Virus record (IMG/VR): IMGVR_UViG_3300042892_003815
Location: 1 to 64,000 of that record
Length of the DNA stretch: 64,000 bases
Direction: 5' to 3' (one strand)
Source: a virus
Below the pieces are notes generated by a model. It did no database searches, was not told where the DNA came from, and worked only from the letters and a program-made list of their open reading frames with translations. Of the stretch, positions 1 through 64,000 are shown one piece after another. How positions within the stretch are numbered: the stretch's first letter is position 1; each line of letters opens with the position of its first letter. Made by a program: the position numbers and the translations under genes.

Positions 1-815
1 ACTATTTTGTGTAAGTTTAGCTCTACTTTAGTTGTAATAAATGGATTTACTCTATTAAATGTAACATGATTTATAATCAATTCACATTCTTCCATTTTGA
101 GTACTTCTTTTACTTTATCTTTAATCTCATCATCACTATTCTTTACTAGAAATTGAAGTACATCATTGATTCCTTTTGCTAACTTAATAGTATTGTTGTC
201 ATCATCATATAAAGAAACTTGATCATATTTAGTTATTTCTTCTTCTGTAAACTTCGTATCGGCCGTTTTTAATCCAATTATATGTTGGAGTACTAATCTT
301 ACTTTTTTGTGTACTATATCGTCTCTATCTCTGTTATAGAATGTTTCTGATATGAAGTAGAAGTTCTTTATCTTTAAACCAAAATCTAATAGTTTTTCTT
401 CTAGTTTCTCAATTAGTGATTCATAACTCCTTTTAGAGTTTTTAGAACAAATAACATAAATATCATCTTGACTATTTTTAAGATGTCTAATATTTTCTAA
501 GTGTATTGTGAAATCACCATTTTCGATAATATCTTTGTTCATAAACTCTTGCATTGAGAAGGCAAGTTCTGATATATTTACATTATTATTTTTAGATTTG
601 ATTTTAATCTTATTAAAAAGTTCTTCACTTAGCCAATAAGTCTGTCCGTCTATATTAAAGTTTATATTATCTCTTTTATAAACACCTTTTCTTAAAAGAT
701 TAAATTCAGACTTTGATATTCTTATCAAAGGTTTATTAGGAGTTCGTGTATTTACTATCCAAACTTTACTATTCATTGTTATTAGACTATTAAGGTCAAA
801 GAAGTGTGCGTTCAT
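1..815 (-). CDS. HAD-like fold hypothetical protein (partial, runs off window start)
   Basis: Read manually: ATG at 815, open frame to base 1; MNAHFFDLNSL resembles a degenerate HAD motif I, VSLYDDD resembles motif IV; late box 4 nt upstream. Confidence 0.55.
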   Translation of the reverse strand, partial: MNAHFFDLNSLITMNSKVWIVNTRTPNKPLIRISKSEFNLLRKGVYKRDNINFNIDGQTYWLSEELFNKIKIKSKNNNVNISELAFSMQEFMNKDIIENGDFTIHLENIRHLKNSQDDIYVICSKNSKRSYESLIEKLEEKLLDFGLKIKNFYFISETFYNRDRDDIVHKKVRLVLQHIIGLKTADTKFTEEEITKYDQVSLYDDDNNTIKLAKGINDVLQFLVKNSDDEIKDKVKEVLKMEECELIINHVTFNRVNPFITTKVELNLHKI

Positions 816-831
816 AGTACTATATATAAAT

Positions 832-862
832 AAAAAAACCTATCTTTTATGATAGGTTTTTA
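832..862. terminator. Rho-independent terminator hairpin
   Basis: AAAAAAACCTATC-TTTTAT-GATAGGTTTTT inverted repeat with A/T tracts on both sides. Confidence 0.75.
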
Positions 863-866
863 TTTT

Positions 867-1322
867 TTATCTTAAAAACTTTTTACTTAGTGCAAAATCA
901 TATAACACTGGTAAGTTTAAATATTCTATAAAGTATTTTCTCATATCTTCTAATGTTTTAGATCTTTTTATAATACTCACAACTAATAATCCAAATTCTT
1001 CCTGGAAATCTAAATAACAATCACACCAAGGTCTATTATAATTTTCTAATGTCTTCCATTCTTTCTCACCACCTGTTAGCCAATACAAACTTTTTTCTGG
1101 AGATATATTATCAATATTCATTTCTTTAATCTCAGTTTTCCAAACTTGGTCGTTTGCATCACAACTTCTTAATAATAATGAAACTGCTTCTCCTAAATCT
1201 GTTGTCATTTCCCTACCTATTTCGAAGAACCATTCATTTCCTTCTCTGCTAATTATTATTGTTTTGTCATCGTAAATGATTTTAGTTCCAATTTCTTTCA
1301 GTAAAGTCTTTTTCTTTCTCAT
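867..1322 (-). CDS. hypothetical protein
   Basis: 151-aa ORF collinear with neighbours, followed by terminator. Confidence 0.7.
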   Translation of the reverse strand: MRKKKTLLKEIGTKIIYDDKTIIISREGNEWFFEIGREMTTDLGEAVSLLLRSCDANDQVWKTEIKEMNIDNISPEKSLYWLTGGEKEWKTLENYNRPWCDCYLDFQEEFGLLVVSIIKRSKTLEDMRKYFIEYLNLPVLYDFALSKKFLR

Positions 1323-1341
1323 AGTTAGTAATTATTTTTAT

Positions 1342-1632
1342 CTAGATAGGTTTATTCAACCCACTCTTCCAAGTCCCTTTAAAAAATCCATCTTCCCAAA
1401 TGCCGTTTTCCCATGTTCCATGAAAAGCACCATTCTTGAATATCCCGTATTTCCAATCTCCATATTTAAAGATACCTTCGTGCCAAATTAAGGTTTCTTT
1501 CTTAATTTCCACAATAGCATTCTCGACCTCGGAATCAATTAACCAATTGAATCCAAACTCTTTTAATTTCTTTAAAATTTCTGATTTTGATGTGATAGAT
1601 TTATCACTATATTTAAGTTCTATAATTCCCAT
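1342..1632 (-). CDS. W/F-x-x-G pentapeptide-repeat protein
   Basis: C-terminal WHEGIFKYGDWKYGIFKNGAFHGTWENGIWEDGFFKGTWKSG 5-residue periodicity. Confidence 0.7.
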   Translation of the reverse strand: MGIIELKYSDKSITSKSEILKKLKEFGFNWLIDSEVENAIVEIKKETLIWHEGIFKYGDWKYGIFKNGAFHGTWENGIWEDGFFKGTWKSGLNKPI

Positions 1633-1748
1633 TCTAAAATAATCTTTTTACAAGTATATATATTTTTTGACACCTGACATTCTTTTTCATTTTATCTAAT
1701 TTTTCCTCAAAAATGATGATTTCACTTTGAAAAAAATTAAAATAAAAT

Positions 1749-1776
1749 AAAAAACCAAGATTGCTCCTGGTTTTTT
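1749..1776. terminator. terminator hairpin
   Basis: AAAAAACCAAGA-TTGC-TCCTGGTTTTTT imperfect inverted repeat at end of 1775..2353. Confidence 0.6.
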
Positions 1777-2353
1777 ATAATAATTTGAATATAACATTTA
1801 CTTCAGAAGTTATTGTATCAAAAGATAATTTTTCAAAATATTCTTTATTTATTTTTTGTGGTTTCCCTGAGATATTTATATTAATATTCCACCCAGTTTG
1901 TTGAGTGAATAGATTATCATCCCCAATCGGTGTTTGTTCTTTTCTATAAACAAAATAAACATCTAATATGTTATAATGTCTCATAACACGTTCTACCATA
2001 AATAATAAATGATCTTTAACATCACCAATAATGAAATTATTCTCGTCAGTTTTATTTTCATCACCTTGTCTAACTTGTTTTTCGACTTTAATTCTAGCCT
2101 CAGTTTTTCTTTCACCAAATATGGTTTCTCCACCATGTCCTCTTTCAACTGAGTTTTCTACAAATGATATAGTTATAGTAAAGTCATCCTGTAAATAGGT
2201 AATAGAATCCAGTACAAACTCTTTAAATTCGGACTGTTTTTCTTCTGAACCAGTTAGGTTATTTTCGGTATTGGGTTCTTGTTCTTTAATTTTATCTTTT
2301 ATAAATGTTTTAACTTTATTGATAAAACCTTCGTGTGTTTTTATATACTTCAT
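1775..2353 (-). CDS. hypothetical protein with capsid-targeting-like N-terminal motif
   Basis: Starts MKYIKTHEGF. Confidence 0.7.
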   Translation of the reverse strand: MKYIKTHEGFINKVKTFIKDKIKEQEPNTENNLTGSEEKQSEFKEFVLDSITYLQDDFTITISFVENSVERGHGGETIFGERKTEARIKVEKQVRQGDENKTDENNFIIGDVKDHLLFMVERVMRHYNILDVYFVYRKEQTPIGDDNLFTQQTGWNININISGKPQKINKEYFEKLSFDTITSEVNVIFKLL

Positions 2354-2355
2354 AA

Positions 2356-2865
2356 TTAATATATTTTTATAAGAAAAGTTACTTCATTTATTTCTTCATT
2401 ATCTGATAGTTCTTCAAACTCTTCAATTGATAATTTTTCTTCTTCTATTTTAACTAACATTTGTACCTTATCATATGTTTTTTCAACTAACTGTGATGTT
2501 AGAAGAATATATTCTTTGACTTCTGATAAGTTAAAACTACTTTCTTCATCATCTTCAATATTTCTAAATATATTTACTTTGAATATGGTCTTGTATTTAC
2601 CGGTAACCAATTCTCCTTCTTTATTTACATAAGTATCATTTTCGCTAAATCCTACCTCTATTTTAAATCTATCATCATCTGATAAATAAGTTACTTCATT
2701 TTTAATTAGTTTTGATAAGTCTGCTTTTGGAAATTCATCTGGTAAACTAGGTTTTAATTCAAATAAAATATTGATTAGTTCGATAACCTCGTGAGTATCT
2801 AAGTCTTCTGGGTTAGTATATTTTATCTTACCGGTAAAATTTTCATATGTTTTTAAGTTTATCAT
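2356..2865 (-). CDS. hypothetical protein with capsid-targeting-like N-terminal motif
   Basis: Starts MINLKTYENF; late box TTATATATAA 4 nt upstream. Confidence 0.7.
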   Translation of the reverse strand: MINLKTYENFTGKIKYTNPEDLDTHEVIELINILFELKPSLPDEFPKADLSKLIKNEVTYLSDDDRFKIEVGFSENDTYVNKEGELVTGKYKTIFKVNIFRNIEDDEESSFNLSEVKEYILLTSQLVEKTYDKVQMLVKIEEEKLSIEEFEELSDNEEINEVTFLIKIY

Positions 2866-2878
2866 ATGATTATATATA

Positions 2879-2907
2879 AAAAAAACCAGGTGATTTACCT
2901 GGTTTTA
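2879..2907. terminator. terminator hairpin
   Basis: AAAAAAACCAGGT-GATTT-ACCTGGTTTT. Confidence 0.7.
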
Positions 2908-2910
2908 ATA

Positions 2911-3468
2911 TTATTTTTGAAATTTCATCAATCTATCAACTTCTGTATAATCCTTTCTATCTAATGCCTCATCAATTAAAGATTGTAAGTCTATTTTTCT
3001 TAATTTTGATAAGTCTTCAGTAACAAGTACATCATTATTATCTTCTTTTTGTTTATTTCTTAAATACTCAATATATCTATCGAGACTAGGCATTCTGATG
3101 TCATAACCTTTTTCTAGAAAATATAAGTAAGCATTTATTGATCTTTCATTTTTTGGTACTTTTGGTACTTTTACTGGCTTCATATTTTTTAATCTATCAT
3201 AGATTTTTTTAGTAACTGGTGAGAAATTATTAAAAACCATGAATTGTGGGTCATGTAATTTATTGGTATATTTACACATTAGTTGTTCTTCCATGCCAAT
3301 AACTTCACCTGTATCAGTTGCGATATACAATTTATTAGAACCTGTATTTTTATCACTTACTAATACTTCAAATCCCCAAGAATAGGTTTCTGAAATACTA
3401 AAAATTTGTCTTAAATCCATTGTCTTTAGATTTATACAAATTACCTTATCAATATTAAAATCCGCCAT
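2911..3468 (-). CDS. early protein with C-terminal IDEAL/UVR-like helical motif
   Basis: C-terminus LQSLIDEALDRKDYTEVDRLMKF; preceded by Bacteroidota-type promoter. Confidence 0.6.
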   Translation of the reverse strand: MADFNIDKVICINLKTMDLRQIFSISETYSWGFEVLVSDKNTGSNKLYIATDTGEVIGMEEQLMCKYTNKLHDPQFMVFNNFSPVTKKIYDRLKNMKPVKVPKVPKNERSINAYLYFLEKGYDIRMPSLDRYIEYLRNKQKEDNNDVLVTEDLSKLRKIDLQSLIDEALDRKDYTEVDRLMKFQK

Positions 3469-3485
3469 AGTTATTTTTATTTTTA

Positions 3486-3515
3486 CAAAGATATAAATAA
3501 ATTTTTAAATACAAA
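3486..3515 (-). promoter_or_regulatory. Bacteroidota sigma-A type (early) promoter
   Basis: Minus strand TTTG-N18-TATCTTTG, matching established TTTG-N19ish-TAnnTTTG consensus. Confidence 0.7.
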
Positions 3516-3564
3516 AAAATGATACTTAATATTTTATATATATACTAAAAATTTTTTTATCATA

Positions 3565-6252
3565 ATGAGATATTTAAACAAAAGAGAAGATTTCTTAAAA
3601 AAGAAACAACATATACAAGGAGTTCCATATGAAACATTATTAGAGATGACATCAAGTGCTGGTCCATTTGCAAATGATGTTGGTTGGAATGACTCTTTAT
3701 TAGGTCGTTTAATAAATCATACTATTAGAAAAGCAAGAATCGCTGCAAAAGTGCCTAGAATAAAAAGCTTAATTAGTCAATTAAAAGATGAGTTTGAACA
3801 AATTGTAGGTCAGGCTAAAGTTTATAGTTTATCTGCAGAGGATCAACAGTTGGTAATTCAAATAGAACTAGATGTTTTCTTTAAAGAACTAATATATGCA
3901 GTTGAAAATAATTTTAAAGTTGGTATTTTAAAAGGATTGACTGATGGTTGTATCAAAAGAGTAACTGATATGGCAGAGTTTGATAAAAAAACAGTTCTTT
4001 TAGAAGAGTTGAAGAAATTTAGAGAATTTTTAGATCAATTTAAAGATGATCAGGGTTCAAATGATGATGAAGAAGATACTAGTGATGAAAAAGATTCTAT
4101 TGATACTGGTAGTACCACAGGATATGTTACAATGGTTAAAAATTTAAAAGCACTTGCTTTAATTTTGGCTAACTATACAAAGGTCAATACTAAAGTATCA
4201 ACCTCTACAAAAACTGGTAAACCAACAAGTACATATATTACTGTTGCGGGAGATACTTTGGTTAAGATCCAAAATAACCCTAAAATAAACCCTAATAAAT
4301 TAGATACGGTTACAATTAGAAGTAAAAATCCTGGCAAATTAGATAAGTATAAACAGGATAATATTACTATGGCTGCAGGTATTACACTTGTTATGGAGGC
4401 AACTGTAGATACAATTGGAACAGGTGGGTCTGCAAACAGAGGAACTGTAGTTGCAGGTGAAGACCATTTAACTCAGGCATTCAATAAATTGAAAAAGGAT
4501 ATTGAAGTTTTAATTTCTACAAAGGAAAAAGGAATTGGTGTTGATTATAATTTTATCAATGATATTGCAACAAATTCAAATAATACTACTAATAAGGAAC
4601 TTATAAAAAATCTTTATAATGAGATAAATAGATATTTGGTTGGTGATAAAAAGGCTACAATACAAGAAAAAGATAAACTTTATACTGAAGGTATTGAGGT
4701 ACTAAATGATAAGAATAAAACAGTAGTTGTTGCTGAGAAAATTGCAAGATTTGCAAAAAGAGCATTTCAGTTTGAGAAAGAAAACCTATATGGTGGTTTA
4801 GGTGATTTAAAAGTTCCATTACAAACATTTGTAACAACCTTGAGAGAAATAAATAAACTACCTATAGTTACTGCTAAAAAGGAATCACTATTAAATTACC
4901 ATTTATTTTTAGAAGCTAAAAATATATTAGATAATAAAGGTAATAAACAAGAGACAACTGATGGTGATACACCTGCAAGTGCAACTGCATCACAGACACA
5001 AGTAAAAGATGATGGTAAAGGTGATGTTAGTGATGTATCTGCAAAGATATTAGAGTTTTTTAATAAGACTTGTATTGAAGTAAGAGCTTATACTGTTTCA
5101 GAAGAAGAAAGAAAAGCAATACAGACTAAGATAGATCAAGTAAAAACAGAGGATGGTAAAAAAATAGAGATGACAATAGATCCAATTATTGCAATTATGA
5201 ATCTATTCATTAAAGCTTATAAGATTTATACTGTTAAAACTATTACTAAAAGAACTGAGAATGTCGATACAAATACATTATCTGAATATACGTCATTCGG
5301 TGGGAATGAAGAGACTGGTAGATCAGGTCCTTATAGAAATAATAAACTATTTGATATGTGGGAAGAAGCGGTAAATAATATAAGAAAAGACCGTAAGTAC
5401 CAAGCGATCTTTACTGATAATGCAAATTTAAGATTACCGAAAGTAACAGATCCAGATCCTGCTAACCCAGAAGATTGGACTATTAAACCTAAGGCAGGTG
5501 CATCATTTAGAAAATTCATCAATGATGTGTTAGATGGTGATACGTTATATAAAAATTCTTCAAAAACAGGTGCTGTTGCTACATTTATTGAAAAATATTT
5601 TGGAGATGGTACTGTTACTGAGAGTTCTGCTAAAGATCTTGATACTGCTACGATTGCAGAAAATGTTGAGAATGCTACTGCAATTGCAGCAAATGCGATT
5701 AAATTAGAATTAAAAAAACAAACTGATATTGCAGCAGAGTCAAATACATTCTTTACAATAGAGGGTAAAGGTGCTTCTGCAACAGATAAAGACACTTTTA
5801 ATAGAGATATACAAAGATCATTCTTTATAGAGAAGGTTGCGGCTGGTTATGTTTGGATTATATCTACAACATATTTAAAGAAGTTTAATACTTATTTAGA
5901 TTTATTGGAACCAAAACATGAAATTGGTCAAGGTGATTTTCCAAAACCTTTAAATAATGATAGAAGTGGTGAATTATACTATACTAAGATATCTATTGAG
6001 AATTTCAAAAAATTAGAATCTGGTCAGAAGTTAGCTATAGTTACGATAGATTCAAAAGGTATTCAGTCTGAGGTAGATAATATACAGATAACGAATATTT
6101 ATACACTTAATAAAGTAGAAGGTGAAGAACTATATAAACTTTCTGATGAGGAAAGAACTAAGTTTAATGGAATTCTTAATAAATCAGGAATAAAAAGTGA
6201 TGTTAAATCCGAAGTTGATAAAAAAACAGGTACTGAAATAAAACCAATATAA
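3565..6252 (+). CDS. large putative virion protein with LysM-like domain and capsid-targeting-like N-terminus
   Basis: Starts MRYLNKREDFL; YITVAGDTLVKI...IRSKNP...MAAGITL at about 4234-4395 fits LysM pattern; late box upstream. Confidence 0.6.
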   Translation: MRYLNKREDFLKKKQHIQGVPYETLLEMTSSAGPFANDVGWNDSLLGRLINHTIRKARIAAKVPRIKSLISQLKDEFEQIVGQAKVYSLSAEDQQLVIQIELDVFFKELIYAVENNFKVGILKGLTDGCIKRVTDMAEFDKKTVLLEELKKFREFLDQFKDDQGSNDDEEDTSDEKDSIDTGSTTGYVTMVKNLKALALILANYTKVNTKVSTSTKTGKPTSTYITVAGDTLVKIQNNPKINPNKLDTVTIRSKNPGKLDKYKQDNITMAAGITLVMEATVDTIGTGGSANRGTVVAGEDHLTQAFNKLKKDIEVLISTKEKGIGVDYNFINDIATNSNNTTNKELIKNLYNEINRYLVGDKKATIQEKDKLYTEGIEVLNDKNKTVVVAEKIARFAKRAFQFEKENLYGGLGDLKVPLQTFVTTLREINKLPIVTAKKESLLNYHLFLEAKNILDNKGNKQETTDGDTPASATASQTQVKDDGKGDVSDVSAKILEFFNKTCIEVRAYTVSEEERKAIQTKIDQVKTEDGKKIEMTIDPIIAIMNLFIKAYKIYTVKTITKRTENVDTNTLSEYTSFGGNEETGRSGPYRNNKLFDMWEEAVNNIRKDRKYQAIFTDNANLRLPKVTDPDPANPEDWTIKPKAGASFRKFINDVLDGDTLYKNSSKTGAVATFIEKYFGDGTVTESSAKDLDTATIAENVENATAIAANAIKLELKKQTDIAAESNTFFTIEGKGASATDKDTFNRDIQRSFFIEKVAAGYVWIISTTYLKKFNTYLDLLEPKHEIGQGDFPKPLNNDRSGELYYTKISIENFKKLESGQKLAIVTIDSKGIQSEVDNIQITNIYTLNKVEGEELYKLSDEERTKFNGILNKSGIKSDVKSEVDKKTGTEIKPI

Positions 6253-6833
6253 TGAAACATTTAAAAAAATATGATATATTCTTAGAAGAAGCTGAATTTG
6301 ATGTTCAACCTACAGATACTCCGGATGTTAAAGTTGCAAAAGATGGTATGAATACTATGAAACTTAATTTAGATGAGTATAAGACAAAGAAATCTCTAAT
6401 TGATAAGTTATACTTAGAAGTAAAAGATCCTACTCAAATTGAGATTAAGTTAAAGCAAATACTGGGAAATACTGATATACAGAATGGTAAAGATAGAAAT
6501 CCTTTTTTAGTAGAGTATGCACACTTGGCAAAGTTAAAGGCTGATGTTGAATCAATGAAACAACAAAATGTATATGATAAAGCATTTATTGATGATTTTA
6601 ATCAAGAGTTAAGAGATTTGGATGCAAATAAGAGTAATGATCCCGCACAAAAATTAGTTATTACTAAAAAAATAGCGGATGTAAATAAAAGAATTATAGA
6701 TAGAACTCCTAAATTGACACAGATTCAAAATGATTTTAATAAAAGTTTTATGGAACATACTGCTAAAATCAACAAGATAGGTTCAGATATGACCGAATAT
6801 ATCAAAAAAATATCTAATGTTAATCAAAAATAG
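6252..6833 (+). CDS. coiled-coil protein with capsid-targeting-like N-terminal motif
   Basis: Starts MKHLKKYDIFLEE; 1-nt stop/start overlap with upstream gene. Confidence 0.7.
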   Translation: MKHLKKYDIFLEEAEFDVQPTDTPDVKVAKDGMNTMKLNLDEYKTKKSLIDKLYLEVKDPTQIEIKLKQILGNTDIQNGKDRNPFLVEYAHLAKLKADVESMKQQNVYDKAFIDDFNQELRDLDANKSNDPAQKLVITKKIADVNKRIIDRTPKLTQIQNDFNKSFMEHTAKINKIGSDMTEYIKKISNVNQK

Positions 6834-6855
6834 AGAAAATATGATTTTTTTCTTT

Positions 6856-6865
6856 TAATATATAC
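6856..6865 (+). promoter_or_regulatory. late promoter box TAATATATAC
   Basis: Same box recurs upstream of most structural genes (analog of T4 TATAAATA). Confidence 0.65.
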
Positions 6866-6893
6866 ATTAAACTAAAAAATTAAAATAAAAAAT

Positions 6894-9800
6894 ATGGCAA
6901 TTCAAATTGGAAAATACAAAAGACCTGGTATCTTCATCGAAGAAATTGACAAGTCTGTATTCAGTACAGCTACTGTAGAAGGAATAAATAACCTTGTAAT
7001 GGGAGTTTCTAAAAAAGGACCTGTTAATACACCGATTAGACTAACAACTGTAAACGACTTGGAAACAGTTTTCGGTCAGTTGGATAGAAACTTGGAAAGA
7101 AAAGGTTCGTTTTTTCACAGAACAGTTTCTAAAATGTTAGAAACAAGTCCTGTTTATGCAATGAACTTATTGATAACTGATGATACATTAGATATTATTG
7201 AATATAAATCTTTGTCTTCTTCTGCATTAAAAACTAATGATATTAAGAGAGAAGGACCTTATAGAAGATTCTTTGATACAACTGGTTTTTGGAAGAGAGA
7301 TACTGAATCATTTATCAATCTAACAAAAAATAATACTGGATACTCTGATAGAGCATTTAGTTTTACTAACTTATCTGATAGATATATTACAGTTTTTGTA
7401 GTAAAAACTGCTGTATCTGGATTTGATAGAACTTTATTAGAATGGTATGGTTCTGTTGAAAAAATGCCGGCTTATGTAAGCACTGTAGATTATGCATCTG
7501 ACTATATGGTTGATGTTGTAGTTGTAGGTGGTGATTGGTCTAACTACAGAGAGTTGGCGGTTGATAACAGATGGGGTCAATATTTTAATGCAGATGGTTT
7601 AATTAAAGAACAATTAAGAAATTTTGCAAATGATAGAAATATGACTTTATTAGCTTATTATGAAGGTTTGTCATTGATTCCATATTTTAGAGATTTAAAC
7701 GGTAAAAATATATTTATCGAAACAACAATAAACAGAGATACTGATTCAACAGGTTTATACTGTGCATTTAATGCAGATTTAGTAGAACAAGACTTCTATA
7801 CAGGTTTAGTTGACCTTATAGGTGGTACTTTAGTTGGTTCAGAACAAAAAACTATTGATTTCTTATCTTATAAAGAGACTATTGTAGAGTCAGTGGAATT
7901 TGAACAAGTTCCATTAGATTTACCTGGAAATGTTGTTGCATTATTTGGTACTTATTCATATATTGATCAAATGGGTCACGCATATGGAGACCCTGCTCAA
8001 TCTGGTGTTGTTACTAATGGTAAAAACAGAACAGCTTGGTTTACAGAGGGTGCTGTATTACACGTTAGTGTTTTAGAAGGTGCTAACCCAGGATCTGGAT
8101 ATACTTATGGTGGTTCTGGTACGTCATCAACAATAAACGTTAAATATTTAGCGGATGATTCACAATTTGAACCATTCTGTATTATAGGTGGACAATATGT
8201 TCCTGTAGTAGGTGGTACTGTATCAACTACATTAAAATCAATAAATTATCCTTATAGTCATGCAACTGCAAGTTATACAACTGCATTTACTCTTAACTCA
8301 AATGGAGTTATTTCAAGTGTTAGTAGTTATACTGCTAATCGTAATCCATCAGTTGGTGCAAGTGATATAGTTTTAGGTTACTTAACATTTGATGTTTTTG
8401 AAAGTGAATTTGTTGAATCATCAATTGAATTCTCATCTTCTGCAATAAGCACATCTGGTGGTATTTTTGATTATGTTGATCCAAGTTATGTTGATGGTGT
8501 TTACCTTACTCAAGGTGTTTATAATGACTTTGGATTTGGTACAAACTCAACAGTTCATGATTATTATGTTTATGATTTAAGTGATACTCCTGGTTATTCA
8601 CAAGGTGATGTTCAAGTAGTTTTCTGGGGAACAAATGCTGCCGCAGATTCTAAAAACTATAATCAATATAGAAAAATAAAAATGTTTAATACAATTTTAT
8701 CTTTCATCAATAGTTCTTATAAAGATAGAGCTACTATGGTTGTGAGTGAAGATATAACTGGAAATAGAACTAAGAAAAGTTTAGCGGATATGACTGTAAC
8801 GAATATAGTTACTGCAACATCTCAAAACAAATCTTTTGTATTAAAAACTGGATTATCTGATGTATCTTATATAGCTGGACATGGTAGATTGATTTTCTAC
8901 AAAGTAGATAATGAATTTATACTTGGACAAAATCAATTACGTACTCAAAATATTTGTGCGACTGATTTAGTTGGTGTTGTTGCAAAATACTCAACATTCT
9001 ACGAAAAATACTTTAATGGTTTAATCAATACTGGTGACTTCTTCTATGATAATAGATTATTTACTGATGCTGGTGGAACTAACCCAGAGGTTATCCTTGA
9101 TAGTGCGGGTAATATTGCAACAGTAAATGTTACTTTTGTAAATGGTGAGGCTTCTCCAAGTCCAACTAACATAACTGCTGCATCTGGAATTACTGGTGAT
9201 TATGCAGGTTATAACTATATTGTTTTCGAATCATCTGTTGGTGGTGTTGCATCAGAAGCAGCATTAGATTTAGGACCATTGGAAGAAATTTCATTCCCTC
9301 AGTCTGAGACTAATACTGGTGTATTTACAATAACTCAAAATAGTGTTAATCCTACAGATAGTGCAGTTGAATTGGCACAGGCATTAGGATTCACTTCAAG
9401 TAATAATTTCTTTGCATACCAAGTATCTGAGAATGTTACATTTGAACAAGTAACAGATGTTACTATGGTTTATAATAATTTAGATAAACACTATTTAGAA
9501 ATGCTTCTTAATTTAGATGATACTTTAGAAGTAAACTTCCTAGACAAGAGCTTATCTTCAGTAGAAAATATTGATGTCTTAACTAACTTTACATTTAATG
9601 TTCAGTCAGAATTAAGTAACTTAAAACAAACTATTGAAATTGAAACTCCTTCTGGATATGTTGAAGTACCTAATAAAATTTTAGTAAACGGTGCAAGATA
9701 TACTGAATTAAAAGTTGGTGATTTCTTATTAACTGATAATGAAGGTGTTGATTTAGTACTTGGTCAAACAATACAAAGAAATCTTACAAGAATTTTAAGT

Positions 9801-10988
9801 AAAAGACAATATGCCGGTGATACTAGTTTATCTGAGATTACTTGTGATGCGAAAATATTAAAGAAACCATACACTAATGATAATGGTGGTTTAGACTATC
9901 AAACAACAAGATATTCAACTGTTGATCAATATACAACAACTTATAAAGGTATTGCAATGAAAGGATTTAGAATTAGACAAGCTTCTTTACCAGATGGTAC
10001 AGAAACTAAACAAAACCAAGTTTTAAACTTAGTTGCTAAAGGAACTCCTTTATTCAAAGCTTTAATAAATAAAGAAGCATTTGACTTCAGATATTTAATA
10101 GATTCATTTGGATTAGGTTTAACTGAAAGATCAAAACAACAATTAGTAGATATTTGTGGTGAAAGATTAAACGTGTTTGGTTTTATAAATATGCCATCAT
10201 TAAAATCATTCAAAAACTCTTCATCTCCTAGTTTCGTAAACAGTGAAGGTACTTTACAAGTAGAGTTTATTGCTAAAGGTGGAGACCCTGAAAGTAACCC
10301 TGCATTCCTTTACTCATTCGGTGATGGAACTGGTGTTTCTACAGTTGGTTATTTCACACCTTACGTAACAGTGAATGATAATGGTAGACCATTAGATTTC
10401 CCACCTGCATCTTATGTAGCAACTACTTATATGAGAAAACATATTTCTAATGTAAGTTCAGTTACTCCTTGGACAATTGCAGCTGGTGTTACAAATGGTA
10501 GAGTTACTAATATTGCTGGTGTTGAACACGAATTTGATCCAACAGATATTGAATTCTTGAATCAAGCACAAATGAACCCAATCGTATTCAAAAGAAATAG
10601 AGGATATGTTATTGAGACAGAAAACACTGCTTTAACAATTTATAAATCAGCATTATCTTTAATCCACGTGAGAGAAGTATTAGTTGAGTTAGAAAGAGAA
10701 CTTTCTGCAATGTTACTTGATTATCAATGGAAATTCAATACTCCTGATGTTAGAGCTGAAATTAAATTAAGAGCTGACGTTATTTGTGAAACTTATGTAA
10801 ACAGAAATGGTTTATTCAACTACTTCAACAAAATGGATGATGAGAATAATACATCTGATATTATTGATAGTCAAATTGGAGTTCTTGATACTTATGTAGA
10901 ACCAATTAAAGGTATGGGTATCATTGTAAACAATGTTACAATTTTAAGAACTGGTGCTATTGCGGCTGGAGGATTCCAAAACGCATAA
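6894..10988 (+). CDS. gp18: tail sheath protein (T4 gp18-like, enlarged)
   Basis: N-terminal RPGIFIEEID...VSKKGPVNTP; C-terminal PWTIAAGVTNG, LNQAQMNPIV, LSLIHVREVL, WKFNTPDVR, DTYVEPIKG sheath motifs. Confidence 0.92.
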   Translation: MAIQIGKYKRPGIFIEEIDKSVFSTATVEGINNLVMGVSKKGPVNTPIRLTTVNDLETVFGQLDRNLERKGSFFHRTVSKMLETSPVYAMNLLITDDTLDIIEYKSLSSSALKTNDIKREGPYRRFFDTTGFWKRDTESFINLTKNNTGYSDRAFSFTNLSDRYITVFVVKTAVSGFDRTLLEWYGSVEKMPAYVSTVDYASDYMVDVVVVGGDWSNYRELAVDNRWGQYFNADGLIKEQLRNFANDRNMTLLAYYEGLSLIPYFRDLNGKNIFIETTINRDTDSTGLYCAFNADLVEQDFYTGLVDLIGGTLVGSEQKTIDFLSYKETIVESVEFEQVPLDLPGNVVALFGTYSYIDQMGHAYGDPAQSGVVTNGKNRTAWFTEGAVLHVSVLEGANPGSGYTYGGSGTSSTINVKYLADDSQFEPFCIIGGQYVPVVGGTVSTTLKSINYPYSHATASYTTAFTLNSNGVISSVSSYTANRNPSVGASDIVLGYLTFDVFESEFVESSIEFSSSAISTSGGIFDYVDPSYVDGVYLTQGVYNDFGFGTNSTVHDYYVYDLSDTPGYSQGDVQVVFWGTNAAADSKNYNQYRKIKMFNTILSFINSSYKDRATMVVSEDITGNRTKKSLADMTVTNIVTATSQNKSFVLKTGLSDVSYIAGHGRLIFYKVDNEFILGQNQLRTQNICATDLVGVVAKYSTFYEKYFNGLINTGDFFYDNRLFTDAGGTNPEVILDSAGNIATVNVTFVNGEASPSPTNITAASGITGDYAGYNYIVFESSVGGVASEAALDLGPLEEISFPQSETNTGVFTITQNSVNPTDSAVELAQALGFTSSNNFFAYQVSENVTFEQVTDVTMVYNNLDKHYLEMLLNLDDTLEVNFLDKSLSSVENIDVLTNFTFNVQSELSNLKQTIEIETPSGYVEVPNKILVNGARYTELKVGDFLLTDNEGVDLVLGQTIQRNLTRILSKRQYAGDTSLSEITCDAKILKKPYTNDNGGLDYQTTRYSTVDQYTTTYKGIAMKGFRIRQASLPDGTETKQNQVLNLVAKGTPLFKALINKEAFDFRYLIDSFGLGLTERSKQQLVDICGERLNVFGFINMPSLKSFKNSSSPSFVNSEGTLQVEFIAKGGDPESNPAFLYSFGDGTGVSTVGYFTPYVTVNDNGRPLDFPPASYVATTYMRKHISNVSSVTPWTIAAGVTNGRVTNIAGVEHEFDPTDIEFLNQAQMNPIVFKRNRGYVIETENTALTIYKSALSLIHVREVLVELERELSAMLLDYQWKFNTPDVRAEIKLRADVICETYVNRNGLFNYFNKMDDENNTSDIIDSQIGVLDTYVEPIKGMGIIVNNVTILRTGAIAAGGFQNA

Positions 10989-11005
10989 TCACTTAAATAA
11001 ATATT

Positions 11006-11035
11006 AAAACCCTTAGAGAAATCTAAGGGTTTTTT
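11006..11035. terminator. terminator hairpin after sheath gene
   Basis: AAAACCCTTAGA-GAAA-TCTAAGGGTTTTTT. Confidence 0.85.
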
Positions 11036-11040
11036 ATTTT

Positions 11041-11068
11041 AAACCAATTAGTTATTATTTAATATAAT
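11041..11068 (+). promoter_or_regulatory. middle-type promoter AAAC-N18-TATAAT
   Basis: One of 12 copies of AAAC/TAAC-N17/18-TATA(A/C/G)(T/A/C). Confidence 0.55.
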
Positions 11069-11116
11069 AGAGACATTGATTGTATCAATATATAAATAAA
11101 AAATAATAATTAAATT

Positions 11117-12064
11117 ATGTCAGATAATAAGAAAGATATGAGTGAAGAAGATTACCTAAAAAGACATTTAGGTGATATAGACACTAATAAAAAAAGTAAT
11201 ACACCAAGTTCATTTGATGATACTATCACTGAACCAGTACTTGAAAGTACAAGAACTAGTGACCTACAATATTTTAGTTTTGATGTTAGAGACTTTCCTT
11301 GTGGAAAATTCTATCCAATTGGAACTATGTTTATGGTTAGACCTGCACAAGTTAGAGAAATTCAGGCTTACTCAATGGTGGATGATAATAACTTCTATGA
11401 TGTAGTTGAAAAAATGAATGATATGTTACAAGCGTGTGTTCGTATTAAATATACTGATGGTAGAATAGGTTCTTTTTTAGAAGTGAAAGACCAAGATAGA
11501 ATTTATTTAATTTTCTTAATTAGAGAACTAACATTTCAACAAGGTAATTCACTGACTGTAAATGCAAAGTGTACTTGTGGTGAAGAATTAGCAATAGAAT
11601 TAAAAAGAGACAATTTTAGATTTCATAAAATTGATGAAAAATTAGACAAATTTTATTCACCTGCATCAAGTTCATTCTCGTTTAAAACAATCAATGGTGG
11701 TCAATTTGAAATAACTCCACCAAATATTGGATTGCAAAAAGCGTTTACTGATTATATCATTAAAGAAAATAATGAGAAAAATACACCTAATTTAGCTTTC
11801 TTAAAAATTATTCCATTTATGTTAAATGGAAGATCAAGTATCACTTTAGATGGTATTAAAGCAAAATTAAAAGAATTTCAAGAAATGGATGATATTTCAT
11901 TTCAATTTTTAAATGCCGCAATTGGTAAAATGACTTTCGGTATTGAAAAACTTGGTAAGGCTTGTACGTGTGGTGAGGAGGTTACCACAGAGATGCAGTT
12001 TCCCAACGGAACGTCAGGTATTTTCGTTATTCATGATGCCTTTGAAGCATATATTAAAGAATAA
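11117..12064 (+). CDS. gp26: baseplate hub assembly protein (T4 gp26-like)
   Basis: MVRPAQVREI, DRIYLIFLIRELTF-Q-GNSL, two C-T-C-G zinc-ribbon motifs; next to sheath and tube. Confidence 0.7.
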   Translation: MSDNKKDMSEEDYLKRHLGDIDTNKKSNTPSSFDDTITEPVLESTRTSDLQYFSFDVRDFPCGKFYPIGTMFMVRPAQVREIQAYSMVDDNNFYDVVEKMNDMLQACVRIKYTDGRIGSFLEVKDQDRIYLIFLIRELTFQQGNSLTVNAKCTCGEELAIELKRDNFRFHKIDEKLDKFYSPASSSFSFKTINGGQFEITPPNIGLQKAFTDYIIKENNEKNTPNLAFLKIIPFMLNGRSSITLDGIKAKLKEFQEMDDISFQFLNAAIGKMTFGIEKLGKACTCGEEVTTEMQFPNGTSGIFVIHDAFEAYIKE

Positions 12065-12287
12065 ATTATTACTTCAAAAACACTTTCATACTCAGGAAGC
12101 TGCTATGGACGAATGGCCTTTTTGGATGTTAGAAGAAAACATTAAACTAGTTAATGAAATTCTTGAAGAAGAAGAGAAAAACCAGAAAAAAGAAGAAGAG
12201 GGTCAAAGAGGCTCAATGCCTGACACTAGTTCAATGATGAAAAGTGCTCAAAGTATGACAGGAAATATGCAAATGCCTAAATTCTAA
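12033..12287 (+). CDS. gp51: baseplate hub assembly chaperone (T4 gp51-like)
   Basis: NKLLLQKHF...MDEWPFWMLEENIKLVNEILEEE resembles the gp51 pattern; in-frame ATG at 12033 overlaps gp26-like end. Confidence 0.6.
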   Translation: MMPLKHILKNKLLLQKHFHTQEAAMDEWPFWMLEENIKLVNEILEEEEKNQKKEEEGQRGSMPDTSSMMKSAQSMTGNMQMPKF

Positions 12288-12299
12288 AATAAATAAAAT

Positions 12300-12332
12300 A
12301 AAAAAAATCCATCAATTTGATGGATTTTTTTT
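12300..12332. terminator. bidirectional terminator between convergent genes
   Basis: AAAAAAAATCCATCA-ATT-TGATGGATTTTTTTT. Confidence 0.85.
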
Positions 12333-12351
12333 ATTTTAATATAAGATGATA

Positions 12352-12972
12352 TTAGTAACCTGAAACCAACGGTGGGTTGATTGTAAAGTTATTATCAATA
12401 TACTCATCAATGAAGTAATCATATGTAAAAGTACCACTAACATTATCTTGAATGTTATTTGAAGACCAGTCAAGTGAGAATCCTGTTAGTTTGTATAACT
12501 GACAGTTTTGGAAAGTAACTCTTCTTAAAACAACTCCTTTTTTATCGTGTTGATTTACAATAATAGTACCAATCAAATCACTTTTATAGTGAAGTGCACC
12601 ATTTTGAGAGTTGAATGCTAAGTCATACCAAGCTTTCATAGTATTCCAGTTCTCCATAGAACCCTGTTGATTAACATTAACCTGAATAGGAATTGTAATC
12701 TCACCAGAGGTTTTTGTAGGAGTTGAAAGAAACTCTCTTGTAGAGTACTTAAATCTCTGTTGTTTAGAGGTTATATCAAATTCAGTTAAGTTAAGGTCTA
12801 TCTTAGTTGCATTTTGTAACAATAAGATTGGATCTCTACCTTGTGCTTGTAAGATAACAGGTAATATAAATGTTATCTCAAATAAGTTTAAATATACTAC
12901 TTCATCAGGAAGAGTTCCTGGTCCTCCAGGTGAACCTACTCCTTGTAATTGGGTAAAGTGAGGTAATGGCAT
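12352..12972 (-). CDS. gp19: tail tube protein (T4 gp19-like)
   Basis: MKAWYDL, YKSDLIGTIIVNQHDKKG, VTFQNC, LDWSS, TFTYDYF tube-protein pattern. Confidence 0.85.
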   Translation of the reverse strand: MPLPHFTQLQGVGSPGGPGTLPDEVVYLNLFEITFILPVILQAQGRDPILLLQNATKIDLNLTEFDITSKQQRFKYSTREFLSTPTKTSGEITIPIQVNVNQQGSMENWNTMKAWYDLAFNSQNGALHYKSDLIGTIIVNQHDKKGVVLRRVTFQNCQLYKLTGFSLDWSSNNIQDNVSGTFTYDYFIDEYIDNNFTINPPLVSGY

Positions 12973-13128
12973 GTGTTTTTTAATTATTTTTTGTTTAACT
13001 TGAATAACAAATTATTAAATTATATATTTACTTTTCTGTATTCTCTATCTCTATATATTATAATAAAAAAACGTTTTTTTTCTAACTTTATAGATAAATA
13101 TCATATAAATAAAAAAGAATTTTTATTG

Positions 13129-14247
13129 ATGAGAGTTTTTATGATAACTGATACACATTTCGGTATTTATCTGAATAATTTAGATAAGTGGTTGAATATG
13201 ATGGAGTCAACGTTTTATGAGTTTGTTATACCTTACTTAAAAGAAAATGTAAAAGAAGGTGATGTTTTAATACACCTTGGTGATTTATTTGATAATAGAA
13301 CCAGTTTACCTATTATTGTCTTAAATAAAGTAGAAAAAATACTCAGAGAATTGGCTCAAATTCTCCCTATTCATATAATGGTTGGAAATCATGATCTTTG
13401 GAATAAAGGATCGAATGAAGTAAACTCTGTTAGATTATATGGTTATATTGATAACATTACCGTATATGAAGAAACAACAATCTTACAATTAGGTGGTCAA
13501 AGAATCGTTTTAATGCCTTGGGTTGAGAAACGTTTAGATATGGTAAATGAAATTAGAGCAAATCAAGGAGATTATTTAATGTGTCACTCTGACTTAAATG
13601 GATGTAAAATGCACCTTAATTCGGTTGCACATAGAAACGCGGATAAGATTGATGTAGAAGATTTTAAGTCATATAAGAGAGCTTTCTCTGGTCATATACA
13701 CATTCGCCAGGAGAATAGTAATTTCACGTTTATAGGGTCTTTATATCAAATGGATAGAAATGATTTTGGTGATCAAAAGGGAATAACAATGTTAGATTTA
13801 TCTGATGATGAAGTTACTTTTATACCAAATACATATTCACCAGTATTCAGAAAATATAATGTTATTAGTGAGACTGATGTTGATGGATTGGATGCTTTAA
13901 GAAATTCAAAAGATTATATCGATTTATCTATTTCAAATAACTTACTTATTAGCAATAGAAAGTTAAGAAGAAAATTAGAAGTTTTATTAGAGAATAGTGG
14001 ATTCTCTTCAGTTGATTATATTGATGATATAGTTACTAAAGTTGACGAATCAGTTGATTCAACACCTGATGAAGAATTTGATGAAGAAAAATTAGACATT
14101 TCTATACAACTTGATTATGCAGATTATATAAAAGAGTATATAAATAAACAAAAGTATGATAATGATACTTTTAGAGAAGGAGTAGTAGCTGAATATGATG
14201 AGGTTATTAGAATTTATAATGAGAACTATAGTTCTAAAAAAGATTAA
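13129..14247 (+). CDS. gp47: Mre11/SbcD-like recombination nuclease (T4 gp47-like)
   Basis: ITDTHFG, HLGDLFD, VGNHD, HSD, SGHIH metallophosphoesterase motifs; start moved to MRVFMITD at 13129. Confidence 0.92.
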   Translation: MRVFMITDTHFGIYLNNLDKWLNMMESTFYEFVIPYLKENVKEGDVLIHLGDLFDNRTSLPIIVLNKVEKILRELAQILPIHIMVGNHDLWNKGSNEVNSVRLYGYIDNITVYEETTILQLGGQRIVLMPWVEKRLDMVNEIRANQGDYLMCHSDLNGCKMHLNSVAHRNADKIDVEDFKSYKRAFSGHIHIRQENSNFTFIGSLYQMDRNDFGDQKGITMLDLSDDEVTFIPNTYSPVFRKYNVISETDVDGLDALRNSKDYIDLSISNNLLISNRKLRRKLEVLLENSGFSSVDYIDDIVTKVDESVDSTPDEEFDEEKLDISIQLDYADYIKEYINKQKYDNDTFREGVVAEYDEVIRIYNENYSSKKD

Positions 14248-14249
14248 AA

Positions 14250-14450
14250 ATGAGAGCAGAAAACGTATTTAAAAGAATTACAAATGGAATACTATACAAT
14301 CGTAATTTAAAGATTTATACAAAAGATTATTTACAAGGAATTGTAAGAGAACTTGAACAACAAGAGCAGTTTGAGAAATGTATAATACTAAATGATTTTA
14401 TAAGTAAAAGATTTAACCACGAGTTAAATTACAAAAACCCTATTAGATAA
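14250..14450 (+). CDS. small protein with UVR-like helical motif
   Basis: 66 aa, LEQQEQFEKCIILND. Confidence 0.6.
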   Translation: MRAENVFKRITNGILYNRNLKIYTKDYLQGIVRELEQQEQFEKCIILNDFISKRFNHELNYKNPIR

Positions 14451-14460
14451 TAGGGTTTTT
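14433..14460. terminator. bidirectional terminator
   Basis: AAAAACCCTATT-AGAT-AATAGGGTTTTT. Confidence 0.8.
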
Positions 14461-14464
14461 ATTT

Positions 14465-15223
14465 TTAAAATTTTATAAATAATACTTGTACTGGTATACC
14501 AAGTTGAAGAGCTATAGTAGACCTTTTGTGTCCTCCAATCAATCTATTATCATTACCTTGATTGTCCTTTAAGTTTATAACAAAGGGCGTGGGTAAAGAT
14601 ATTTTACCATTATTTTTAATCAAATCATCATAAGTTATTAAGTATCGTTCAACATCTGCTTTAATTGGACAAGTAGGTAATGCACTTTTTAGTTCTTCAA
14701 TACCTTTTATACCTTTATTTTTAACTTGAAAAGAACCTTTCCATCCTCCCTTTCCAGATGTACTACCGAATATTTTTGTTAAATCTCCCATATTTCCGGT
14801 TGAATCAACATCTTTCCAAGTAACTACACTACATGATTTTATAAAATTTGATACTTCTTTTATACAAGTTGGATCACCGCCCTCTACAATACCATCTTTA
14901 TCTGGAACACCAACTATATCCTTTTTAAATTCAATGTTTCCAAATCCTAAACTTTCAGGATTTTTATTTAACAATAGTTTTTTAATTTCTTCCTTATCGG
15001 TTGTTTCTTTTTTAAGATAATTTTTTACTACATAATGAAAAACACTAGGTATTTTAGCATAAACCCTATCAAAGTTATCTGGTTTAAAAAACAACTCCAT
15101 ATTATTTATCAACTCATGTAGTTCTGATAAAATTGTTTTATCATCTGGTGTAACCCAATCGATTTCAAATTTCATCTCATTTTCATCTAGTATGAATGAT
15201 TCATATACTTTTAAATACCTCAT
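14465..15223 (-). CDS. ParB/Srx-like domain protein with capsid-targeting-like N-terminus
   Basis: Starts MRYLKVYESF; C-terminal PFVI...LIGGHKRSTIALQLG resembles ParB DGHHR motif. Confidence 0.6.
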   Translation of the reverse strand: MRYLKVYESFILDENEMKFEIDWVTPDDKTILSELHELINNMELFFKPDNFDRVYAKIPSVFHYVVKNYLKKETTDKEEIKKLLLNKNPESLGFGNIEFKKDIVGVPDKDGIVEGGDPTCIKEVSNFIKSCSVVTWKDVDSTGNMGDLTKIFGSTSGKGGWKGSFQVKNKGIKGIEELKSALPTCPIKADVERYLITYDDLIKNNGKISLPTPFVINLKDNQGNDNRLIGGHKRSTIALQLGIPVQVLFIKF

Positions 15224-15480
15224 AATTTTTGTAATTTTATTTTCAAATCTCCAGTTCCTTTTATAACTCTGTGATAAACACCCATTGGTATAAAAACTTC
15301 ACCTTGAATAACTTTAGGTAATTCATCATCTAATTGTACTTGCCAATCTGTTTCACCAATAGATTCAATTATTCTATCTTCTCTATCACGATGCCACATA
15401 AACTCACCAGAGTCAGTATCTTGTTTAAACTCTCTGATAAATACATTATCTGATATGATTTCTTCTTTAAATGGTAACAT
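15220..15480 (-). CDS. small cupin-fold protein
   Basis: WHRDRE...VFIPMGVYHRV two-motif cupin signature. Confidence 0.7.
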   Translation of the reverse strand: MLPFKEEIISDNVFIREFKQDTDSGEFMWHRDREDRIIESIGETDWQVQLDDELPKVIQGEVFIPMGVYHRVIKGTGDLKIKLQKL

Positions 15481-15873
15481 TTAACTTACTATATTTTTAT
15501 ATCTTTCTTTGAATTTATCAATTTTATCTAACCAATTATCTTTCACATCACAATCTTTTACATATTTTTTAACTCTTGGTTCGATATATAATAGAAGTTC
15601 TCTTATTTGTCCTATAAATGTGGATAACATTTTAGGATTATTATATAATAAATTAAGATTATCAATTAGTTCTGCATATGTTTTTCCATTTATAAGAGGT
15701 TCTCTAAGTCTTTTCATCATAGAACTCAATTCATCAGTTGCGGTTTGATCGACACCCATTTTAGTTATTTGTGAAAATCCCATTGTTATCAACATACCAA
15801 AATCAAACAAAAAATCATTGATAAATTTTTTGTTAGTAGATTCAAATATTTTATATTCTTTTAAGTATTTCAT
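15481..15873 (-). CDS. hypothetical protein with capsid-targeting-like N-terminal motif
   Basis: Starts MKYLKEYKIFES. Confidence 0.7.
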   Translation of the reverse strand: MKYLKEYKIFESTNKKFINDFLFDFGMLITMGFSQITKMGVDQTATDELSSMMKRLREPLINGKTYAELIDNLNLLYNNPKMLSTFIGQIRELLLYIEPRVKKYVKDCDVKDNWLDKIDKFKERYKNIVS

Positions 15874-15876
15874 AGT

Positions 15877-16455
15877 TTACCAGTATCCAGGGTAAGTTTT
15901 TCCACCCCACAGATGTCCGTATTTATTTATTCTACACGCCCAATAACCTGCAGTAGTTCTATCTTTTTTAGTTGAACACTTATGTCTAGCAGCAAAAGAA
16001 CTTCTTGCTTTAGGATTACTTACCTTGGCAGTTAAACCACCATGAACATCACCAAATGAAATCTTTTTAACTTTTCCAGTTTTAGGATTTTTAACAAAAA
16101 CTTGGTATTTTTTAGTACCACCTCTCATTGGATAATTTAACTTAACTTCTCTACCTTTATATTCTGCTTCATTTAACTCATATATAGTTTCCATTGGTAA
16201 ATCTAATGGAACTATTTGGCCTTCATACTCAGCAAATCGACCTATATCAGTTGATTCAAATAGCTCGGTGTCTAATTCAGATAATTCGATTTGATTTGCA
16301 TCAAATAATTGTCTTGCTTCTTTAATTAGATTAAAGTATTGATTAGATCCAGGCCTAAATACATTTTCTACAATAGGTTTATTATTATCTATGTGATATT
16401 GTAGATTTTCTGATATTCTACCAGAGAATGATTCAAATAGTTTTAAGTACTTCAT
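15877..16455 (-). CDS. capsid-targeting-motif protein with basic C-terminal domain
   Basis: Starts MKYLKLFESF; C-terminus KKISFGD...ARSSFAARHKC...AGYWACR...W. Confidence 0.7.
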   Translation of the reverse strand: MKYLKLFESFSGRISENLQYHIDNNKPIVENVFRPGSNQYFNLIKEARQLFDANQIELSELDTELFESTDIGRFAEYEGQIVPLDLPMETIYELNEAEYKGREVKLNYPMRGGTKKYQVFVKNPKTGKVKKISFGDVHGGLTAKVSNPKARSSFAARHKCSTKKDRTTAGYWACRINKYGHLWGGKTYPGYW

Positions 16456-16533
16456 ATAAGTAAATAATTTTTTAGTATATATTAAATATCAAGAACTCAA
16501 AATTTAATATATAATCAAAACTCAATAAACTAA

Positions 16534-19500
16534 ATGTCTAGCCACGAAAATTTATATTTCTTTAATAAACAAGGAGACGCTCTAAACTTCAGATATGATG
16601 AAACAACTCAATTATTTCAAGGAGATATCCTTTTTGATGAGAACTCAACAGATACTTTTAAAACATATGCTCTTTATACATTAGAGAGAATACCATCATT
16701 TGAATTTGAATCACCAGGTGAACTAGGAACTAATAAATTTCAGTTGTTTAACGAGTATGGCTTCCAATTTTATGGATGTACAAACTCATTAGATAAACAA
16801 ATAACTAAGATAGAACCAGTAAATAATGATCCTGATTTCTATTCTAAATGGATATATGGTAATAACTTTGAGTCTATATTTCCCGTTGGAACTTTGGTTA
16901 TATTTAATCAATCATTATTAGAGTTTACTAATACAGAACAAACATTTGTTGTCGTTGGTACAAAAAAGAATGCCATTCTAATTATATCAACAGTAGATAA
17001 CTCTACTTTTGAGACCACATATTACGGAGACTATTCAGATAATTCCCTTTATGTAGGTAAGACTATATCCGGTATAAATGCAGTTGGTATTTATAACTAT
17101 ATTGATACAAATTATGTAAATAATCTATCACCTTGGAATGAACCAAACTTCTATGATAAAGTTTATAGAGGTAAAAAGTTAAATGTAGTAAATAGCAATA
17201 TAAATGATGGTATTTATACTATAAAGGGTCCGGAGATAACAGATATAATTCATTTTGAATATTTAACTAGTCCTGCTTTATTACCTACGAACTCTGATTT
17301 AATTATTGAGGTTGTTTTAGGAACAGACTTGCCAAAATTATATGATGGTGGATTAGAAATAACTGCTGATGGTAAAATATTAGTAACTGATTATATACAC
17401 TATCCAACTGCACTAAAATCGGGACAAGAATTTAAAGTGGTTGGTTCTGTAACAAATGAAAACTTTTTTACTACTGTTGATACTTATGACTTCACTTCAA
17501 ATAATAATATAAAATTTTATAATTTGGATGATCAAGTTACATTTAATGGTAAGTTATACCAATGTGTTCTGGCTTATACTCATAGTCATGCGGATGAGTC
17601 AACTAGGTTTATAAATCCTAGTAATGATAATATACACTGGTCAAATCCAACATATATAAGAGTAAATGAGTCGACAGTGGATGAATCATTATTATTTGCT
17701 CAAATATATTTAACAAAGGAAAAGTATTACTACGATTATGGATTTACACAATCCAGTTCGGCAACATTAGCAGCTGCTGCGGAAAAATATAAAACCGATT
17801 TAAGTATATTTAATGTTGATCTTTATTATGATAAAGGTTATTTGAAAGGAGATTTAGTTTATCCAAGTAGATATGCGGTAGTAAATTTTTATCACACACA
17901 AGTTGGACCTACATATTCAATTGGAGATGAATATAGATCATTTGAGAGACTTATTGAAGTAAATGAGACTCTTATACCAGAATTTAATTATGATTATTCT
18001 GAGAACTTTAAATACAATATTGTTTTTACTGATTTAGATGAGTATGGTTTAAAGATAATCATAAACAAAATGGTATATGAAGAAGAAATATCTTATGTTT
18101 ATACCGGTATTGGTTTGGATTTACCAAGAACAATTGATAGAACACTTAGAAATTGGCTAACAAGAAATTATATTACTTTATATAAATTAGGTATAAATGC
18201 TGAATTGGAATATACATATGTTGTTGGTGGTCCTATTAGTTCAGTGTTTTTCAATTCTATTGTTATTAAAACTGAATATCCAAATGTGCCAATTGATGTT
18301 AGTTCTGTATTAGTTGGAACTACTGCAAATTATTTTATTGAACATTCAAGGGTACTTTTTAATAATTTAGGACCTTCTTTAAATGTAAAGATAAATAATA
18401 AAGATTACATTGTACAAAGTACAACATCCTCATTATCTACCGCAACAGCATCGGTCTTTGATATTCCACTAACTTTGAAATCTTGGGTTGATTTATATTC
18501 AAATGATTTAAAAGAGTATGGTTTTTTTATTAGTAATATAAATAGTGTTTTAAAGTTTGATATTAAACAAACTGATGTTGCGTTTGATTATACTATTATA
18601 ACAGGTAAAGTAAATTTACCAGGTTTAGATGATTATAGAATAACTAAAAAGATAAAGGGTAATCAAGGTACTTTGGTTACTTCTAATGAAGTTATTTTAT
18701 CTGCAACATCATCTTTATCATTTGAGCAGGAAGGATTCGCTACAGGTATGGTATTTTCACTTAACAATACATATTGGCCTTGGATGAATCAAGAGTTTGC
18801 TATTGAGTTTTTAGATCCACATGTATTAAATTTGAGTTATCAAGGTCCTTTTTGGGATTATAACAATACAATTTGTAATAAATCACCATTTGTTACTATC
18901 GCATTTAATTTAGGATTTGGACAGACAGAGTGTGATCCAATTAGTTCTACTGGTGGTGGCCAATTTAACCAGTATCAGTTTAGTGATACACAATTTAATA
19001 TAAACTTCTATCCTAACACTTATACAGTTACTGAATATGAATCAACTACTAATTTAGTTGATATTAAATATATTCAACTATCGGAGACTGTACTTTCTTT
19101 GGGTGACGACTTGGTTATACATGATTCATATAGTGGAACATATATTACAACAATTACTTTGGATGGTAATACTGATAGTATTAAAATGGAATTTAACCCT
19201 ATAAATAATTATGTTTATTGTTTATCTTTAAATAAAGTATGGATTGTTGATCCATCTACTAATTACTTACTTACGTCATTCTCTTTAGTTTATAATGCAG
19301 TTGATTTATTAGTAAACCCTGATAGCGGTGATGTTTATATTAGCTATAGTAATTTATCAAAGGTTCATATCTTTAAATCTACAACGTTTAATTCGGTACA
19401 AGATTATACAGTTGATTCTGTATTTGGTAGTACTGGTAAAATGTGTTATAATGAATTTGAAAATGATATTTATGTTGTTACACTTGATAATATTTTAAGA

Positions 19501-22395
19501 ATAGATGGTAACACAAGACAACTACAAACGGTTTATAATTTACCAGGAGTTATTGATTATATATTATATGAGCCTGCAAATGAGTCTATATTTTTATATG
19601 ATTCTACAAATCTATATAAAATTGATAATGGTACACTTGTTTCCTTATCAGTTACAACACAAGTATTTAATGATATTATTTTTAATAACTTGACTGGTGA
19701 TATGAATATTTCGGATTCATCTTTTGATGTAACAAAGTTGGCACTAGATGGTAGTATTTTAAGACAGACTAATATTGCAAACTATGGATATATGGCACTA
19801 AATCAATATGATGGTGCAATTTATATATCATCACAAAATGGAAACTCAGTAGTTGTTATAGATTCAATAACACAACAATTAGTTTACTTGAATTCACTTG
19901 CGGCGCCAACAACAAAAATAATTTATAATCCTGATAGAAAATCTATGTGGGTATTACAACCATCATTTAATCAAATTGTTGAGATTGTTGTAGAATTAAA
20001 CAATGATGCTACGGTAATAGTCGCAACTGCAAGTTATATAAGTGATAATTTATATGGTACTTTAGATCCTAATTTTAAAGAAAGAGATGATATGTGGTTA
20101 AAAACCAGAGATTATTTTAGAAGACCTAGAGAGAATTTCACAGATGATTATAGAGTACAATATTATTGGAAATGGTTTTCTGATAATGTACCACAATTCT
20201 TTTTATATGACTTTTCTGGTGATCAATTATCTAGAACTACGACTGGATCATATTCGTATATTGGACAAACACCTTTAAATAATATTGTTTTAAATAGAAA
20301 TTCTAATACTGATATATCTAAAGTATCTATATCTGAATACCAACAAACAATCTTTGATAAAATTGAATATTCATTAAGTTATATTGATGATGAAGTTGAT
20401 ATTTCCACGTCGGTAGAACCACTTCAATTATTTGTTGGTTTTCAATCACAAAATGAGGGTGCTCTTCGTTCTATACTACAATTGTATAAAAAAGAAGATA
20501 TAAACTTTACTATTGAGACTAAAGAGGATACAGAGGTAATTCTACAAACATTAGATGTAAATGGTCCAGATAAAAGAGGTTTAATATCACTTAGTTCATA
20601 TTCAACAGAGTACTTTACTGATAAAGGATTAAAACCAGGTCAACATATTGTTATCTATCTTAAAGATAAAACTAGTCATATAAATCAATATTTATCATAT
20701 AATAATGGTACTTTACTTAAAATTAGAGAAGTTTATTCAAAATCTTTAATAGTAGATTTCTTTAATTTAACAACTGATATTTTGGAATTAGAATCAACAA
20801 CTGTTAATCATCCAACTGAGAATGATGTGCTTTATTTAAGTTTTGGTATTAAAGTTATTGATAAAGAAATTGGTAGATTTTTTACTTATGGTCAAACAGA
20901 GGAAGAAGATATTAGACATAAGATTGAATTAGGTAATGTTGGTAAACTAATCTCACCAGATGATGTATTTATATTTAAACAATATGATATTGAAGAAGGT
21001 GGTATTGACTGGGTTTATTTGAATATGAAGAGAAAGGAAATGTTGATGATGAAGCATTTAATATACCCTTATATCGGATCTTATAAATCAATCATAAATG
21101 CTATAAACTTCTTTGGTTATAATGATTTACAATTAAATGAGTATTATAGAAATATTGATGCTAGTTCTGCTAATTTTTTAAAATTATTTAAAGTTGAGAT
21201 TCCTGATATCTTTGACAATAGTGTTGAGGGTTGGACTGAGAATGACTTTATTAAACATACGATGCCGAATGATAACTTTGAAGATACTAATTTATTTAAT
21301 TTAACATACTTTATTACTGATAAAGAAGGTAATAATACTTTGAATTATACATTAGATGAGGTTATTATAAAACTTCAAGGATTGAAATATTGGTTAAAGA
21401 AAAATATTATACCTTTAACACATAAGATACTTGATATCACCGGTAATGCTTATTTTACTGGAGGAACTCAAATACAACATAAATTACAAGATACTAGAAT
21501 AGTCAATATTTATGATAATATGACACCAATTACATCTAAATTAGATGAGGCTTATCTTATGCCAGTAAATAGTGGTTCTACTGTTTATAACTGTGTATTG
21601 GATTTCTACTCAATTATTCCTGAGGTTGGTGCAGATAAAACTAAAAATGGCTTGGTTATTCCACCAAAACCTTTTAATGGTAAAATATTAAATTTACCAG
21701 ATTACTTTACTATTAAAATTAGAACTTATAAAACATATAAAGAATGGGCCCCATTTGTTAGTTATGATTTTGGTGATAGGGTTACTTACTATGGTAAGTT
21801 ATATGAATCTATTTATCAGACTGTAGAGTTTAATAATTTAACAAGAGTTTACGAGTTAGTACAGAGTACCAATAAAGTAAATTCTCCTAGAAAATATGAA
21901 AATGTTACTTCTTGGGTATCCAATCAGTCCTATTTAGAAACAAGTTTAGTTGAATACAATAGAGATATTTATGTTTTATTAAGTCCGACTCAATCAAATA
22001 CTACACCTTATTCTGATTTTACTAATAATCTTTCAAGTGGAACTTATATTTGGAAGAATGTAACAGAATGGAAAGAAATCGATTGGGATCCAGTTCAGAC
22101 TATTTCTGAGTTTAGACAAGGAAATGATTTATTGCCATTCAATTTTACATTGGATTCAAATATTGATCCATTTGTAACTGTTGAGGTAATATCAGACAAT
22201 GGATATGGTTGTATTTATAATGATAAAAAGAATTATGAAATAAGAGGATTAAAGGATTTAGTAGAACCTTATAAACCTATTGAAACAATAGGACCATTTG
22301 AACCTATTATAATCAATACTAATACACCTGCACTACCTCGACGTTCATTCTCTTCAATCTTTTTTCAAGAGATCGAAGAGATTATTCGACCCTAA
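16534..22395 (+). CDS. 1953-aa virion structural protein, baseplate wedge/tail-associated
   Basis: Beta-propeller-like repeats, CBM5/12-like motifs (YNLDDQVTFNGKLYQC; YDFGDRVTYYGKLYES), YPYIGSYKSIINAINFFGY resembles baseplate wedge (gp7/P2 I-like) motif; late box upstream. Confidence 0.6.
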   Translation: MSSHENLYFFNKQGDALNFRYDETTQLFQGDILFDENSTDTFKTYALYTLERIPSFEFESPGELGTNKFQLFNEYGFQFYGCTNSLDKQITKIEPVNNDPDFYSKWIYGNNFESIFPVGTLVIFNQSLLEFTNTEQTFVVVGTKKNAILIISTVDNSTFETTYYGDYSDNSLYVGKTISGINAVGIYNYIDTNYVNNLSPWNEPNFYDKVYRGKKLNVVNSNINDGIYTIKGPEITDIIHFEYLTSPALLPTNSDLIIEVVLGTDLPKLYDGGLEITADGKILVTDYIHYPTALKSGQEFKVVGSVTNENFFTTVDTYDFTSNNNIKFYNLDDQVTFNGKLYQCVLAYTHSHADESTRFINPSNDNIHWSNPTYIRVNESTVDESLLFAQIYLTKEKYYYDYGFTQSSSATLAAAAEKYKTDLSIFNVDLYYDKGYLKGDLVYPSRYAVVNFYHTQVGPTYSIGDEYRSFERLIEVNETLIPEFNYDYSENFKYNIVFTDLDEYGLKIIINKMVYEEEISYVYTGIGLDLPRTIDRTLRNWLTRNYITLYKLGINAELEYTYVVGGPISSVFFNSIVIKTEYPNVPIDVSSVLVGTTANYFIEHSRVLFNNLGPSLNVKINNKDYIVQSTTSSLSTATASVFDIPLTLKSWVDLYSNDLKEYGFFISNINSVLKFDIKQTDVAFDYTIITGKVNLPGLDDYRITKKIKGNQGTLVTSNEVILSATSSLSFEQEGFATGMVFSLNNTYWPWMNQEFAIEFLDPHVLNLSYQGPFWDYNNTICNKSPFVTIAFNLGFGQTECDPISSTGGGQFNQYQFSDTQFNINFYPNTYTVTEYESTTNLVDIKYIQLSETVLSLGDDLVIHDSYSGTYITTITLDGNTDSIKMEFNPINNYVYCLSLNKVWIVDPSTNYLLTSFSLVYNAVDLLVNPDSGDVYISYSNLSKVHIFKSTTFNSVQDYTVDSVFGSTGKMCYNEFENDIYVVTLDNILRIDGNTRQLQTVYNLPGVIDYILYEPANESIFLYDSTNLYKIDNGTLVSLSVTTQVFNDIIFNNLTGDMNISDSSFDVTKLALDGSILRQTNIANYGYMALNQYDGAIYISSQNGNSVVVIDSITQQLVYLNSLAAPTTKIIYNPDRKSMWVLQPSFNQIVEIVVELNNDATVIVATASYISDNLYGTLDPNFKERDDMWLKTRDYFRRPRENFTDDYRVQYYWKWFSDNVPQFFLYDFSGDQLSRTTTGSYSYIGQTPLNNIVLNRNSNTDISKVSISEYQQTIFDKIEYSLSYIDDEVDISTSVEPLQLFVGFQSQNEGALRSILQLYKKEDINFTIETKEDTEVILQTLDVNGPDKRGLISLSSYSTEYFTDKGLKPGQHIVIYLKDKTSHINQYLSYNNGTLLKIREVYSKSLIVDFFNLTTDILELESTTVNHPTENDVLYLSFGIKVIDKEIGRFFTYGQTEEEDIRHKIELGNVGKLISPDDVFIFKQYDIEEGGIDWVYLNMKRKEMLMMKHLIYPYIGSYKSIINAINFFGYNDLQLNEYYRNIDASSANFLKLFKVEIPDIFDNSVEGWTENDFIKHTMPNDNFEDTNLFNLTYFITDKEGNNTLNYTLDEVIIKLQGLKYWLKKNIIPLTHKILDITGNAYFTGGTQIQHKLQDTRIVNIYDNMTPITSKLDEAYLMPVNSGSTVYNCVLDFYSIIPEVGADKTKNGLVIPPKPFNGKILNLPDYFTIKIRTYKTYKEWAPFVSYDFGDRVTYYGKLYESIYQTVEFNNLTRVYELVQSTNKVNSPRKYENVTSWVSNQSYLETSLVEYNRDIYVLLSPTQSNTTPYSDFTNNLSSGTYIWKNVTEWKEIDWDPVQTISEFRQGNDLLPFNFTLDSNIDPFVTVEVISDNGYGCIYNDKKNYEIRGLKDLVEPYKPIETIGPFEPIIINTNTPALPRRSFSSIFFQEIEEIIRP

Positions 22396-22398
22396 AAT

Positions 22399-22431
22399 AA
22401 AAAAACCCTTAGATTTCTCTAAGGGTTTTTT
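22399..22431. terminator. bidirectional terminator
   Basis: AAAAAAACCCTTAGA-TTTC-TCTAAGGGTTTTTT. Confidence 0.85.
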
Positions 22432-22432
22432 A

Positions 22433-23089
22433 TTATTTTACTTCTTCAAATTCAATTTCTGTTTGATTACTAACTTCTTTAGAAACTCCTTCTTCAAAAC
22501 AAGCAACCCAGTCTAAAACATCTGTTGCAACATTTTTTCCAATAGTATCATAATAGTTAAAAACTTTACTAACAGCACCAATTCTTTTAAGAATTTCAGA
22601 AAATGTATAAGTATCTTTTGTAAGACCTTTAACTTTATGTTCTGCAATTAAGTGATAGATGTATGTTATCTCTGTAGCATCTACTAAGAATGGAATAGAT
22701 TCTGTATCATTTGTGAATTTATCAGATCTCATAGTTCCTAATATATCTGTTAGTTCGATTGCTAAGAATACGGTATTTACATCATATTCTAATTTACTTT
22801 GGATTAAATCACTTAAAAATTTCCATTGAACTCTATTTAAGTTAAAGTTATACTTAGTTGATTTTAATGCATTTGTATATTCAATACAAAGTTCTTGTGC
22901 ACTTTTATAAAGATTATCCTTTTCTAGATCTGTTTTACCTTTACCATCATTATTTTTGATAAAGTCTAATATTGTTTGATATTTATTATCTAGATTAGAT
23001 TCAAAATCTTCACCAATATTTCTATAATCCATATCATTTTCTGTAAAAATAACACTTGGTTTAATTACATTTGTTTGTATATCTGACAT
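22433..23089 (-). CDS. hypothetical protein
   Basis: 218-aa ORF, ends at terminator. Confidence 0.7.
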   Translation of the reverse strand: MSDIQTNVIKPSVIFTENDMDYRNIGEDFESNLDNKYQTILDFIKNNDGKGKTDLEKDNLYKSAQELCIEYTNALKSTKYNFNLNRVQWKFLSDLIQSKLEYDVNTVFLAIELTDILGTMRSDKFTNDTESIPFLVDATEITYIYHLIAEHKVKGLTKDTYTFSEILKRIGAVSKVFNYYDTIGKNVATDVLDWVACFEEGVSKEVSNQTEIEFEEVK

Positions 23090-23105
23090 ACTTTTTTAAT
23101 TATTT

Positions 23106-23531
23106 TTATACGATAAAATCGTTATCTTGGTCTTCCTTTTGTTCAACAAAAAGTGCTTCAACTTGATTGGCTCTACTAACTTTTTCGACACCATATTTTA
23201 CTACGATTGAAGAGAATGTATTAAAGTCAGTTCCTACTAATTTAATTTTACCACTTTCTAAGTTCATGTTGATTTTATCAATTTCTTGTTCAATTAGAAT
23301 TGTTCTTGATTCTTCATCAAATGCATCCATTAAATCTTCATTGATAGTAACTTTTAAATCTTTTTTAAGAACAAATGCGTAATCATCTGCAATCTTGGCG
23401 ATTTTAATAAGTTGTTTTTGTTTTTTTACTCCGATGAATTGGAAGTCAATTTGTACCGGAAATGTTTTTTTATTAAAAACATCGAAAAAATCATTTATTG
23501 TATCTTCTGATAGCTCATAAAAATTATCCAT
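23106..23531 (-). CDS. phage metallopeptidase-like protein with degenerate zinc motif
   Basis: VTINEDLMDAFDEESRTILIEQEIDKI occupies the position of HEL-x-H; middle promoter upstream. Confidence 0.45.
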   Translation of the reverse strand: MDNFYELSEDTINDFFDVFNKKTFPVQIDFQFIGVKKQKQLIKIAKIADDYAFVLKKDLKVTINEDLMDAFDEESRTILIEQEIDKINMNLESGKIKLVGTDFNTFSSIVVKYGVEKVSRANQVEALFVEQKEDQDNDFIV

Positions 23532-23579
23532 ATTATATTTTATATTTTTATATTATAAAAAAATATGAAAGAAAGTTTA

Positions 23580-24011
23580 CTAATTTTTAAGTAAAAAGTA
23601 AGATATGATGCCTAATATTGTTAAGAATGGAATAAATTTATAATATAAGTTATTATAAAATTCATTGCTTTGGAATAAAGAAAATCCAATTACAATTAAA
23701 TAAGAATATTTATCTACTTTTTTAATCTCATATGATCTAAAAAGTTCAACTAATCCTTTAGAGTTTAAGAATCGTGCAACTTCTGCACTATACTCTCTAA
23801 TATAAGTTTCTGATATTCTGTCAATATCTGATTTTTTTAGTGAATAAGCTTCACCAATAAGTTCTTCAGGAACATTTAATACTGTGTACAATCTATATGC
23901 GTTATCTACTCTTATATTTAGATTACTTTCAAGATCTACTTTATTTTGTTTAACTATTTTTCTATAAGATAGAAAAAGTTTTATTTTTTTTAAAAAAGAT
24001 ATTTTATTCAT
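23580..24011 (-). CDS. membrane protein with C-terminal TM helix
   Basis: FIPFLTILGIISYFLL hydrophobic C-terminus. Confidence 0.65.
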   Translation of the reverse strand: MNKISFLKKIKLFLSYRKIVKQNKVDLESNLNIRVDNAYRLYTVLNVPEELIGEAYSLKKSDIDRISETYIREYSAEVARFLNSKGLVELFRSYEIKKVDKYSYLIVIGFSLFQSNEFYNNLYYKFIPFLTILGIISYFLLKN

Positions 24012-24055
24012 AATTAATTATATATATTTATATTACATTTGTTTAGAGTGAATTA

Positions 24056-27000
24056 TTACCAGTTAAACCAACCACCACCTCCGCTATTCCCGCCACCGGA
24101 TACACTAGTAGTTTGTACTTTACCTTCAGCTGCACCAGAAACATGTTGATCTAAAGTCATAGTAGTTTGATTTATATTACCTAATAATTGAATAATCATA
24201 TCAAGTTGTGCATGAGTATCCATTTTTGATTTACCTCCTGGTTTTCCTGGTGTTGTAGGTGCTGCTTTTTTGTCTCCAACTGCAGGACGTTTTGTTTTCG
24301 TACCATCATATTCAACCAACTTACTAAATACACTTGCTCTTTCTTCAAGAGTTTTCATCATATTTTCTAAATTATCCTGATTCATTGAAGCTAATACTGC
24401 TAAATTACCAGTTAGATTTCTTATTAGGTTGACCTTCTTACCATCTATTGATGAAAGTGCCCCACCAAATTTCTTCAATGATGTTGCTAACTTATCATAA
24501 GCTCCTGCAATAGTAATCATGCCTTTTGCCGCTTGTGAAATAGGATCTAAACCAAGTAATGATTTAACTCCACCGAAAACACCAGAATTTTTATTAGTAC
24601 TAGTTAAGTAATTTGCTAGTTTTGCATAGTCCATTACGTTTTTAGATAAATTCTTCATATAATTAGGATCAATATTTTTTGAAAAATATTGCCTTCCTGA
24701 CCATATAGTTTTTGCTACTTTTACTAATGAAAGTGCCACTAAATTAGTTTTTGCTAATCCCATTAAACTAGTACTTGCTAAACGACTACTTAAATTCCTA
24801 TATCCGGTTAAGTTTCTCGTTAAACTTGTAACAAAAGTAGTATTCATGGTGGTAAAATATCTCTTATTATTGGCTATAGTTTTAGCAGTATTTATTAATG
24901 ATCTTGTAACTAAGTTAATCTTTGTAATTGCAATGATTCCTATACCACTTGCAGTTTTTGCAATATTGGAAAATCCTTTAAATGAGGCGGCCACTGAATT
25001 AATCCAATCTTTACTTGGATATGAAGTAAATAGACCCTTACTAAAAACTTTATCAATATCTACTATTGCTTCTGCAACATCAGTAACACCACCTCCAAAA
25101 AAGTCTGCGAGTCCTCCTTTTAATACAGATAGAAATGATGTATCATCCATAATTTTTACAAATCCCGTTATAGAGTTTGCAACTCCATCTATCCAATCTT
25201 TGCTAGGAAACTTTTTAAATTTACCTTCTTCAAATATCTTATCTACTCCTAGTAATGTTGTTGCAACTGCCAAAATCGATAATGCACCCAAAACTATCAA
25301 TGGTAGAAAGATTGATAAACCAACTGCAATCAGTCCTGTATCAAGTATTGTTTTTGTAGCACCTTTTAACCAATCCTCATTAGGGAATTTTTTATATTTA
25401 CCTTCTTCAAATATCTTATCTACTGCAAGTATAGTTGCTGCAACTGCTAAGATAGAAACTGCTCCTATAATAATAAACGCTGCTAGTGGAGCTATTGCAG
25501 TTGCAATTAGTGCTAATCCTAGTATAATTGCAGTTGCACCCATTGCCCATTGAATTGATGGGAATTTCCCAACATCAAAATTACCTAGTCCAAATATTAA
25601 AGATACTCCTACAACAGTGGCTGCTACAAGAAGAATTACTCCTAAACCTGCATAGAAGAATGGATTTAAAACTTGTGTACCTAATAAGACCGCACCTATT
25701 CCAAAGGCGGCCAGACTTAAACCAACACCTAATGCCCACGAGACACTTGGATAATTTTCATATGCTCCTAGTCCTAGTATTAGTGAAGTTGCTACTATTA
25801 CTGCGGCAAGCACTAGTATTGCGGCGGCACCTAATGCAAGTGCAGCACCACCGATACCAGATTCGATTATTAAACCAAAAATAGTTGCTATTAAACCAAA
25901 TGCTAATATAGATGCTCCTGTACCAAGTAACCAATCCATGCCAGGATATGTATCATATTTACCCTCAGCGACTAAAAGTGATGATGCAGCGACAACGGCT
26001 GCTAATATAACAATACACAATCCACCTTCTATAATTTTCTTAACTCCTATTTTCGCGAGTACAAACGCAGCAAATCCCATTGCAATTGCAGATATTGCAA
26101 AAACAATAGAAAATACTACAATATTAAATAGTAGTGCATAATCAATTGGTGTAGTCTGTGCTAATATTTTAGAAGATAACATAATTGCAAGTGATAATGT
26201 CGTAAATAATAAAGGTAGTATAATAACATCCTTGGGTTTTATTTTTTCAATTGCGGGTGTCATTAGTTTAAGTGCAAATGCTAATACTACAAATACTATT
26301 GATATACCTATTGCAGTTAAAAATTGATCAAATCCTATAGGAGTTATTTTTGCTAAAAAGAATGATGATGCAGCTATTGCCATTGACATAGCAATTAGTA
26401 ATAAAGGCATAGATATTGCAGCAATTGCTACTTCTGCTGGATCTAATCCTTTAAACGCACCTATTAGTTTTTTGATTCCAAATGAAATTACTGTGAACAT
26501 TGCGGCAATTAAAATACCTGTTATTGCTTGTGCAAATGATATTGGAACTATCATCTGTAATACCCAAGATGATGCGGCAATACCCAATGCTATTGCAGGT
26601 AATATTAAAGGTAAAAATAAAATAGCTTTACCTAATGTTGTTATATCAGCACCTAGTGCATTTATTAGTTTTTTAATTCCAAACGCAATTACTGTAAACA
26701 TACCTGCAATTAAAATCGCTGTTATTGCTTGTCCGAATGATATAGGATTTATAAATGCTAATACCCAAGACGATAGTGTTATTCCTAACGCTATTGCAGG
26801 TAATAAAATTGGTAGAAAAACAATGGCTTTAACCAAAGTTCCTATATTCTCACCTAGTGCATTTATTAGTTTTTTAATTCCAAATGCAATTACTGTAAAC
26901 ATACCTGCAATTAAAATCGCTGTTATAGATTGTCCAAATGATATTGGTTTTATAAAAGATAGAACCCAAGATGATAGCATAATAGCTATAGACATTATAA

Positions 27001-27493
27001 CCATAACTTTACCAGCTACTATTGCCTCTTCAACGGTTATCTTGGCTTCTGCTACTTTCTGAAATGCGTGTGATATTAAAACGATTGCCAAACCAAGTGA
27101 GACGACTGATAAGAAGTCAACCTTGCCTATTATCTTAAATGCTAAACCAATTGCTAATACGGCAACTGCTATTAAAAGTATTGTAGTTACACCCTTTTTT
27201 AAATCACTCTGTTTTTTAGGATCTTCACCAGTTTCATCAATGGCATTTTTTTTGTCAGAGTCTTTCTGTTTCTGCATCTCTAAAATAGTGTTTTGTTTCT
27301 CCAAAATCTTTTTAGTGTCTGACTTAATAGATTTTAAGCTAACTGTAATTTCAGTTAGTTGTTTTGAGAAATTACCACTTTGTAAAGCATTTGTAGTTGT
27401 TGTATTACTACTATCTTTTTTTTCAAGTGCCTTTGAGATCATCTCAAGTGAATCTGATAAATTATTTAATGCTTCTAATAACTGTTTATCCAT
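24056..27493 (-). CDS. tape-measure-like protein with many hydrophobic segments
   Basis: Long Ala/Gly/Ile-rich helical protein with internal repeats; start moved to MDKQ (27493) because late box TAATATATAC lies 4 nt upstream. Confidence 0.6.
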   Translation of the reverse strand: MDKQLLEALNNLSDSLEMISKALEKKDSSNTTTTNALQSGNFSKQLTEITVSLKSIKSDTKKILEKQNTILEMQKQKDSDKKNAIDETGEDPKKQSDLKKGVTTILLIAVAVLAIGLAFKIIGKVDFLSVVSLGLAIVLISHAFQKVAEAKITVEEAIVAGKVMVIMSIAIMLSSWVLSFIKPISFGQSITAILIAGMFTVIAFGIKKLINALGENIGTLVKAIVFLPILLPAIALGITLSSWVLAFINPISFGQAITAILIAGMFTVIAFGIKKLINALGADITTLGKAILFLPLILPAIALGIAASSWVLQMIVPISFAQAITGILIAAMFTVISFGIKKLIGAFKGLDPAEVAIAAISMPLLLIAMSMAIAASSFFLAKITPIGFDQFLTAIGISIVFVVLAFALKLMTPAIEKIKPKDVIILPLLFTTLSLAIMLSSKILAQTTPIDYALLFNIVVFSIVFAISAIAMGFAAFVLAKIGVKKIIEGGLCIVILAAVVAASSLLVAEGKYDTYPGMDWLLGTGASILAFGLIATIFGLIIESGIGGAALALGAAAILVLAAVIVATSLILGLGAYENYPSVSWALGVGLSLAAFGIGAVLLGTQVLNPFFYAGLGVILLVAATVVGVSLIFGLGNFDVGKFPSIQWAMGATAIILGLALIATAIAPLAAFIIIGAVSILAVAATILAVDKIFEEGKYKKFPNEDWLKGATKTILDTGLIAVGLSIFLPLIVLGALSILAVATTLLGVDKIFEEGKFKKFPSKDWIDGVANSITGFVKIMDDTSFLSVLKGGLADFFGGGVTDVAEAIVDIDKVFSKGLFTSYPSKDWINSVAASFKGFSNIAKTASGIGIIAITKINLVTRSLINTAKTIANNKRYFTTMNTTFVTSLTRNLTGYRNLSSRLASTSLMGLAKTNLVALSLVKVAKTIWSGRQYFSKNIDPNYMKNLSKNVMDYAKLANYLTSTNKNSGVFGGVKSLLGLDPISQAAKGMITIAGAYDKLATSLKKFGGALSSIDGKKVNLIRNLTGNLAVLASMNQDNLENMMKTLEERASVFSKLVEYDGTKTKRPAVGDKKAAPTTPGKPGGKSKMDTHAQLDMIIQLLGNINQTTMTLDQHVSGAAEGKVQTTSVSGGGNSGGGGWFNW
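26450..26947 (-). repeat. three 201-bp (67-aa) intragenic repeats
   Basis: PISF(G/A)Q(S/A)IT(A/G)ILIA(G/A)MFTVI(A/S)FGIKKLI recurs; DNA matches at 26651 and 26852. Confidence 0.85.
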
Positions 27494-27584
27494 AAAAGTA
27501 TATATTAAAAAACTTAATCCTTTTAACATTTTATATATTTTTTACTATAATAAAAAATAATATATACTAAATAAAACAAATCAT

Positions 27585-28049
27585 ATGGAGATGGGACTAA
27601 AGAAGACTTTGAAGTACTATATTCTTGGTGAGTCTTTGAAGGAAATTGAAGCTAATCGTATTTTAGATAAAATTTCTAAAAAGAAAACACTCTCTGATAG
27701 AGAAAAAAGATTTTTGGAATTATATAATCATAAATCCGAAGAAACTCCTAAAGACCTTATGTACTTGTCTAAGAATACAACTTGTGAAAGAGTTAGAACT
27801 TTACTTGATACTGGTAAATCAGTAATCTGTGATTTAAGTGATAGAAATGGTAAAATTGGATTACAGATTTTAAATATAGAGAATGTTCATACTGATGATG
27901 ATTGTACTATATTTATGAAAGGTAATGAAACATATAGACTCCAAGATAGATTTTTATACAACATAATTTATAATCAAAAATTAAACAAGTATTCTCTTCA
28001 AGAGCAAGGTGAATATTATGAAAAAATAGAACAAAATAATGAAGATTAA
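27585..28049 (+). CDS. hypothetical protein
   Basis: 154-aa ORF preceded by middle and late boxes. Confidence 0.7.
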   Translation: MEMGLKKTLKYYILGESLKEIEANRILDKISKKKTLSDREKRFLELYNHKSEETPKDLMYLSKNTTCERVRTLLDTGKSVICDLSDRNGKIGLQILNIENVHTDDDCTIFMKGNETYRLQDRFLYNIIYNQKLNKYSLQEQGEYYEKIEQNNED

Positions 28050-28320
28050 AACATTTGATAACTTTGTAAATGAAGTAAGTGGTACTGAATTAGTTGGTCC
28101 AGAAATGGGTATGGGATTTGGTACAACCCCACTAAATAACAATACAATAAGTTCATCAGATAGTTTAGTTATTTTTAGTGATATAGATAATAAAATTTAT
28201 ACATTAGATGATTATAATCAACTATATCAAGACTATTTAAAAGTAGGTGGTAGTCCACTAAATGGATTTACCAAAGAGAATTTAGAAAAAGTTATAGTTT
28301 CTTTGCAGGAACAACAGTAG
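28039..28320 (+). CDS. small protein with capsid-targeting-like N-terminal motif
   Basis: Starts MKIKTFDNFVNE. Confidence 0.7.
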   Translation: MKIKTFDNFVNEVSGTELVGPEMGMGFGTTPLNNNTISSSDSLVIFSDIDNKIYTLDDYNQLYQDYLKVGGSPLNGFTKENLEKVIVSLQEQQ

Positions 28321-28365
28321 AATACAATATATATAACAAATTGATAAAAAAACAGAAATCAAGTT

Positions 28366-29697
28366 ATGAGTAAATTAGTTACCTTAAATGGTATAAATGA
28401 TGAAGAATTATTAAATTCTTTATTTAGTAATGAAATATCTATTATAGAAGATATACAAGGAAGTAAAATTTGGGTTAATTGGAATGGTAAAGAATTTACA
28501 ATTAAAACTAAGAGTATTTCGAGTGAGCCAATCAATCTTATAGATTTAGCAATGCAGAATTATTATAATCCTGCAATAAATTATTTTAATTCTTTAGACA
28601 GTCGAGTAAAATCTTTGTTAAATAGAAAATGGTGGTTTTGTTTTGAATATTTTCCAGACGAACAACCTGCTAACATAGAGTATAGTAGAGTTCCTAAAAA
28701 CAAATTAGTTTTAACTGCGATAAATAAAGCAGGTAAGTATGAATTTGTTTTAGAAGAATTAAATGAATATGCAAGACTTTTTGATGTTGAGATTATACCA
28801 GTTGTTTTTCAAGGAAAACTAACTGATAAGATGATTGAGGCAATTAAATATTTTTTAAATACTAGTGAAGAGGATTTAGATTATATTTTTGGTGAAAAGT
28901 CATTTACATTTTTCTTTTATAAGATATTAAATCCACTTTCAGAAGGTTCATTTTTAATGGATGATGATTTTCAAAAAAATATTGAAAAGTTGATTATTAG
29001 AAATAACTCAGATGATATGTCATTTGAGTTACTAAATCCTTTATATACTAGACTAGGTGAGAATAATGATACGGAATTTGTGGAAATATATACACTTATA
29101 CTAATCAATTTCTTAAATTTTTGTCAATCCGTTGATTTAAAAGATATAAAACTAAAGGGTTCTACAAAAGATGAGATTTATATCTATCTAATATGTAAAC
29201 TTTATAATATCTATATTAGTGAAGTAAAACAGGATTTATTAGATTTTGATTTTGTAGTACCAGAATTTTTTGATAAAGATAAGTTTAAGATAAATACAGA
29301 ACTTATTTTAAATAAGATGACTAAAGAATATTTATCAGAATCTGAGAAACTTGAATATATCTTCAAAGTTATTCTTGGTTCATTCAGTAAGAAAAGAAAG
29401 AAAGCGATTGGTATATTTACTGATAATACAGTAAAACTATTCAATAAATTTATAGATGATATTGAAGATCATATTGGAACTTACTTACAAAGAATTAGTG
29501 AGATAGAATTGACAAGAGCTGGATTATTAGATTTTGGAGATTTCTTTGATATTCAATATGATGTTGATGGAGAAGGAGAAGTTTATCCAGATGTTTACTC
29601 TGAATTTGAAAAAGGAGTATCAAATGATAAAAAGAAAAAAGGTAAAGGTGGTAAAATGCCAATAGAGCCAATAAATACAACAAAAAAACCCATATAA
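28366..29697 (+). CDS. RNA-ligase (Rnl2)-fold protein, catalytic lysine apparently lost
   Basis: EDIQGS (motif I position), FCFEYF (III), IIPVVFQG (IIIa), EKLIIR (IV), FELLNP (V). Confidence 0.5.
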   Translation: MSKLVTLNGINDEELLNSLFSNEISIIEDIQGSKIWVNWNGKEFTIKTKSISSEPINLIDLAMQNYYNPAINYFNSLDSRVKSLLNRKWWFCFEYFPDEQPANIEYSRVPKNKLVLTAINKAGKYEFVLEELNEYARLFDVEIIPVVFQGKLTDKMIEAIKYFLNTSEEDLDYIFGEKSFTFFFYKILNPLSEGSFLMDDDFQKNIEKLIIRNNSDDMSFELLNPLYTRLGENNDTEFVEIYTLILINFLNFCQSVDLKDIKLKGSTKDEIYIYLICKLYNIYISEVKQDLLDFDFVVPEFFDKDKFKINTELILNKMTKEYLSESEKLEYIFKVILGSFSKKRKKAIGIFTDNTVKLFNKFIDDIEDHIGTYLQRISEIELTRAGLLDFGDFFDIQYDVDGEGEVYPDVYSEFEKGVSNDKKKKGKGGKMPIEPINTTKKPI

Positions 29698-29709
29698 AAA
29701 TGGGTTTTT
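29683..29709. terminator. terminator hairpin
   Basis: AAAAAAACCCAT-ATAAAA-ATGGGTTTTT. Confidence 0.7.
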
Positions 29710-29722
29710 CTAATATAGAAAT

Positions 29723-29932
29723 ATGAAAGAAATAAACTTAGAAATAAAGTCTGTTAGTGTAGAAGCAAAATCAAGAAAAATTAAATGTGAATATTCCAGA
29801 GAGTTAGTAACGGATCTAAATTCTTTTCACAATATTGATGTAGAGTCTGAATTAGAGAGATTATTGGGTAGTGAGATTAGAAAACAAAATAGAAAGAAAA
29901 AAATTGAAAATTTAACGAAACATACTGCTTAA
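29723..29932 (+). CDS. 69-aa stand-alone fragment resembling gp23-type capsid protein spine region
   Basis: VEAKSRKIKCEYSRELVTDLNSFHNIDVESELERLLGSEI matches the gp23 EAKSR-x-LKA-x-YS-x-ELAQDL-x-x-x-H-x-x-D-x-x-x-EL-x-x-IL-x-x-EI motif as recalled. Confidence 0.7.
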   Translation: MKEINLEIKSVSVEAKSRKIKCEYSRELVTDLNSFHNIDVESELERLLGSEIRKQNRKKKIENLTKHTA

Positions 29933-29948
29933 TTTTGATATAAAAACT

Positions 29949-31181
29949 ATGTATATTGAAAATGTAATAATCACTAAAGAAAGCTCTGAAAGCGTATCAA
30001 AACGCCTAGATGATAAATTATTTTCCCTTCAATTTTTACCAGAATGTTTATATGGAATATCAACTATAAAAACATTAGAATTTAATGGAGTTAAACTTAA
30101 AACAAACTATCTAATTGATATAGTACATAATTTAATATTAAAGTATTATTTTAAAAAAGAAAATCGATTCGCATTAAATGCCACTATTCTAAAAGATAAG
30201 TATGGCTATCTTTATAACTATTATATAAACTACTTGGTATCAAATCGTATTTTAATACTTAAAACAAACTATCAGAATGGAGTTACATCAAGAATATATG
30301 CATTAGATGAAAATATATTTACAGATAAAATAAAAAGATATAAAAATCTTGATAAAGTACTTTTAAAAAAGTATAAAAATAAATTTGTTGATATGATCCA
30401 TATCAATAATACTTCTAAAGTAAGTTTAATTGAACCTACTATAAAGGAAAAACTAGTATCTGATTTATTTAGTGTTAAAATTGAATATGATAGAGCAATT
30501 TTCTTCTTGGATTCCTTAAAACATCAAGATATAGACATTTACAATAGAAACATATACTCTGTTGATTGTATCAATGATAAACACATCTTCTACCACTTCG
30601 ATGATTATGGTAGAATGCATACAAACTATACAATACTTAAATCATTTATTAGAAAAAACTGTTTACTTATAGATGGTGAGGAAACTTGTGAGATTGATAT
30701 ACCAAATAGTCAACCACTTTTCCTAACTAAAATAATTGATATGGATTCCAGTTTAGTTGATGAAAAAGAATTTCAATTATTCAAAGAACTTACTACATCT
30801 GGAACATACTATCAATATGTTATGAGTCAATTAGGTGAGGATAATAAGAAAAAAGTTAAAGAGATGACATATAAAGTTCTTTTTGGTAGAAATATTACAT
30901 CAAGTAGGGTAGATAAGAATTTTAAAAAGTTATTCCCAACAATTCATCAGTTTATTAGAAATTATAAAAAGGAACATGGTGATTATAAAATTCTTGCTTA
31001 TGATTTACAAAAAGCAGAATCAGATTTAATTTTCAATACTGTTATAAAGAAAGTAATGCAATTTTATCCAGAAATAAAGCTAATAACAATACATGATAGT
31101 ATCGTTGTGCCTAGAAAATATAAAGAGGAAGTAAATCAAATTTTCGAAATAGAACTCAAAAAAGAGTTTAACATAAACTAA
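29949..31181 (+). CDS. family-A polymerase palm-like protein with N-terminal winged-helix-like region
   Basis: GRMHT, EIDIPNSQP (motif A), KEMTYKVLFG (motif B), LQKAES, TIHDSI (motif C). Confidence 0.65.
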   Translation: MYIENVIITKESSESVSKRLDDKLFSLQFLPECLYGISTIKTLEFNGVKLKTNYLIDIVHNLILKYYFKKENRFALNATILKDKYGYLYNYYINYLVSNRILILKTNYQNGVTSRIYALDENIFTDKIKRYKNLDKVLLKKYKNKFVDMIHINNTSKVSLIEPTIKEKLVSDLFSVKIEYDRAIFFLDSLKHQDIDIYNRNIYSVDCINDKHIFYHFDDYGRMHTNYTILKSFIRKNCLLIDGEETCEIDIPNSQPLFLTKIIDMDSSLVDEKEFQLFKELTTSGTYYQYVMSQLGEDNKKKVKEMTYKVLFGRNITSSRVDKNFKKLFPTIHQFIRNYKKEHGDYKILAYDLQKAESDLIFNTVIKKVMQFYPEIKLITIHDSIVVPRKYKEEVNQIFEIELKKEFNIN

Positions 31182-31197
31182 AAATAATATATAAGAA

Positions 31198-31356
31198 ATG
31201 AAAACATTTTATTTAAGAACAAAGAAATCAAAAGAGGTTTTAATAAAAACATCTTGTTATAGCATTGAAGAAGCAATTGAATACTTTTCAAAAGTTAAAC
31301 AATTACCAAAAAAAGATTTAGTAAGTATATTCATGATTACTGAGTCAGAAAAATAA
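31198..31356 (+). CDS. 52-aa small protein (not in ORF track)
   Basis: MKTFYLRTKKSKEVLIKTSCYSIEEAIEYFSKVKQLPKKDLVSIFMITESEK; TAATATATAA 3 nt upstream. Confidence 0.6.
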   Translation: MKTFYLRTKKSKEVLIKTSCYSIEEAIEYFSKVKQLPKKDLVSIFMITESEK

Positions 31357-31366
31357 TATATACTTT

Positions 31367-31906
31367 GTGAACTTAGAAAACCCAAATATATCTTATCTTA
31401 TATTATCATCTGATGGATTGGATGATATGACATCTGTTCTTTATGCTAAGGATTATCAGATACTTCCTTTACAAACATATTATAAAGAAGAGTTTGATAA
31501 TTCTGCTATGGGTTATAGTGATGTCGATAATGATACATTAAGAAAAGATGTTATATTCTTATTAAATCACTTTCACCAAGAATCTGCAATTATTAAATAT
31601 AAAGGTGAGAAAACGCCAAGAAGAATTTACCGAACAGGTGCTGAGAAACTATTAGAAATCAATATGTTTAATACTGATTCTGAAAATGTTTCATATTTGT
31701 ATAGAGGACTTTCTTTTTCATTCGTTGAATCAAAAAGATATTGGATTCCTAAATCTAAAGAAGATTTTAAAGTGGGTATGATAGTTGAATATTTAAACAA
31801 TAATCAGTGGTCTGAAAAAGTTGTTGAAAATCCTAATGATGAATGGGAGCGAATGTATAAACTACTTTTAAAATATGATAAAGTTAGAGTACAATCTATA
31901 AATTAA
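31367..31906 (+). CDS. hypothetical protein (GTG start)
   Basis: 179-aa ORF; TAATATATAC 3 nt upstream; ends at terminator. Confidence 0.7.
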   Translation: MNLENPNISYLILSSDGLDDMTSVLYAKDYQILPLQTYYKEEFDNSAMGYSDVDNDTLRKDVIFLLNHFHQESAIIKYKGEKTPRRIYRTGAEKLLEINMFNTDSENVSYLYRGLSFSFVESKRYWIPKSKEDFKVGMIVEYLNNNQWSEKVVENPNDEWERMYKLLLKYDKVRVQSIN

Positions 31907-31931
31907 AAAACCTCTCAATTGAGAGGTTTTT
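31905..31931. terminator. bidirectional terminator
   Basis: AAAAAACCTCTC-AATT-GAGAGGTTTTT. Confidence 0.85.
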
Positions 31932-31932
31932 C

Positions 31933-32709
31933 TTATTTTATATGAAACCACATAATTCTATTTTTTAGACTCGGTGTTTCTTTCATAAAGTATTTATCTT
32001 CATTAAGTGATTTTATTACAAATAGTCCATCTTCACTACCGCCATTTATATCCGCTCTTAAAATAATAAATTTATCTTTTGAGATCACTTTAGATTCGAT
32101 TAAAGTATAATTTGCAACATTTACAAGTTGTTTATCTCCATAGAAATATTTTGATATAGTTTCTGGATGAACAATTAAAGTAGTTCCTGGACCACGTCTA
32201 TTTGTCGTCGCAATATAGTTGCCACAGCTAACTAATTTGGATATAATTCTTCTTTGATTGTACTCATAGTTCTCTTTATCTGTTTTACTAGTATCATTAG
32301 TTAAAGTTAAATCAAATGAAGACATTCCATTATTTAAAACTGGCTGTCCTTGTGTAAAGTTTTCCATATAGTTTATTAGATCTGTATGTAAGTCTTCGTA
32401 TGATGTAAAGTGTGTTGCTTGTATACTCATAGAAAATATCTTTAGACCCATAGTTGGTATTGTACTTTCATCAATTTTTGGTAAATCAACTCTTTTATTC
32501 CAAGCAGATTCCTCTTTTTCACCAGTCATAATATCAATTGCGAGTTCACGATTTTGTGATTTTGCTTTTAATTGATCTTCAAGTGTATTTTCTTCTACAT
32601 AATCTAGGTAAGAAATTTGTGCATTATTACCACTATGTTGTTTTTCAGAGAAATTACATAAGTACGTTATCTCTTTTTTTATTTCATCTTCGGTTTTAAA
32701 ATGTATCAT
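31933..32709 (-). CDS. protein containing a fragment of the major capsid fold
   Basis: QRRIISKLVSCGNYIATTNRRGPGTTLI aligns with in-window capsid QRKLITKIAHASNYIATEGRVGPAQYLI. Confidence 0.65.
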   Translation of the reverse strand: MIHFKTEDEIKKEITYLCNFSEKQHSGNNAQISYLDYVEENTLEDQLKAKSQNRELAIDIMTGEKEESAWNKRVDLPKIDESTIPTMGLKIFSMSIQATHFTSYEDLHTDLINYMENFTQGQPVLNNGMSSFDLTLTNDTSKTDKENYEYNQRRIISKLVSCGNYIATTNRRGPGTTLIVHPETISKYFYGDKQLVNVANYTLIESKVISKDKFIILRADINGGSEDGLFVIKSLNEDKYFMKETPSLKNRIMWFHIK

Positions 32710-33424
32710 AGAAATTACTCATACCAATTTTTTGTGAACTCATATTTATAGATCTAACTAAATCTTCTTTGGATATTGTAGTCATTTGTTGAAGAATTTT
32801 TTCATTTACTGGATTACTTTCAATTTTATTATGAAAGAAATGATATGCACTTATTGGTAATTCATTACTTGTTAAAAAGTTTTTAACTTTATGTGATAAA
32901 AACTCCTCCGCACCACCTAATCCAATAAATGATTCATTCCAACCACCTATTTTCTGTATGGCGGATTTTCTAAAAATAGAAATTCCACTACACAAAGAAG
33001 TTGTTTTACCAGGTCTATTAATTCTTAATATGTCTTCATATTGAGTATTTCCCTCATTAGGATAAAGATCAATAATAGAATTATGTGGACTAACCATTTC
33101 ATATTTATCAAGTAATTGAATCGCTTCAATAAGTTTGTTTGGGTCTATTATAATGTCAGCATCACCAAATATTGCAATATTTGTATTTGAAGATTTTAAT
33201 CCAACATTATAACCCCAAGATTTGTTATATGGTTTATCAGTTTTGATAAAGATATGTTTGCATTTTAAAGATAGGTGTGATATTTTAGAGTGTTTATCTT
33301 GTTCGACAAGAATAACTTCTACGTTTGCAAACCCATTTATCCAATCTAGAACTCGTCTAAGATTATTTAGTCTATCTGGGCTGTGTCTATATCCAATTAT
33401 ATAGGTAAAAGAATGTGTATTCAT
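32696..33424 (-). CDS. GT-A fold glycosyltransferase (GT2/GT7-like)
   Basis: YNKSWGYNVG, FGDAD (DxD), GGWNESFIGLGG. Confidence 0.75.
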   Translation of the reverse strand: MNTHSFTYIIGYRHSPDRLNNLRRVLDWINGFANVEVILVEQDKHSKISHLSLKCKHIFIKTDKPYNKSWGYNVGLKSSNTNIAIFGDADIIIDPNKLIEAIQLLDKYEMVSPHNSIIDLYPNEGNTQYEDILRINRPGKTTSLCSGISIFRKSAIQKIGGWNESFIGLGGAEEFLSHKVKNFLTSNELPISAYHFFHNKIESNPVNEKILQQMTTISKEDLVRSINMSSQKIGMSNFYDTF

Positions 33425-33465
33425 TACTAATTTATTATTTTTCTAATTATATTGTATTTTATCAA

Positions 33466-33618
33466 TTAGTTTAGTGGGTTTATATAACCATTTTGTTGTG
33501 TTATAAGTAGCATTTGAGTAGTTGATAGTTGATTGTGGTTCCAACCCATTTTTTTACAATATTCTACTAAAAATTTTTCTCTTAAAAAAGAAATTTCTTG
33601 TTTTGTTTTAGTTTTCAT
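33466..33618 (-). CDS. 50-aa small protein (not in ORF track)
   Basis: MKTKTKQEISFLREKFLVEYCKKMGWNHNQLSTTQMLLITQQNGYINPLN; late box at 33636-33645. Confidence 0.55.
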   Translation of the reverse strand: MKTKTKQEISFLREKFLVEYCKKMGWNHNQLSTTQMLLITQQNGYINPLN

Positions 33619-33628
33619 AACTTTGATT

Positions 33629-33658
33629 TTTGTTTTATATATAATTTTACTATCTTTG
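33629..33658 (+). promoter_or_regulatory. Bacteroidota sigma-A type (early) promoter
   Basis: TTTG-N18-TATCTTTG, 4 nt before the ATG of the 2H gene. Confidence 0.7.
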
Positions 33659-33662
33659 TCGT

Positions 33663-34244
33663 ATGGTATTTAAAGTAAGAGGTATATTAGATTTCAGTCC
33701 AGAGGACAAAACTAAGAAGCATGTTAGTCAAGCTTCTTGGAAGAGAGTTGCTATGATCCGTACTAATTGTGAATTGGATAGATATTATGCTTGGTTTTTA
33801 AAGAAAAGATTTAGTCTTGAATTAAATAGTACCTTGAGAGGAACTCACGTTACTTTTATCAATGATAAAATGGATACTAAAACATTTGAACAGTTTGCAC
33901 AAATCTTTAATGGTAAAGAAATAGACTTTTATGTTGAAACTGAGCCAAGAAGTAATGGTGAGCACTGGTGGTTAAGAGTTCACTGCCCAGAAGCAGAAAG
34001 TATTAGAGAAGTTATGGGTTTATCAAGAGAACCATTCTACGGAATGCACCTAACATTAGGATATGCTCTAGTTAAATATCCAGAGGCTACTGCACTAAAT
34101 GATAGTCCACTTGCAATTAAAGTAAGAAAAGATTATATAGAACATTCTAAGTATATTTTAGAGTGTTGTAAAAGAAACGAATTGATTTCTAATGAACCAA
34201 GAAAACCATTAAGTGAATTAAAAGTAGTAGAATGGAAGAAATAG
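33663..34244 (+). CDS. 2H phosphoesterase superfamily protein
   Basis: Two H-x-T motifs, GTHVTFI and GMHLTLG, about 65 aa apart. Confidence 0.75.
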   Translation: MVFKVRGILDFSPEDKTKKHVSQASWKRVAMIRTNCELDRYYAWFLKKRFSLELNSTLRGTHVTFINDKMDTKTFEQFAQIFNGKEIDFYVETEPRSNGEHWWLRVHCPEAESIREVMGLSREPFYGMHLTLGYALVKYPEATALNDSPLAIKVRKDYIEHSKYILECCKRNELISNEPRKPLSELKVVEWKK

Positions 34245-34693
34245 TAAATTATATTGAAAATGCATATGAGTTTGAAATTGTACCTTGTTCAATTCCTGCT
34301 AGTGATTTTCAATACATAAAAAGAAACTTTTATATTTGGATAATGAATAGTGTGAGTAAAAAACTATTCTACTTTTTAAGAGATAAAGTTTCACCTATAA
34401 AGTTTTTAGAAGAAAGACCTGATGGTACTATTTGGTTGAGAAAAAGAATGTCTGATAATAAGTTATGTGAAATTGAAGTTAAGACAATTTATCTATATGA
34501 CCATAGTAATGAGTATTTAATATCATTACATACTAAAGATGAATTATATCATCAGTGGAATTTACAAATTGATAAATTAAATACATCTTTGATTGATAAG
34601 TATATTTATCAAGTTCCAGAATTAAAAGAGTTTAATAGAAATAAAAAACTTGAAAATATATTAAATAGTCACGAGATAATAGAGTTTAAATAA
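34232..34693 (+). CDS. hypothetical protein with C-terminal RNKKLENIL motif
   Basis: 153-aa ORF overlapping the 2H gene end. Confidence 0.65.
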   Translation: MEEIVNYIENAYEFEIVPCSIPASDFQYIKRNFYIWIMNSVSKKLFYFLRDKVSPIKFLEERPDGTIWLRKRMSDNKLCEIEVKTIYLYDHSNEYLISLHTKDELYHQWNLQIDKLNTSLIDKYIYQVPELKEFNRNKKLENILNSHEIIEFK

Positions 34694-34718
34694 AAAAGAG
34701 GACTTAGTCCTCTTTTTT
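34692..34718. terminator. bidirectional terminator
   Basis: AAAAAAGAGGAC-TTA-GTCCTCTTTTTT. Confidence 0.85.
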
Positions 34719-35694
34719 ATGTTCTTGATTGATACCACATTTGTTTTGGTTCTTCTTTAGGTTCTTCCAATTGTTTTGGTTCTTCTTTAGGTTCTTCCTT
34801 TTTAGTAACTTCTCTTGGTATATCTGCAATATTATAACGAAACCATTTATTATTTGGATTTCTAAGATCTGCAGAACCTCTAAGTGTTTCAACATCATCA
34901 TACAAATGATTTACTTTTATACCATATTTTAATGCGTGTATACATCTTTGAAAGTTTCTAGGATCACCTAATAGTGAAAATATCTTCCAAATTTCTCCTT
35001 CAATTTGATCATCTATTAGACTTGGTAGTAATTTCTTAAACCTAAATGCACTATTTCTATCTGAGAATATACCATAATGATACATATTTACTGCTTCTCT
35101 ACCACCCATCCACATAGGTTTTGGATTAGATTGTGGTATTGACAGACTAATTGCCAAATCGGCAGTATCATCATAAAGTTCTTGTAGTGTGTATTGTTTT
35201 GGTGCATCTTCTTCATCCCATTCATCTGGATTATTCCAGCTTTCTAATCCATCATCCCAGTTAGACATATTTATTTTAAACGAAAATAAAGGAACATCCC
35301 ATCCTGGTAAAGAATTACCCATTTTTGATTTTGTTTCTTCTAATGGATCAAAATAAAATTGTATCGTGAAGTATAATTCTCTTTGTGCATCAGTCCAAAG
35401 ATCAAGCATTTCTTCTACTGATATATCTTCATATCTTGTATTGATATCATTTAATCCAGGTGTTTCTTTTCTATTTAAAATAAATTTTGCCTTAGGTTTT
35501 GTAAATTTAACCTTTCTAGATATATCACCATAGTTTTTAACGAGTTCTATATTATAAACACCCCATTCTTTTTCGGAACCATAATCTTTTAACTTTCTAC
35601 CTTTCTCTACTTTATGAGGCATATTCATAAATCTTTGTCCAGCATCTCTATAGATTCTCGGTGTTAGTTCTTCATAAGTTTTAATCCATTTCAT
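34717..35694 (-). CDS. capsid-targeting-motif protein with C-terminal EEPK repeats
   Basis: Starts MKWIKTYEEL; TAATATATAG 3 nt upstream. Confidence 0.7.
   Translation of the reverse strand: MKWIKTYEELTPRIYRDAGQRFMNMPHKVEKGRKLKDYGSEKEWGVYNIELVKNYGDISRKVKFTKPKAKFILNRKETPGLNDINTRYEDISVEEMLDLWTDAQRELYFTIQFYFDPLEETKSKMGNSLPGWDVPLFSFKINMSNWDDGLESWNNPDEWDEEDAPKQYTLQELYDDTADLAISLSIPQSNPKPMWMGGREAVNMYHYGIFSDRNSAFRFKKLLPSLIDDQIEGEIWKIFSLLGDPRNFQRCIHALKYGIKVNHLYDDVETLRGSADLRNPNNKWFRYNIADIPREVTKKEEPKEEPKQLEEPKEEPKQMWYQSRT
34741..34798. repeat. 30-bp tandem duplication encoding EEPKEEPKQ
   Basis: TTGTTTTGGTTCTTCTTTAGGTTCTTCC at 34741 and 34771. Confidence 0.9.
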
Positions 35695-35745
35695 AAACTA
35701 TATATTATTTTTTAAACTCACATTTATATTCATCATATAATAAAT

Positions 35746-35895
35746 ATGAGAGAACTAACATTACAAGAAAGAGTACAACTATTTTGTACCAAGTATAAAA
35801 AACATATCTCTTATGGTATCGACTTGACACATGAGGACTTGGACAAACATGATATTGCTAGAAATATTGAAACTAATTTGAAAAAAGATATATAA
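35746..35895 (+). CDS. 49-aa small protein (not in ORF track)
   Basis: MRELTLQERVQLFCTKYKKHISYGIDLTHEDLDKHDIARNIETNLKKDI; AAAC-N18-TATAAT ends 4 nt upstream. Confidence 0.5.
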   Translation: MRELTLQERVQLFCTKYKKHISYGIDLTHEDLDKHDIARNIETNLKKDI

Positions 35896-35917
35896 CTAGA
35901 AAATAACAGATTATTAA

Positions 35918-36415
35918 ATGAGTGATATTACAACAATTGGTTACTTAGAAGATTTAGTTGAACAAGTTAAAAACTTGGATACTGCTGAGTTATCTGATAA
36001 ATTAAGTAAAGAAGAACAAGAGATAAAACAAGTAGTTGAAGAACAGAAAGTTTATTTTTGGATAAGGCTTTATTTGAAAGAAGAAGACTCTAACTTAGAG
36101 ATAGGGGATGATATTTCCATCAAATGGACACCAACTGGTGAAGAGTTAAAAATAAAGTTTATTTGTTTTGGTAAAACTGGATTACAGAAAGATTATGATG
36201 AAGAAATAGTGAATTATAATTCGGAAGATGATAAAAAAGTTCTTTGTCTAATGGTTGATGAGGGTCAAGTAAATTATAATGAAGATATTCCTTTTGTTAG
36301 AACTTTATTCAAAGTGGGTCGTCATTTTGAATATCAATTAGTTAAAAGATCTGAATTACTATTTGTCAATGATAGAAATGGTATGATTTTGGATTACTTT
36401 GATTGTGATTTTTAA
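35918..36415 (+). CDS. hypothetical protein
   Basis: 165-aa ORF. Confidence 0.7.
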   Translation: MSDITTIGYLEDLVEQVKNLDTAELSDKLSKEEQEIKQVVEEQKVYFWIRLYLKEEDSNLEIGDDISIKWTPTGEELKIKFICFGKTGLQKDYDEEIVNYNSEDDKKVLCLMVDEGQVNYNEDIPFVRTLFKVGRHFEYQLVKRSELLFVNDRNGMILDYFDCDF

Positions 36416-36418
36416 TTT

Positions 36419-36928
36419 ATGGATACAGACTCAATAGAATATTTATTATTATCTTACTTTAATGAAGTAATTTGGGTGGATAAAAATCCAGTCGAGTTTA
36501 CTATTAGTGAAACATTTAAAGAAAATGGAAATATAAAAACCTCAAATAAAGTAGAGGTTTATCAACTACAAGATTTGTTAGTAACTTCTTTAGAAGATAC
36601 TAACACTTTTTTATTTGAAATAATGTCTGATTGTCAGACAATAGAATTAGATTTTTATCCTAAAAATATATTATCTAAGTTATTCAATTTAAGGTCAAAT
36701 AAACAACTTAAAAAAGAATTAGATGGTCTTACATCAAATAACTGGATAATTACTTCTAATGAGATATACGATACTTATATCAAAGATTTAGGATATAATG
36801 TTTACTTATCAGACGAGTTTGAAAATCAAATTGTAATTGGTGAAAAATCATCTAAATTGATATTAAATAAAAATCTAAAAGAATTCTATTTAGATAAGTC
36901 TATGATTAAAGTAATAAAGTTAAAATAA
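36419..36928 (+). CDS. hypothetical protein, possible degenerate capsid A-domain fragment
   Basis: NNWIITSNEI...GYNVYLSDEFENQIVIGEK vs capsid AQYLITNGGL...GDISIYVDPYMRYNDNRIVLGRK. Confidence 0.55.
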   Translation: MDTDSIEYLLLSYFNEVIWVDKNPVEFTISETFKENGNIKTSNKVEVYQLQDLLVTSLEDTNTFLFEIMSDCQTIELDFYPKNILSKLFNLRSNKQLKKELDGLTSNNWIITSNEIYDTYIKDLGYNVYLSDEFENQIVIGEKSSKLILNKNLKEFYLDKSMIKVIKLK

Positions 36929-36957
36929 AAAAGTCGAGATAATTCTCGACTTTTTTA
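36926..36957. terminator. bidirectional terminator
   Basis: AAAAAGTCGAGA-TAAT-TCTCGACTTTTTT. Confidence 0.85.
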
Positions 36958-37467
36958 TTATTCTATTCCTAATTGCTTTAGTTTAAGATCTCTTTTAACA
37001 GAATCATCAACTATAAGTTGAACTTGATTTTTCTCAACCCATTTATCATTCATAAATTGAATAATACCTGGTCTTCTTGTAGCATCTCTTCCAATTTGAT
37101 CTGTTGATGTGAAATCAACTGCTTTAACCTTAACTCTAGTCTCAGTCACTTCTAGAACTTCTAACTCATAAGTTACTTTAAAAGATTCTGGTTTCATTTT
37201 GTTACCATCTTTGTCAGTATCAGTATAAGTAAGTCCATAGTCTGGATAAATAACTTTATGACCTGGTTCGATTGCAATTAAATCTTTCTTAAAAGCATCA
37301 GCTTTATCTTTTTCTCTTTTAATCTTATCTTTTTCCTTTGAGACTTTATCTTTTTCGGCTCTTATCTCTTCGCATTTAGAGTAAAGTATAATATTGCCTA
37401 TTAGAGAACCTAAAAGACATAGTGATACTATAAATACTGCAGTCTGCAACATTAAAATCGCGGTCAT
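36958..37467 (-). CDS. membrane-anchored protein with C-terminal RDLKLKQLG motif
   Basis: N-terminal hydrophobic helix, short coiled coil. Confidence 0.65.
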   Translation of the reverse strand: MTAILMLQTAVFIVSLCLLGSLIGNIILYSKCEEIRAEKDKVSKEKDKIKREKDKADAFKKDLIAIEPGHKVIYPDYGLTYTDTDKDGNKMKPESFKVTYELEVLEVTETRVKVKAVDFTSTDQIGRDATRRPGIIQFMNDKWVEKNQVQLIVDDSVKRDLKLKQLGIE

Positions 37468-37481
37468 ATTTTTTTAATTTA

Positions 37482-37748
37482 TTAAAGTTCGTAATACATT
37501 TCACCATAAATTGGAGATCTTCTAATTATCTCCTTAATCAATTCAATTCCAATATCCTGAAGTAAATATAAGAATACTTGATCGTTCTCATTTTTGGTTA
37601 CCATTTCACCTTTTGCCAATTTTCTTATGTCTTCCTTAGTGAAGTAAACATCAGTTTTATTATAATCAATGCCATGTTTTGCCATTCCACTTTTACATAA
37701 GTTTGTAAATGTAATCTCATTAAATATAGTTCTTGTTTCGTTTTGCAT
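37482..37748 (-). CDS. hypothetical protein
   Basis: 88-aa ORF with early and middle promoter motifs upstream. Confidence 0.65.
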   Translation of the reverse strand: MQNETRTIFNEITFTNLCKSGMAKHGIDYNKTDVYFTKEDIRKLAKGEMVTKNENDQVFLYLLQDIGIELIKEIIRRSPIYGEMYYEL

Positions 37749-37877
37749 ATTAAAATCTTTTTTAACTATATAGTTTTTTTATTAGTTTGTTTATTGATTA
37801 TGCAAATATATGAAAAAATATCTTTTTAGGTTATTATTTTTAATATATAAATCACAATAAATTATAATTATACTAAT

Positions 37878-39581
37878 ATGAAATGGATCAAAAATAGAAA
37901 TCTTTTTTTAGAAGCTAAATTACGTGATGTTATTCTACCAAGACAAGCAAAGGCAGTAATATCAAAATGGGGAGAAAAATACTTAGATTATGAAGAGGTA
38001 ACTCCTACAGATAAGATTATACAAGGAAGTTGGAAATTATCAGAAGAAGATAAGAATGAAGTATTAGGTGTTTTTTGTCAAACAGATATGCCACAACTTT
38101 TTACTTTATTTTCAAATTTACCAGAACAATTTGGTAATGTTTTAAATCAATCTATCAATACTGACTTATTTAGAGAAGATAAGGCTACATATGAAAGAAT
38201 TTTTGAAGGATTTGATATTAGAAAACCTAAATTAGATCAAATACTTGCTATATTCAGTTCAGTTTTTAGAAAACTATCAATTGCTGATACTATGGCAACT
38301 TCTATAATCTCTAAAGATGAATCAAATAGACCAATCAGAGATGAACAAGGTAATATGATTAGAGTTGAAAAGAAGGCAGGTGATTTAGTTTTTAGTAATA
38401 ACTTAATCAATATAAACTCTTTCATTGGTGATTATAATGACTTAGTTGATAAATGTATTGATGCAAATGTTGAAGGATGGTCTGAAACGGATAAAATGGC
38501 ATCATCAAACTTATTTTCAGAAAACAGAAACTTAGGTAGTTTTATAAACTTTGCTGCTACAAATGAGAATACACAATATAAATTAGACTTTGAGATTTTT
38601 AACAAAGATATTTTCCTAAAAATCAGTCATAATCCAAAAGACATTTTAAATATGTCTATTTCTAAATTTTACTCTTCTTGTCAACACTTATATAGTGGTG
38701 GATATAGTTCTAAAGTTTTGGCAAATGTATTTGATCCGAATAGTATACCGGCTTTTTTAATTTTTGAAACTCCTATTTTCTGGGAAGGTGAAAAAATATC
38801 AGAACATTTACCATTATCTAGAATGATTATTAGAAATTTAGAATCATTTGAAGAAAATGCTACTACAAAATTATATTTTGATAGAGCTTATCCAGATAGA
38901 ATGCAAAGTAAATTTGAAGAAATTATCACTAAATATAGTGGAAATGTAAGTACTGGTCAAAGAGGTGATAGATATCTATATACACCAGATTTAGATTTTG
39001 AAGATTCATTAGAAAGTCCATATCAAGATAAACTATCACTTACTCAAGGTAAGATGATTGGTAAAAATATCAAAACATTATATTTAAGTCAGATAGGAAA
39101 TTGGAAAAATGTTAGAATTGATCCTAATGCACGAATAAAAGAATTAATAATCGAAACTACTGAAATACCTGATAGTTTGCTAACCTTAAATATTACTTTA
39201 GATTGGATTAAGTTTAAATTTATTGAAATACATACTTTAAAAGACTTTGATAATATCAAAACAACAAATATAGCATTTGATAAATGTAAATTCTCTAATG
39301 ATGTATTACAAGATATTAATAAATCAAATCCAAATATTACAAAATTACAAATAATTAGTTGTGATAATGTTGGATCTTTTGATTTCTCTACTTTCAAAGC
39401 ATTAGAAGAGTTACAAGTAATATATACTTTAGATTCTGCAGAAGATTTGAAATCAATTGTATCAGAAAACTTGAAGAAATTGATAATTTCTGGAGACTTA
39501 GTAACTAAAGAAAGTAAATCAATAATATCATCTCTTAAAAGTAAAGGATTAAAAATAGAAATAGTTGGACCAGTAATATGA
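37878..39581 (+). CDS. capsid-targeting-motif protein with PcfJ-like central domain and C-terminal leucine-rich repeats
   Basis: Starts MKWIKNRNLFLEA; YSSCQH...LSRMIIR...YFDRAYP; IKTLYL/IKELII/ITKLQI/LEELQV/LKKLII repeats. Confidence 0.6.
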   Translation: MKWIKNRNLFLEAKLRDVILPRQAKAVISKWGEKYLDYEEVTPTDKIIQGSWKLSEEDKNEVLGVFCQTDMPQLFTLFSNLPEQFGNVLNQSINTDLFREDKATYERIFEGFDIRKPKLDQILAIFSSVFRKLSIADTMATSIISKDESNRPIRDEQGNMIRVEKKAGDLVFSNNLININSFIGDYNDLVDKCIDANVEGWSETDKMASSNLFSENRNLGSFINFAATNENTQYKLDFEIFNKDIFLKISHNPKDILNMSISKFYSSCQHLYSGGYSSKVLANVFDPNSIPAFLIFETPIFWEGEKISEHLPLSRMIIRNLESFEENATTKLYFDRAYPDRMQSKFEEIITKYSGNVSTGQRGDRYLYTPDLDFEDSLESPYQDKLSLTQGKMIGKNIKTLYLSQIGNWKNVRIDPNARIKELIIETTEIPDSLLTLNITLDWIKFKFIEIHTLKDFDNIKTTNIAFDKCKFSNDVLQDINKSNPNITKLQIISCDNVGSFDFSTFKALEELQVIYTLDSAEDLKSIVSENLKKLIISGDLVTKESKSIISSLKSKGLKIEIVGPVI

Positions 39582-41356
39582 AAAATCTAAAATATATAAA
39601 ATTATTTGAAGCATTTGATGCAAGAACTCTTAATGTAACTTTAAAACATATTAAGGGAAAAGATGATAAAAAGATCTTTTTATCAAATCTAAAAACAGTA
39701 TGTCAAAAATTTGATATACCTGAATCTAAACTTAGTGATGACTTATTTACTTATTTGCCTTTTAACAAAGCGTTGAAATTCAACAATGTTGTTTCTGATG
39801 ACCAACCTTGTGATGCAGTAGGTGAATTTGTTCATGGTGAAAGATGTGACAATGGTAAAGTAAGAAGACCTTGGGGTAGAGGATTTAGAGTTGTTGATTG
39901 TGGTACTTGTAAAGGTACTGGTATCAAACCTAAAAGATCGGATTTATCTTTACTTAAATTTTGGTTTAATTCAGAAGGTAAATATATTGCAACAACTGCA
40001 GTAGATGGTATTTATAGGGCATCAACTAATACTGCAGCTACAACATTCTCACAAAATATTGCAGATTATGATGTAGTTAAAAGAATTCCTAAGACACAGA
40101 TAAAAAATCAATTAGAAACTGGTGATATAATAGCATTAGATCTTGTGGATGTTCATTGGAATGGAACAACTTATAATGCAGAGACACAGATTGTTGCATA
40201 TGTTTATAAAGAAGTGAGATATGCTAATGAGATTAAAGTATTTGCAATTCAAAATAGAAGAGGAAGATATCCTAGACCTTGGAATAGTGACTGGAGAACT
40301 ATTGGTAATGAGTCTTGGACTCTTACACCTTCTAAATGTAATAATATAACTTTGTTGAAAGCTAAAGCTAATGCGGGTGGTCAAGATCCGTATGGATATA
40401 ATACATTATTTGATATGTCTAACTTCCGTGTTAGACCAGTTCAAGTTACTTCTACATTAAAAGATGCAAACTTTGCAATTATATTAGACTTCGCTAAATT
40501 AGATAAGTTAGCAGTTGTAAAGAAAACAGAAGTAAAATCTGGTAGAACTGAATCAAGAGCAGGTGCAACAGCACTTATATCTAATGATGATATAAAGAAA
40601 GCAAATATTAAAAGATATTTTGATAAAATTGCAACTGGTTTTAAACTAACTGGTGAATTACAAGATGTTAGTAAATTTACTAGTATGGCGGTTAGAGTAC
40701 TTGGTGGTAGATATTCTATGTACTTCTTAAATAGTTCTGCAAGTAGTAATGAAACAGATTCTTTATCAACTATCGCAGGTTATATCTTTAAGATGATTAA
40801 AAAAATAAAAACTGCAGAGAAGGCAGATATTCGATCTGCAGAAGATGGATTAGTAGGAACTGCAGTTGAAGATTTAAAAACAGATAGGGATTTTATAGAT
40901 ATTGTTACTATTATTAATGATAAGTATAAAAGTTTATTAGATAACTCAATTAAAAAAGTAGATAGTACAACTAGATTCCTTAAACAACTTAAAGATAAAG
41001 TTAAGACAGATAATAATGAAGAGTGGGTAGAAAAAGATCTTAGAATATTATCTAATATAGATAACCTATCTACAGAAATCAATAAATATATCTCATCAAT
41101 TAAAGTAGACACTTTAGAAGATGTTGAGTTTCTAATACAGGAAATTTATTCTATAAAAAGTTTATTAAGATCTGATAGAATGAGTGTATCAAACCTAAAT
41201 AGTTTCTTTGATAGAATGCGTCCAGGTAGTTATTATAATGAAGTTCGTTATTTATACCCTGCACTTACAGATAGAAGAACATACTATGGTAATATAAATA
41301 ATGGTATTCAATCTATAATTACAATTATTAGAAAAAAACTAGCAATGTTAGACTAA
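39578..41356 (+). CDS. capsid-targeting-motif protein with DnaJ-type zinc finger
   Basis: Starts MKNLKYIKLFEAF; C-D...C-D-N-G...CGTCKGTG; ATGA overlap. Confidence 0.65.
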   Translation: MKNLKYIKLFEAFDARTLNVTLKHIKGKDDKKIFLSNLKTVCQKFDIPESKLSDDLFTYLPFNKALKFNNVVSDDQPCDAVGEFVHGERCDNGKVRRPWGRGFRVVDCGTCKGTGIKPKRSDLSLLKFWFNSEGKYIATTAVDGIYRASTNTAATTFSQNIADYDVVKRIPKTQIKNQLETGDIIALDLVDVHWNGTTYNAETQIVAYVYKEVRYANEIKVFAIQNRRGRYPRPWNSDWRTIGNESWTLTPSKCNNITLLKAKANAGGQDPYGYNTLFDMSNFRVRPVQVTSTLKDANFAIILDFAKLDKLAVVKKTEVKSGRTESRAGATALISNDDIKKANIKRYFDKIATGFKLTGELQDVSKFTSMAVRVLGGRYSMYFLNSSASSNETDSLSTIAGYIFKMIKKIKTAEKADIRSAEDGLVGTAVEDLKTDRDFIDIVTIINDKYKSLLDNSIKKVDSTTRFLKQLKDKVKTDNNEEWVEKDLRILSNIDNLSTEINKYISSIKVDTLEDVEFLIQEIYSIKSLLRSDRMSVSNLNSFFDRMRPGSYYNEVRYLYPALTDRRTYYGNINNGIQSIITIIRKKLAMLD

Positions 41357-41974
41357 ATGAAACACTTGAGAATATTTGATAATTTTCGAGATAAACAAAC
41401 ATTGATAATTGTCGATGTTCAAAAGTCTTTTAGAAAGTTTTTTACTGAAATGTACTTACATGAATTAAAAAAATATTGTAAGAAGTTTGAATCTGTTTAT
41501 CAAATTTGGGATAATCACGTCGATGGTAAAAATGTGGATAAAGATTATCTATATGATGAGAATCCAGATATTCCAGTTCATAAAGACTTATATCGTTTCC
41601 CTAATCAAAAGGATTTAATAGAGAAAAGATACAACTATGATGTAGATGTAGATTTTTATAAAAATATTCTATCTAAAGATGTTTATGAAGATCTAAAGGA
41701 AAAAGAATCTAATAAAGAATTAAAAAGAGGTGATACATTCAATACTAAGGAAGGCACATTTATAATTTATATTGGCAACAATCACAAATGGTATCATTTA
41801 CCAAAGAAATTACAGGAATTATTCACTGAACTAAAAGGACAAGAAGTTGTTATGGTTGGTGGTTCTGACTCAGAGTGTTATTTAGATGTTGAAACTGCTG
41901 CTAAATCATTTGGTGTTAAGATAAAAAGAGATTTTAAATATATCTACTCGGCTAATCATTGTCCAATAAAATAA
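41357..41974 (+). CDS. isochorismatase/nicotinamidase-like cysteine hydrolase with capsid-targeting-like N-terminus
   Basis: LIIVDVQKSF (catalytic Asp), IEKRYNY (Lys), VMVGGSDSECYLDV (Cys). Confidence 0.75.
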   Translation: MKHLRIFDNFRDKQTLIIVDVQKSFRKFFTEMYLHELKKYCKKFESVYQIWDNHVDGKNVDKDYLYDENPDIPVHKDLYRFPNQKDLIEKRYNYDVDVDFYKNILSKDVYEDLKEKESNKELKRGDTFNTKEGTFIIYIGNNHKWYHLPKKLQELFTELKGQEVVMVGGSDSECYLDVETAAKSFGVKIKRDFKYIYSANHCPIK

Positions 41975-41982
41975 TAATAAAT

Positions 41983-42429
41983 ATGAGATACTTAAAAACT
42001 TTTGAGAATTTTGATTTTGACAGAATAGACTCTGATGAGACTGACTATTTATATGTAGAAACTTCACAGATACCTAATTCTGGTAGAGGTTTATTCACTG
42101 CAATTGATATTGAAAAAGATGAAGTTATTTCAGTTTTTAAAGGGGAAATACTTTCTGATAAAGAAATCAAATCAAGAACTGAATCAGGAGATGATGATTA
42201 CTTTATGAATTTACCAAATGGTGATATATTAGATTGTAAAAAAACTGAATGTTTTGCAAAATATGCTAATGATGCAGGAGGTTCTAATACGAGTTTTAAA
42301 AATAATTGCATTATCTCAATGGAAGGTGATGATGTTGTTCTTGTTGCAACAAGAGATATAGAATCTGGTGAGGAAATATTTGTTGAATATGGTGAAAACT
42401 ATTGGAGTAATAATTCTTACAGACTTTAA
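41983..42429 (+). CDS. SET-domain lysine methyltransferase with capsid-targeting-like N-terminus
   Basis: GRGLFTAIDI-x-K-x-E, AKYAND, VATRDIESGEEIFVEYG..YW; start moved to MRYLKTFENF. Confidence 0.85.
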   Translation: MRYLKTFENFDFDRIDSDETDYLYVETSQIPNSGRGLFTAIDIEKDEVISVFKGEILSDKEIKSRTESGDDDYFMNLPNGDILDCKKTECFAKYANDAGGSNTSFKNNCIISMEGDDVVLVATRDIESGEEIFVEYGENYWSNNSYRL

Positions 42430-42803
42430 TTTACAGTCGCATAAACTTGATAATCAGAAACGGTAAAACTTATAACCATATATTCTTGGTATCTTTCAGG
42501 ATCTTCAAAAAACTCTACAAATAATTCATAAGGAACAGAATCTACCTCTGGTATATAATCTGCAATCTGTGCCATTAGCTCTCCTTCAATTGATTCTGAT
42601 GATAATCTAGTTTCATGTAATAGTTCTGTTAGATTTGCCCCAAAGTTAGGTTCACCTAAAACTTCACCTTTATTAGTAAAGATAATCATTTCATACTTTT
42701 GTATGATAACTCTGATTACATCATCTTCAACAAGCTCGGTCAATTGAAACATTGGATGTCCTGGGTAACAGATATAAAAGTCTATAAAATTAAAATTCGC
42801 CAT
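42426..42803 (-). CDS. gp25: baseplate wedge subunit (T4 gp25-like)
   Basis: MIIFTNKGEVLGEPNFGANLTELL(H)E pattern. Confidence 0.8.
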   Translation of the reverse strand: MANFNFIDFYICYPGHPMFQLTELVEDDVIRVIIQKYEMIIFTNKGEVLGEPNFGANLTELLHETRLSSESIEGELMAQIADYIPEVDSVPYELFVEFFEDPERYQEYMVISFTVSDYQVYATVN

Positions 42804-42822
42804 AAACTATATATAAAAAAAT

Positions 42823-42847
42823 AAAACCCAGTTAGACTGGGTTTTTT
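42823..42847. terminator. terminator hairpin
   Basis: AAAACCCAGT-TAG-ACTGGGTTTTTT. Confidence 0.8.
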
Positions 42848-43803
42848 AATATATCTCTAAATTTTCCGATAATTGTAATTCCTAATATAAGAGGATCTGT
42901 TGCAGTTTCTAACCTTGAAGAGTAATCTGCGATTACATACGCAGTTTCAAATAATTTATTAACACTTTCTTTTTTATCTATAATGCACCAATCAATAAAG
43001 GGCTTTCCTAATAATTTGATCATTACATCAATTTTTTCGGCACCGAAGTTTGACATTAAAAAATGATATGTTTTTTCAAAGTCTAAATCCTCATATAAAG
43101 TATTATAAAGTTCTAACTTTACTTTAGCAGAAACATTACCTGTTCCATCACTTATAGAACCTGTTTCTAAATAACTTTGTACTTCAACTAATACAGAACG
43201 AAAGTCTGGAAACTTTTTAGTAATAATATTTACTAAATCTTCTTTTGGTATTTCTGATTCTTCTTTTGGGAGAATATCATTGTTAATTTTTTTATAGATC
43301 TCTTGTTTAAGATACTTTTCTTCTTCTACTCCTTGACAATCAAATCCAATCTGTTTAATCCTTGATTTTAATCCATCTGATATTTTATTGATATGGTTCG
43401 TTGTAATTATAAAACGAACATTTCTGTTGTATCTTTCTATAAATGCTTTAAAAGCGTCTTGGAAGTTCCCAGAAACTCTCTCAAACTCATCTAAGAATAC
43501 ATACTTAATATCTGAATTAGTTTCCATCATTGGAGTAAACTTACAGAAGTTATCGATTTCAGTTCTAAGTACATCAATGGATGTATCCATTGAACAGTTT
43601 AATTCCAAGTAAGGAGTTTCCTTGGTGTATCTACCGATTAGTATTCTAGCTAAACTAGTTTTACCGGTTCCATAGTGACCGTGAAAGATATAGTGTTGGT
43701 TTACACCATTTTCTAATTCTTTTCTAATTCTTGGAAGTAATATGATATCCTCTATAGTTTTCGGACGCCATTTCTCCCATAATAATAATTTATTTACTGA
43801 CAT
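42832..43803 (-). CDS. gp44: sliding clamp loader AAA+ subunit (T4 gp44/RFC-like)
   Basis: LWEKWRPKTIED, Walker A GHYGTGKTS, Walker B VFLDEFE, FIITTNH, KSR, FPDFRS. Confidence 0.92.
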   Translation of the reverse strand: MSVNKLLLWEKWRPKTIEDIILLPRIRKELENGVNQHYIFHGHYGTGKTSLARILIGRYTKETPYLELNCSMDTSIDVLRTEIDNFCKFTPMMETNSDIKYVFLDEFERVSGNFQDAFKAFIERYNRNVRFIITTNHINKISDGLKSRIKQIGFDCQGVEEEKYLKQEIYKKINNDILPKEESEIPKEDLVNIITKKFPDFRSVLVEVQSYLETGSISDGTGNVSAKVKLELYNTLYEDLDFEKTYHFLMSNFGAEKIDVMIKLLGKPFIDWCIIDKKESVNKLFETAYVIADYSSRLETATDPLILGITIIGKFRDILKNPV

Positions 43804-43850
43804 ATTTTATCTCATTTTCTCATGAGTATATCAAAAATTATCAAAAAAGT

Positions 43851-44405
43851 TTATACTATTGGACGTCCAATTAGATATTCTTCTTCTGTTATGGTTTGGT
43901 CTGGAAGAGTTCTTGTATAAATACCTTTTCTTATCCAATTTATTTCTGAATTTGGAAAAATTTTACTAACTGTTTGTTTATCACAGTATTTACAATCTGC
44001 TCCTATAAGTATCTCTGCCGGTCTTCCGGAAACTTCAATCCAAAATCCTTCTCTATGTAATAGGACAATCAATTGTTTCATTAGTTCTTTTCTCGCTTCT
44101 TTTGTTCCATCGTGACCCCAACCAGAAATCTTGTGTCCGTGAGACTCTCTAGAAAATATAACAACGTCTGCATTAGGATCCTTATCTATATCAACAGCTG
44201 TCCAAAAAGTTAAATCTGGATCATTTACAACTGCATCAGGACTTGATATTCTAACGTGACCACCAAGTGGTTTGTAAGCCAAATCAACAATTTCCCATAT
44301 CTCCTTTTTAAGTTTTTTTCTATCTTCCATAGAAAGTTCAACCCATTTATTCTTATCGTATAAATCAGAGAATGTAAAATCTTCAAATAGTTTAATGTAA
44401 TTCAT
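43851..44405 (-). CDS. capsid-targeting-motif protein, possible GNAT-like fold
   Basis: Starts MNYIKLFEDF; TAATATATAG 4 nt upstream; fold guess is weak. Confidence 0.65.
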   Translation of the reverse strand: MNYIKLFEDFTFSDLYDKNKWVELSMEDRKKLKKEIWEIVDLAYKPLGGHVRISSPDAVVNDPDLTFWTAVDIDKDPNADVVIFSRESHGHKISGWGHDGTKEARKELMKQLIVLLHREGFWIEVSGRPAEILIGADCKYCDKQTVSKIFPNSEINWIRKGIYTRTLPDQTITEEEYLIGRPIV

Positions 44406-44440
44406 TATTCTATATATTAAGATTAGAGAGTTATTTTTTT

Positions 44441-44457
44441 TAATATATACTTTTATG
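44441..44457 (+). promoter_or_regulatory. late promoter abutting start codon (TAATATATAC-TTTT-ATG)
   Basis: Identical 17-mer also at 27491-27507 on minus strand. Confidence 0.7.
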
Positions 44458-45348
44458 ATTGGAGATAGATTTAATTTTGAAGATGTGTTCTTTAGAGATT
44501 TGACTGTATGTGTATTGGATACGTTAGAAGGACAAGTAAAGTGGGTAAATAAGTTTACTTCTGGTGATAAATTTGTAGAGGTTCCTTTTTACTATTCAAT
44601 GACTGGTGATGAAAGATTTCTATTAGATTCATTTACTGATGATATAGTTTCTGGTGATTCTACTGGAAATGGTCGTTATCTTGAATTAAATACTGATATC
44701 ATACCAAGAGGTCATTTAACTATGAAATCATTTGCAATTCGTTCAGATGAATTTGCAAATCCAAATGTTTGGTTAAGAACGGTTGTTGAGAATGAAGTTG
44801 AAATAAAAAAGGTTTTAGGAAGAATTAGAGCGGTTCCAGTAACTGTTAGTTATGATTTGGTAATCACTTTATCGAGTGAAATAGATAGTTTTAAATGTAG
44901 TCAAGCTATTATGGATACACTATGGATTTATAAATTCATGTATTTTGAACATAATTTTATGAATATTGATGCAGTTATTTTAATGCCTGATTCAAATTCT
45001 ATTGAAATGACAAGAGAGAAGAATTTAACATCAGATAATTCAATAAAAATGACAGTTTCATTTGAAGTACAGACATACTATCCTGCATTTAGAAGAGATA
45101 GAGTAGACTTCCCTGGTTATACAAAAGAAAATAGTGGTATGTCGGATATGAATGGATATACAATAGAAGGTGGTTACTCCGACTTTTTTAATAATGTACG
45201 TGGTGGATCTACTGCAGGAGAATCAAATGCCGGATTCTTTGCAACTCCTAAGAGAACACGCTGGTTTAATAATATTCTACGATCTAGAGAGCAAAGTTCT
45301 AGAAGATATGATAATCCAAATGGTGATTTAGGAAATAAAGATAAATAA
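44455..45348 (+). CDS. gp15: tail sheath stabilizer/terminator (T4 gp15-like)
   Basis: VPFYYS...ERFL, IIPRGHL, AVPVTVSYDL pattern. Confidence 0.65.
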   Translation: MIGDRFNFEDVFFRDLTVCVLDTLEGQVKWVNKFTSGDKFVEVPFYYSMTGDERFLLDSFTDDIVSGDSTGNGRYLELNTDIIPRGHLTMKSFAIRSDEFANPNVWLRTVVENEVEIKKVLGRIRAVPVTVSYDLVITLSSEIDSFKCSQAIMDTLWIYKFMYFEHNFMNIDAVILMPDSNSIEMTREKNLTSDNSIKMTVSFEVQTYYPAFRRDRVDFPGYTKENSGMSDMNGYTIEGGYSDFFNNVRGGSTAGESNAGFFATPKRTRWFNNILRSREQSSRRYDNPNGDLGNKDK

Positions 45349-45419
45349 AATAAAAAAGGAAAAAAATGGCTTTTTTACCTTAATATATAGTAATATAAAA
45401 AAAATAATAAATTAGAAAT

Positions 45420-46703
45420 ATGAAGAATCTTAAACTTGAATTGTTTAACTTCAAAAAGGATCTTTCTCTTGATCAAGAAGAAATATCTACGATTGTAGAA
45501 GGACATATGAATGCTTGTAATCAACATTCAGAGAAAACTATAATTACTTCTCTTAATGAAAGATTAAAACCTTATACTTATGATAAAGGTGTAAAGATGT
45601 TATTAGAAGGTCTTAATGATGATATGGCTACATTTGAATTATTATATGAGTTGAAAAATTTATATGGTGTTCTTAATACAAGAAATCAAGGAGAACTTTA
45701 CAGACAACCTATAAATGTTTTATTACAAACTATTAATCTTGAGTCAGATCAAGATAGAATGTCAAAAATTCTTAATGAATTGGCAGTTTATGACTGGGTT
45801 CCAGAAATTAAAGTATTCGTACACAATTTAACAAAATCTCCAGAAAAAAGATCTAATCTTCTAAGTGGTGGTAATGGTGAATCAATTTTTACTGTTGTAG
45901 AACAAGTTGAAGAAGGACATGTTGCTTTGGTTAGAGATTCTTGGTTTTTATTAACAGAGAATTCAATCGAAAAAACTTTATTAGAAAATCACATTAAAGA
46001 TGAAACTGCATTAAGAAGTTTAAGAACTTTAGAAACAGCTATGAAATATTCAACTGTTACTGAAAGTAGAATTAACTTCAGAATTTCAGAATATTTAACA
46101 ATTGGTTTGGCAGTTGGTAAAAAAGGTGGTTTATTCATCAATGATGATGAGTTAAATGAAGAAACTACATTAGAAAGCTTATTTAACTCTCCAATTATTC
46201 CTATCGTTAACAAAAACTTTTATCCAGTTTTATTAGAAACTTCTAAAAACTTAGATAAATTTGTTGAATTAGATGTTGTAAAAAGAGTTAATAACTTAGT
46301 AAATCCTTATTTAGAAGTATTTGCTTTCAATTACAAAAACAATACATTTGTTTACAGATGTGATGAAAGATATGGTAACTCATTCTTTAAATATGAATCT
46401 GCTTTAGAATTAGTAAATGAAGTAAGAAATGAATTAAACTATGATTTAACTTATTTCTACGAAAACAAACTAAGTAAAGAATTAATTGTTAAAAGAAAAC
46501 TTGAAGATAAAGAAAGAGAAATCTCTCTTAAATTAGAAGATGTTGAATTTAATATAGATAAAGTTAAAGGTTCTTTAAAAATGATTGGTGAATCAGAGGT
46601 TTTAACAACTGCATTATCTAATTTAGAAAAAAGACAAACTAATCTTATTACTGAATTACAGGCAGTTAAAGAATTACAATACAAAGAAAGAATTAAAGGA
46701 TAA
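45420..46703 (+). CDS. conserved late-gene protein, probably virion structural
   Basis: 427-aa ORF, strong late box, coiled-coil C-terminus, optimised codons like capsid genes. Confidence 0.65.
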   Translation: MKNLKLELFNFKKDLSLDQEEISTIVEGHMNACNQHSEKTIITSLNERLKPYTYDKGVKMLLEGLNDDMATFELLYELKNLYGVLNTRNQGELYRQPINVLLQTINLESDQDRMSKILNELAVYDWVPEIKVFVHNLTKSPEKRSNLLSGGNGESIFTVVEQVEEGHVALVRDSWFLLTENSIEKTLLENHIKDETALRSLRTLETAMKYSTVTESRINFRISEYLTIGLAVGKKGGLFINDDELNEETTLESLFNSPIIPIVNKNFYPVLLETSKNLDKFVELDVVKRVNNLVNPYLEVFAFNYKNNTFVYRCDERYGNSFFKYESALELVNEVRNELNYDLTYFYENKLSKELIVKRKLEDKEREISLKLEDVEFNIDKVKGSLKMIGESEVLTTALSNLEKRQTNLITELQAVKELQYKERIKG

Positions 46704-46717
46704 TTATTACTAAATAT

Positions 46718-46757
46718 AAAAAAAAATACTCAAACTTTGTTTGAGTATTTTTTTTTT
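46718..46757. terminator. terminator hairpin
   Basis: AAAAAAAATACTCAAA-CTTTG-TTTGAGTATTTTTTTT. Confidence 0.85.
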
Positions 46758-46784
46758 AAACTTTTTCTAATGAATATATATAAC
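46758..46784 (+). promoter_or_regulatory. middle-type promoter of sigma gene
   Basis: AAAC-N17-TATAAC. Confidence 0.55.
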
Positions 46785-46827
46785 ATGAATGAATAGCATT
46801 ACAGAGTTCAACTCTGAAAAAAAATAA

Positions 46828-47202
46828 ATGCTATATATGTACTTAAATAATAAAGAATTATACATCGAGATTATTGTGTCAAAGGCACAAGGTCGACTAA
46901 CAAGAAATGCGGAGAAAATGCTAGAGTTACTAGCAAAAAAGACAATAAGAAAAATGAGATACTGGTCAAATGATGATAAGTTAGATTGCTACCAAAGTGG
47001 TCTACTAGATATGTTTCAAAACTGGTTCAACTTTAATGAAGACAAATCAATCAATGCATTTGCGTATTTTACCGAAATATTTAAAAGAGGTTTGGCTAAA
47101 GGATGGAATGACCTTTATAAAAAGAAAGGAGATAACGAACATTTGATTAAACTTATTTCAATAAACGGTGCTAATGATGGAAATGGATTACACTCAATAT
47201 AA
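46828..47202 (+). CDS. gp55: late transcription sigma factor (T4 gp55-like, short)
   Basis: YLNNKELY, NFNEDKSINAFAYFTEI match gp55 YVNNKEL and NF-x-x-x-KS-x-NPFAYFTQI. Confidence 0.8.
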   Translation: MLYMYLNNKELYIEIIVSKAQGRLTRNAEKMLELLAKKTIRKMRYWSNDDKLDCYQSGLLDMFQNWFNFNEDKSINAFAYFTEIFKRGLAKGWNDLYKKKGDNEHLIKLISINGANDGNGLHSI

Positions 47203-47317
47203 GATACAAACATTTGATATAGTGACTGATCCAGGATTTGGATCAGTCAGTATAAAAAATTTATCTACTAAGAATTATATAAGAATGAAAATAATAAGAA
47301 ACTTATTTATTTTTTAG
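47183..47317 (+). CDS. 44-aa peptide containing prohead-protease C-terminal motif (not in ORF track)
   Basis: MDYTQYKIQTFDIVTDPGFGSVSIKNLSTKNYIRMKIIRNLFIF; 9/12 identity to TYDIVADPGFAS of 53963..56182. Confidence 0.6.
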   Translation: MDYTQYKIQTFDIVTDPGFGSVSIKNLSTKNYIRMKIIRNLFIF

Positions 47318-47343
47318 TATAGAATACTTTTAAACAATTTTTT

Positions 47344-47637
47344 ATGAATAAAGTTTATCTTCAAATCTGGGAAGAGTCAATTAGTAATGAGGGAATAAGA
47401 CCTGATGGTTGTTCACTACATATCGATCTAGAGTCAAATCAAAAATATTTAAAATCAATCTATGAATTTAGAGAGAATTTAAAAATACCAAATGATTATG
47501 ATTCTGCCGTTGGAGAACCAATAGAGGTTTTAGTAAATGATTCAGTTTACGTCTTAGTAAAGGTGGATAAAACAATTAGATTATTACAAAATGAGTTTAA
47601 TAATCTAATACAATTAAAAGATATATTAGTGCAATGA
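47344..47637 (+). CDS. hypothetical protein
   Basis: 97-aa ORF. Confidence 0.65.
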   Translation: MNKVYLQIWEESISNEGIRPDGCSLHIDLESNQKYLKSIYEFRENLKIPNDYDSAVGEPIEVLVNDSVYVLVKVDKTIRLLQNEFNNLIQLKDILVQ

Positions 47638-47969
47638 TTATAGTTTACGACTTGCTACCAATAATATTTATTTTAAATATTATTTATTTTATAAAAAATA
47701 GAGATTATCTACAAAAAAGTTATTCTGAAAAAGATACATCGATAATTAGAGGTAGCGATTTAGTATATTATTATGTAAACCTAATTTATTATCTCTTTAT
47801 ATTTTTTGGATTACTAATAGATAATACTTATTGGTTATTACTTTTGGCTTATTTTATTAAATTTCCAATTTATCATATAAATAAAAGATTTTATAGAATC
47901 TACTCCTATTTGTATCCTTATATAAGTATAGTATTTTTATTATATCTACTATATTCCAAACTTTTTTAA
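47634..47969 (+). CDS. small multi-pass membrane protein
   Basis: Three to four hydrophobic segments; ATGA overlap. Confidence 0.65.
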   Translation: MIIVYDLLPIIFILNIIYFIKNRDYLQKSYSEKDTSIIRGSDLVYYYVNLIYYLFIFFGLLIDNTYWLLLLAYFIKFPIYHINKRFYRIYSYLYPYISIVFLLYLLYSKLF

Positions 47970-48476
47970 GTGTTGTTCAGTTATGATAATAAAATCATAG
48001 CCTTTCTTATCACACCAAGATATCATAGTCTCCCATTTATTCTTATTCTTATAAGCCATTTTAAGGTCATACTCGAAGTTCTTTAACTTCTTTAAACCAT
48101 TTGTAGGAACATTCATTTTACCTTCTTTTAAATCAATTACCATTTGATATTCTTTCATTGGTTTTACTTCAACTACAACTCTTTTTCTACTACCATCTGC
48201 AAGTTGCATTTCATAATAAAAGTCTGGATAGTAACAGTGTTCTTTAACTTTCATATCACCATTATCAAAATGAGTCATTTGGTAAGGTATTTTAAGACAC
48301 TCTGCACCCCACATTAAAATATTTGAGTTATTATCTAACCAAGTCATTATTCTTTTCTCCCAAGAGCTTCTAAAGTAAACACCACCATTGGTATTTAGTT
48401 TCATTACTTTATCCTTATTTGTAGGGATGAAATTTCCCTGATTATAGTTCTTATTATTTGGTTTTGAATTTATCAT
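47949..48476 (-). CDS. gp4: head completion nuclease (T4 gp4-like, TnsA-type PD-(D/E)XK)
   Basis: FRSSWE, W-x-x-E, YYPDF, VEVKP, KW...W. Confidence 0.8.
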   Translation of the reverse strand: MINSKPNNKNYNQGNFIPTNKDKVMKLNTNGGVYFRSSWEKRIMTWLDNNSNILMWGAECLKIPYQMTHFDNGDMKVKEHCYYPDFYYEMQLADGSRKRVVVEVKPMKEYQMVIDLKEGKMNVPTNGLKKLKNFEYDLKMAYKNKNKWETMISWCDKKGYDFIIITEQHLKKFGI

Positions 48477-48506
48477 ATTTTATATATAAATAAAAATAAT
48501 TCTCTT

Positions 48507-49211
48507 ATGGCGGTTGTTGATTCTTTATTAGAACGTATTAAACTAGCATTACTTTATAATGGAAATGGTATAGTTGAGAATTTTAAAAATAATTCTTTAT
48601 TTTTTTATAATAAATATAATAAATCAGGTAAAGATGTTGAATCTATAAATATTAAAGATATTTACCCTGGTGGTTTTTACTTTTTTCATTATAAAGATGA
48701 TTCTAATTGGATGAAATATGCACCAGTATTTGTTGTTGATTTTAAAAAATTTGAAGATAAAGTAATTTTATTTGCAGTGAATTTTAATTTTATTCCAATG
48801 GAAATAAGAGCTCAGATATTTGATAAGTATATACAACCAAATGATTTTGAAAATAATAATTTCTTAAAAGTAAATTATGAAGGAATGTATAAAGAACTAT
48901 TAAATTCTGGATTTGAATACGCTTTGATGGAATTTAATGCAATACAATTAGTTCTAGTTCATAGAATACATTTAGAATTACTACCTAGATTTCTTTATTC
49001 ACAACATCCTATAAACAAATATGACCCACAAAAACTAGTACAAATTTGGCAAGCAAAACTTTCTAGTAGAAATGAAAGACACAAAGAAGTAATCTCATCT
49101 ATTTTAAGTGATTTTTATGACGTAAATAATGAAATATCGGATAAATATAATGTTATGAGAGATCATATAAAACGTCTACAGACCAGTCTGAATAAGTACG
49201 GGAAGAGGTAA
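48507..49211 (+). CDS. gp2: DNA end protector (T4 gp2-like)
   Basis: PGGFYFFHYKD, YAPVFV, FAVNFNFIP..R; divergent from gp4-like and upstream of portal. Confidence 0.65.
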   Translation: MAVVDSLLERIKLALLYNGNGIVENFKNNSLFFYNKYNKSGKDVESINIKDIYPGGFYFFHYKDDSNWMKYAPVFVVDFKKFEDKVILFAVNFNFIPMEIRAQIFDKYIQPNDFENNNFLKVNYEGMYKELLNSGFEYALMEFNAIQLVLVHRIHLELLPRFLYSQHPINKYDPQKLVQIWQAKLSSRNERHKEVISSILSDFYDVNNEISDKYNVMRDHIKRLQTSLNKYGKR

Positions 49212-49263
49212 AATAGGAAAACTCAAAATTTAATATATACATAAATTTTAAAATTTAATACAT

Positions 49264-51033
49264 ATGGCATCTTATAATAACTTCAGTCAAGAAAATCAAA
49301 ATAACGTTGGATCAAACTTTGCGATGGTAAATTCATCTGGAGTTGAGAATAAAGGTTTATTTAGTAGGATTTTGAGAAACTTATCATCATACGGAATGAA
49401 CTTCGATGATATGATTGTTAGAAATCAAGTAGGTATTGGTATCAATGAAGATCCATATGCGGCTAAAGGAAATTCGATGTACGACTTCTTCTCCCAGCGA
49501 GCCGTTGCATCAGTATTAAACAGAAAATCAATACCTTATCTAGACAAAGCTTACGCAGACAAGAGAAGAATTTTAAGAGAGTATTCAGTTAAAGACGAGA
49601 TTAGAGACTTTATAAGCACGATTGCAGACGAATGTATAGTATATAATGATGAAAAGGACTTCTGTTCTATTACGGCTCTTCCAACGTCTTATTCACAGGA
49701 AGTACAAGATAAGTACCAAGAGTATTTTGAAAAAATTTATAATAGGTTTGGATTTGCGGATAATATAACAGCTTGGAACATGATGAAAGACTTCTTGATT
49801 GATGGTTATTTGGCACTTGAGATTATTTACGATGATAAAAAGAAGAATATTATTGGATTTAATAGAATTAGACCAGAGACAGTAGTTCCTGCATATGAGC
49901 CGAGTATAGGACACTTATGGATTCAGTTTCCTGAAGATCCACAATTAAGAAGAATATTTCTAGATTCACAATTAGTTTATATTTCATATTCAACTCAAAA
50001 TGAATTTTCTGAGACATCGTATATAGAAGGTTTAATTAAGCCTTATAATCAATTAAAGATTTTACAACAAACAAGAATAATGTTTAACATTATCAATGCT
50101 ACTGTTTATCAAAAGTTTACTATTCCTATTAAAGGTATGTCTAGACAAAGAGCGGAGGAACAAATAGGTCAATTAATACATGATTATTCAGAAGAAGTAG
50201 AATGGGATGAATCATTAGGCACAATGACTATTAATGGTTCTAAACACTTACCTTACAACAAACAAATTTGGTTCCCTGAAGGGGATGGTGGTACACCTAA
50301 TATGGAATTAGTTTCTCCAACTGGACATAACTTAAATGATGACTCAATGTTGGATTGGTTCTTCAAAGCTTTAAAAAGATCTTCTAAGATTCCAATGTCA
50401 AGATTTGAAAGTGATAATGGTGGTGGTAATTTAGTTACTGATGCTGCTGAGATGACAAGAGATGAGATTAAATTTCATAACTTTATTAGTAGGTTAAGAG
50501 CAAATTTCAAAGAATTGATTGTTAAACCATTGAGACTACAAATGTTGATAGAGTTTCCTGAGTTTATAGAGGATGAATTCTTTACAAATGCGGTGGATAT
50601 TACTTTCTTCTCAAATCAAGTATTTGAAGAATGGAAGAAATTAAATAATTTAGAAAAGAAAGCAGGTATTGTTGGTACAATGCTTGGTGTGATGAATGGT
50701 GAAAAACCTTACTTTCATATTGAGTGGATTATGGATAATATCTTTAAACTTAGTCCTGAGGAAAAGGCGGAAAATCAAAAATACTGGGATAAAGACGCTA
50801 TGAACGCAGCCGCTGGTGCAACTGGTGAGCCTGGAATGCCATCGGAAGGTGGTGGAGGTGGCGTTGGAATGCCAGAAGGTGGTGCTCCAGAAGGTGGTGG
50901 TCAAATAGCTCCAGAAGGTGGTGGTCAATCTGCTCCAGAAGGTGGTGGTCAATCTGCTCCACAGACTACACCACAAGCTGCACCTGAAGCACCTGCTCCT
51001 GAAGCACCGGGTGGTGGAGAGTTTGAATTCTAA
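49264..51033 (+). CDS. gp20: portal protein (T4 gp20-like)
   Basis: EIRDFISTIADECIV, FLIDG, SYIEGLIKPYNQLK, WFPEGDGG, FFKALKRSSKIPMSRF, TRDEIKFHNFISRLR. Confidence 0.93.
   Translation: MASYNNFSQENQNNVGSNFAMVNSSGVENKGLFSRILRNLSSYGMNFDDMIVRNQVGIGINEDPYAAKGNSMYDFFSQRAVASVLNRKSIPYLDKAYADKRRILREYSVKDEIRDFISTIADECIVYNDEKDFCSITALPTSYSQEVQDKYQEYFEKIYNRFGFADNITAWNMMKDFLIDGYLALEIIYDDKKKNIIGFNRIRPETVVPAYEPSIGHLWIQFPEDPQLRRIFLDSQLVYISYSTQNEFSETSYIEGLIKPYNQLKILQQTRIMFNIINATVYQKFTIPIKGMSRQRAEEQIGQLIHDYSEEVEWDESLGTMTINGSKHLPYNKQIWFPEGDGGTPNMELVSPTGHNLNDDSMLDWFFKALKRSSKIPMSRFESDNGGGNLVTDAAEMTRDEIKFHNFISRLRANFKELIVKPLRLQMLIEFPEFIEDEFFTNAVDITFFSNQVFEEWKKLNNLEKKAGIVGTMLGVMNGEKPYFHIEWIMDNIFKLSPEEKAENQKYWDKDAMNAAAGATGEPGMPSEGGGGGVGMPEGGAPEGGGQIAPEGGGQSAPEGGGQSAPQTTPQAAPEAPAPEAPGGGEFEF
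50884..50960 (+). repeat. 24-bp tandem repeats encoding APEGGGQ(I/S)
   Basis: GCTCCAGAAGGTGGTGGTCAA x3 in portal C-terminal tail. Confidence 0.85.
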
Positions 51034-51039
51034 TATAAA

Positions 51040-51071
51040 TAAAAAATCCTTTCAATTTGAAAGGATTTTTT
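51040..51071. terminator. bidirectional terminator
   Basis: AAAAAATCCTTTCA-ATT-TGAAAGGATTTTTT. Confidence 0.85.
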
Positions 51072-51073
51072 AT

Positions 51074-51493
51074 TTATGCTACATTTTTTGGTGTCTCTAT
51101 TATAAAGTTTAAATTTTTATCATATATAAATTGACTTACTTTAACTTCCATACCTACCTGTATCATTGTTTTGACTATCTTACCACATTCTGTATCAAGT
51201 ACTTTAGATTTTAAAGTAAGTTTATCAATCTTATTATTATTTATTATAAATGTCATTCCGTTTACAGAGCAACATACTTTTTGTAAGGATATCTGATGAC
51301 TATGCTGATCATCGAGTGTAATATATTTCTGAATATCATCAATATCAAACTGTATTTTTTTACTACCTTCTAAAAGATAGTTTAATTTTATCTCACGATA
51401 AATGGATTTCCACGTTGGATAACTAGAAAGTGCTAAATTATAATCATCAAATTCTAAATCACTACCTAATATGACATCAAATAGATAGTCCAT
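51074..51493 (-). CDS. catalytically dead prohead-protease-like protein
   Basis: LDDQHSHQISLQKV...KSKVLDTECGKIVKTMIQVGMEVKVSQF aligns with protease FDHPDVFDTSLSRA...IKLLSTYWGKEAKSLVDDGCPVFVSSR. Confidence 0.65.
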   Translation of the reverse strand: MDYLFDVILGSDLEFDDYNLALSSYPTWKSIYREIKLNYLLEGSKKIQFDIDDIQKYITLDDQHSHQISLQKVCCSVNGMTFIINNNKIDKLTLKSKVLDTECGKIVKTMIQVGMEVKVSQFIYDKNLNFIIETPKNVA

Positions 51494-53376
51494 TAGAACA
51501 ATTCAAAGTCAATTTGTTTTCTATCTAAGTCAACTGCTTTAACAATTACTTTTACTTCATCACCTAATCTTACTGATCCACCTGATTTTAAATTTACTGT
51601 ATAGTTTTCTGCATCTACTTTATGATTTCCATTATATCTAACCATACCTTCACATTTACTTTCAATAAGTTCAACATACATTCCCCAGTCAGTTACTCCT
51701 GATATAATTCCATCAAATACTTGTCCGATTTTATCTTCTAAGAATTCAATTTGTTTATATTTAATAGAGTCTCTCTGTGCCTTTGCTGCTAATATTTCTC
51801 TTTCAGAACACCATTTAGCCATACCTTCAATTTTTTGAGGACTTCCATTAGATTTCTTATTTAAGAAGTCTAATAAGACTCTATGAGTAATTAAATCCGG
51901 ATATCTTCTAATTGGTGAAGTAAAGTGAGAATAGTGAGTAAACCCTAATCCATAGTGTCCAGAGTTTACTATTGTATAACTTGCTTTAGACATACATCTT
52001 GTGATTAAAGTTTCTATCATATTTTCTTCTGGTTTACCTTTTATATCAGCAACTAATTCATTTATAGATTTTTTCAAATCTTGTGTATTTTCAACAACAT
52101 CTAAAGTATAACCAAAGTTTTTACATATTAGAGAAAGTGCTTCTAACTTTTCGACATTAGGAGTACTATGCACTCTATAAACATTGTGATACTTAGCATC
52201 ATAAAGAAGTTTTGCGACTAATTTATTTGCAAGTAACATATATTCTTCAATTAGTTTATTTGCATCTTTCTGTTCTTTGAAGAAAACCCCAATAGGTTTC
52301 TTAGTAGTTGGTTCTAATTTGAATCTAACTTCTATACCACCCATTTCGATAGAACCATCACTAATTCTTTGTTTTCTCATTTTTTTAGCAATAGTATCTA
52401 ATAATAGTATTTCTGTTTTGAAATCTCCTTCTTTACCTTCAATTATCTCTTGTGCTTCTTCATAAGAATATCTTCTATCTGAATGTATAACCGTTTTTCC
52501 AAACCATTTATCTAATAGTTTTCCTTCACTATCTAGTTTAACTATAACTGAGAAGCAAAGCTTATCTTCATTAGGTCTTAATGAACATACACCATTACTC
52601 AACCTTTCTGGTAACATTGGTACACATCTATCAACTAAGTAAACAGAGGTTGCTCTTTTAATAGCTTCTTCATCAATTATACCACCTTCTTTAACATAAT
52701 GTGAAACATCTGCGATATGTATACCTACTTCTACTGTATTATCATCAAGTATATTAACCGAAAGAGCGTCGTCAAAATCTTTGGCGTCAACTGGATCAAT
52801 TGTAAATGTTGTAATATTTCTTAAATCTCGTCTGTTATTGATTTCTGATTCAGGAATTGTAAAGTCTATCAATTCCGCTTCGGCTTCTACCATTAAAGGA
52901 AAGTTGTTTGGTAAACCGTACTCATACATTATTGAGTTCATTTCTGTATTATTGTCACCTGAACTACCAAGTATTTCTACTATTTTTGCTTTAGGCGATT
53001 TTGTTCCTGGTTCCCAGTCAATTAGTTCGACAAGAACTTTTTGATCGTGTGTTGCGTCGTGTTCTCCTTTTATATAAAAGTCAACCGCAATTTTTTGACT
53101 ATCTGGTACTACAAATATAAGTCTTTTATTTTCTTTGTTTATTTGTACCTTACCAACAAATTGAGTCCTAAATCTTTCAAGAACTTCTATAACTTCGGCT
53201 TCAATTTTGTTGTTCTTAGTTATTATTTTAATTTTAACTTTATCACCATTAAGTGAGTTAAGTGTATTTTTCTTAAATATGAAGATATTTTTATCTTCTA
53301 TATTTATAGAGGCATTTCCGCTGTTTGCGAAATCGATAGTGCCTTCAAAAACACTATCTTCTTTAATTTTATTCAT
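51493..53376 (-). CDS. rnr: ribonuclease R (RNB family exoribonuclease)
   Basis: TIDPVDAKDFDDAL, HIADVSHYV, YSHFTSPIRRYPDL, cold-shock domains and C-terminal S1. Confidence 0.93.
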   Translation of the reverse strand: MNKIKEDSVFEGTIDFANSGNASINIEDKNIFIFKKNTLNSLNGDKVKIKIITKNNKIEAEVIEVLERFRTQFVGKVQINKENKRLIFVVPDSQKIAVDFYIKGEHDATHDQKVLVELIDWEPGTKSPKAKIVEILGSSGDNNTEMNSIMYEYGLPNNFPLMVEAEAELIDFTIPESEINNRRDLRNITTFTIDPVDAKDFDDALSVNILDDNTVEVGIHIADVSHYVKEGGIIDEEAIKRATSVYLVDRCVPMLPERLSNGVCSLRPNEDKLCFSVIVKLDSEGKLLDKWFGKTVIHSDRRYSYEEAQEIIEGKEGDFKTEILLLDTIAKKMRKQRISDGSIEMGGIEVRFKLEPTTKKPIGVFFKEQKDANKLIEEYMLLANKLVAKLLYDAKYHNVYRVHSTPNVEKLEALSLICKNFGYTLDVVENTQDLKKSINELVADIKGKPEENMIETLITRCMSKASYTIVNSGHYGLGFTHYSHFTSPIRRYPDLITHRVLLDFLNKKSNGSPQKIEGMAKWCSEREILAAKAQRDSIKYKQIEFLEDKIGQVFDGIISGVTDWGMYVELIESKCEGMVRYNGNHKVDAENYTVNLKSGGSVRLGDEVKVIVKAVDLDRKQIDFELF

Positions 53377-53764
53377 TATTTAATTTTTTTTTGTTTTTAG
53401 AAATGTTATCTACTCCATACTTCTGTACTAATGTTTTCTTCATCTTTTCTAAAACTTTTTTATTCTGTATCGGATAATCAACTCCGAAATTTTTTCTTAA
53501 TGTTTCTTTTCTTTTAACTTCAGAACACCTTCTACAATAATAATCTCCCCAATCATTATCATATTTTAAGTAGTTCTTATAGATTACTTCTTTTTCAATT
53601 CCACAAGTGTCACATTTACACTTGATTTTGTAGTGTGATCCTTTTGGTAGTAATTCAACTGGAATTACAATTTCTTCACTTATATATACATCATATCCTA
53701 AATCATCATAATAGTTGTAATTTGATTCAGTGATTTTCACATTTATCTCTCTTGATAGGATCAT
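53369..53764 (-). CDS. zinc-ribbon protein with KYGVDN-type repeats (homing-endonuclease-associated domain, no nuclease)
   Basis: KCDTCG...YCRRC, NFGVDYP, KYGVDN; overlaps rnr start. Confidence 0.6.
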   Translation of the reverse strand: MILSREINVKITESNYNYYDDLGYDVYISEEIVIPVELLPKGSHYKIKCKCDTCGIEKEVIYKNYLKYDNDWGDYYCRRCSEVKRKETLRKNFGVDYPIQNKKVLEKMKKTLVQKYGVDNISKNKKKLNNE

Positions 53765-53823
53765 AAAAAACCGCATTTTTTTAAGTATTTATTAAATATG
53801 GCGTTTCTCCTCCAAAACTTTTA

Positions 53824-53831
53824 CAAAGATA
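53824..53831 (-). promoter_or_regulatory. Bacteroidota -7 element TATCTTTG driving zinc-ribbon/rnr operon
   Basis: TAnnTTTG consensus; -33 element only partial. Confidence 0.5.
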
Positions 53832-53962
53832 AAAAATCCACTTGATATACCTAATAAAAATAAAAAAAATATTTTTACCATAAAAAATCCACCTTTAAAA
53901 TTTTATTGTTTTCCAGGTTAAATATATACCATCGTAATAACTACAAAAAATAATTATTTTAA

Positions 53963-62255: not shown

Positions 62256-62765
62256 ATGATAACAAAATTTGATGGTAGATATGGATTTTTATCAAACTTC
62301 TACCCCTGTAAAATAGAATATCAAGGTATTACTTACAATAGTGTCGAGACATATTATGTTGCAATGAAGTGTAATAATGACCAAATGATTGATGGTAGAT
62401 ACTATACGTCTGCAGACTTTAGAGAATTGGTTGCTAATATGGCACCAGGTAAGGCCAAACAATTAGGTAAGGTTATAAAAATACGCTCTGATTGGGATTC
62501 AAAGAAATTAGGTTTTATGGAATGGGCAGTTAAAGAGAAGTTTAAAGATGAAACTTTAAAGGAAATGTTACTAATGACTGAAAATAAAGAAATTATTGAA
62601 GGTAATTATTGGCACGATTGTTACTGGGGTCAATGTACTTGTGATAAATGTGCTGGTAAAGGTAAGAATAAGTTAGGAAAAATTCTAATGGATATAAGAA
62701 GTGAGTTAAATGGTACTAAAAAACCAAATCTCTTTGATGTTTTATTTAAAGACAAAAAAGCTTAG
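62256..62765 (+). CDS. NADAR (YbiA-like) family protein
   Basis: GFLSNFYP, SVETYY, AKQLG, IIEGNYWHDCYWG, GKNKLGKILM. Confidence 0.88.
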   Translation: MITKFDGRYGFLSNFYPCKIEYQGITYNSVETYYVAMKCNNDQMIDGRYYTSADFRELVANMAPGKAKQLGKVIKIRSDWDSKKLGFMEWAVKEKFKDETLKEMLLMTENKEIIEGNYWHDCYWGQCTCDKCAGKGKNKLGKILMDIRSELNGTKKPNLFDVLFKDKKA

Positions 62766-62784
62766 ATTTCTCTAAGCTTTTTTT
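62755..62784. terminator. bidirectional terminator
   Basis: AAAAAAGCTTAGA-TTTC-TCTAAGCTTTTTTT. Confidence 0.85.
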
Positions 62785-63922
62785 AATTTCTGTTATCTTC
62801 ATATCTACCATTAGTTGATCTAAGTCTCATAGAATATCCTTTTGGTGGATAAGATTGTAATATTCCTTTAGAATAATCATCTGCGAGAACTTCTGTTTTA
62901 CGACTAAATATATTTAATGTAAGAACTTCTACTGGTTGTTCAACAATAACTTTCTTTTGATGAAAAGTTAAATACATAAATGTATCTAAGTATGGCCACT
63001 CATCAATATCAGTAGTATCCAAATCAATAAATAGTTTCATTTGTGAGTTTATAACATCTTGAAATGATAAATATCCCTCTTTTTCTCTAATCTCGTCAAA
63101 TTTAGATAAAACCCATTCATCACAAATGTAAGGTTTGTCCATTATCTTTCGTCCACAATTAGTTGTCCATACCAAACATCTACCAACAATTTTATCAAAC
63201 ATTTTAATTGCAACCATGTTGATCTTATCCAGATTTTTTGTATAAAGATCTAAATAACTTAATTTATCTGTCATACAAGATCCACCTAATGATGATTTAG
63301 ATGCTTGATAATTTTCTCTTTTATATCCTTCTAATATTTGTTTACCTTTTAAATACTCAACTTTAATGTGTCCACCAGTTTGATACAATACATAATCATT
63401 ATGAGTTTTTTCTACTTTTTTATTATCAAATAAAGATTCCATTTTAAATATATCTTTATATTGTTTAGAGAATGAATTTAAAAATCTACCAAATTTTAAA
63501 TCAGTACTTCTATTCTTTGTAGAATCTACTAATTTAATCATTCCTTTGGTTTCTGATATATCAAACCTATTATAATCTGGAAACATTCTTTTATCTTCTA
63601 TCGAAAGAATATCAATTCTTTTACTTTGAAAAAAAGTAAGTAATTTTTCGGATATTTCAAATTTATCTTTTAAGTTTTCAACACCATTTAGACCCAATAT
63701 AACAACACCATCAGTAAGTGTTCCATCACCTTCTTGTTTAAATGCCCAAGAGTAACTATAACCTAGTCTATCATTGGCTTGATTTCCTGATTTTTCGGGT
63801 TCATTATGACAAATATAGTAGTATGGATCCTCTTGTTGGATTTTACCTTCAATTTGCACACCATCTACATTTGCAATTACTCTACTCCCTGGTTTGTATT
63901 GAATACCTTTGTATATAAGCAT
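62783..63922 (-). CDS. early protein with PcfJ-like domain
   Basis: KFGRFL, GGSCM, VGRCLVW, IMDKPY, WPYLDTF motifs. Confidence 0.6.
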   Translation of the reverse strand: MLIYKGIQYKPGSRVIANVDGVQIEGKIQQEDPYYYICHNEPEKSGNQANDRLGYSYSWAFKQEGDGTLTDGVVILGLNGVENLKDKFEISEKLLTFFQSKRIDILSIEDKRMFPDYNRFDISETKGMIKLVDSTKNRSTDLKFGRFLNSFSKQYKDIFKMESLFDNKKVEKTHNDYVLYQTGGHIKVEYLKGKQILEGYKRENYQASKSSLGGSCMTDKLSYLDLYTKNLDKINMVAIKMFDKIVGRCLVWTTNCGRKIMDKPYICDEWVLSKFDEIREKEGYLSFQDVINSQMKLFIDLDTTDIDEWPYLDTFMYLTFHQKKVIVEQPVEVLTLNIFSRKTEVLADDYSKGILQSYPPKGYSMRLRSTNGRYEDNRN

Positions 63923-63944
63923 AGTTTTCTATTTTTTATCTTGA

Positions 63945-63975
63945 CAAAAGTAATAAAAAAAAATTATATACCAAA
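63945..63975 (-). promoter_or_regulatory. Bacteroidota sigma-A type (early) promoter
   Basis: TTTG-N19-TACTTTTG, exact consensus. Confidence 0.75.
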
Positions 63976-64000
63976 CATTTTCCAATAAAATTATATAAAC

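What the first reader, a model, noticed from the sequence alone, without database searches (positions are those of the whole stretch)
29723..51493. Dispersed family of non-catalytic head-protein fragments (capsid and prohead protease mimics)
Seen: four to five small genes far from the head operon encode pieces of head proteins: capsid spine region (29723), capsid A-domain (31933, probably 36419), protease core with catalytic residues lost (51074) and protease C-terminal strand (47183). Four of them carry the same R-x-x-K-L/I-x-x-L type peptide, exact or near. Established: several anti-phage sensors are triggered by virion proteins (CapRel by major capsid protein, T4 Lit by a gp23 peptide, type I CBASS linked to prohead protease). 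Inference: these are decoys that saturate or block head-sensing immunity, or dominant-negative poisons of co-infecting T4-like phages. I know of no description of such a coordinated fragment set.
Basis: partly seen in the sequence, partly recalled or inferred. Interest (0 to 1): 0.85.

Follow-up and report, generated by a model that had tools for sequence, protein, structure and literature searches.

The report
Mini-genes copied from phage head proteins
A huge (about 0.6 Mb class) T4-like phage keeps, under selection, small genes made from copied pieces or stripped-down copies of its capsid, protease and other core proteins, several ending in one shared short tail; what they do is unknown, but such a set has not, to my knowledge, been described.

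Summary
Four of the five genes hold up.

- **f1 (29723-29932):** a conserved 69-aa stand-alone gene. It encodes only the gp23 beta-strand plus spine helix (Pfam Gp23 E 4e-15). It is 42% identical to T4 gp23 and has no BLAST match to the phage's own capsid protein.
- **f2 (31933-32709):** not a fragment. It is a complete, compact HK97-fold capsid paralogue (pLDDT 93.5; Z 14.8 to T4 gp23).
- **f4 (51074-51493):** has the prohead-protease fold (Z 7.1 to T4 gp21). It lacks the catalytic His and Ser, and it lies next to the portal gene, not far from the head genes.
- **f5 (47183-47317):** a conserved 44-aa ORF that copies the protease's 'YDIVADPGF' strand (hhalign 94%).
- **f3:** no support.

All five are intact in many relatives, with dN/dS of 0.2-0.55, so they are selected but evolve fast.

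The shared peptide is real and far more widespread than reported. It is a C-terminal tag, R..K[LI]..[LI], on 8 genes of this contig and 113 of 948 genes in a complete relative. In relatives, tagged mini-ORFs also carry pieces of scaffold, portal, tail sheath and possibly DNA polymerase.

The decoy/poison idea is neither supported nor excluded. Other first-stage readers noted f1 and f2 on this and another genome.

The parts
29684..29718 (+). Terminator-like hairpin of the upstream gene (29684-29709), followed by TAATATAG (29711-29718), a one-mismatch copy of the upstream motif TAATATATA. It ends 4 nt before the f1 ATG.
   Evidence: Sequence read. The motif is 22-fold enriched upstream of genes, in 62 of 199 genes, including the portal and protease genes.
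29723..29932 (+). f1: a 69-aa stand-alone gene encoding the gp23 P-domain strand plus spine helix, followed by the tail NRKKKIENLTKHTA.
   Evidence: Pfam Gp23 E 4.4e-15. 42% identity to T4 gp23 249-298. 72 clusters of 63-81 aa, all flagged PF07068. Syntenic in 5 loci and, weakly, in LR745206. dN/dS 0.24.
31933..32709 (-). f2: a 258-aa compact but complete HK97-fold paralogue of the major capsid protein. It has no insertion domain and no propeptide.
   Evidence: The family has 112 clusters at 50% identity, all about 230-280 aa. dN/dS 0.32-0.45.
32696..33424 (-). GT2-type glycosyltransferase gene. Its end overlaps the f2 start by 14 nt, and the pairing is conserved in relatives.
   Evidence: Pfam/PHROG hits. 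Synteny in L012-L017 and in the two complete relatives LR745206 and LR756502.
36419..36928 (+). f3: a conserved 169-aa protein of unknown fold. The capsid relationship is not supported.
   Evidence: hhalign to the MCP and to the f2 family gives 0.2-1.2% probability.
36958..37467 (-). 169-aa protein with an N-terminal hydrophobic helix that ends in the tag ...KRDLKLKQLGIE.
   Evidence: The ortholog in LR745206 ends ...KRDAKLRKLGIE.
46828..47202 (+). gp55-like late sigma factor gene (124 aa). Its 3' end is overlapped by f5.
   Evidence: PHROG 234 E 2.5e-7. dN/dS 0.03.
47183..47317 (+). f5: a 44-aa ORF with a copy of the protease strand (TFDIVTDPGFGS) and the tail IRMKIIRNLFIF. Orthologs have IRKKKIENLL or RRKEKIQNIF.
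   Evidence: Broken or absent in a few loci. dN/dS 0.45.
49264..51033 (+). T4-type portal protein gene.
   Evidence: Pfam Portal_T4 E 3.7e-60.
51074..51493 (-). f4: a 139-aa paralogue with the prohead-protease fold, without the catalytic His and Ser. Its most conserved stretch is WK..(K/Y)REIKLN.LLE. Its start overlaps the stop of the RNase II/R gene.
   Evidence: The ortholog in the complete relative LR745206 matches the protease at residues 74-125, E 0.007.
53963..56182 (+). Parent gene: prohead protease (N-terminal about 170 aa, with FDHP and VSSR motifs) fused to a repeat-rich, very acidic scaffold region.
   Evidence: Peptidase_S77 weak hit, E 1.7e-4. Sequence.
56271..57992 (+). Parent gene: gp23-type major capsid protein (573 aa).
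   Evidence: PF07068 E 2.1e-30. 73-74% identity (tblastn; 76% by HMMER) to the 635-642 kb uncultured phages LR745206 and LR756502.

Best explanation
These are selected accessory genes made by copying virion-morphogenesis genes.

**Two are whole-domain paralogues.**
- f2 is a minimal HK97-fold shell protein.
- f4 is a catalytically dead protein with the prohead-protease fold.

**Two are mini-proteins.**
- f1 consists of the gp23 strand plus spine helix, followed by a short basic amphipathic C-terminal tail of the form RK.KI.N[IL][FL].
- f5 consists of the protease 'DIV.DPGF' strand, followed by the same kind of tail.

**Most likely role (inferred).** They act inside the phage's own head assembly.
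- f2 would be a minor or vertex shell subunit, like T4 gp24.
- f4 would be a non-catalytic core component.
- In the mini-proteins, the copied segment would dock by mimicry onto the partner surface of the parent protein. The basic tail would tether them to a common acidic partner such as the scaffold. T4 offers a parallel: the basic C-terminus of gp68 beside the acidic gp67.

**Shown:** homology, fold, loss of catalytic residues, conservation, purifying selection, and enrichment of the tag.

**Inferred:** every functional step.
For: - **Homology and fold:**
- **Conservation as intact ORFs in many relatives:**
- **dN/dS below 1:**
- **f4 position:** it always lies beside the portal gene in the head gene region.
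- **More fragment ORFs in complete relatives:** pieces of the MCP N-terminus, MCP C-terminus and scaffold repeats, several carrying the same tail.
- **A possible acidic partner:** the scaffold half of the protease gene is extremely acidic.
- **T4 parallel:** gp68 ends in a basic tail and gp67 in an acidic one.
- **T4 precedent:** T4 itself holds a capsid paralogue (gp24) and the small ORFs alt.-1 and alt.-2, annotated as an old partial duplication of a head-packaged protein gene.
Against: - f1 resembles canonical T4 and cyanophage gp23 (40-42% identity) and not the phage's own MCP. That is odd for a partner of its own capsid.
- All four genes evolve 3-10 times faster in dN/dS than neighbouring structural genes.
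- f1, f2 and f5 lie outside the head operon. f5 is coupled to a sigma-factor gene, and f4 to an RNase II/R gene.
- In relatives, tagged mini-ORFs may also copy DNA polymerase motif A (weak, E 0.002). That has no place in head assembly.
- The tag sits on about 100 unrelated small proteins, too many for the tag to be read simply as a marker of head components.
- There are no expression or virion-proteome data.
Confidence: 0.35

Rival explanations
1. **Immune decoys.** The copied segments mimic conserved patches of core phage proteins. They would occupy host sensors of virion proteins without activating them. The tail could serve delivery, for example packaging and injection, or turnover.
For: - The genes evolve fast but under selection.
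- The copied pieces are the most conserved segments of the core proteins. In relatives they include the MCP region equivalent to T4 Gol (PMC3014915), portal, sheath and possibly DNA polymerase.
- These are the protein classes reported as triggers of bacterial sensors (bioRxiv 10.64898/2026.01.04.697583; PMC9712102).
- A phage protein that counteracts a sensor of a structural protein is known: DSAD1 against DSR2 (PMC11087589).
Against: - No sensor, host or binding data exist.
- Pieces of 20-50 residues are unlikely to present the folded surfaces that known sensors read (the Avs preprint reports recognition of conserved core folds).
- f1 is not the Gol region.
- f2 and f4 are whole domains, which could equally be structural.
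Confidence: 0.15
2. **Interference with competing phages.** The mini-proteins would act as dominant-negative caps. They would insert into the assembly interfaces of capsid, protease, sheath or portal subunits of co-infecting T4-like or sister phages, while the producer's own proteins have diverged enough to be immune.
For: - f1 is closer to canonical gp23 than to its own MCP.
- The other fragments are 37-67% identical to the clade's MCP, that is, similar but not identical.
- The copied pieces are interface elements: the N-arm, the P-domain strands and the sheath N-terminal strand (structural roles from general knowledge of HK97-fold capsids and contractile sheaths).
Against: - There is no evidence of toxicity or of co-infection.
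- A single strand or helix rarely competes with an intramolecular fold element.
- A polymerase motif fragment does not fit.
Confidence: 0.15
3. **The tail is a degron or address tag of a large class of small, mostly early, proteins.** It might be read, for example, by the phage-encoded Clp system. Under this view the head-derived members are only the recognisable minority of a gene-birth process that fuses duplicated DNA to the tag.
For: - 113 of 948 genes in LR745206 carry the tag near the C-terminus, against 1.8 expected.
- The carriers are ORFans in tandem arrays with no Pfam or PHROG family.
- The relative encodes a ClpC/ClpB-like AAA+ protein.
- Another reader noted ClpP and tmRNA in this genome.
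- The gene after that ClpP carries the tag.
- The f4 family ends in -AA or -VA, like ssrA tags.
Against: - The distance from the tag to the C-terminus varies from 0 to 10 residues.
- No binding test could be run.
- This does not explain why the copied pieces themselves are conserved (f1 motif, f5 motif).
Confidence: 0.15
4. **Non-functional debris.** The ORFs would be left over from partial duplications, or from gene conversion driven by homing endonucleases.
For: - T4 has such remnants, alt.-1 and alt.-2.
- In LR756502 a T5orf172-like endonuclease-type ORF lies between a sheath-fragment ORF and a portal-fragment ORF (the domain was recognised by eye, not tested).
- f5 is broken in some loci.
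Against: - Intact ORFs of constant length occur in 72 clusters (f1), 67 clusters at 90% identity and 112 representative clusters at 50% identity (f2), and 41 distinct sequences (f4).
- dN/dS is 0.24-0.55.
- No endonuclease family was found by Pfam next to this contig's own fragment cluster.
Confidence: 0.05

Closest known systems
T4 gp24 (capsid vertex protein)
   Same: It is a paralogue of the gp23-type major capsid protein with the HK97 fold, encoded in the same genome. The f2 model aligns to gp24 (1yue) at Z 12.8 and to gp23 at Z 12.8-14.8.
   Different: f2 is 258 aa against 427, and lacks the insertion domain and the propeptide. It lies 23 kb from the MCP gene (17 kb from the portal gene), behind a glycosyltransferase gene. 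It evolves far faster than the MCP (29-33% against 73-76% identity to LR745206). It shows no sequence-level match to gp24. Relatives hold two such compact paralogues.
T4 gp21 / Peptidase S77 prohead protease and herpesvirus assemblin
   Same: f4 shares the fold (Z 7.1 to 5jbl; Z 3.3-4.1 to the herpesvirus enzymes) and matches the phage's own protease by profile. It lies in the head gene region.
   Different: The catalytic His and Ser columns are not conserved and no scaffold is fused to it. It is therefore a pseudo-enzyme, not a member of the enzyme family.
T4 alt.-1 / alt.-2
   Same: They are small ORFs that the T4 record annotates as an old duplication of the first part of a gene for a head-packaged protein.
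   Different: They are a single case beside their parent gene and carry no shared tail. Here the copies are dispersed, come from several parent genes, are conserved across a clade and are tagged.
T4 gp67 / gp68 minor prohead core proteins
   Same: They are small proteins encoded beside the portal gene. gp68 (141 aa) ends in a basic tail and gp67 in an acidic one. f4 (139 aa) lies beside the portal gene.
   Different: There is no sequence similarity between the f4 family and gp68. The fold of gp68 was not compared.
C-terminal targeting peptides (encapsulin cargo-loading peptides; the coat-binding C-terminal helix of the P22 scaffold)
   Same: They are short C-terminal peptides that tether diverse proteins to the inside of an HK97-fold shell (general knowledge). 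Encapsulins match the f2 model at Z 10-12.
   Different: The motif sequence differs, no binding has been shown, and the number of carriers (about 12% of genes) is far larger.
DSAD1-type anti-defence proteins
   Same: It is a phage protein that counteracts a sensor (DSR2) of a phage structural protein (PMC11087589).
   Different: That paper does not describe DSAD1 as a copy of the structural protein it competes with. No sensor is known here.

Membership tests
Gp23 major capsid protein (PF07068) | Pfam match above the gathering score | tested here: met
   f1 scores 56.4 bits against a cut-off of 24.4, but covers only profile positions 131-185 of 376. f2 has no Pfam match at E <= 1.
Gp23 major capsid protein (PF07068) | Complete HK97 fold (N-arm, E-loop, spine helix, P and A domains) | tested here: met
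   Met for f2 only. Model residues 1-258 align to gp23 100-519, gp24 29-419 and HK97 gp5. f1 (69 aa) covers one strand and one helix, so it is a fragment and not a member.
T4 gp24-type vertex protein | Forms the pentameric vertices of the capsid | not testable with these tools
   This needs virion proteomics or cryo-EM.
Peptidase S77 (T4 gp21 prohead protease) | Assemblin-like fold | tested here: met
   f4 gives Z 7.1, rmsd 3.1, 107 residues aligned to 5jbl_B; the next unrelated fold scores 4.8. hhalign to the own protease gives 81%, E 1.2e-5. Support is moderate, not strong.
Peptidase S77 (T4 gp21 prohead protease) | Catalytic His (..HP motif) and Ser (..SSR motif) conserved | tested here: not met
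   In the hhalign register, the His aligns to a variable, gapped column. The Ser pair aligns to a variable column and a mostly Gln column. The eight invariant f4 residues are W, R, L, L, K, F, G, F.
Encapsulin shell protein | HK97-fold shell that loads cargo through C-terminal peptides | tested here: inconclusive
   The fold matches encapsulins at Z 10-12, below T4 gp23 and gp24. At sequence level f2 derives from the gp23-type MCP. Cargo binding was not tested.
Anti-defence decoy of a virion-protein sensor | Binds or blocks a host sensor; rescues a sensitive phage | not testable with these tools
T4 gp55 late sigma factor (f5 as its detached C-terminal, clamp-binding part) | Similarity of f5 to the C-terminal half of gp55-family proteins | tested here: inconclusive
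   f5 has no PHROG or Pfam hit. The sigma gene matches only PHROG 234 positions 10-104 of 181, so a missing C-terminal part is possible. The resemblance of the tail ..NLFNF to clamp-binding tails rests on memory only.

The most novel reading that the evidence does not exclude
This huge-phage clade may run a modular 'mimic peptide' system. New small genes would arise by fusing a copied, highly conserved segment of a core phage protein to a constant C-terminal tag. The source proteins include capsid, scaffold, protease, portal, sheath and possibly polymerase. The tag would route the product to a common machine, such as capsid packaging and injection, or a phage Clp protease. The products would act by molecular mimicry against host sensors of the core phage proteome or against competing phages. 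That would be a new class of counter-defence or interference genes, marked by a tag on about 12% of the proteome.
Probability: 0.2. Interest if true: 0.9.

Novelty: new variant of a known kind. Interest (0 to 1): 0.7.

Why it matters
Capsid paralogues and pseudo-enzymes are known. I found no description of a conserved, dispersed set of mini-genes copied from single interface segments of several virion proteins, tied together by one C-terminal tail (paper searches).

If they are head components, they bear on how 0.6-Mb-class capsids are built and sized. If they are mimics aimed at host sensors or rival phages, they would be a new counter-defence principle and a ready-made map of which epitopes matter.

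The tag alone marks over 100 otherwise anonymous proteins in a complete genome. That gives a testable handle on the 'dark' proteome of huge phages.

Tried and rejected
- **f3 as a capsid A-domain piece:** BLASTP, hhalign against the MCP and the f2 family, and the ESM Atlas gave nothing significant. The only match is a 10-column stretch (E 0.3).
- **f4 as a relative of T4 gp68, or a direct sequence relative of T4 gp21:** hhalign was negative.
- **f2 against T4 gp24 by sequence:** negative. Profiles of f2 and f4 against PDB sequences found only chance hits.
- **f2 self-association:** Complex prediction with three copies returned 'no answer'. This is no evidence either way.
- **Timing from promoters:** the enriched upstream motif TAATATATA precedes 62 of 199 genes of all kinds, so it cannot separate early from late genes.
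- **Alternative genetic code as the cause of 'fragments':** rejected. ORFs under table 11 cover 95% of the contig, and the MCP, portal and protease genes are intact.
- **Homing-endonuclease neighbourhood as a general cause:** Pfam found no nuclease family beside this contig's own fragment cluster.
- **The tag as a T4-type protease site (L/I-x-E):** the register does not fit most instances.
- **The tag as a DNA-level repeat:** the codons vary while the residues stay the same, though in a 28% GC genome this is weak evidence.

Full report
**Setting**

The window is the first 64 kb of a 190,950-bp IMG/VR virus record with about 28% GC, which CheckV rates one third complete. Its gp23-type major capsid protein (MCP, 56271-57992) is 73-74% identical to those of the 635-642 kb uncultured phages LR745206 and LR756502, and about 28-31% identical to those of Lak phages. 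This is therefore a T4-like huge phage.

The head genes in the window are:
- the portal gene (49264-51033);
- a protease fused to a repeat-rich, acidic scaffold (53963-56182);
- the MCP gene.

**f1 (29723-29932)**

- The 69-residue product matches Pfam Gp23 at E 4.4e-15 over profile positions 131-185.
- It matches T4 gp23 residues 249-298 at 42% identity. That region is the long P-domain strand plus the spine helix.
- It has no BLAST match to the phage's own MCP. Its best matches in phage genomes are cyanophage and T4-like gp23 at about 40% identity.
- It follows a terminator-like hairpin and a one-mismatch copy of the common upstream motif.
- It is a stand-alone ORF of 63-81 residues in 72 sequence clusters, all flagged PF07068.
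- It is syntenic in five related contigs, and weakly in LR745206.
- dN/dS is about 0.24, against 0.06-0.08 for its neighbours.
- It is not the Gol region sensed by Lit, which lies in the first quarter of gp23 (PMC3014915).

**f2 (31933-32709, minus strand)**

- BLASTP to the own MCP gives E 7e-7.
- An exhaustive profile search found 112 clusters at 50% identity, all about 230-280 residues, and no full-length MCPs.
- The 77-sequence profile matches MCP 417-522 at 97.6% probability, E 2.6e-12.
- The AF2 model has pLDDT 93.5 and pTM 0.84.
- Foldseek finds 109 PDB matches at E <= 0.001; those listed are HK97-fold shell proteins.
- VIA gives Z 14.8 to T4 gp23, 12.8 to gp24, 11.6 to HK97 gp5 and 10-12 to encapsulins, spanning model residues 1-258. 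BFVD agrees.

So f2 is a whole, minimal HK97-fold protein.

Its start overlaps the end of a GT2 glycosyltransferase gene, and this pairing is kept in all relatives examined. It evolves fast: 29-33% identity to LR745206, where the MCP keeps 73-76%, with dN/dS 0.32-0.45.

**f4 (51074-51493, minus strand)**

- It lies directly beside the portal gene in nearly all of the 80 portal-centred loci that extend past the portal gene. Its identity ranges from 27 to 86%, while the portal's ranges from 72 to 97%.
- The AF2 model from 29 diverse sequences has pLDDT 85.7.
- The top Foldseek hit is the T4 gp21 protease (probability 0.84, E 0.09).
- VIA gives Z 7.1, rmsd 3.1 Å, 107 residues aligned. The next fold scores 4.8, and many herpesvirus proteases score 3.3-4.1.
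- hhalign to the phage's own protease gives 81%, E 1.2e-5, with f4 55-122 aligned to protease 61-129.
- The LR745206 ortholog matches protease 74-125 directly.
- In that register the catalytic His of the ..DHP motif and the Ser of ..VSSR fall on non-conserved columns. No Ser, His or Asp is invariant in the family.

'Protease core with catalytic residues lost' is therefore supported at moderate strength. 'Far from the head operon' is wrong.

**f5 (47183-47317)**

- This 44-residue ORF overlaps the end of the gp55-like sigma gene.
- Orthologs of 41-57 residues exist in many loci, and a few are broken.
- The family keeps T(F/Y)D(I/L)V..P(G/A/S)F..A and a tail (I/R)R(K/R).KI..(L/I)(L/F).
- The family profile matches protease 143-163 at 94%, E 1.3e-7.
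- T4 gp21 has the same D.V..P...A element after its catalytic Ser.
- dN/dS is 0.45, against 0.03 for the sigma gene.

**f3 (36419-36928)**

It is conserved, but no link to the capsid reached significance.

**The shared peptide**

- On the 191-kb contig, R..K[LI]..L occurs 13 times in 199 genes against 2.3 ± 1.5 in shuffles.
- Eight occurrences lie in the last 22 residues against 0.14 expected, and none of 500 shuffles reached that.
- In f4 the motif is internal and is the most conserved stretch of the family.
- In the complete relative LR745206, 113 of 948 genes carry R..K[LI]..[LI] near the C-terminus against 1.8 expected.
- The carriers are mostly ORFans of 40-240 residues in tandem arrays, with no Pfam or PHROG family.
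- A basic flavour, RK.KI.[NK][IL]F, marks about ten tiny ORFs.

**More fragments**

On this contig, outside the window:
- 146617-146886 copies MCP 498-566 (E 1e-6), with the motif inserted.
- 119264-119725 copies MCP 45-87 behind a leader like the T4 capsid-targeting sequence.

LR745206 and LR756502 each hold six further small ORFs with MCP pieces:
- the propeptide plus the Gol-equivalent region;
- the Gly/Ser-rich N-terminus;
- a second compact paralogue that ends in the tag;
- the C-terminal strands plus the tag.

They also hold:
- an 83-residue ORF of scaffold repeats plus the tag (E 1e-36);
- a portal piece (E 1.6e-11);
- an ORF starting with the sheath-like FVSPGVY..E.D.S motif followed by the tag (the sheath assignment is from memory);
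- weakly, a DNA polymerase B motif-A piece.

**Reading**

The genes are real, selected and derived from core phage genes. Their function is not shown.

I rank a role inside the phage's own head assembly first, at about 0.35. The reasons are that f2 and f4 are whole domains, f4 sits in the head region, T4 has analogous minor components, and a basic tail could dock on the very acidic scaffold.

The rivals are decoys, competitor poisons, and a degron or address tag of a large small-protein class. Each keeps 0.15. The reasons are that f1 looks like foreign gp23, that all four genes evolve fast, and that the copied pieces are conserved interface or signature segments of many core proteins. Neutral debris is largely excluded by the conservation.

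Noticed in passing
LR745206 whole record (loci L117-L148); this contig at 89741-90199, 121009-121683, 146532-146669, 158589-159072, 160108-160467 (outside the window): A C-terminal tag, R(D/K).K(I/L)..(I/L)(L/G/F), often ending ...LGI, marks 113 of 948 genes in a complete relative (1.8 expected) and 8 of 199 here. Most carriers are ORFan small proteins in tandem arrays.
   Followed up: partly
window 53963-56182: The prohead protease is fused to a scaffold that has about twelve 14-residue repeats (YSEY.AENLDKNI type) and a long acidic EEHEG-repeat region.
   Followed up: no
window-wide, e.g. 49231-49239, 31185-31193, 44441-44449: The upstream motif TAATATATA is 22-fold enriched before gene starts (62 of 199 genes). 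In several genes it ends only 4-5 nt before the ATG, which suggests very short or absent leaders.
   Followed up: partly
window 51074-51493 and orthologs (alignment A2): The f4 family nearly always ends in -AA or -VA, like ssrA degradation tags. A relative encodes a ClpC/ClpB-like AAA+ protein (LR745206 423224-425329), and another reader reports ClpP and tmRNA in this genome.
   Followed up: partly
L104 (LR756502 314294-317392): A cluster of two leader-bearing genes, an MCP N-terminal fragment ORF, a sheath-motif fragment ORF, an ORF with a T5orf172/GIY-YIG-like sequence (judged by eye), and a portal-fragment ORF.
   Followed up: partly
window 47949-48476 (-): A TnsA-like endonuclease N-terminal domain protein (Pfam E 8.8e-13), conserved beside the portal region, ends in ...LKKFGI, which resembles the tag ending.
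   Followed up: no
window 41959-42429, 58027-58458, 51493-53376: A SET-domain protein, a stand-alone NFACT-R domain protein directly after the MCP gene, and an RNase II/R homologue between the portal and protease genes.
   Followed up: no
window 59874-60455: A 193-aa protein ending in an acidic ...DDESPF tail, like the C-terminal tail of bacterial SSB. No Pfam hit.
   Followed up: no
contig 146194-146511 and 119264-119725 (outside the window): N-terminal leaders MKIKRFFES and MKYLKLYQKFFED resemble the T4 capsid-targeting sequence, as other first-stage readers noted for 16-22 proteins per window.
   Followed up: no

What the first reader, a model, noticed from the sequence alone, without database searches (positions are those of the whole stretch)
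29723..29932. 69-aa mini-capsid fragment closer to canonical T4 gp23 than to this phage's own capsid
Seen: EAKSRKIKCEYSRELVTDLNSFHNIDVESELERLLGSEI. The equivalent in-window capsid segment is much more diverged (AVGTIEVSSALRRTEIEDIKANTGMDIVQKMESILVNEL). From memory of T4 gp23 (EAKSRQLKAAYSIELAQDLRAVHGMDADAELSGILATEI) about 20 of 39 positions match. Ends in RKKKIENL. Inference: captured from another T4-like phage; candidate immune decoy or competitor-assembly poison.
Basis: partly seen in the sequence, partly recalled or inferred. Interest (0 to 1): 0.75.

Follow-up and report, generated by a model that had tools for sequence, protein, structure and literature searches.

The report
Mini capsid-fragment gene of huge phages
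A conserved 69-residue gene of a large group of half-megabase phages copies the piece of the T4-type capsid protein that sets contacts between capsid building blocks, and belongs to a family of tiny proteins made of head-protein pieces with a shared tail; it probably tunes head assembly, but this is untested.

Summary
It barely resembles the phage's own 573-aa capsid protein (56271..57992).

The 'captured from another phage' reading is not supported.
- The gene is old. There are 72 clusters of 63-81-aa homologues plus about 25 more divergent clusters, on contigs up to 649 kb.
- Synteny is identical in 8 relatives, and dN/dS is 0.17-0.37.
- It does not nest within sampled canonical capsids.
- Its C-terminal helix aligns with the own-type capsid's helix end (SKQIVNKIF).

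It also belongs to a wider set. The complete relative LR745206 has 16 small ORFs (35-83 aa) ending in an R-K-x-K-I-x-x-I-F tail, against 0.3 expected. Their heads include other capsid pieces and scaffold repeats; a relaxed-tail ORF in the window copies a prohead-protease strand.

The copied segment holds the T4 head-length mutation cluster 268-287.

Best reading: an ancient partial paralogue of the capsid gene that acts as a small interface-mimic modulator of head assembly. That mechanism is inferred, not shown. Poisoning of rival capsids or an immune decoy remain possible. An earlier first-reader note on this window had listed dispersed head-protein fragments.

The parts
29681..29712 (.). 13-bp hairpin (terminator-like) between the 443-aa gene and the mini-ORF
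   Evidence: Terminator scan: 1 found against 0.0 expected in shuffles. The stem is kept by compensatory changes in relatives (alignment A2).
29712..29719 (+). AATATAGA box 3 nt before the ATG. It is a one-mismatch copy of the AATATATA box that precedes the portal, protease-scaffold and capsid genes. Candidate phage-type (late?) promoter; inferred only.
   Evidence: Upstream-region survey. Variants of the box are kept in relatives. A gp55-type late sigma gene lies at 46828..47202 (PHROG 234, E 2.5e-7).
29723..29932 (+). Mini-capsid gene, 69 aa
29723..29797 (+). Residues 1-25: extended stretch equivalent to T4 gp23 I-domain linker 2 (the E-loop return strand)
   Evidence: Alignment to gp23 248-304. 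AF2 model shows no regular structure here, pLDDT 70-79. Linker definition from PMC9546572.
29798..29824 (+). Residues 26-34: short helix equivalent to the short, negatively charged P-domain helix of gp23. The T4 head-length (ptg) mutation cluster 268-287 falls in and around it.
   Evidence: AF2 helix 26-34. Numbering. ptg cluster and its role in contacts between capsomers at quasi-threefold axes from PMC9546572.
29840..29887 (+). Residues 40-55: first half of the spine helix. Homology to canonical capsids ends at IRKQ, aligned to IDRE.
   Evidence: hhalign A1 against A3: probability 99%, E 3e-18. AF2 helix 40-65, pLDDT about 90-96.
29888..29920 (+). Residues 56-66 (NRKKKIENLTK): basic amphipathic tail that continues the long helix. 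It is shared with other miniproteins and aligns with the own-type capsid's SKQIVNKIF.
   Evidence: Invariant in A1. Present in divergent members. Enriched at the C-termini of small ORFs. hhalign A5 against A6 runs through the tail. The DNA here is also invariant among close relatives.
29930..29946 (+). TAATTTTG (overlapping the stop codon) and TATAAAAA boxes before the next gene (29949..31181). These are probable promoter elements of that gene and explain part of the DNA-level invariance of the tail region.
   Evidence: Alignment A2. Box survey. That TAnnTTTG is the Bacteroidota -7 element is my own knowledge.
47168..47317 (+). Sibling miniprotein (44-49 aa): a copy of the prohead-protease strand (FDIVTDPGF) followed by the tail IRMKIIRNLF
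   Evidence: Matches protease-scaffold residues 144-161 (E 0.012). Homologue in LR745206 at 189488..189649 (E 2e-5), which weakly hits PHROG 207 head maturation protease (E 0.07).
31933..32709 (-). 258-aa fast-evolving paralogue of the own capsid's A-domain, 2 kb from the mini-gene
   Evidence: BLASTP against own capsid residues 404-481, E 7e-7. dN/dS 0.23-0.32. One to three copies of 246-272 aa in three of five other large phages searched.
53963..56182 (+). 739-aa protease-scaffold fusion (parent of two sibling miniproteins): protease domain, about 12 repeats of 14 aa (YSEYLAENLDKNI), an acidic region and a C-terminal domain
   Evidence: Sequence. Hit by the 83-aa miniprotein of LR745206 at E 1e-17 and by the 47183 miniprotein.
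56271..57992 (+). Own full-length major capsid protein (573 aa). The segment equivalent to the mini is residues 316-377.
   Evidence: Pfam Gp23 106 bits. Residues 316-384 are almost entirely invariant in 30 relatives and near-identical in distant relatives.

Best explanation
WHAT IT IS (well supported). The ORF is a genuine, conserved small gene of a large clade of huge phages (contigs of about 0.14 to 0.65 Mb, low G+C). It is an ancient partial paralogue of the T4-type major capsid protein. It covers I-domain linker 2 (the E-loop equivalent), the short P-domain helix and the first half of the spine helix (T4 gp23 248-304).

It ends in a basic amphipathic helical tail of the type R-K-x-K-I-x-x-I/L-F/L/T. 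It keeps canonical characters that the lineage's full-length capsid lost, including about 7 residues of the strand. Its tail matches the own-type capsid's helix end.

It is one member of a family of 35-83-aa miniproteins built as 'piece of a head protein plus the same tail'. The pieces are capsid strand and helices, capsid helix alone, capsid C-terminus, prohead-protease strand and scaffold repeats.

HOW IT WORKS (inferred, not shown). It acts as an interface mimic in head assembly. The copied capsid segment is the one that, in T4, sets the charge contacts and angles between capsomers at the quasi-threefold axes, and it holds a head-length mutation cluster. The tail would dock the miniprotein on a common prohead partner, either the capsid protein or the acidic scaffold. 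The miniprotein would then cap or compete for capsomer-capsomer or shell-core contacts. That would tune nucleation, curvature or size of a very large head, in the way the 72-aa CpmB tunes capsid size through a C-terminal helix and basic hook.
For: Real gene:
- 72 clusters of 63-81 aa at 63-100% identity, on contigs up to 649 kb.
- The exhaustive search finds about 25 more divergent mini clusters that match the whole profile including the tail.
- Identical synteny in 8 loci.
- dN/dS 0.17-0.37 among the IMG/VR relatives, against 0.02-0.09 for the flanking genes.

Homology:
-.
- The model gives a short helix plus one long helix running through the tail.

Old and lineage-linked:
- Every large relative examined has one own-type capsid plus the mini.
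- The capsid segment is near-invariant while the minis diverge.
- The minis lie outside the canonical clade.
- The tail aligns with SKQIVNKIF in a 62-column colinear profile alignment, E 2e-4.
- The motif background is about 0.03 per 1000 aa.

Family:
- 16 C-terminal tails in LR745206 against 0.3 expected.
- The tails use different synonymous codons and have different downstream contexts.
- Heads match scaffold repeats (E 1e-17), the protease strand, and capsid pieces (Pfam E 2e-4 and 5e-4; BLASTP 1.5e-8).

Segment function in T4: PMC9546572.

Precedents:
- CpmB and the 80alpha scaffold C-terminal helix-and-hook compete for the capsid protein and change the angles between capsomers (PMC5644958).
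- A capsid homologue, Ccm, redirects assembly (PMC5052747).
Against: - No binding, packaging or expression data exist.
- In this window the gene is not in a head operon. Its neighbours are a 443-aa protein of unknown family and a polymerase-palm-like protein.
- If it acted on the own capsid by mimicry, one would expect it to resemble the own segment, yet it resembles canonical capsids more.
- It evolves 3-8 times faster than its neighbours. In LR745206 the orthologue is shortened and much diverged (33% over 33 aa; dN/dS 0.71 from a poor, near-saturated alignment). That fits an arms race or relaxed constraint as well as an assembly role.
- Part of the tail's invariance among close relatives is at the DNA level and may reflect the next gene's promoter.
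- The tail-to-capsid-helix match was noticed post hoc.
- This Gp23 segment is the most conserved of the family, so fragments of it are the easiest to detect.
Confidence: 0.4

Rival explanations
1. Competitor-assembly poison. The miniprotein mimics the most conserved contact segment between capsomers of canonical T4-type capsids and blocks or derails head assembly of co-infecting T4-like phages. The phage's own capsid is immune because its equivalent segment has diverged.
For: The mini is canonical-like and the own capsid is not. The mimicked segment controls contacts between capsomers and head length in T4. It evolves faster than its neighbours. Ccm shows that a capsid homologue can interfere with another element's capsid.
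Against: Sibling miniproteins with the same tail copy the phage's own protease-scaffold, which suggests action on its own assembly. There is no close canonical donor or target. The minis vary widely (35-50% identity across the clade) while the canonical segment is highly conserved. No evidence shows that T4-like phages share these hosts.
Confidence: 0.17
2. Head-packaged small cargo. The tail is a C-terminal capsid- or core-targeting peptide that loads the miniproteins into the prohead, and the head-protein-like part is mostly evolutionary baggage. This would be a second route alongside the N-terminal leader that other scan notes report on many genes of this phage.
For: A shared C-terminal tail on at least 16 otherwise different small proteins. 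The tail is basic and amphipathic, like scaffold C-termini that bind capsid proteins. Earlier scan notes on this genome describe a large set of genes with a T4-like N-terminal targeting leader (unchecked here).
Against: It does not explain why several heads are pieces of head proteins, nor why the capsid-like core keeps the family's conserved residues under purifying selection. No virion proteome exists.
Confidence: 0.15
3. Immune decoy. The miniprotein binds, without triggering, a host defence sensor that recognises a conserved capsid (or protease) epitope.
For: Capsid proteins and prohead proteases are known triggers of bacterial defence systems (my own knowledge, for example CapRel and CBASS studies; not checked here). 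The siblings copy capsid and protease pieces. Evolution is relatively fast.
Against: A decoy for the phage's own capsid should look like the own, invariant segment, and it does not. The scaffold-repeat mimic does not fit. No defence gene or partner is linked to it.
Confidence: 0.08
4. Recent foreign capture or decaying relic with no function of its own. The ORF is a leftover gp23 fragment kept open by chance or by the overlapping promoter of the next gene.
For: The last 65 nt are constrained at the DNA level. The LR745206 orthologue is shortened and much diverged (33% over 33 aa; dN/dS 0.71 from a poor alignment).
Against: Length and frame are conserved in about 100 clusters. dN/dS is 0.17-0.37 with dS 0.3-0.8. 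Residues outside the promoter-overlapping part are invariant. Synteny holds across a deep clade.
Confidence: 0.07

Closest known systems
T4 gp23 major capsid protein (Pfam PF07068), segment 248-304
   Same: Clear sequence homology. Same order of elements: linker strand, short P-domain helix, spine helix.
   Different: Only about 55 of 521 residues are present, so there is no N-arm, insertion domain, A-domain or P-loop and it cannot form a shell subunit. It adds a basic tail that canonical capsids lack.
T4 gp24 vertex protein (full-length paralogue of gp23)
   Same: A capsid-gene paralogue kept beside the main capsid gene.
   Different: gp24 is a complete HK97 fold. The mini matches gp23 (E 3e-8) far better than gp24 (E 0.04).
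SaPI1 CpmB and the phage 80alpha scaffolding protein C-terminus (PMC5644958)
   Same: About 70-aa helical protein with a C-terminal amphipathic helix and a basic motif. CpmB competes for a site on the capsid protein and alters the angles between capsomers. This is the proposed mode of action.
   Different: No sequence homology was tested or seen. CpmB is encoded by a satellite and mimics the scaffold, not the capsid. Binding of the mini to any partner has not been shown.
SaPIbov5 Ccm (PMC5052747)
   Same: A capsid-protein homologue that is not the shell protein and redirects capsid assembly.
   Different: Ccm is a full HK97 fold with a delta domain and is encoded by a satellite to parasitise a helper phage. 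The mini is a 69-aa fragment in the phage's own conserved backbone.
Truncated, presumably inactive prohead-protease paralogue of SPN3US-type giant phages (PMC5694885)
   Same: Giant phages keep diverged, truncated paralogues of head-morphogenesis genes.
   Different: That one is a domain-sized paralogue without a shared tail. Here the pieces are 35-83 aa and carry a common C-terminal motif.
T4 capsid-targeting sequence on the internal proteins IPI, IPII and IPIII
   Same: A short shared peptide on unrelated small head-associated proteins.
   Different: The T4 sequence is N-terminal and is cleaved. The mini starts MKEINLEIKS and has no such leader; its shared motif is C-terminal.

Membership tests
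Pfam Gp23 (PF07068), T4-type major capsid protein | Significant match to the family profile above the gathering score | tested here: met
   56.4 bits against a cut-off of 24.4, E 4.4e-15. hhalign against 31 full-length capsids: probability 99%.
Pfam Gp23 (PF07068), T4-type major capsid protein | Complete HK97-type fold (N-arm, P and A domains) able to form capsomers | tested here: not met
   Only profile positions 131-185 of 376 are covered. The 69-aa model is an extended stretch plus two helices. It is a fragment of the family, not a capsid protein.
T4 gp24-type vertex protein | Closer to gp24 than to gp23, and full length | tested here: not met
   gp23 E 3e-8 against gp24 E 0.04. Length is 69 aa.
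Tail-tagged head-fragment miniproteins (family defined here) | Small ORF (35-83 aa) with R-K-x-K-I-x-x-I/L-F/L/Y within the last 23 residues or so | tested here: met
   The tail NRKKKIENLTK fits, except that T replaces F/L/Y in this subfamily. Divergent members of the same family end ...KIF or ...KIL. Enrichment is 16 against 0.3 expected in LR745206.
Tail-tagged head-fragment miniproteins (family defined here) | The part before the tail is homologous to a segment of a head-morphogenesis protein | tested here: met
   Gp23 segment. Siblings: scaffold repeats E 1e-17, protease strand E 0.012, capsid C-terminus and helix. Most other members have heads of unknown origin.
CpmB / scaffold-type capsid-binding C-terminal helix | C-terminal amphipathic helix with a basic motif on a small helical protein | tested here: met
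   AF2 helix 40-65 at pLDDT about 90-96, including the tail. Compare the description in PMC5644958. This is a resemblance in form only.
CpmB / scaffold-type capsid-binding C-terminal helix | Binds the major capsid protein | tested here: inconclusive
   The single complex prediction gave no verdict. See Tried and rejected. Experiment is needed.
T4 CTS-tagged internal head proteins | N-terminal capsid-targeting leader ending at a protease site | tested here: not met
   The N-terminus MKEINLEIKS differs from the MKYLKxFExF-type leaders noted on other genes of this window.
Satellite-encoded capsid redirectors (Ccm type) | Encoded by a satellite or island and aimed at a helper phage | tested here: not met
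   The gene lies in the conserved, syntenic backbone of the phage in 8 relatives.

The most novel reading that the evidence does not exclude
Huge phages run a modular 'bait plus tail' system. It consists of a dozen or more miniproteins, each displaying a short copy of an interface element of the capsid protein, the prohead protease or the scaffold, all joined to one docking helix. Together they would control nucleation, curvature and size of a giant head. Alternatively, they would sabotage the heads of rival phages that share those interfaces. The 69-aa ORF would be the member that carries the capsid-length-determining segment.
Probability: 0.25. Interest if true: 0.85.

Novelty: new variant of a known kind. 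Interest (0 to 1): 0.62.

Why it matters
How the largest phages build correctly sized heads hundreds of capsomers in extent is an open question.

This finding offers a conserved, easily cloned set of tiny genes. They copy the capsid element that in T4 holds head-length mutations, and they also copy pieces of the protease and the scaffold. That makes the size-control question directly testable by co-expression and electron microscopy.

If instead they poison rival capsids, they would be a new kind of phage-versus-phage weapon and a source of natural peptide inhibitors of HK97-fold assembly.

The finding also shows that short ORFs usually discarded in annotation can be conserved paralogous fragments with their own shared motif.

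Tried and rejected
- Complex prediction of the own capsid protein (alignment A6) with the mini (A5): no verdict. This is no evidence either way.
- Foldseek of the mini model against the PDB: no match. The model is too small and too helical.
Context came from the search for related loci and the genome search instead.
- The 'longer' homologue search by shared words found nothing. tblastn and the exhaustive profile search did find full-length capsids.
- Idea that the tail is only the translation of a shared DNA element: rejected for the family as a whole, because the tails use different codons and sit in different contexts. It is kept in part for close relatives of this ORF.
- Idea that the tail is a sliding-clamp-binding motif because a gp55-type sigma is nearby: that sigma ends differently. 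Dropped.
- Idea that the tail equals the scaffold's C-terminus: the 739-aa protease-scaffold has no such motif.
- Guess that a 79-aa LR745206 miniprotein is a polymerase B fragment: no Pfam support, and only a weak match to a ribonucleotide-reductase PHROG family (phrog_367, E 0.13).
- Earlier-note candidates 36419 and 51074 as head-protein fragments: no significant family hit here.
- Xoo-sp13's second match is a 380-aa capsid-like protein, not a mini.
- PDB numbering for the capsid C-terminal mimics could not be obtained. Their overlap with the second T4 head-length cluster (457-461) therefore rests on my memory of the T4 sequence only.
- Alignment-based locus search with the divergent minis failed, and one single-protein scan found nothing.

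Full report
**1. The observation**

The ORF at 29723..29932 (+) exists as described: 69 aa, ATG start, ending ...RKKKIENLTKHTA.
- It matches Pfam Gp23 at E 4.4e-15 (56 bits, profile 131-185 of 376).
- It matches PHROG 138, 'major head protein', at E 1.1e-14.

The window is the first 64 kb of a 190,950-bp virus record estimated to be one third complete, with G+C of 28.5%. Its only DNA-level relative among deposited phages is the 634,780-bp uncultured phage LR745206.1.

The window's own capsid gene is 56271..57992 (573 aa, Gp23 106 bits).
- BLASTP between the mini and this capsid finds nothing.
- Against 30 canonical full-length capsids, the mini core has 19-25 identities over 50-53 residues. 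Against the own capsid it has 10 of 49.
- A profile of the mini family hits solved T4 gp23 at residues 248-304 (E 3e-8) and gp24 only at 0.04.
- A profile of the whole own-type capsid finds no solved structure at all.

**2. It is a conserved gene, not a one-off fragment**

- A word-based search found 72 clusters of 63-81-aa proteins at 63-100% identity, all carrying the Gp23 hit, on contigs up to 649 kb.
- The exhaustive profile search found 875 matches. About 25 of the best 150 are further, more divergent miniproteins of 56-74 aa. These match the whole profile including the C-terminal tail, whereas full-length capsids match only positions 3-58.
- In LR745206 and seven IMG/VR loci the gene sits in identical synteny, between a 443-aa and a 410-aa gene.
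- Pairwise dN/dS among the IMG/VR relatives is 0.17-0.37 with dS 0.3-0.8. That indicates purifying selection, but 3-8 times more relaxed than in the two flanking genes (0.02-0.09).
- In LR745206 the orthologue is shortened to 61 aa and much diverged (33% over 33 aa). Its dN/dS of 0.71 comes from a poor, near-saturated alignment.

**3. Anatomy**

The AlphaFold2 model (45-sequence alignment, mean pLDDT 80) shows three parts:
- an extended stretch, residues 1-25;
- a short helix, residues 26-34;
- one long helix, residues 40-65, which runs through the tail.

By the numbering, and by the T4 head structure paper PMC9546572, these correspond to I-domain linker 2 (the E-loop equivalent), the short negatively charged P-domain helix and the first half of the spine helix.

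That paper places one cluster of head-length mutations (A268V, A275T, D285V, D287V/N) at this short helix. The helix makes charge contacts with neighbouring capsomers at the quasi-threefold axes. The whole cluster lies inside the mini.

Upstream there is a 13-bp hairpin kept by compensatory changes. There is also an AATATAGA box 3 nt before the ATG. It is a one-mismatch copy of the AATATATA box found before the portal, protease-scaffold and capsid genes. A gp55-type late sigma gene is present. Late expression is an inference only.

**4. The tail and the wider family**

The Gp23 search of LR745206 gave two more weak hits in small ORFs, which matched other parts of the profile. These, and a neighbouring small ORF, end in the same kind of tail as the mini.

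A strict pattern for the tail occurs 16 times within the last 23 or so residues of ORFs of 35-83 aa in LR745206. Twenty shuffles give 0.3 (maximum 1), reversed sequences give 1, and internal occurrences are at background.

The tails use different synonymous codons and have different downstream contexts, so the motif is a protein feature.

The parts before the tail include:
- capsid helix (Pfam Gp23 E 5e-4; 51% identity to canonical capsids);
- capsid C-terminus (Pfam E 2e-4; BLASTP 1.5e-8);
- the 14-aa repeats of the 739/707-aa protease-scaffold gene upstream of the capsid gene (E 1e-17);
- in the window itself, a relaxed-tail ORF (47168..47317, ending IRMKIIRNLF) that copies a protease strand (E about 0.01, with a clear orthologue in LR745206).

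The window's genome also holds the tandem pair seen in LR745206. It consists of a 45-aa tailed ORF followed by a 76-aa ORF that matches the own capsid's residues 505-552 (E 2e-8).

In LR745206 the strand-plus-short-helix piece and the spine-helix piece are two separate miniproteins, each with its own tail. The latter keeps the canonical helix continuation and then adds the tail. The tail therefore behaves as a module.

An earlier first-reader note on this window had listed dispersed head-protein fragments. I could confirm 29723, 31933 and 47183, but not 36419 or 51074.

**5. Origin**

Five other large records (143-436 kb) carrying divergent minis each have exactly one full-length capsid gene. 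Four of these capsid genes were extracted and are own-type, with an equivalent segment virtually identical to the window's; in the fifth record no full-length capsid was found. In two of the records the capsid-derived genes lie within 10-15 kb of the capsid gene.

In 30 close relatives, capsid residues 316-384 are almost entirely invariant.

The evidence on origin is as follows.
- The minis score higher against the canonical consensus than against the capsid of their own genome in every case where the capsid was extracted.
- They are about equally distant from all canonical capsids.
- In a tree of the segment, the 30 canonical capsids form one side of a branch (SH-aLRT 98.7) against the minis plus own-type capsids. 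That tree has only 67 columns, so resolution is weak.
- A profile-profile alignment of the minis to own-type capsids is colinear over 62 columns (E 2e-4) and places the tail on the capsid's SKQIVNKIF. Such a motif occurs about 0.03 times per 1000 residues.

The mini thus combines canonical characters with an own-type character. The simplest account is a partial duplication of an early capsid gene of this lineage. The full-length gene was later remodelled, losing about 7 residues of the strand, and then froze.

Recent capture from another phage is not supported. An ancient capture cannot be excluded.

**6. Mechanism**

Nothing is shown directly. Three facts guide the inference.
- The copied segment is the one that mediates contacts between capsomers and determines length in T4.
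- Siblings copy the phage's own protease and scaffold.
- All share one helical, basic, amphipathic tail that resembles the capsid's own helix end.

I therefore favour an interface-mimic role in the phage's own head assembly (about 40%).

The best functional precedent is CpmB. It is a 72-aa protein whose C-terminal helix and basic hook compete with the scaffold for the capsid protein and change the angles between capsomers (PMC5644958). Ccm shows that a capsid homologue can redirect assembly (PMC5052747). SPN3US-type phages keep a truncated protease paralogue (PMC5694885).

Rival readings are a poison for canonical T4-like rivals (17%), tail-directed packaging as cargo (15%), an immune decoy (8%) and a relic (7%).

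Against my favoured reading:
- the mini resembles canonical capsids more than its own;
- it is not in a head operon here, since the downstream neighbour looks polymerase-palm-like (a lead only);
- it evolves relatively fast.

**7. Novelty**

Capsid paralogues, capsid-homologue interference and scaffold-mimic miniproteins are known. I did not find in the papers searched a conserved family of 35-83-aa genes made of fragments of capsid, protease and scaffold joined to one shared C-terminal motif. I rate it a new variant of a known kind, of moderate to high interest.

Noticed in passing
LR745206.1 (loci L015-L046): 83154-83393, 189488-189649, 222206-222391, 255010-255237, 255215-255367, 261394-261501, 308071-308196, 308177-308380, 440173-440361, 444032-444151, 460435-460686, 482039-482179, 485539-485694, 597888-598046, 598645-598758, 608315-608455: Sixteen small ORFs (35-83 aa) end in the R-K-x-K-I-x-x-I-F type tail, against 0.3 expected by shuffling. 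Most of the parts before the tail have no identified parent gene.
   Followed up: partly
window 31933..32709 (-): A 258-aa protein is a fast-evolving paralogue of the own capsid's A-domain (BLASTP E 7e-7; dN/dS 0.23-0.32). Other large relatives carry one to three such genes of 246-272 aa.
   Followed up: partly
window 53963..56182 (+): A 739-aa fusion of a prohead protease domain, about 12 tandem 14-aa repeats (YSEYLAENLDKNI), a very acidic Glu/His-rich region and a C-terminal domain lies directly upstream of the capsid gene. It is a probable protease-scaffold.
   Followed up: partly
window 29949..31181 (+): The 410-aa conserved neighbour ends with an ...ITIHDSIVV... motif. Its nearest ESM Atlas clusters are auto-named 'DNA polymerase family A palm domain-containing protein' (score 0.97). 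There is no Pfam or PHROG hit.
   Followed up: partly
window, upstream of many genes (e.g. 49264, 53963, 56271, 58496, 3565, 27585; directly before the ATG at 31198, 31367, 34717, 42426, 43851, 44455): A recurrent AATATATA box occurs in two spacing classes: 20-40 nt before the ATG, or only 4-6 nt before it. The latter would give leaderless or near-leaderless mRNAs. Other genes (2911, 33663, 53369, 60486) have TAnnTTTG boxes like host Bacteroidota promoters.
   Followed up: no
window 29868..29948: The last 50 nt or so of the mini-ORF and the 16-nt spacer to the next gene are almost invariant at the DNA level in six relatives, although dS elsewhere is 0.3-0.8. This looks like an overlapping regulatory element for the next gene.
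   Followed up: partly
window 46828..47202 (+): A 124-aa gp55-type late sigma factor (PHROG 234, E 2.5e-7) is immediately followed by, and overlaps, the protease-strand miniprotein.
   Followed up: no
G000:C1:146532-146669 and 146656-146886 (locus L077 233..370 and 357..587): A tandem pair outside the window: a 45-aa tailed miniprotein, then a 76-aa copy of the own capsid's residues 505-552 with an internal tail-like insert (FRKSKIRRLL). The same arrangement occurs in LR745206 at 255367-255010.
   Followed up: partly
window 56271..57992: The own-type capsid is so diverged that a 30-sequence profile of it finds no solved structure at E <= 0.001. Yet its residues 316-384 are almost entirely invariant across the clade.
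   Followed up: partly
window 24056..27529 (-): A 1157-aa protein made largely of repeated transmembrane-like segments. It evolves fast (37-88% identity in relatives whose neighbouring genes are 76-99% identical).
   Followed up: no
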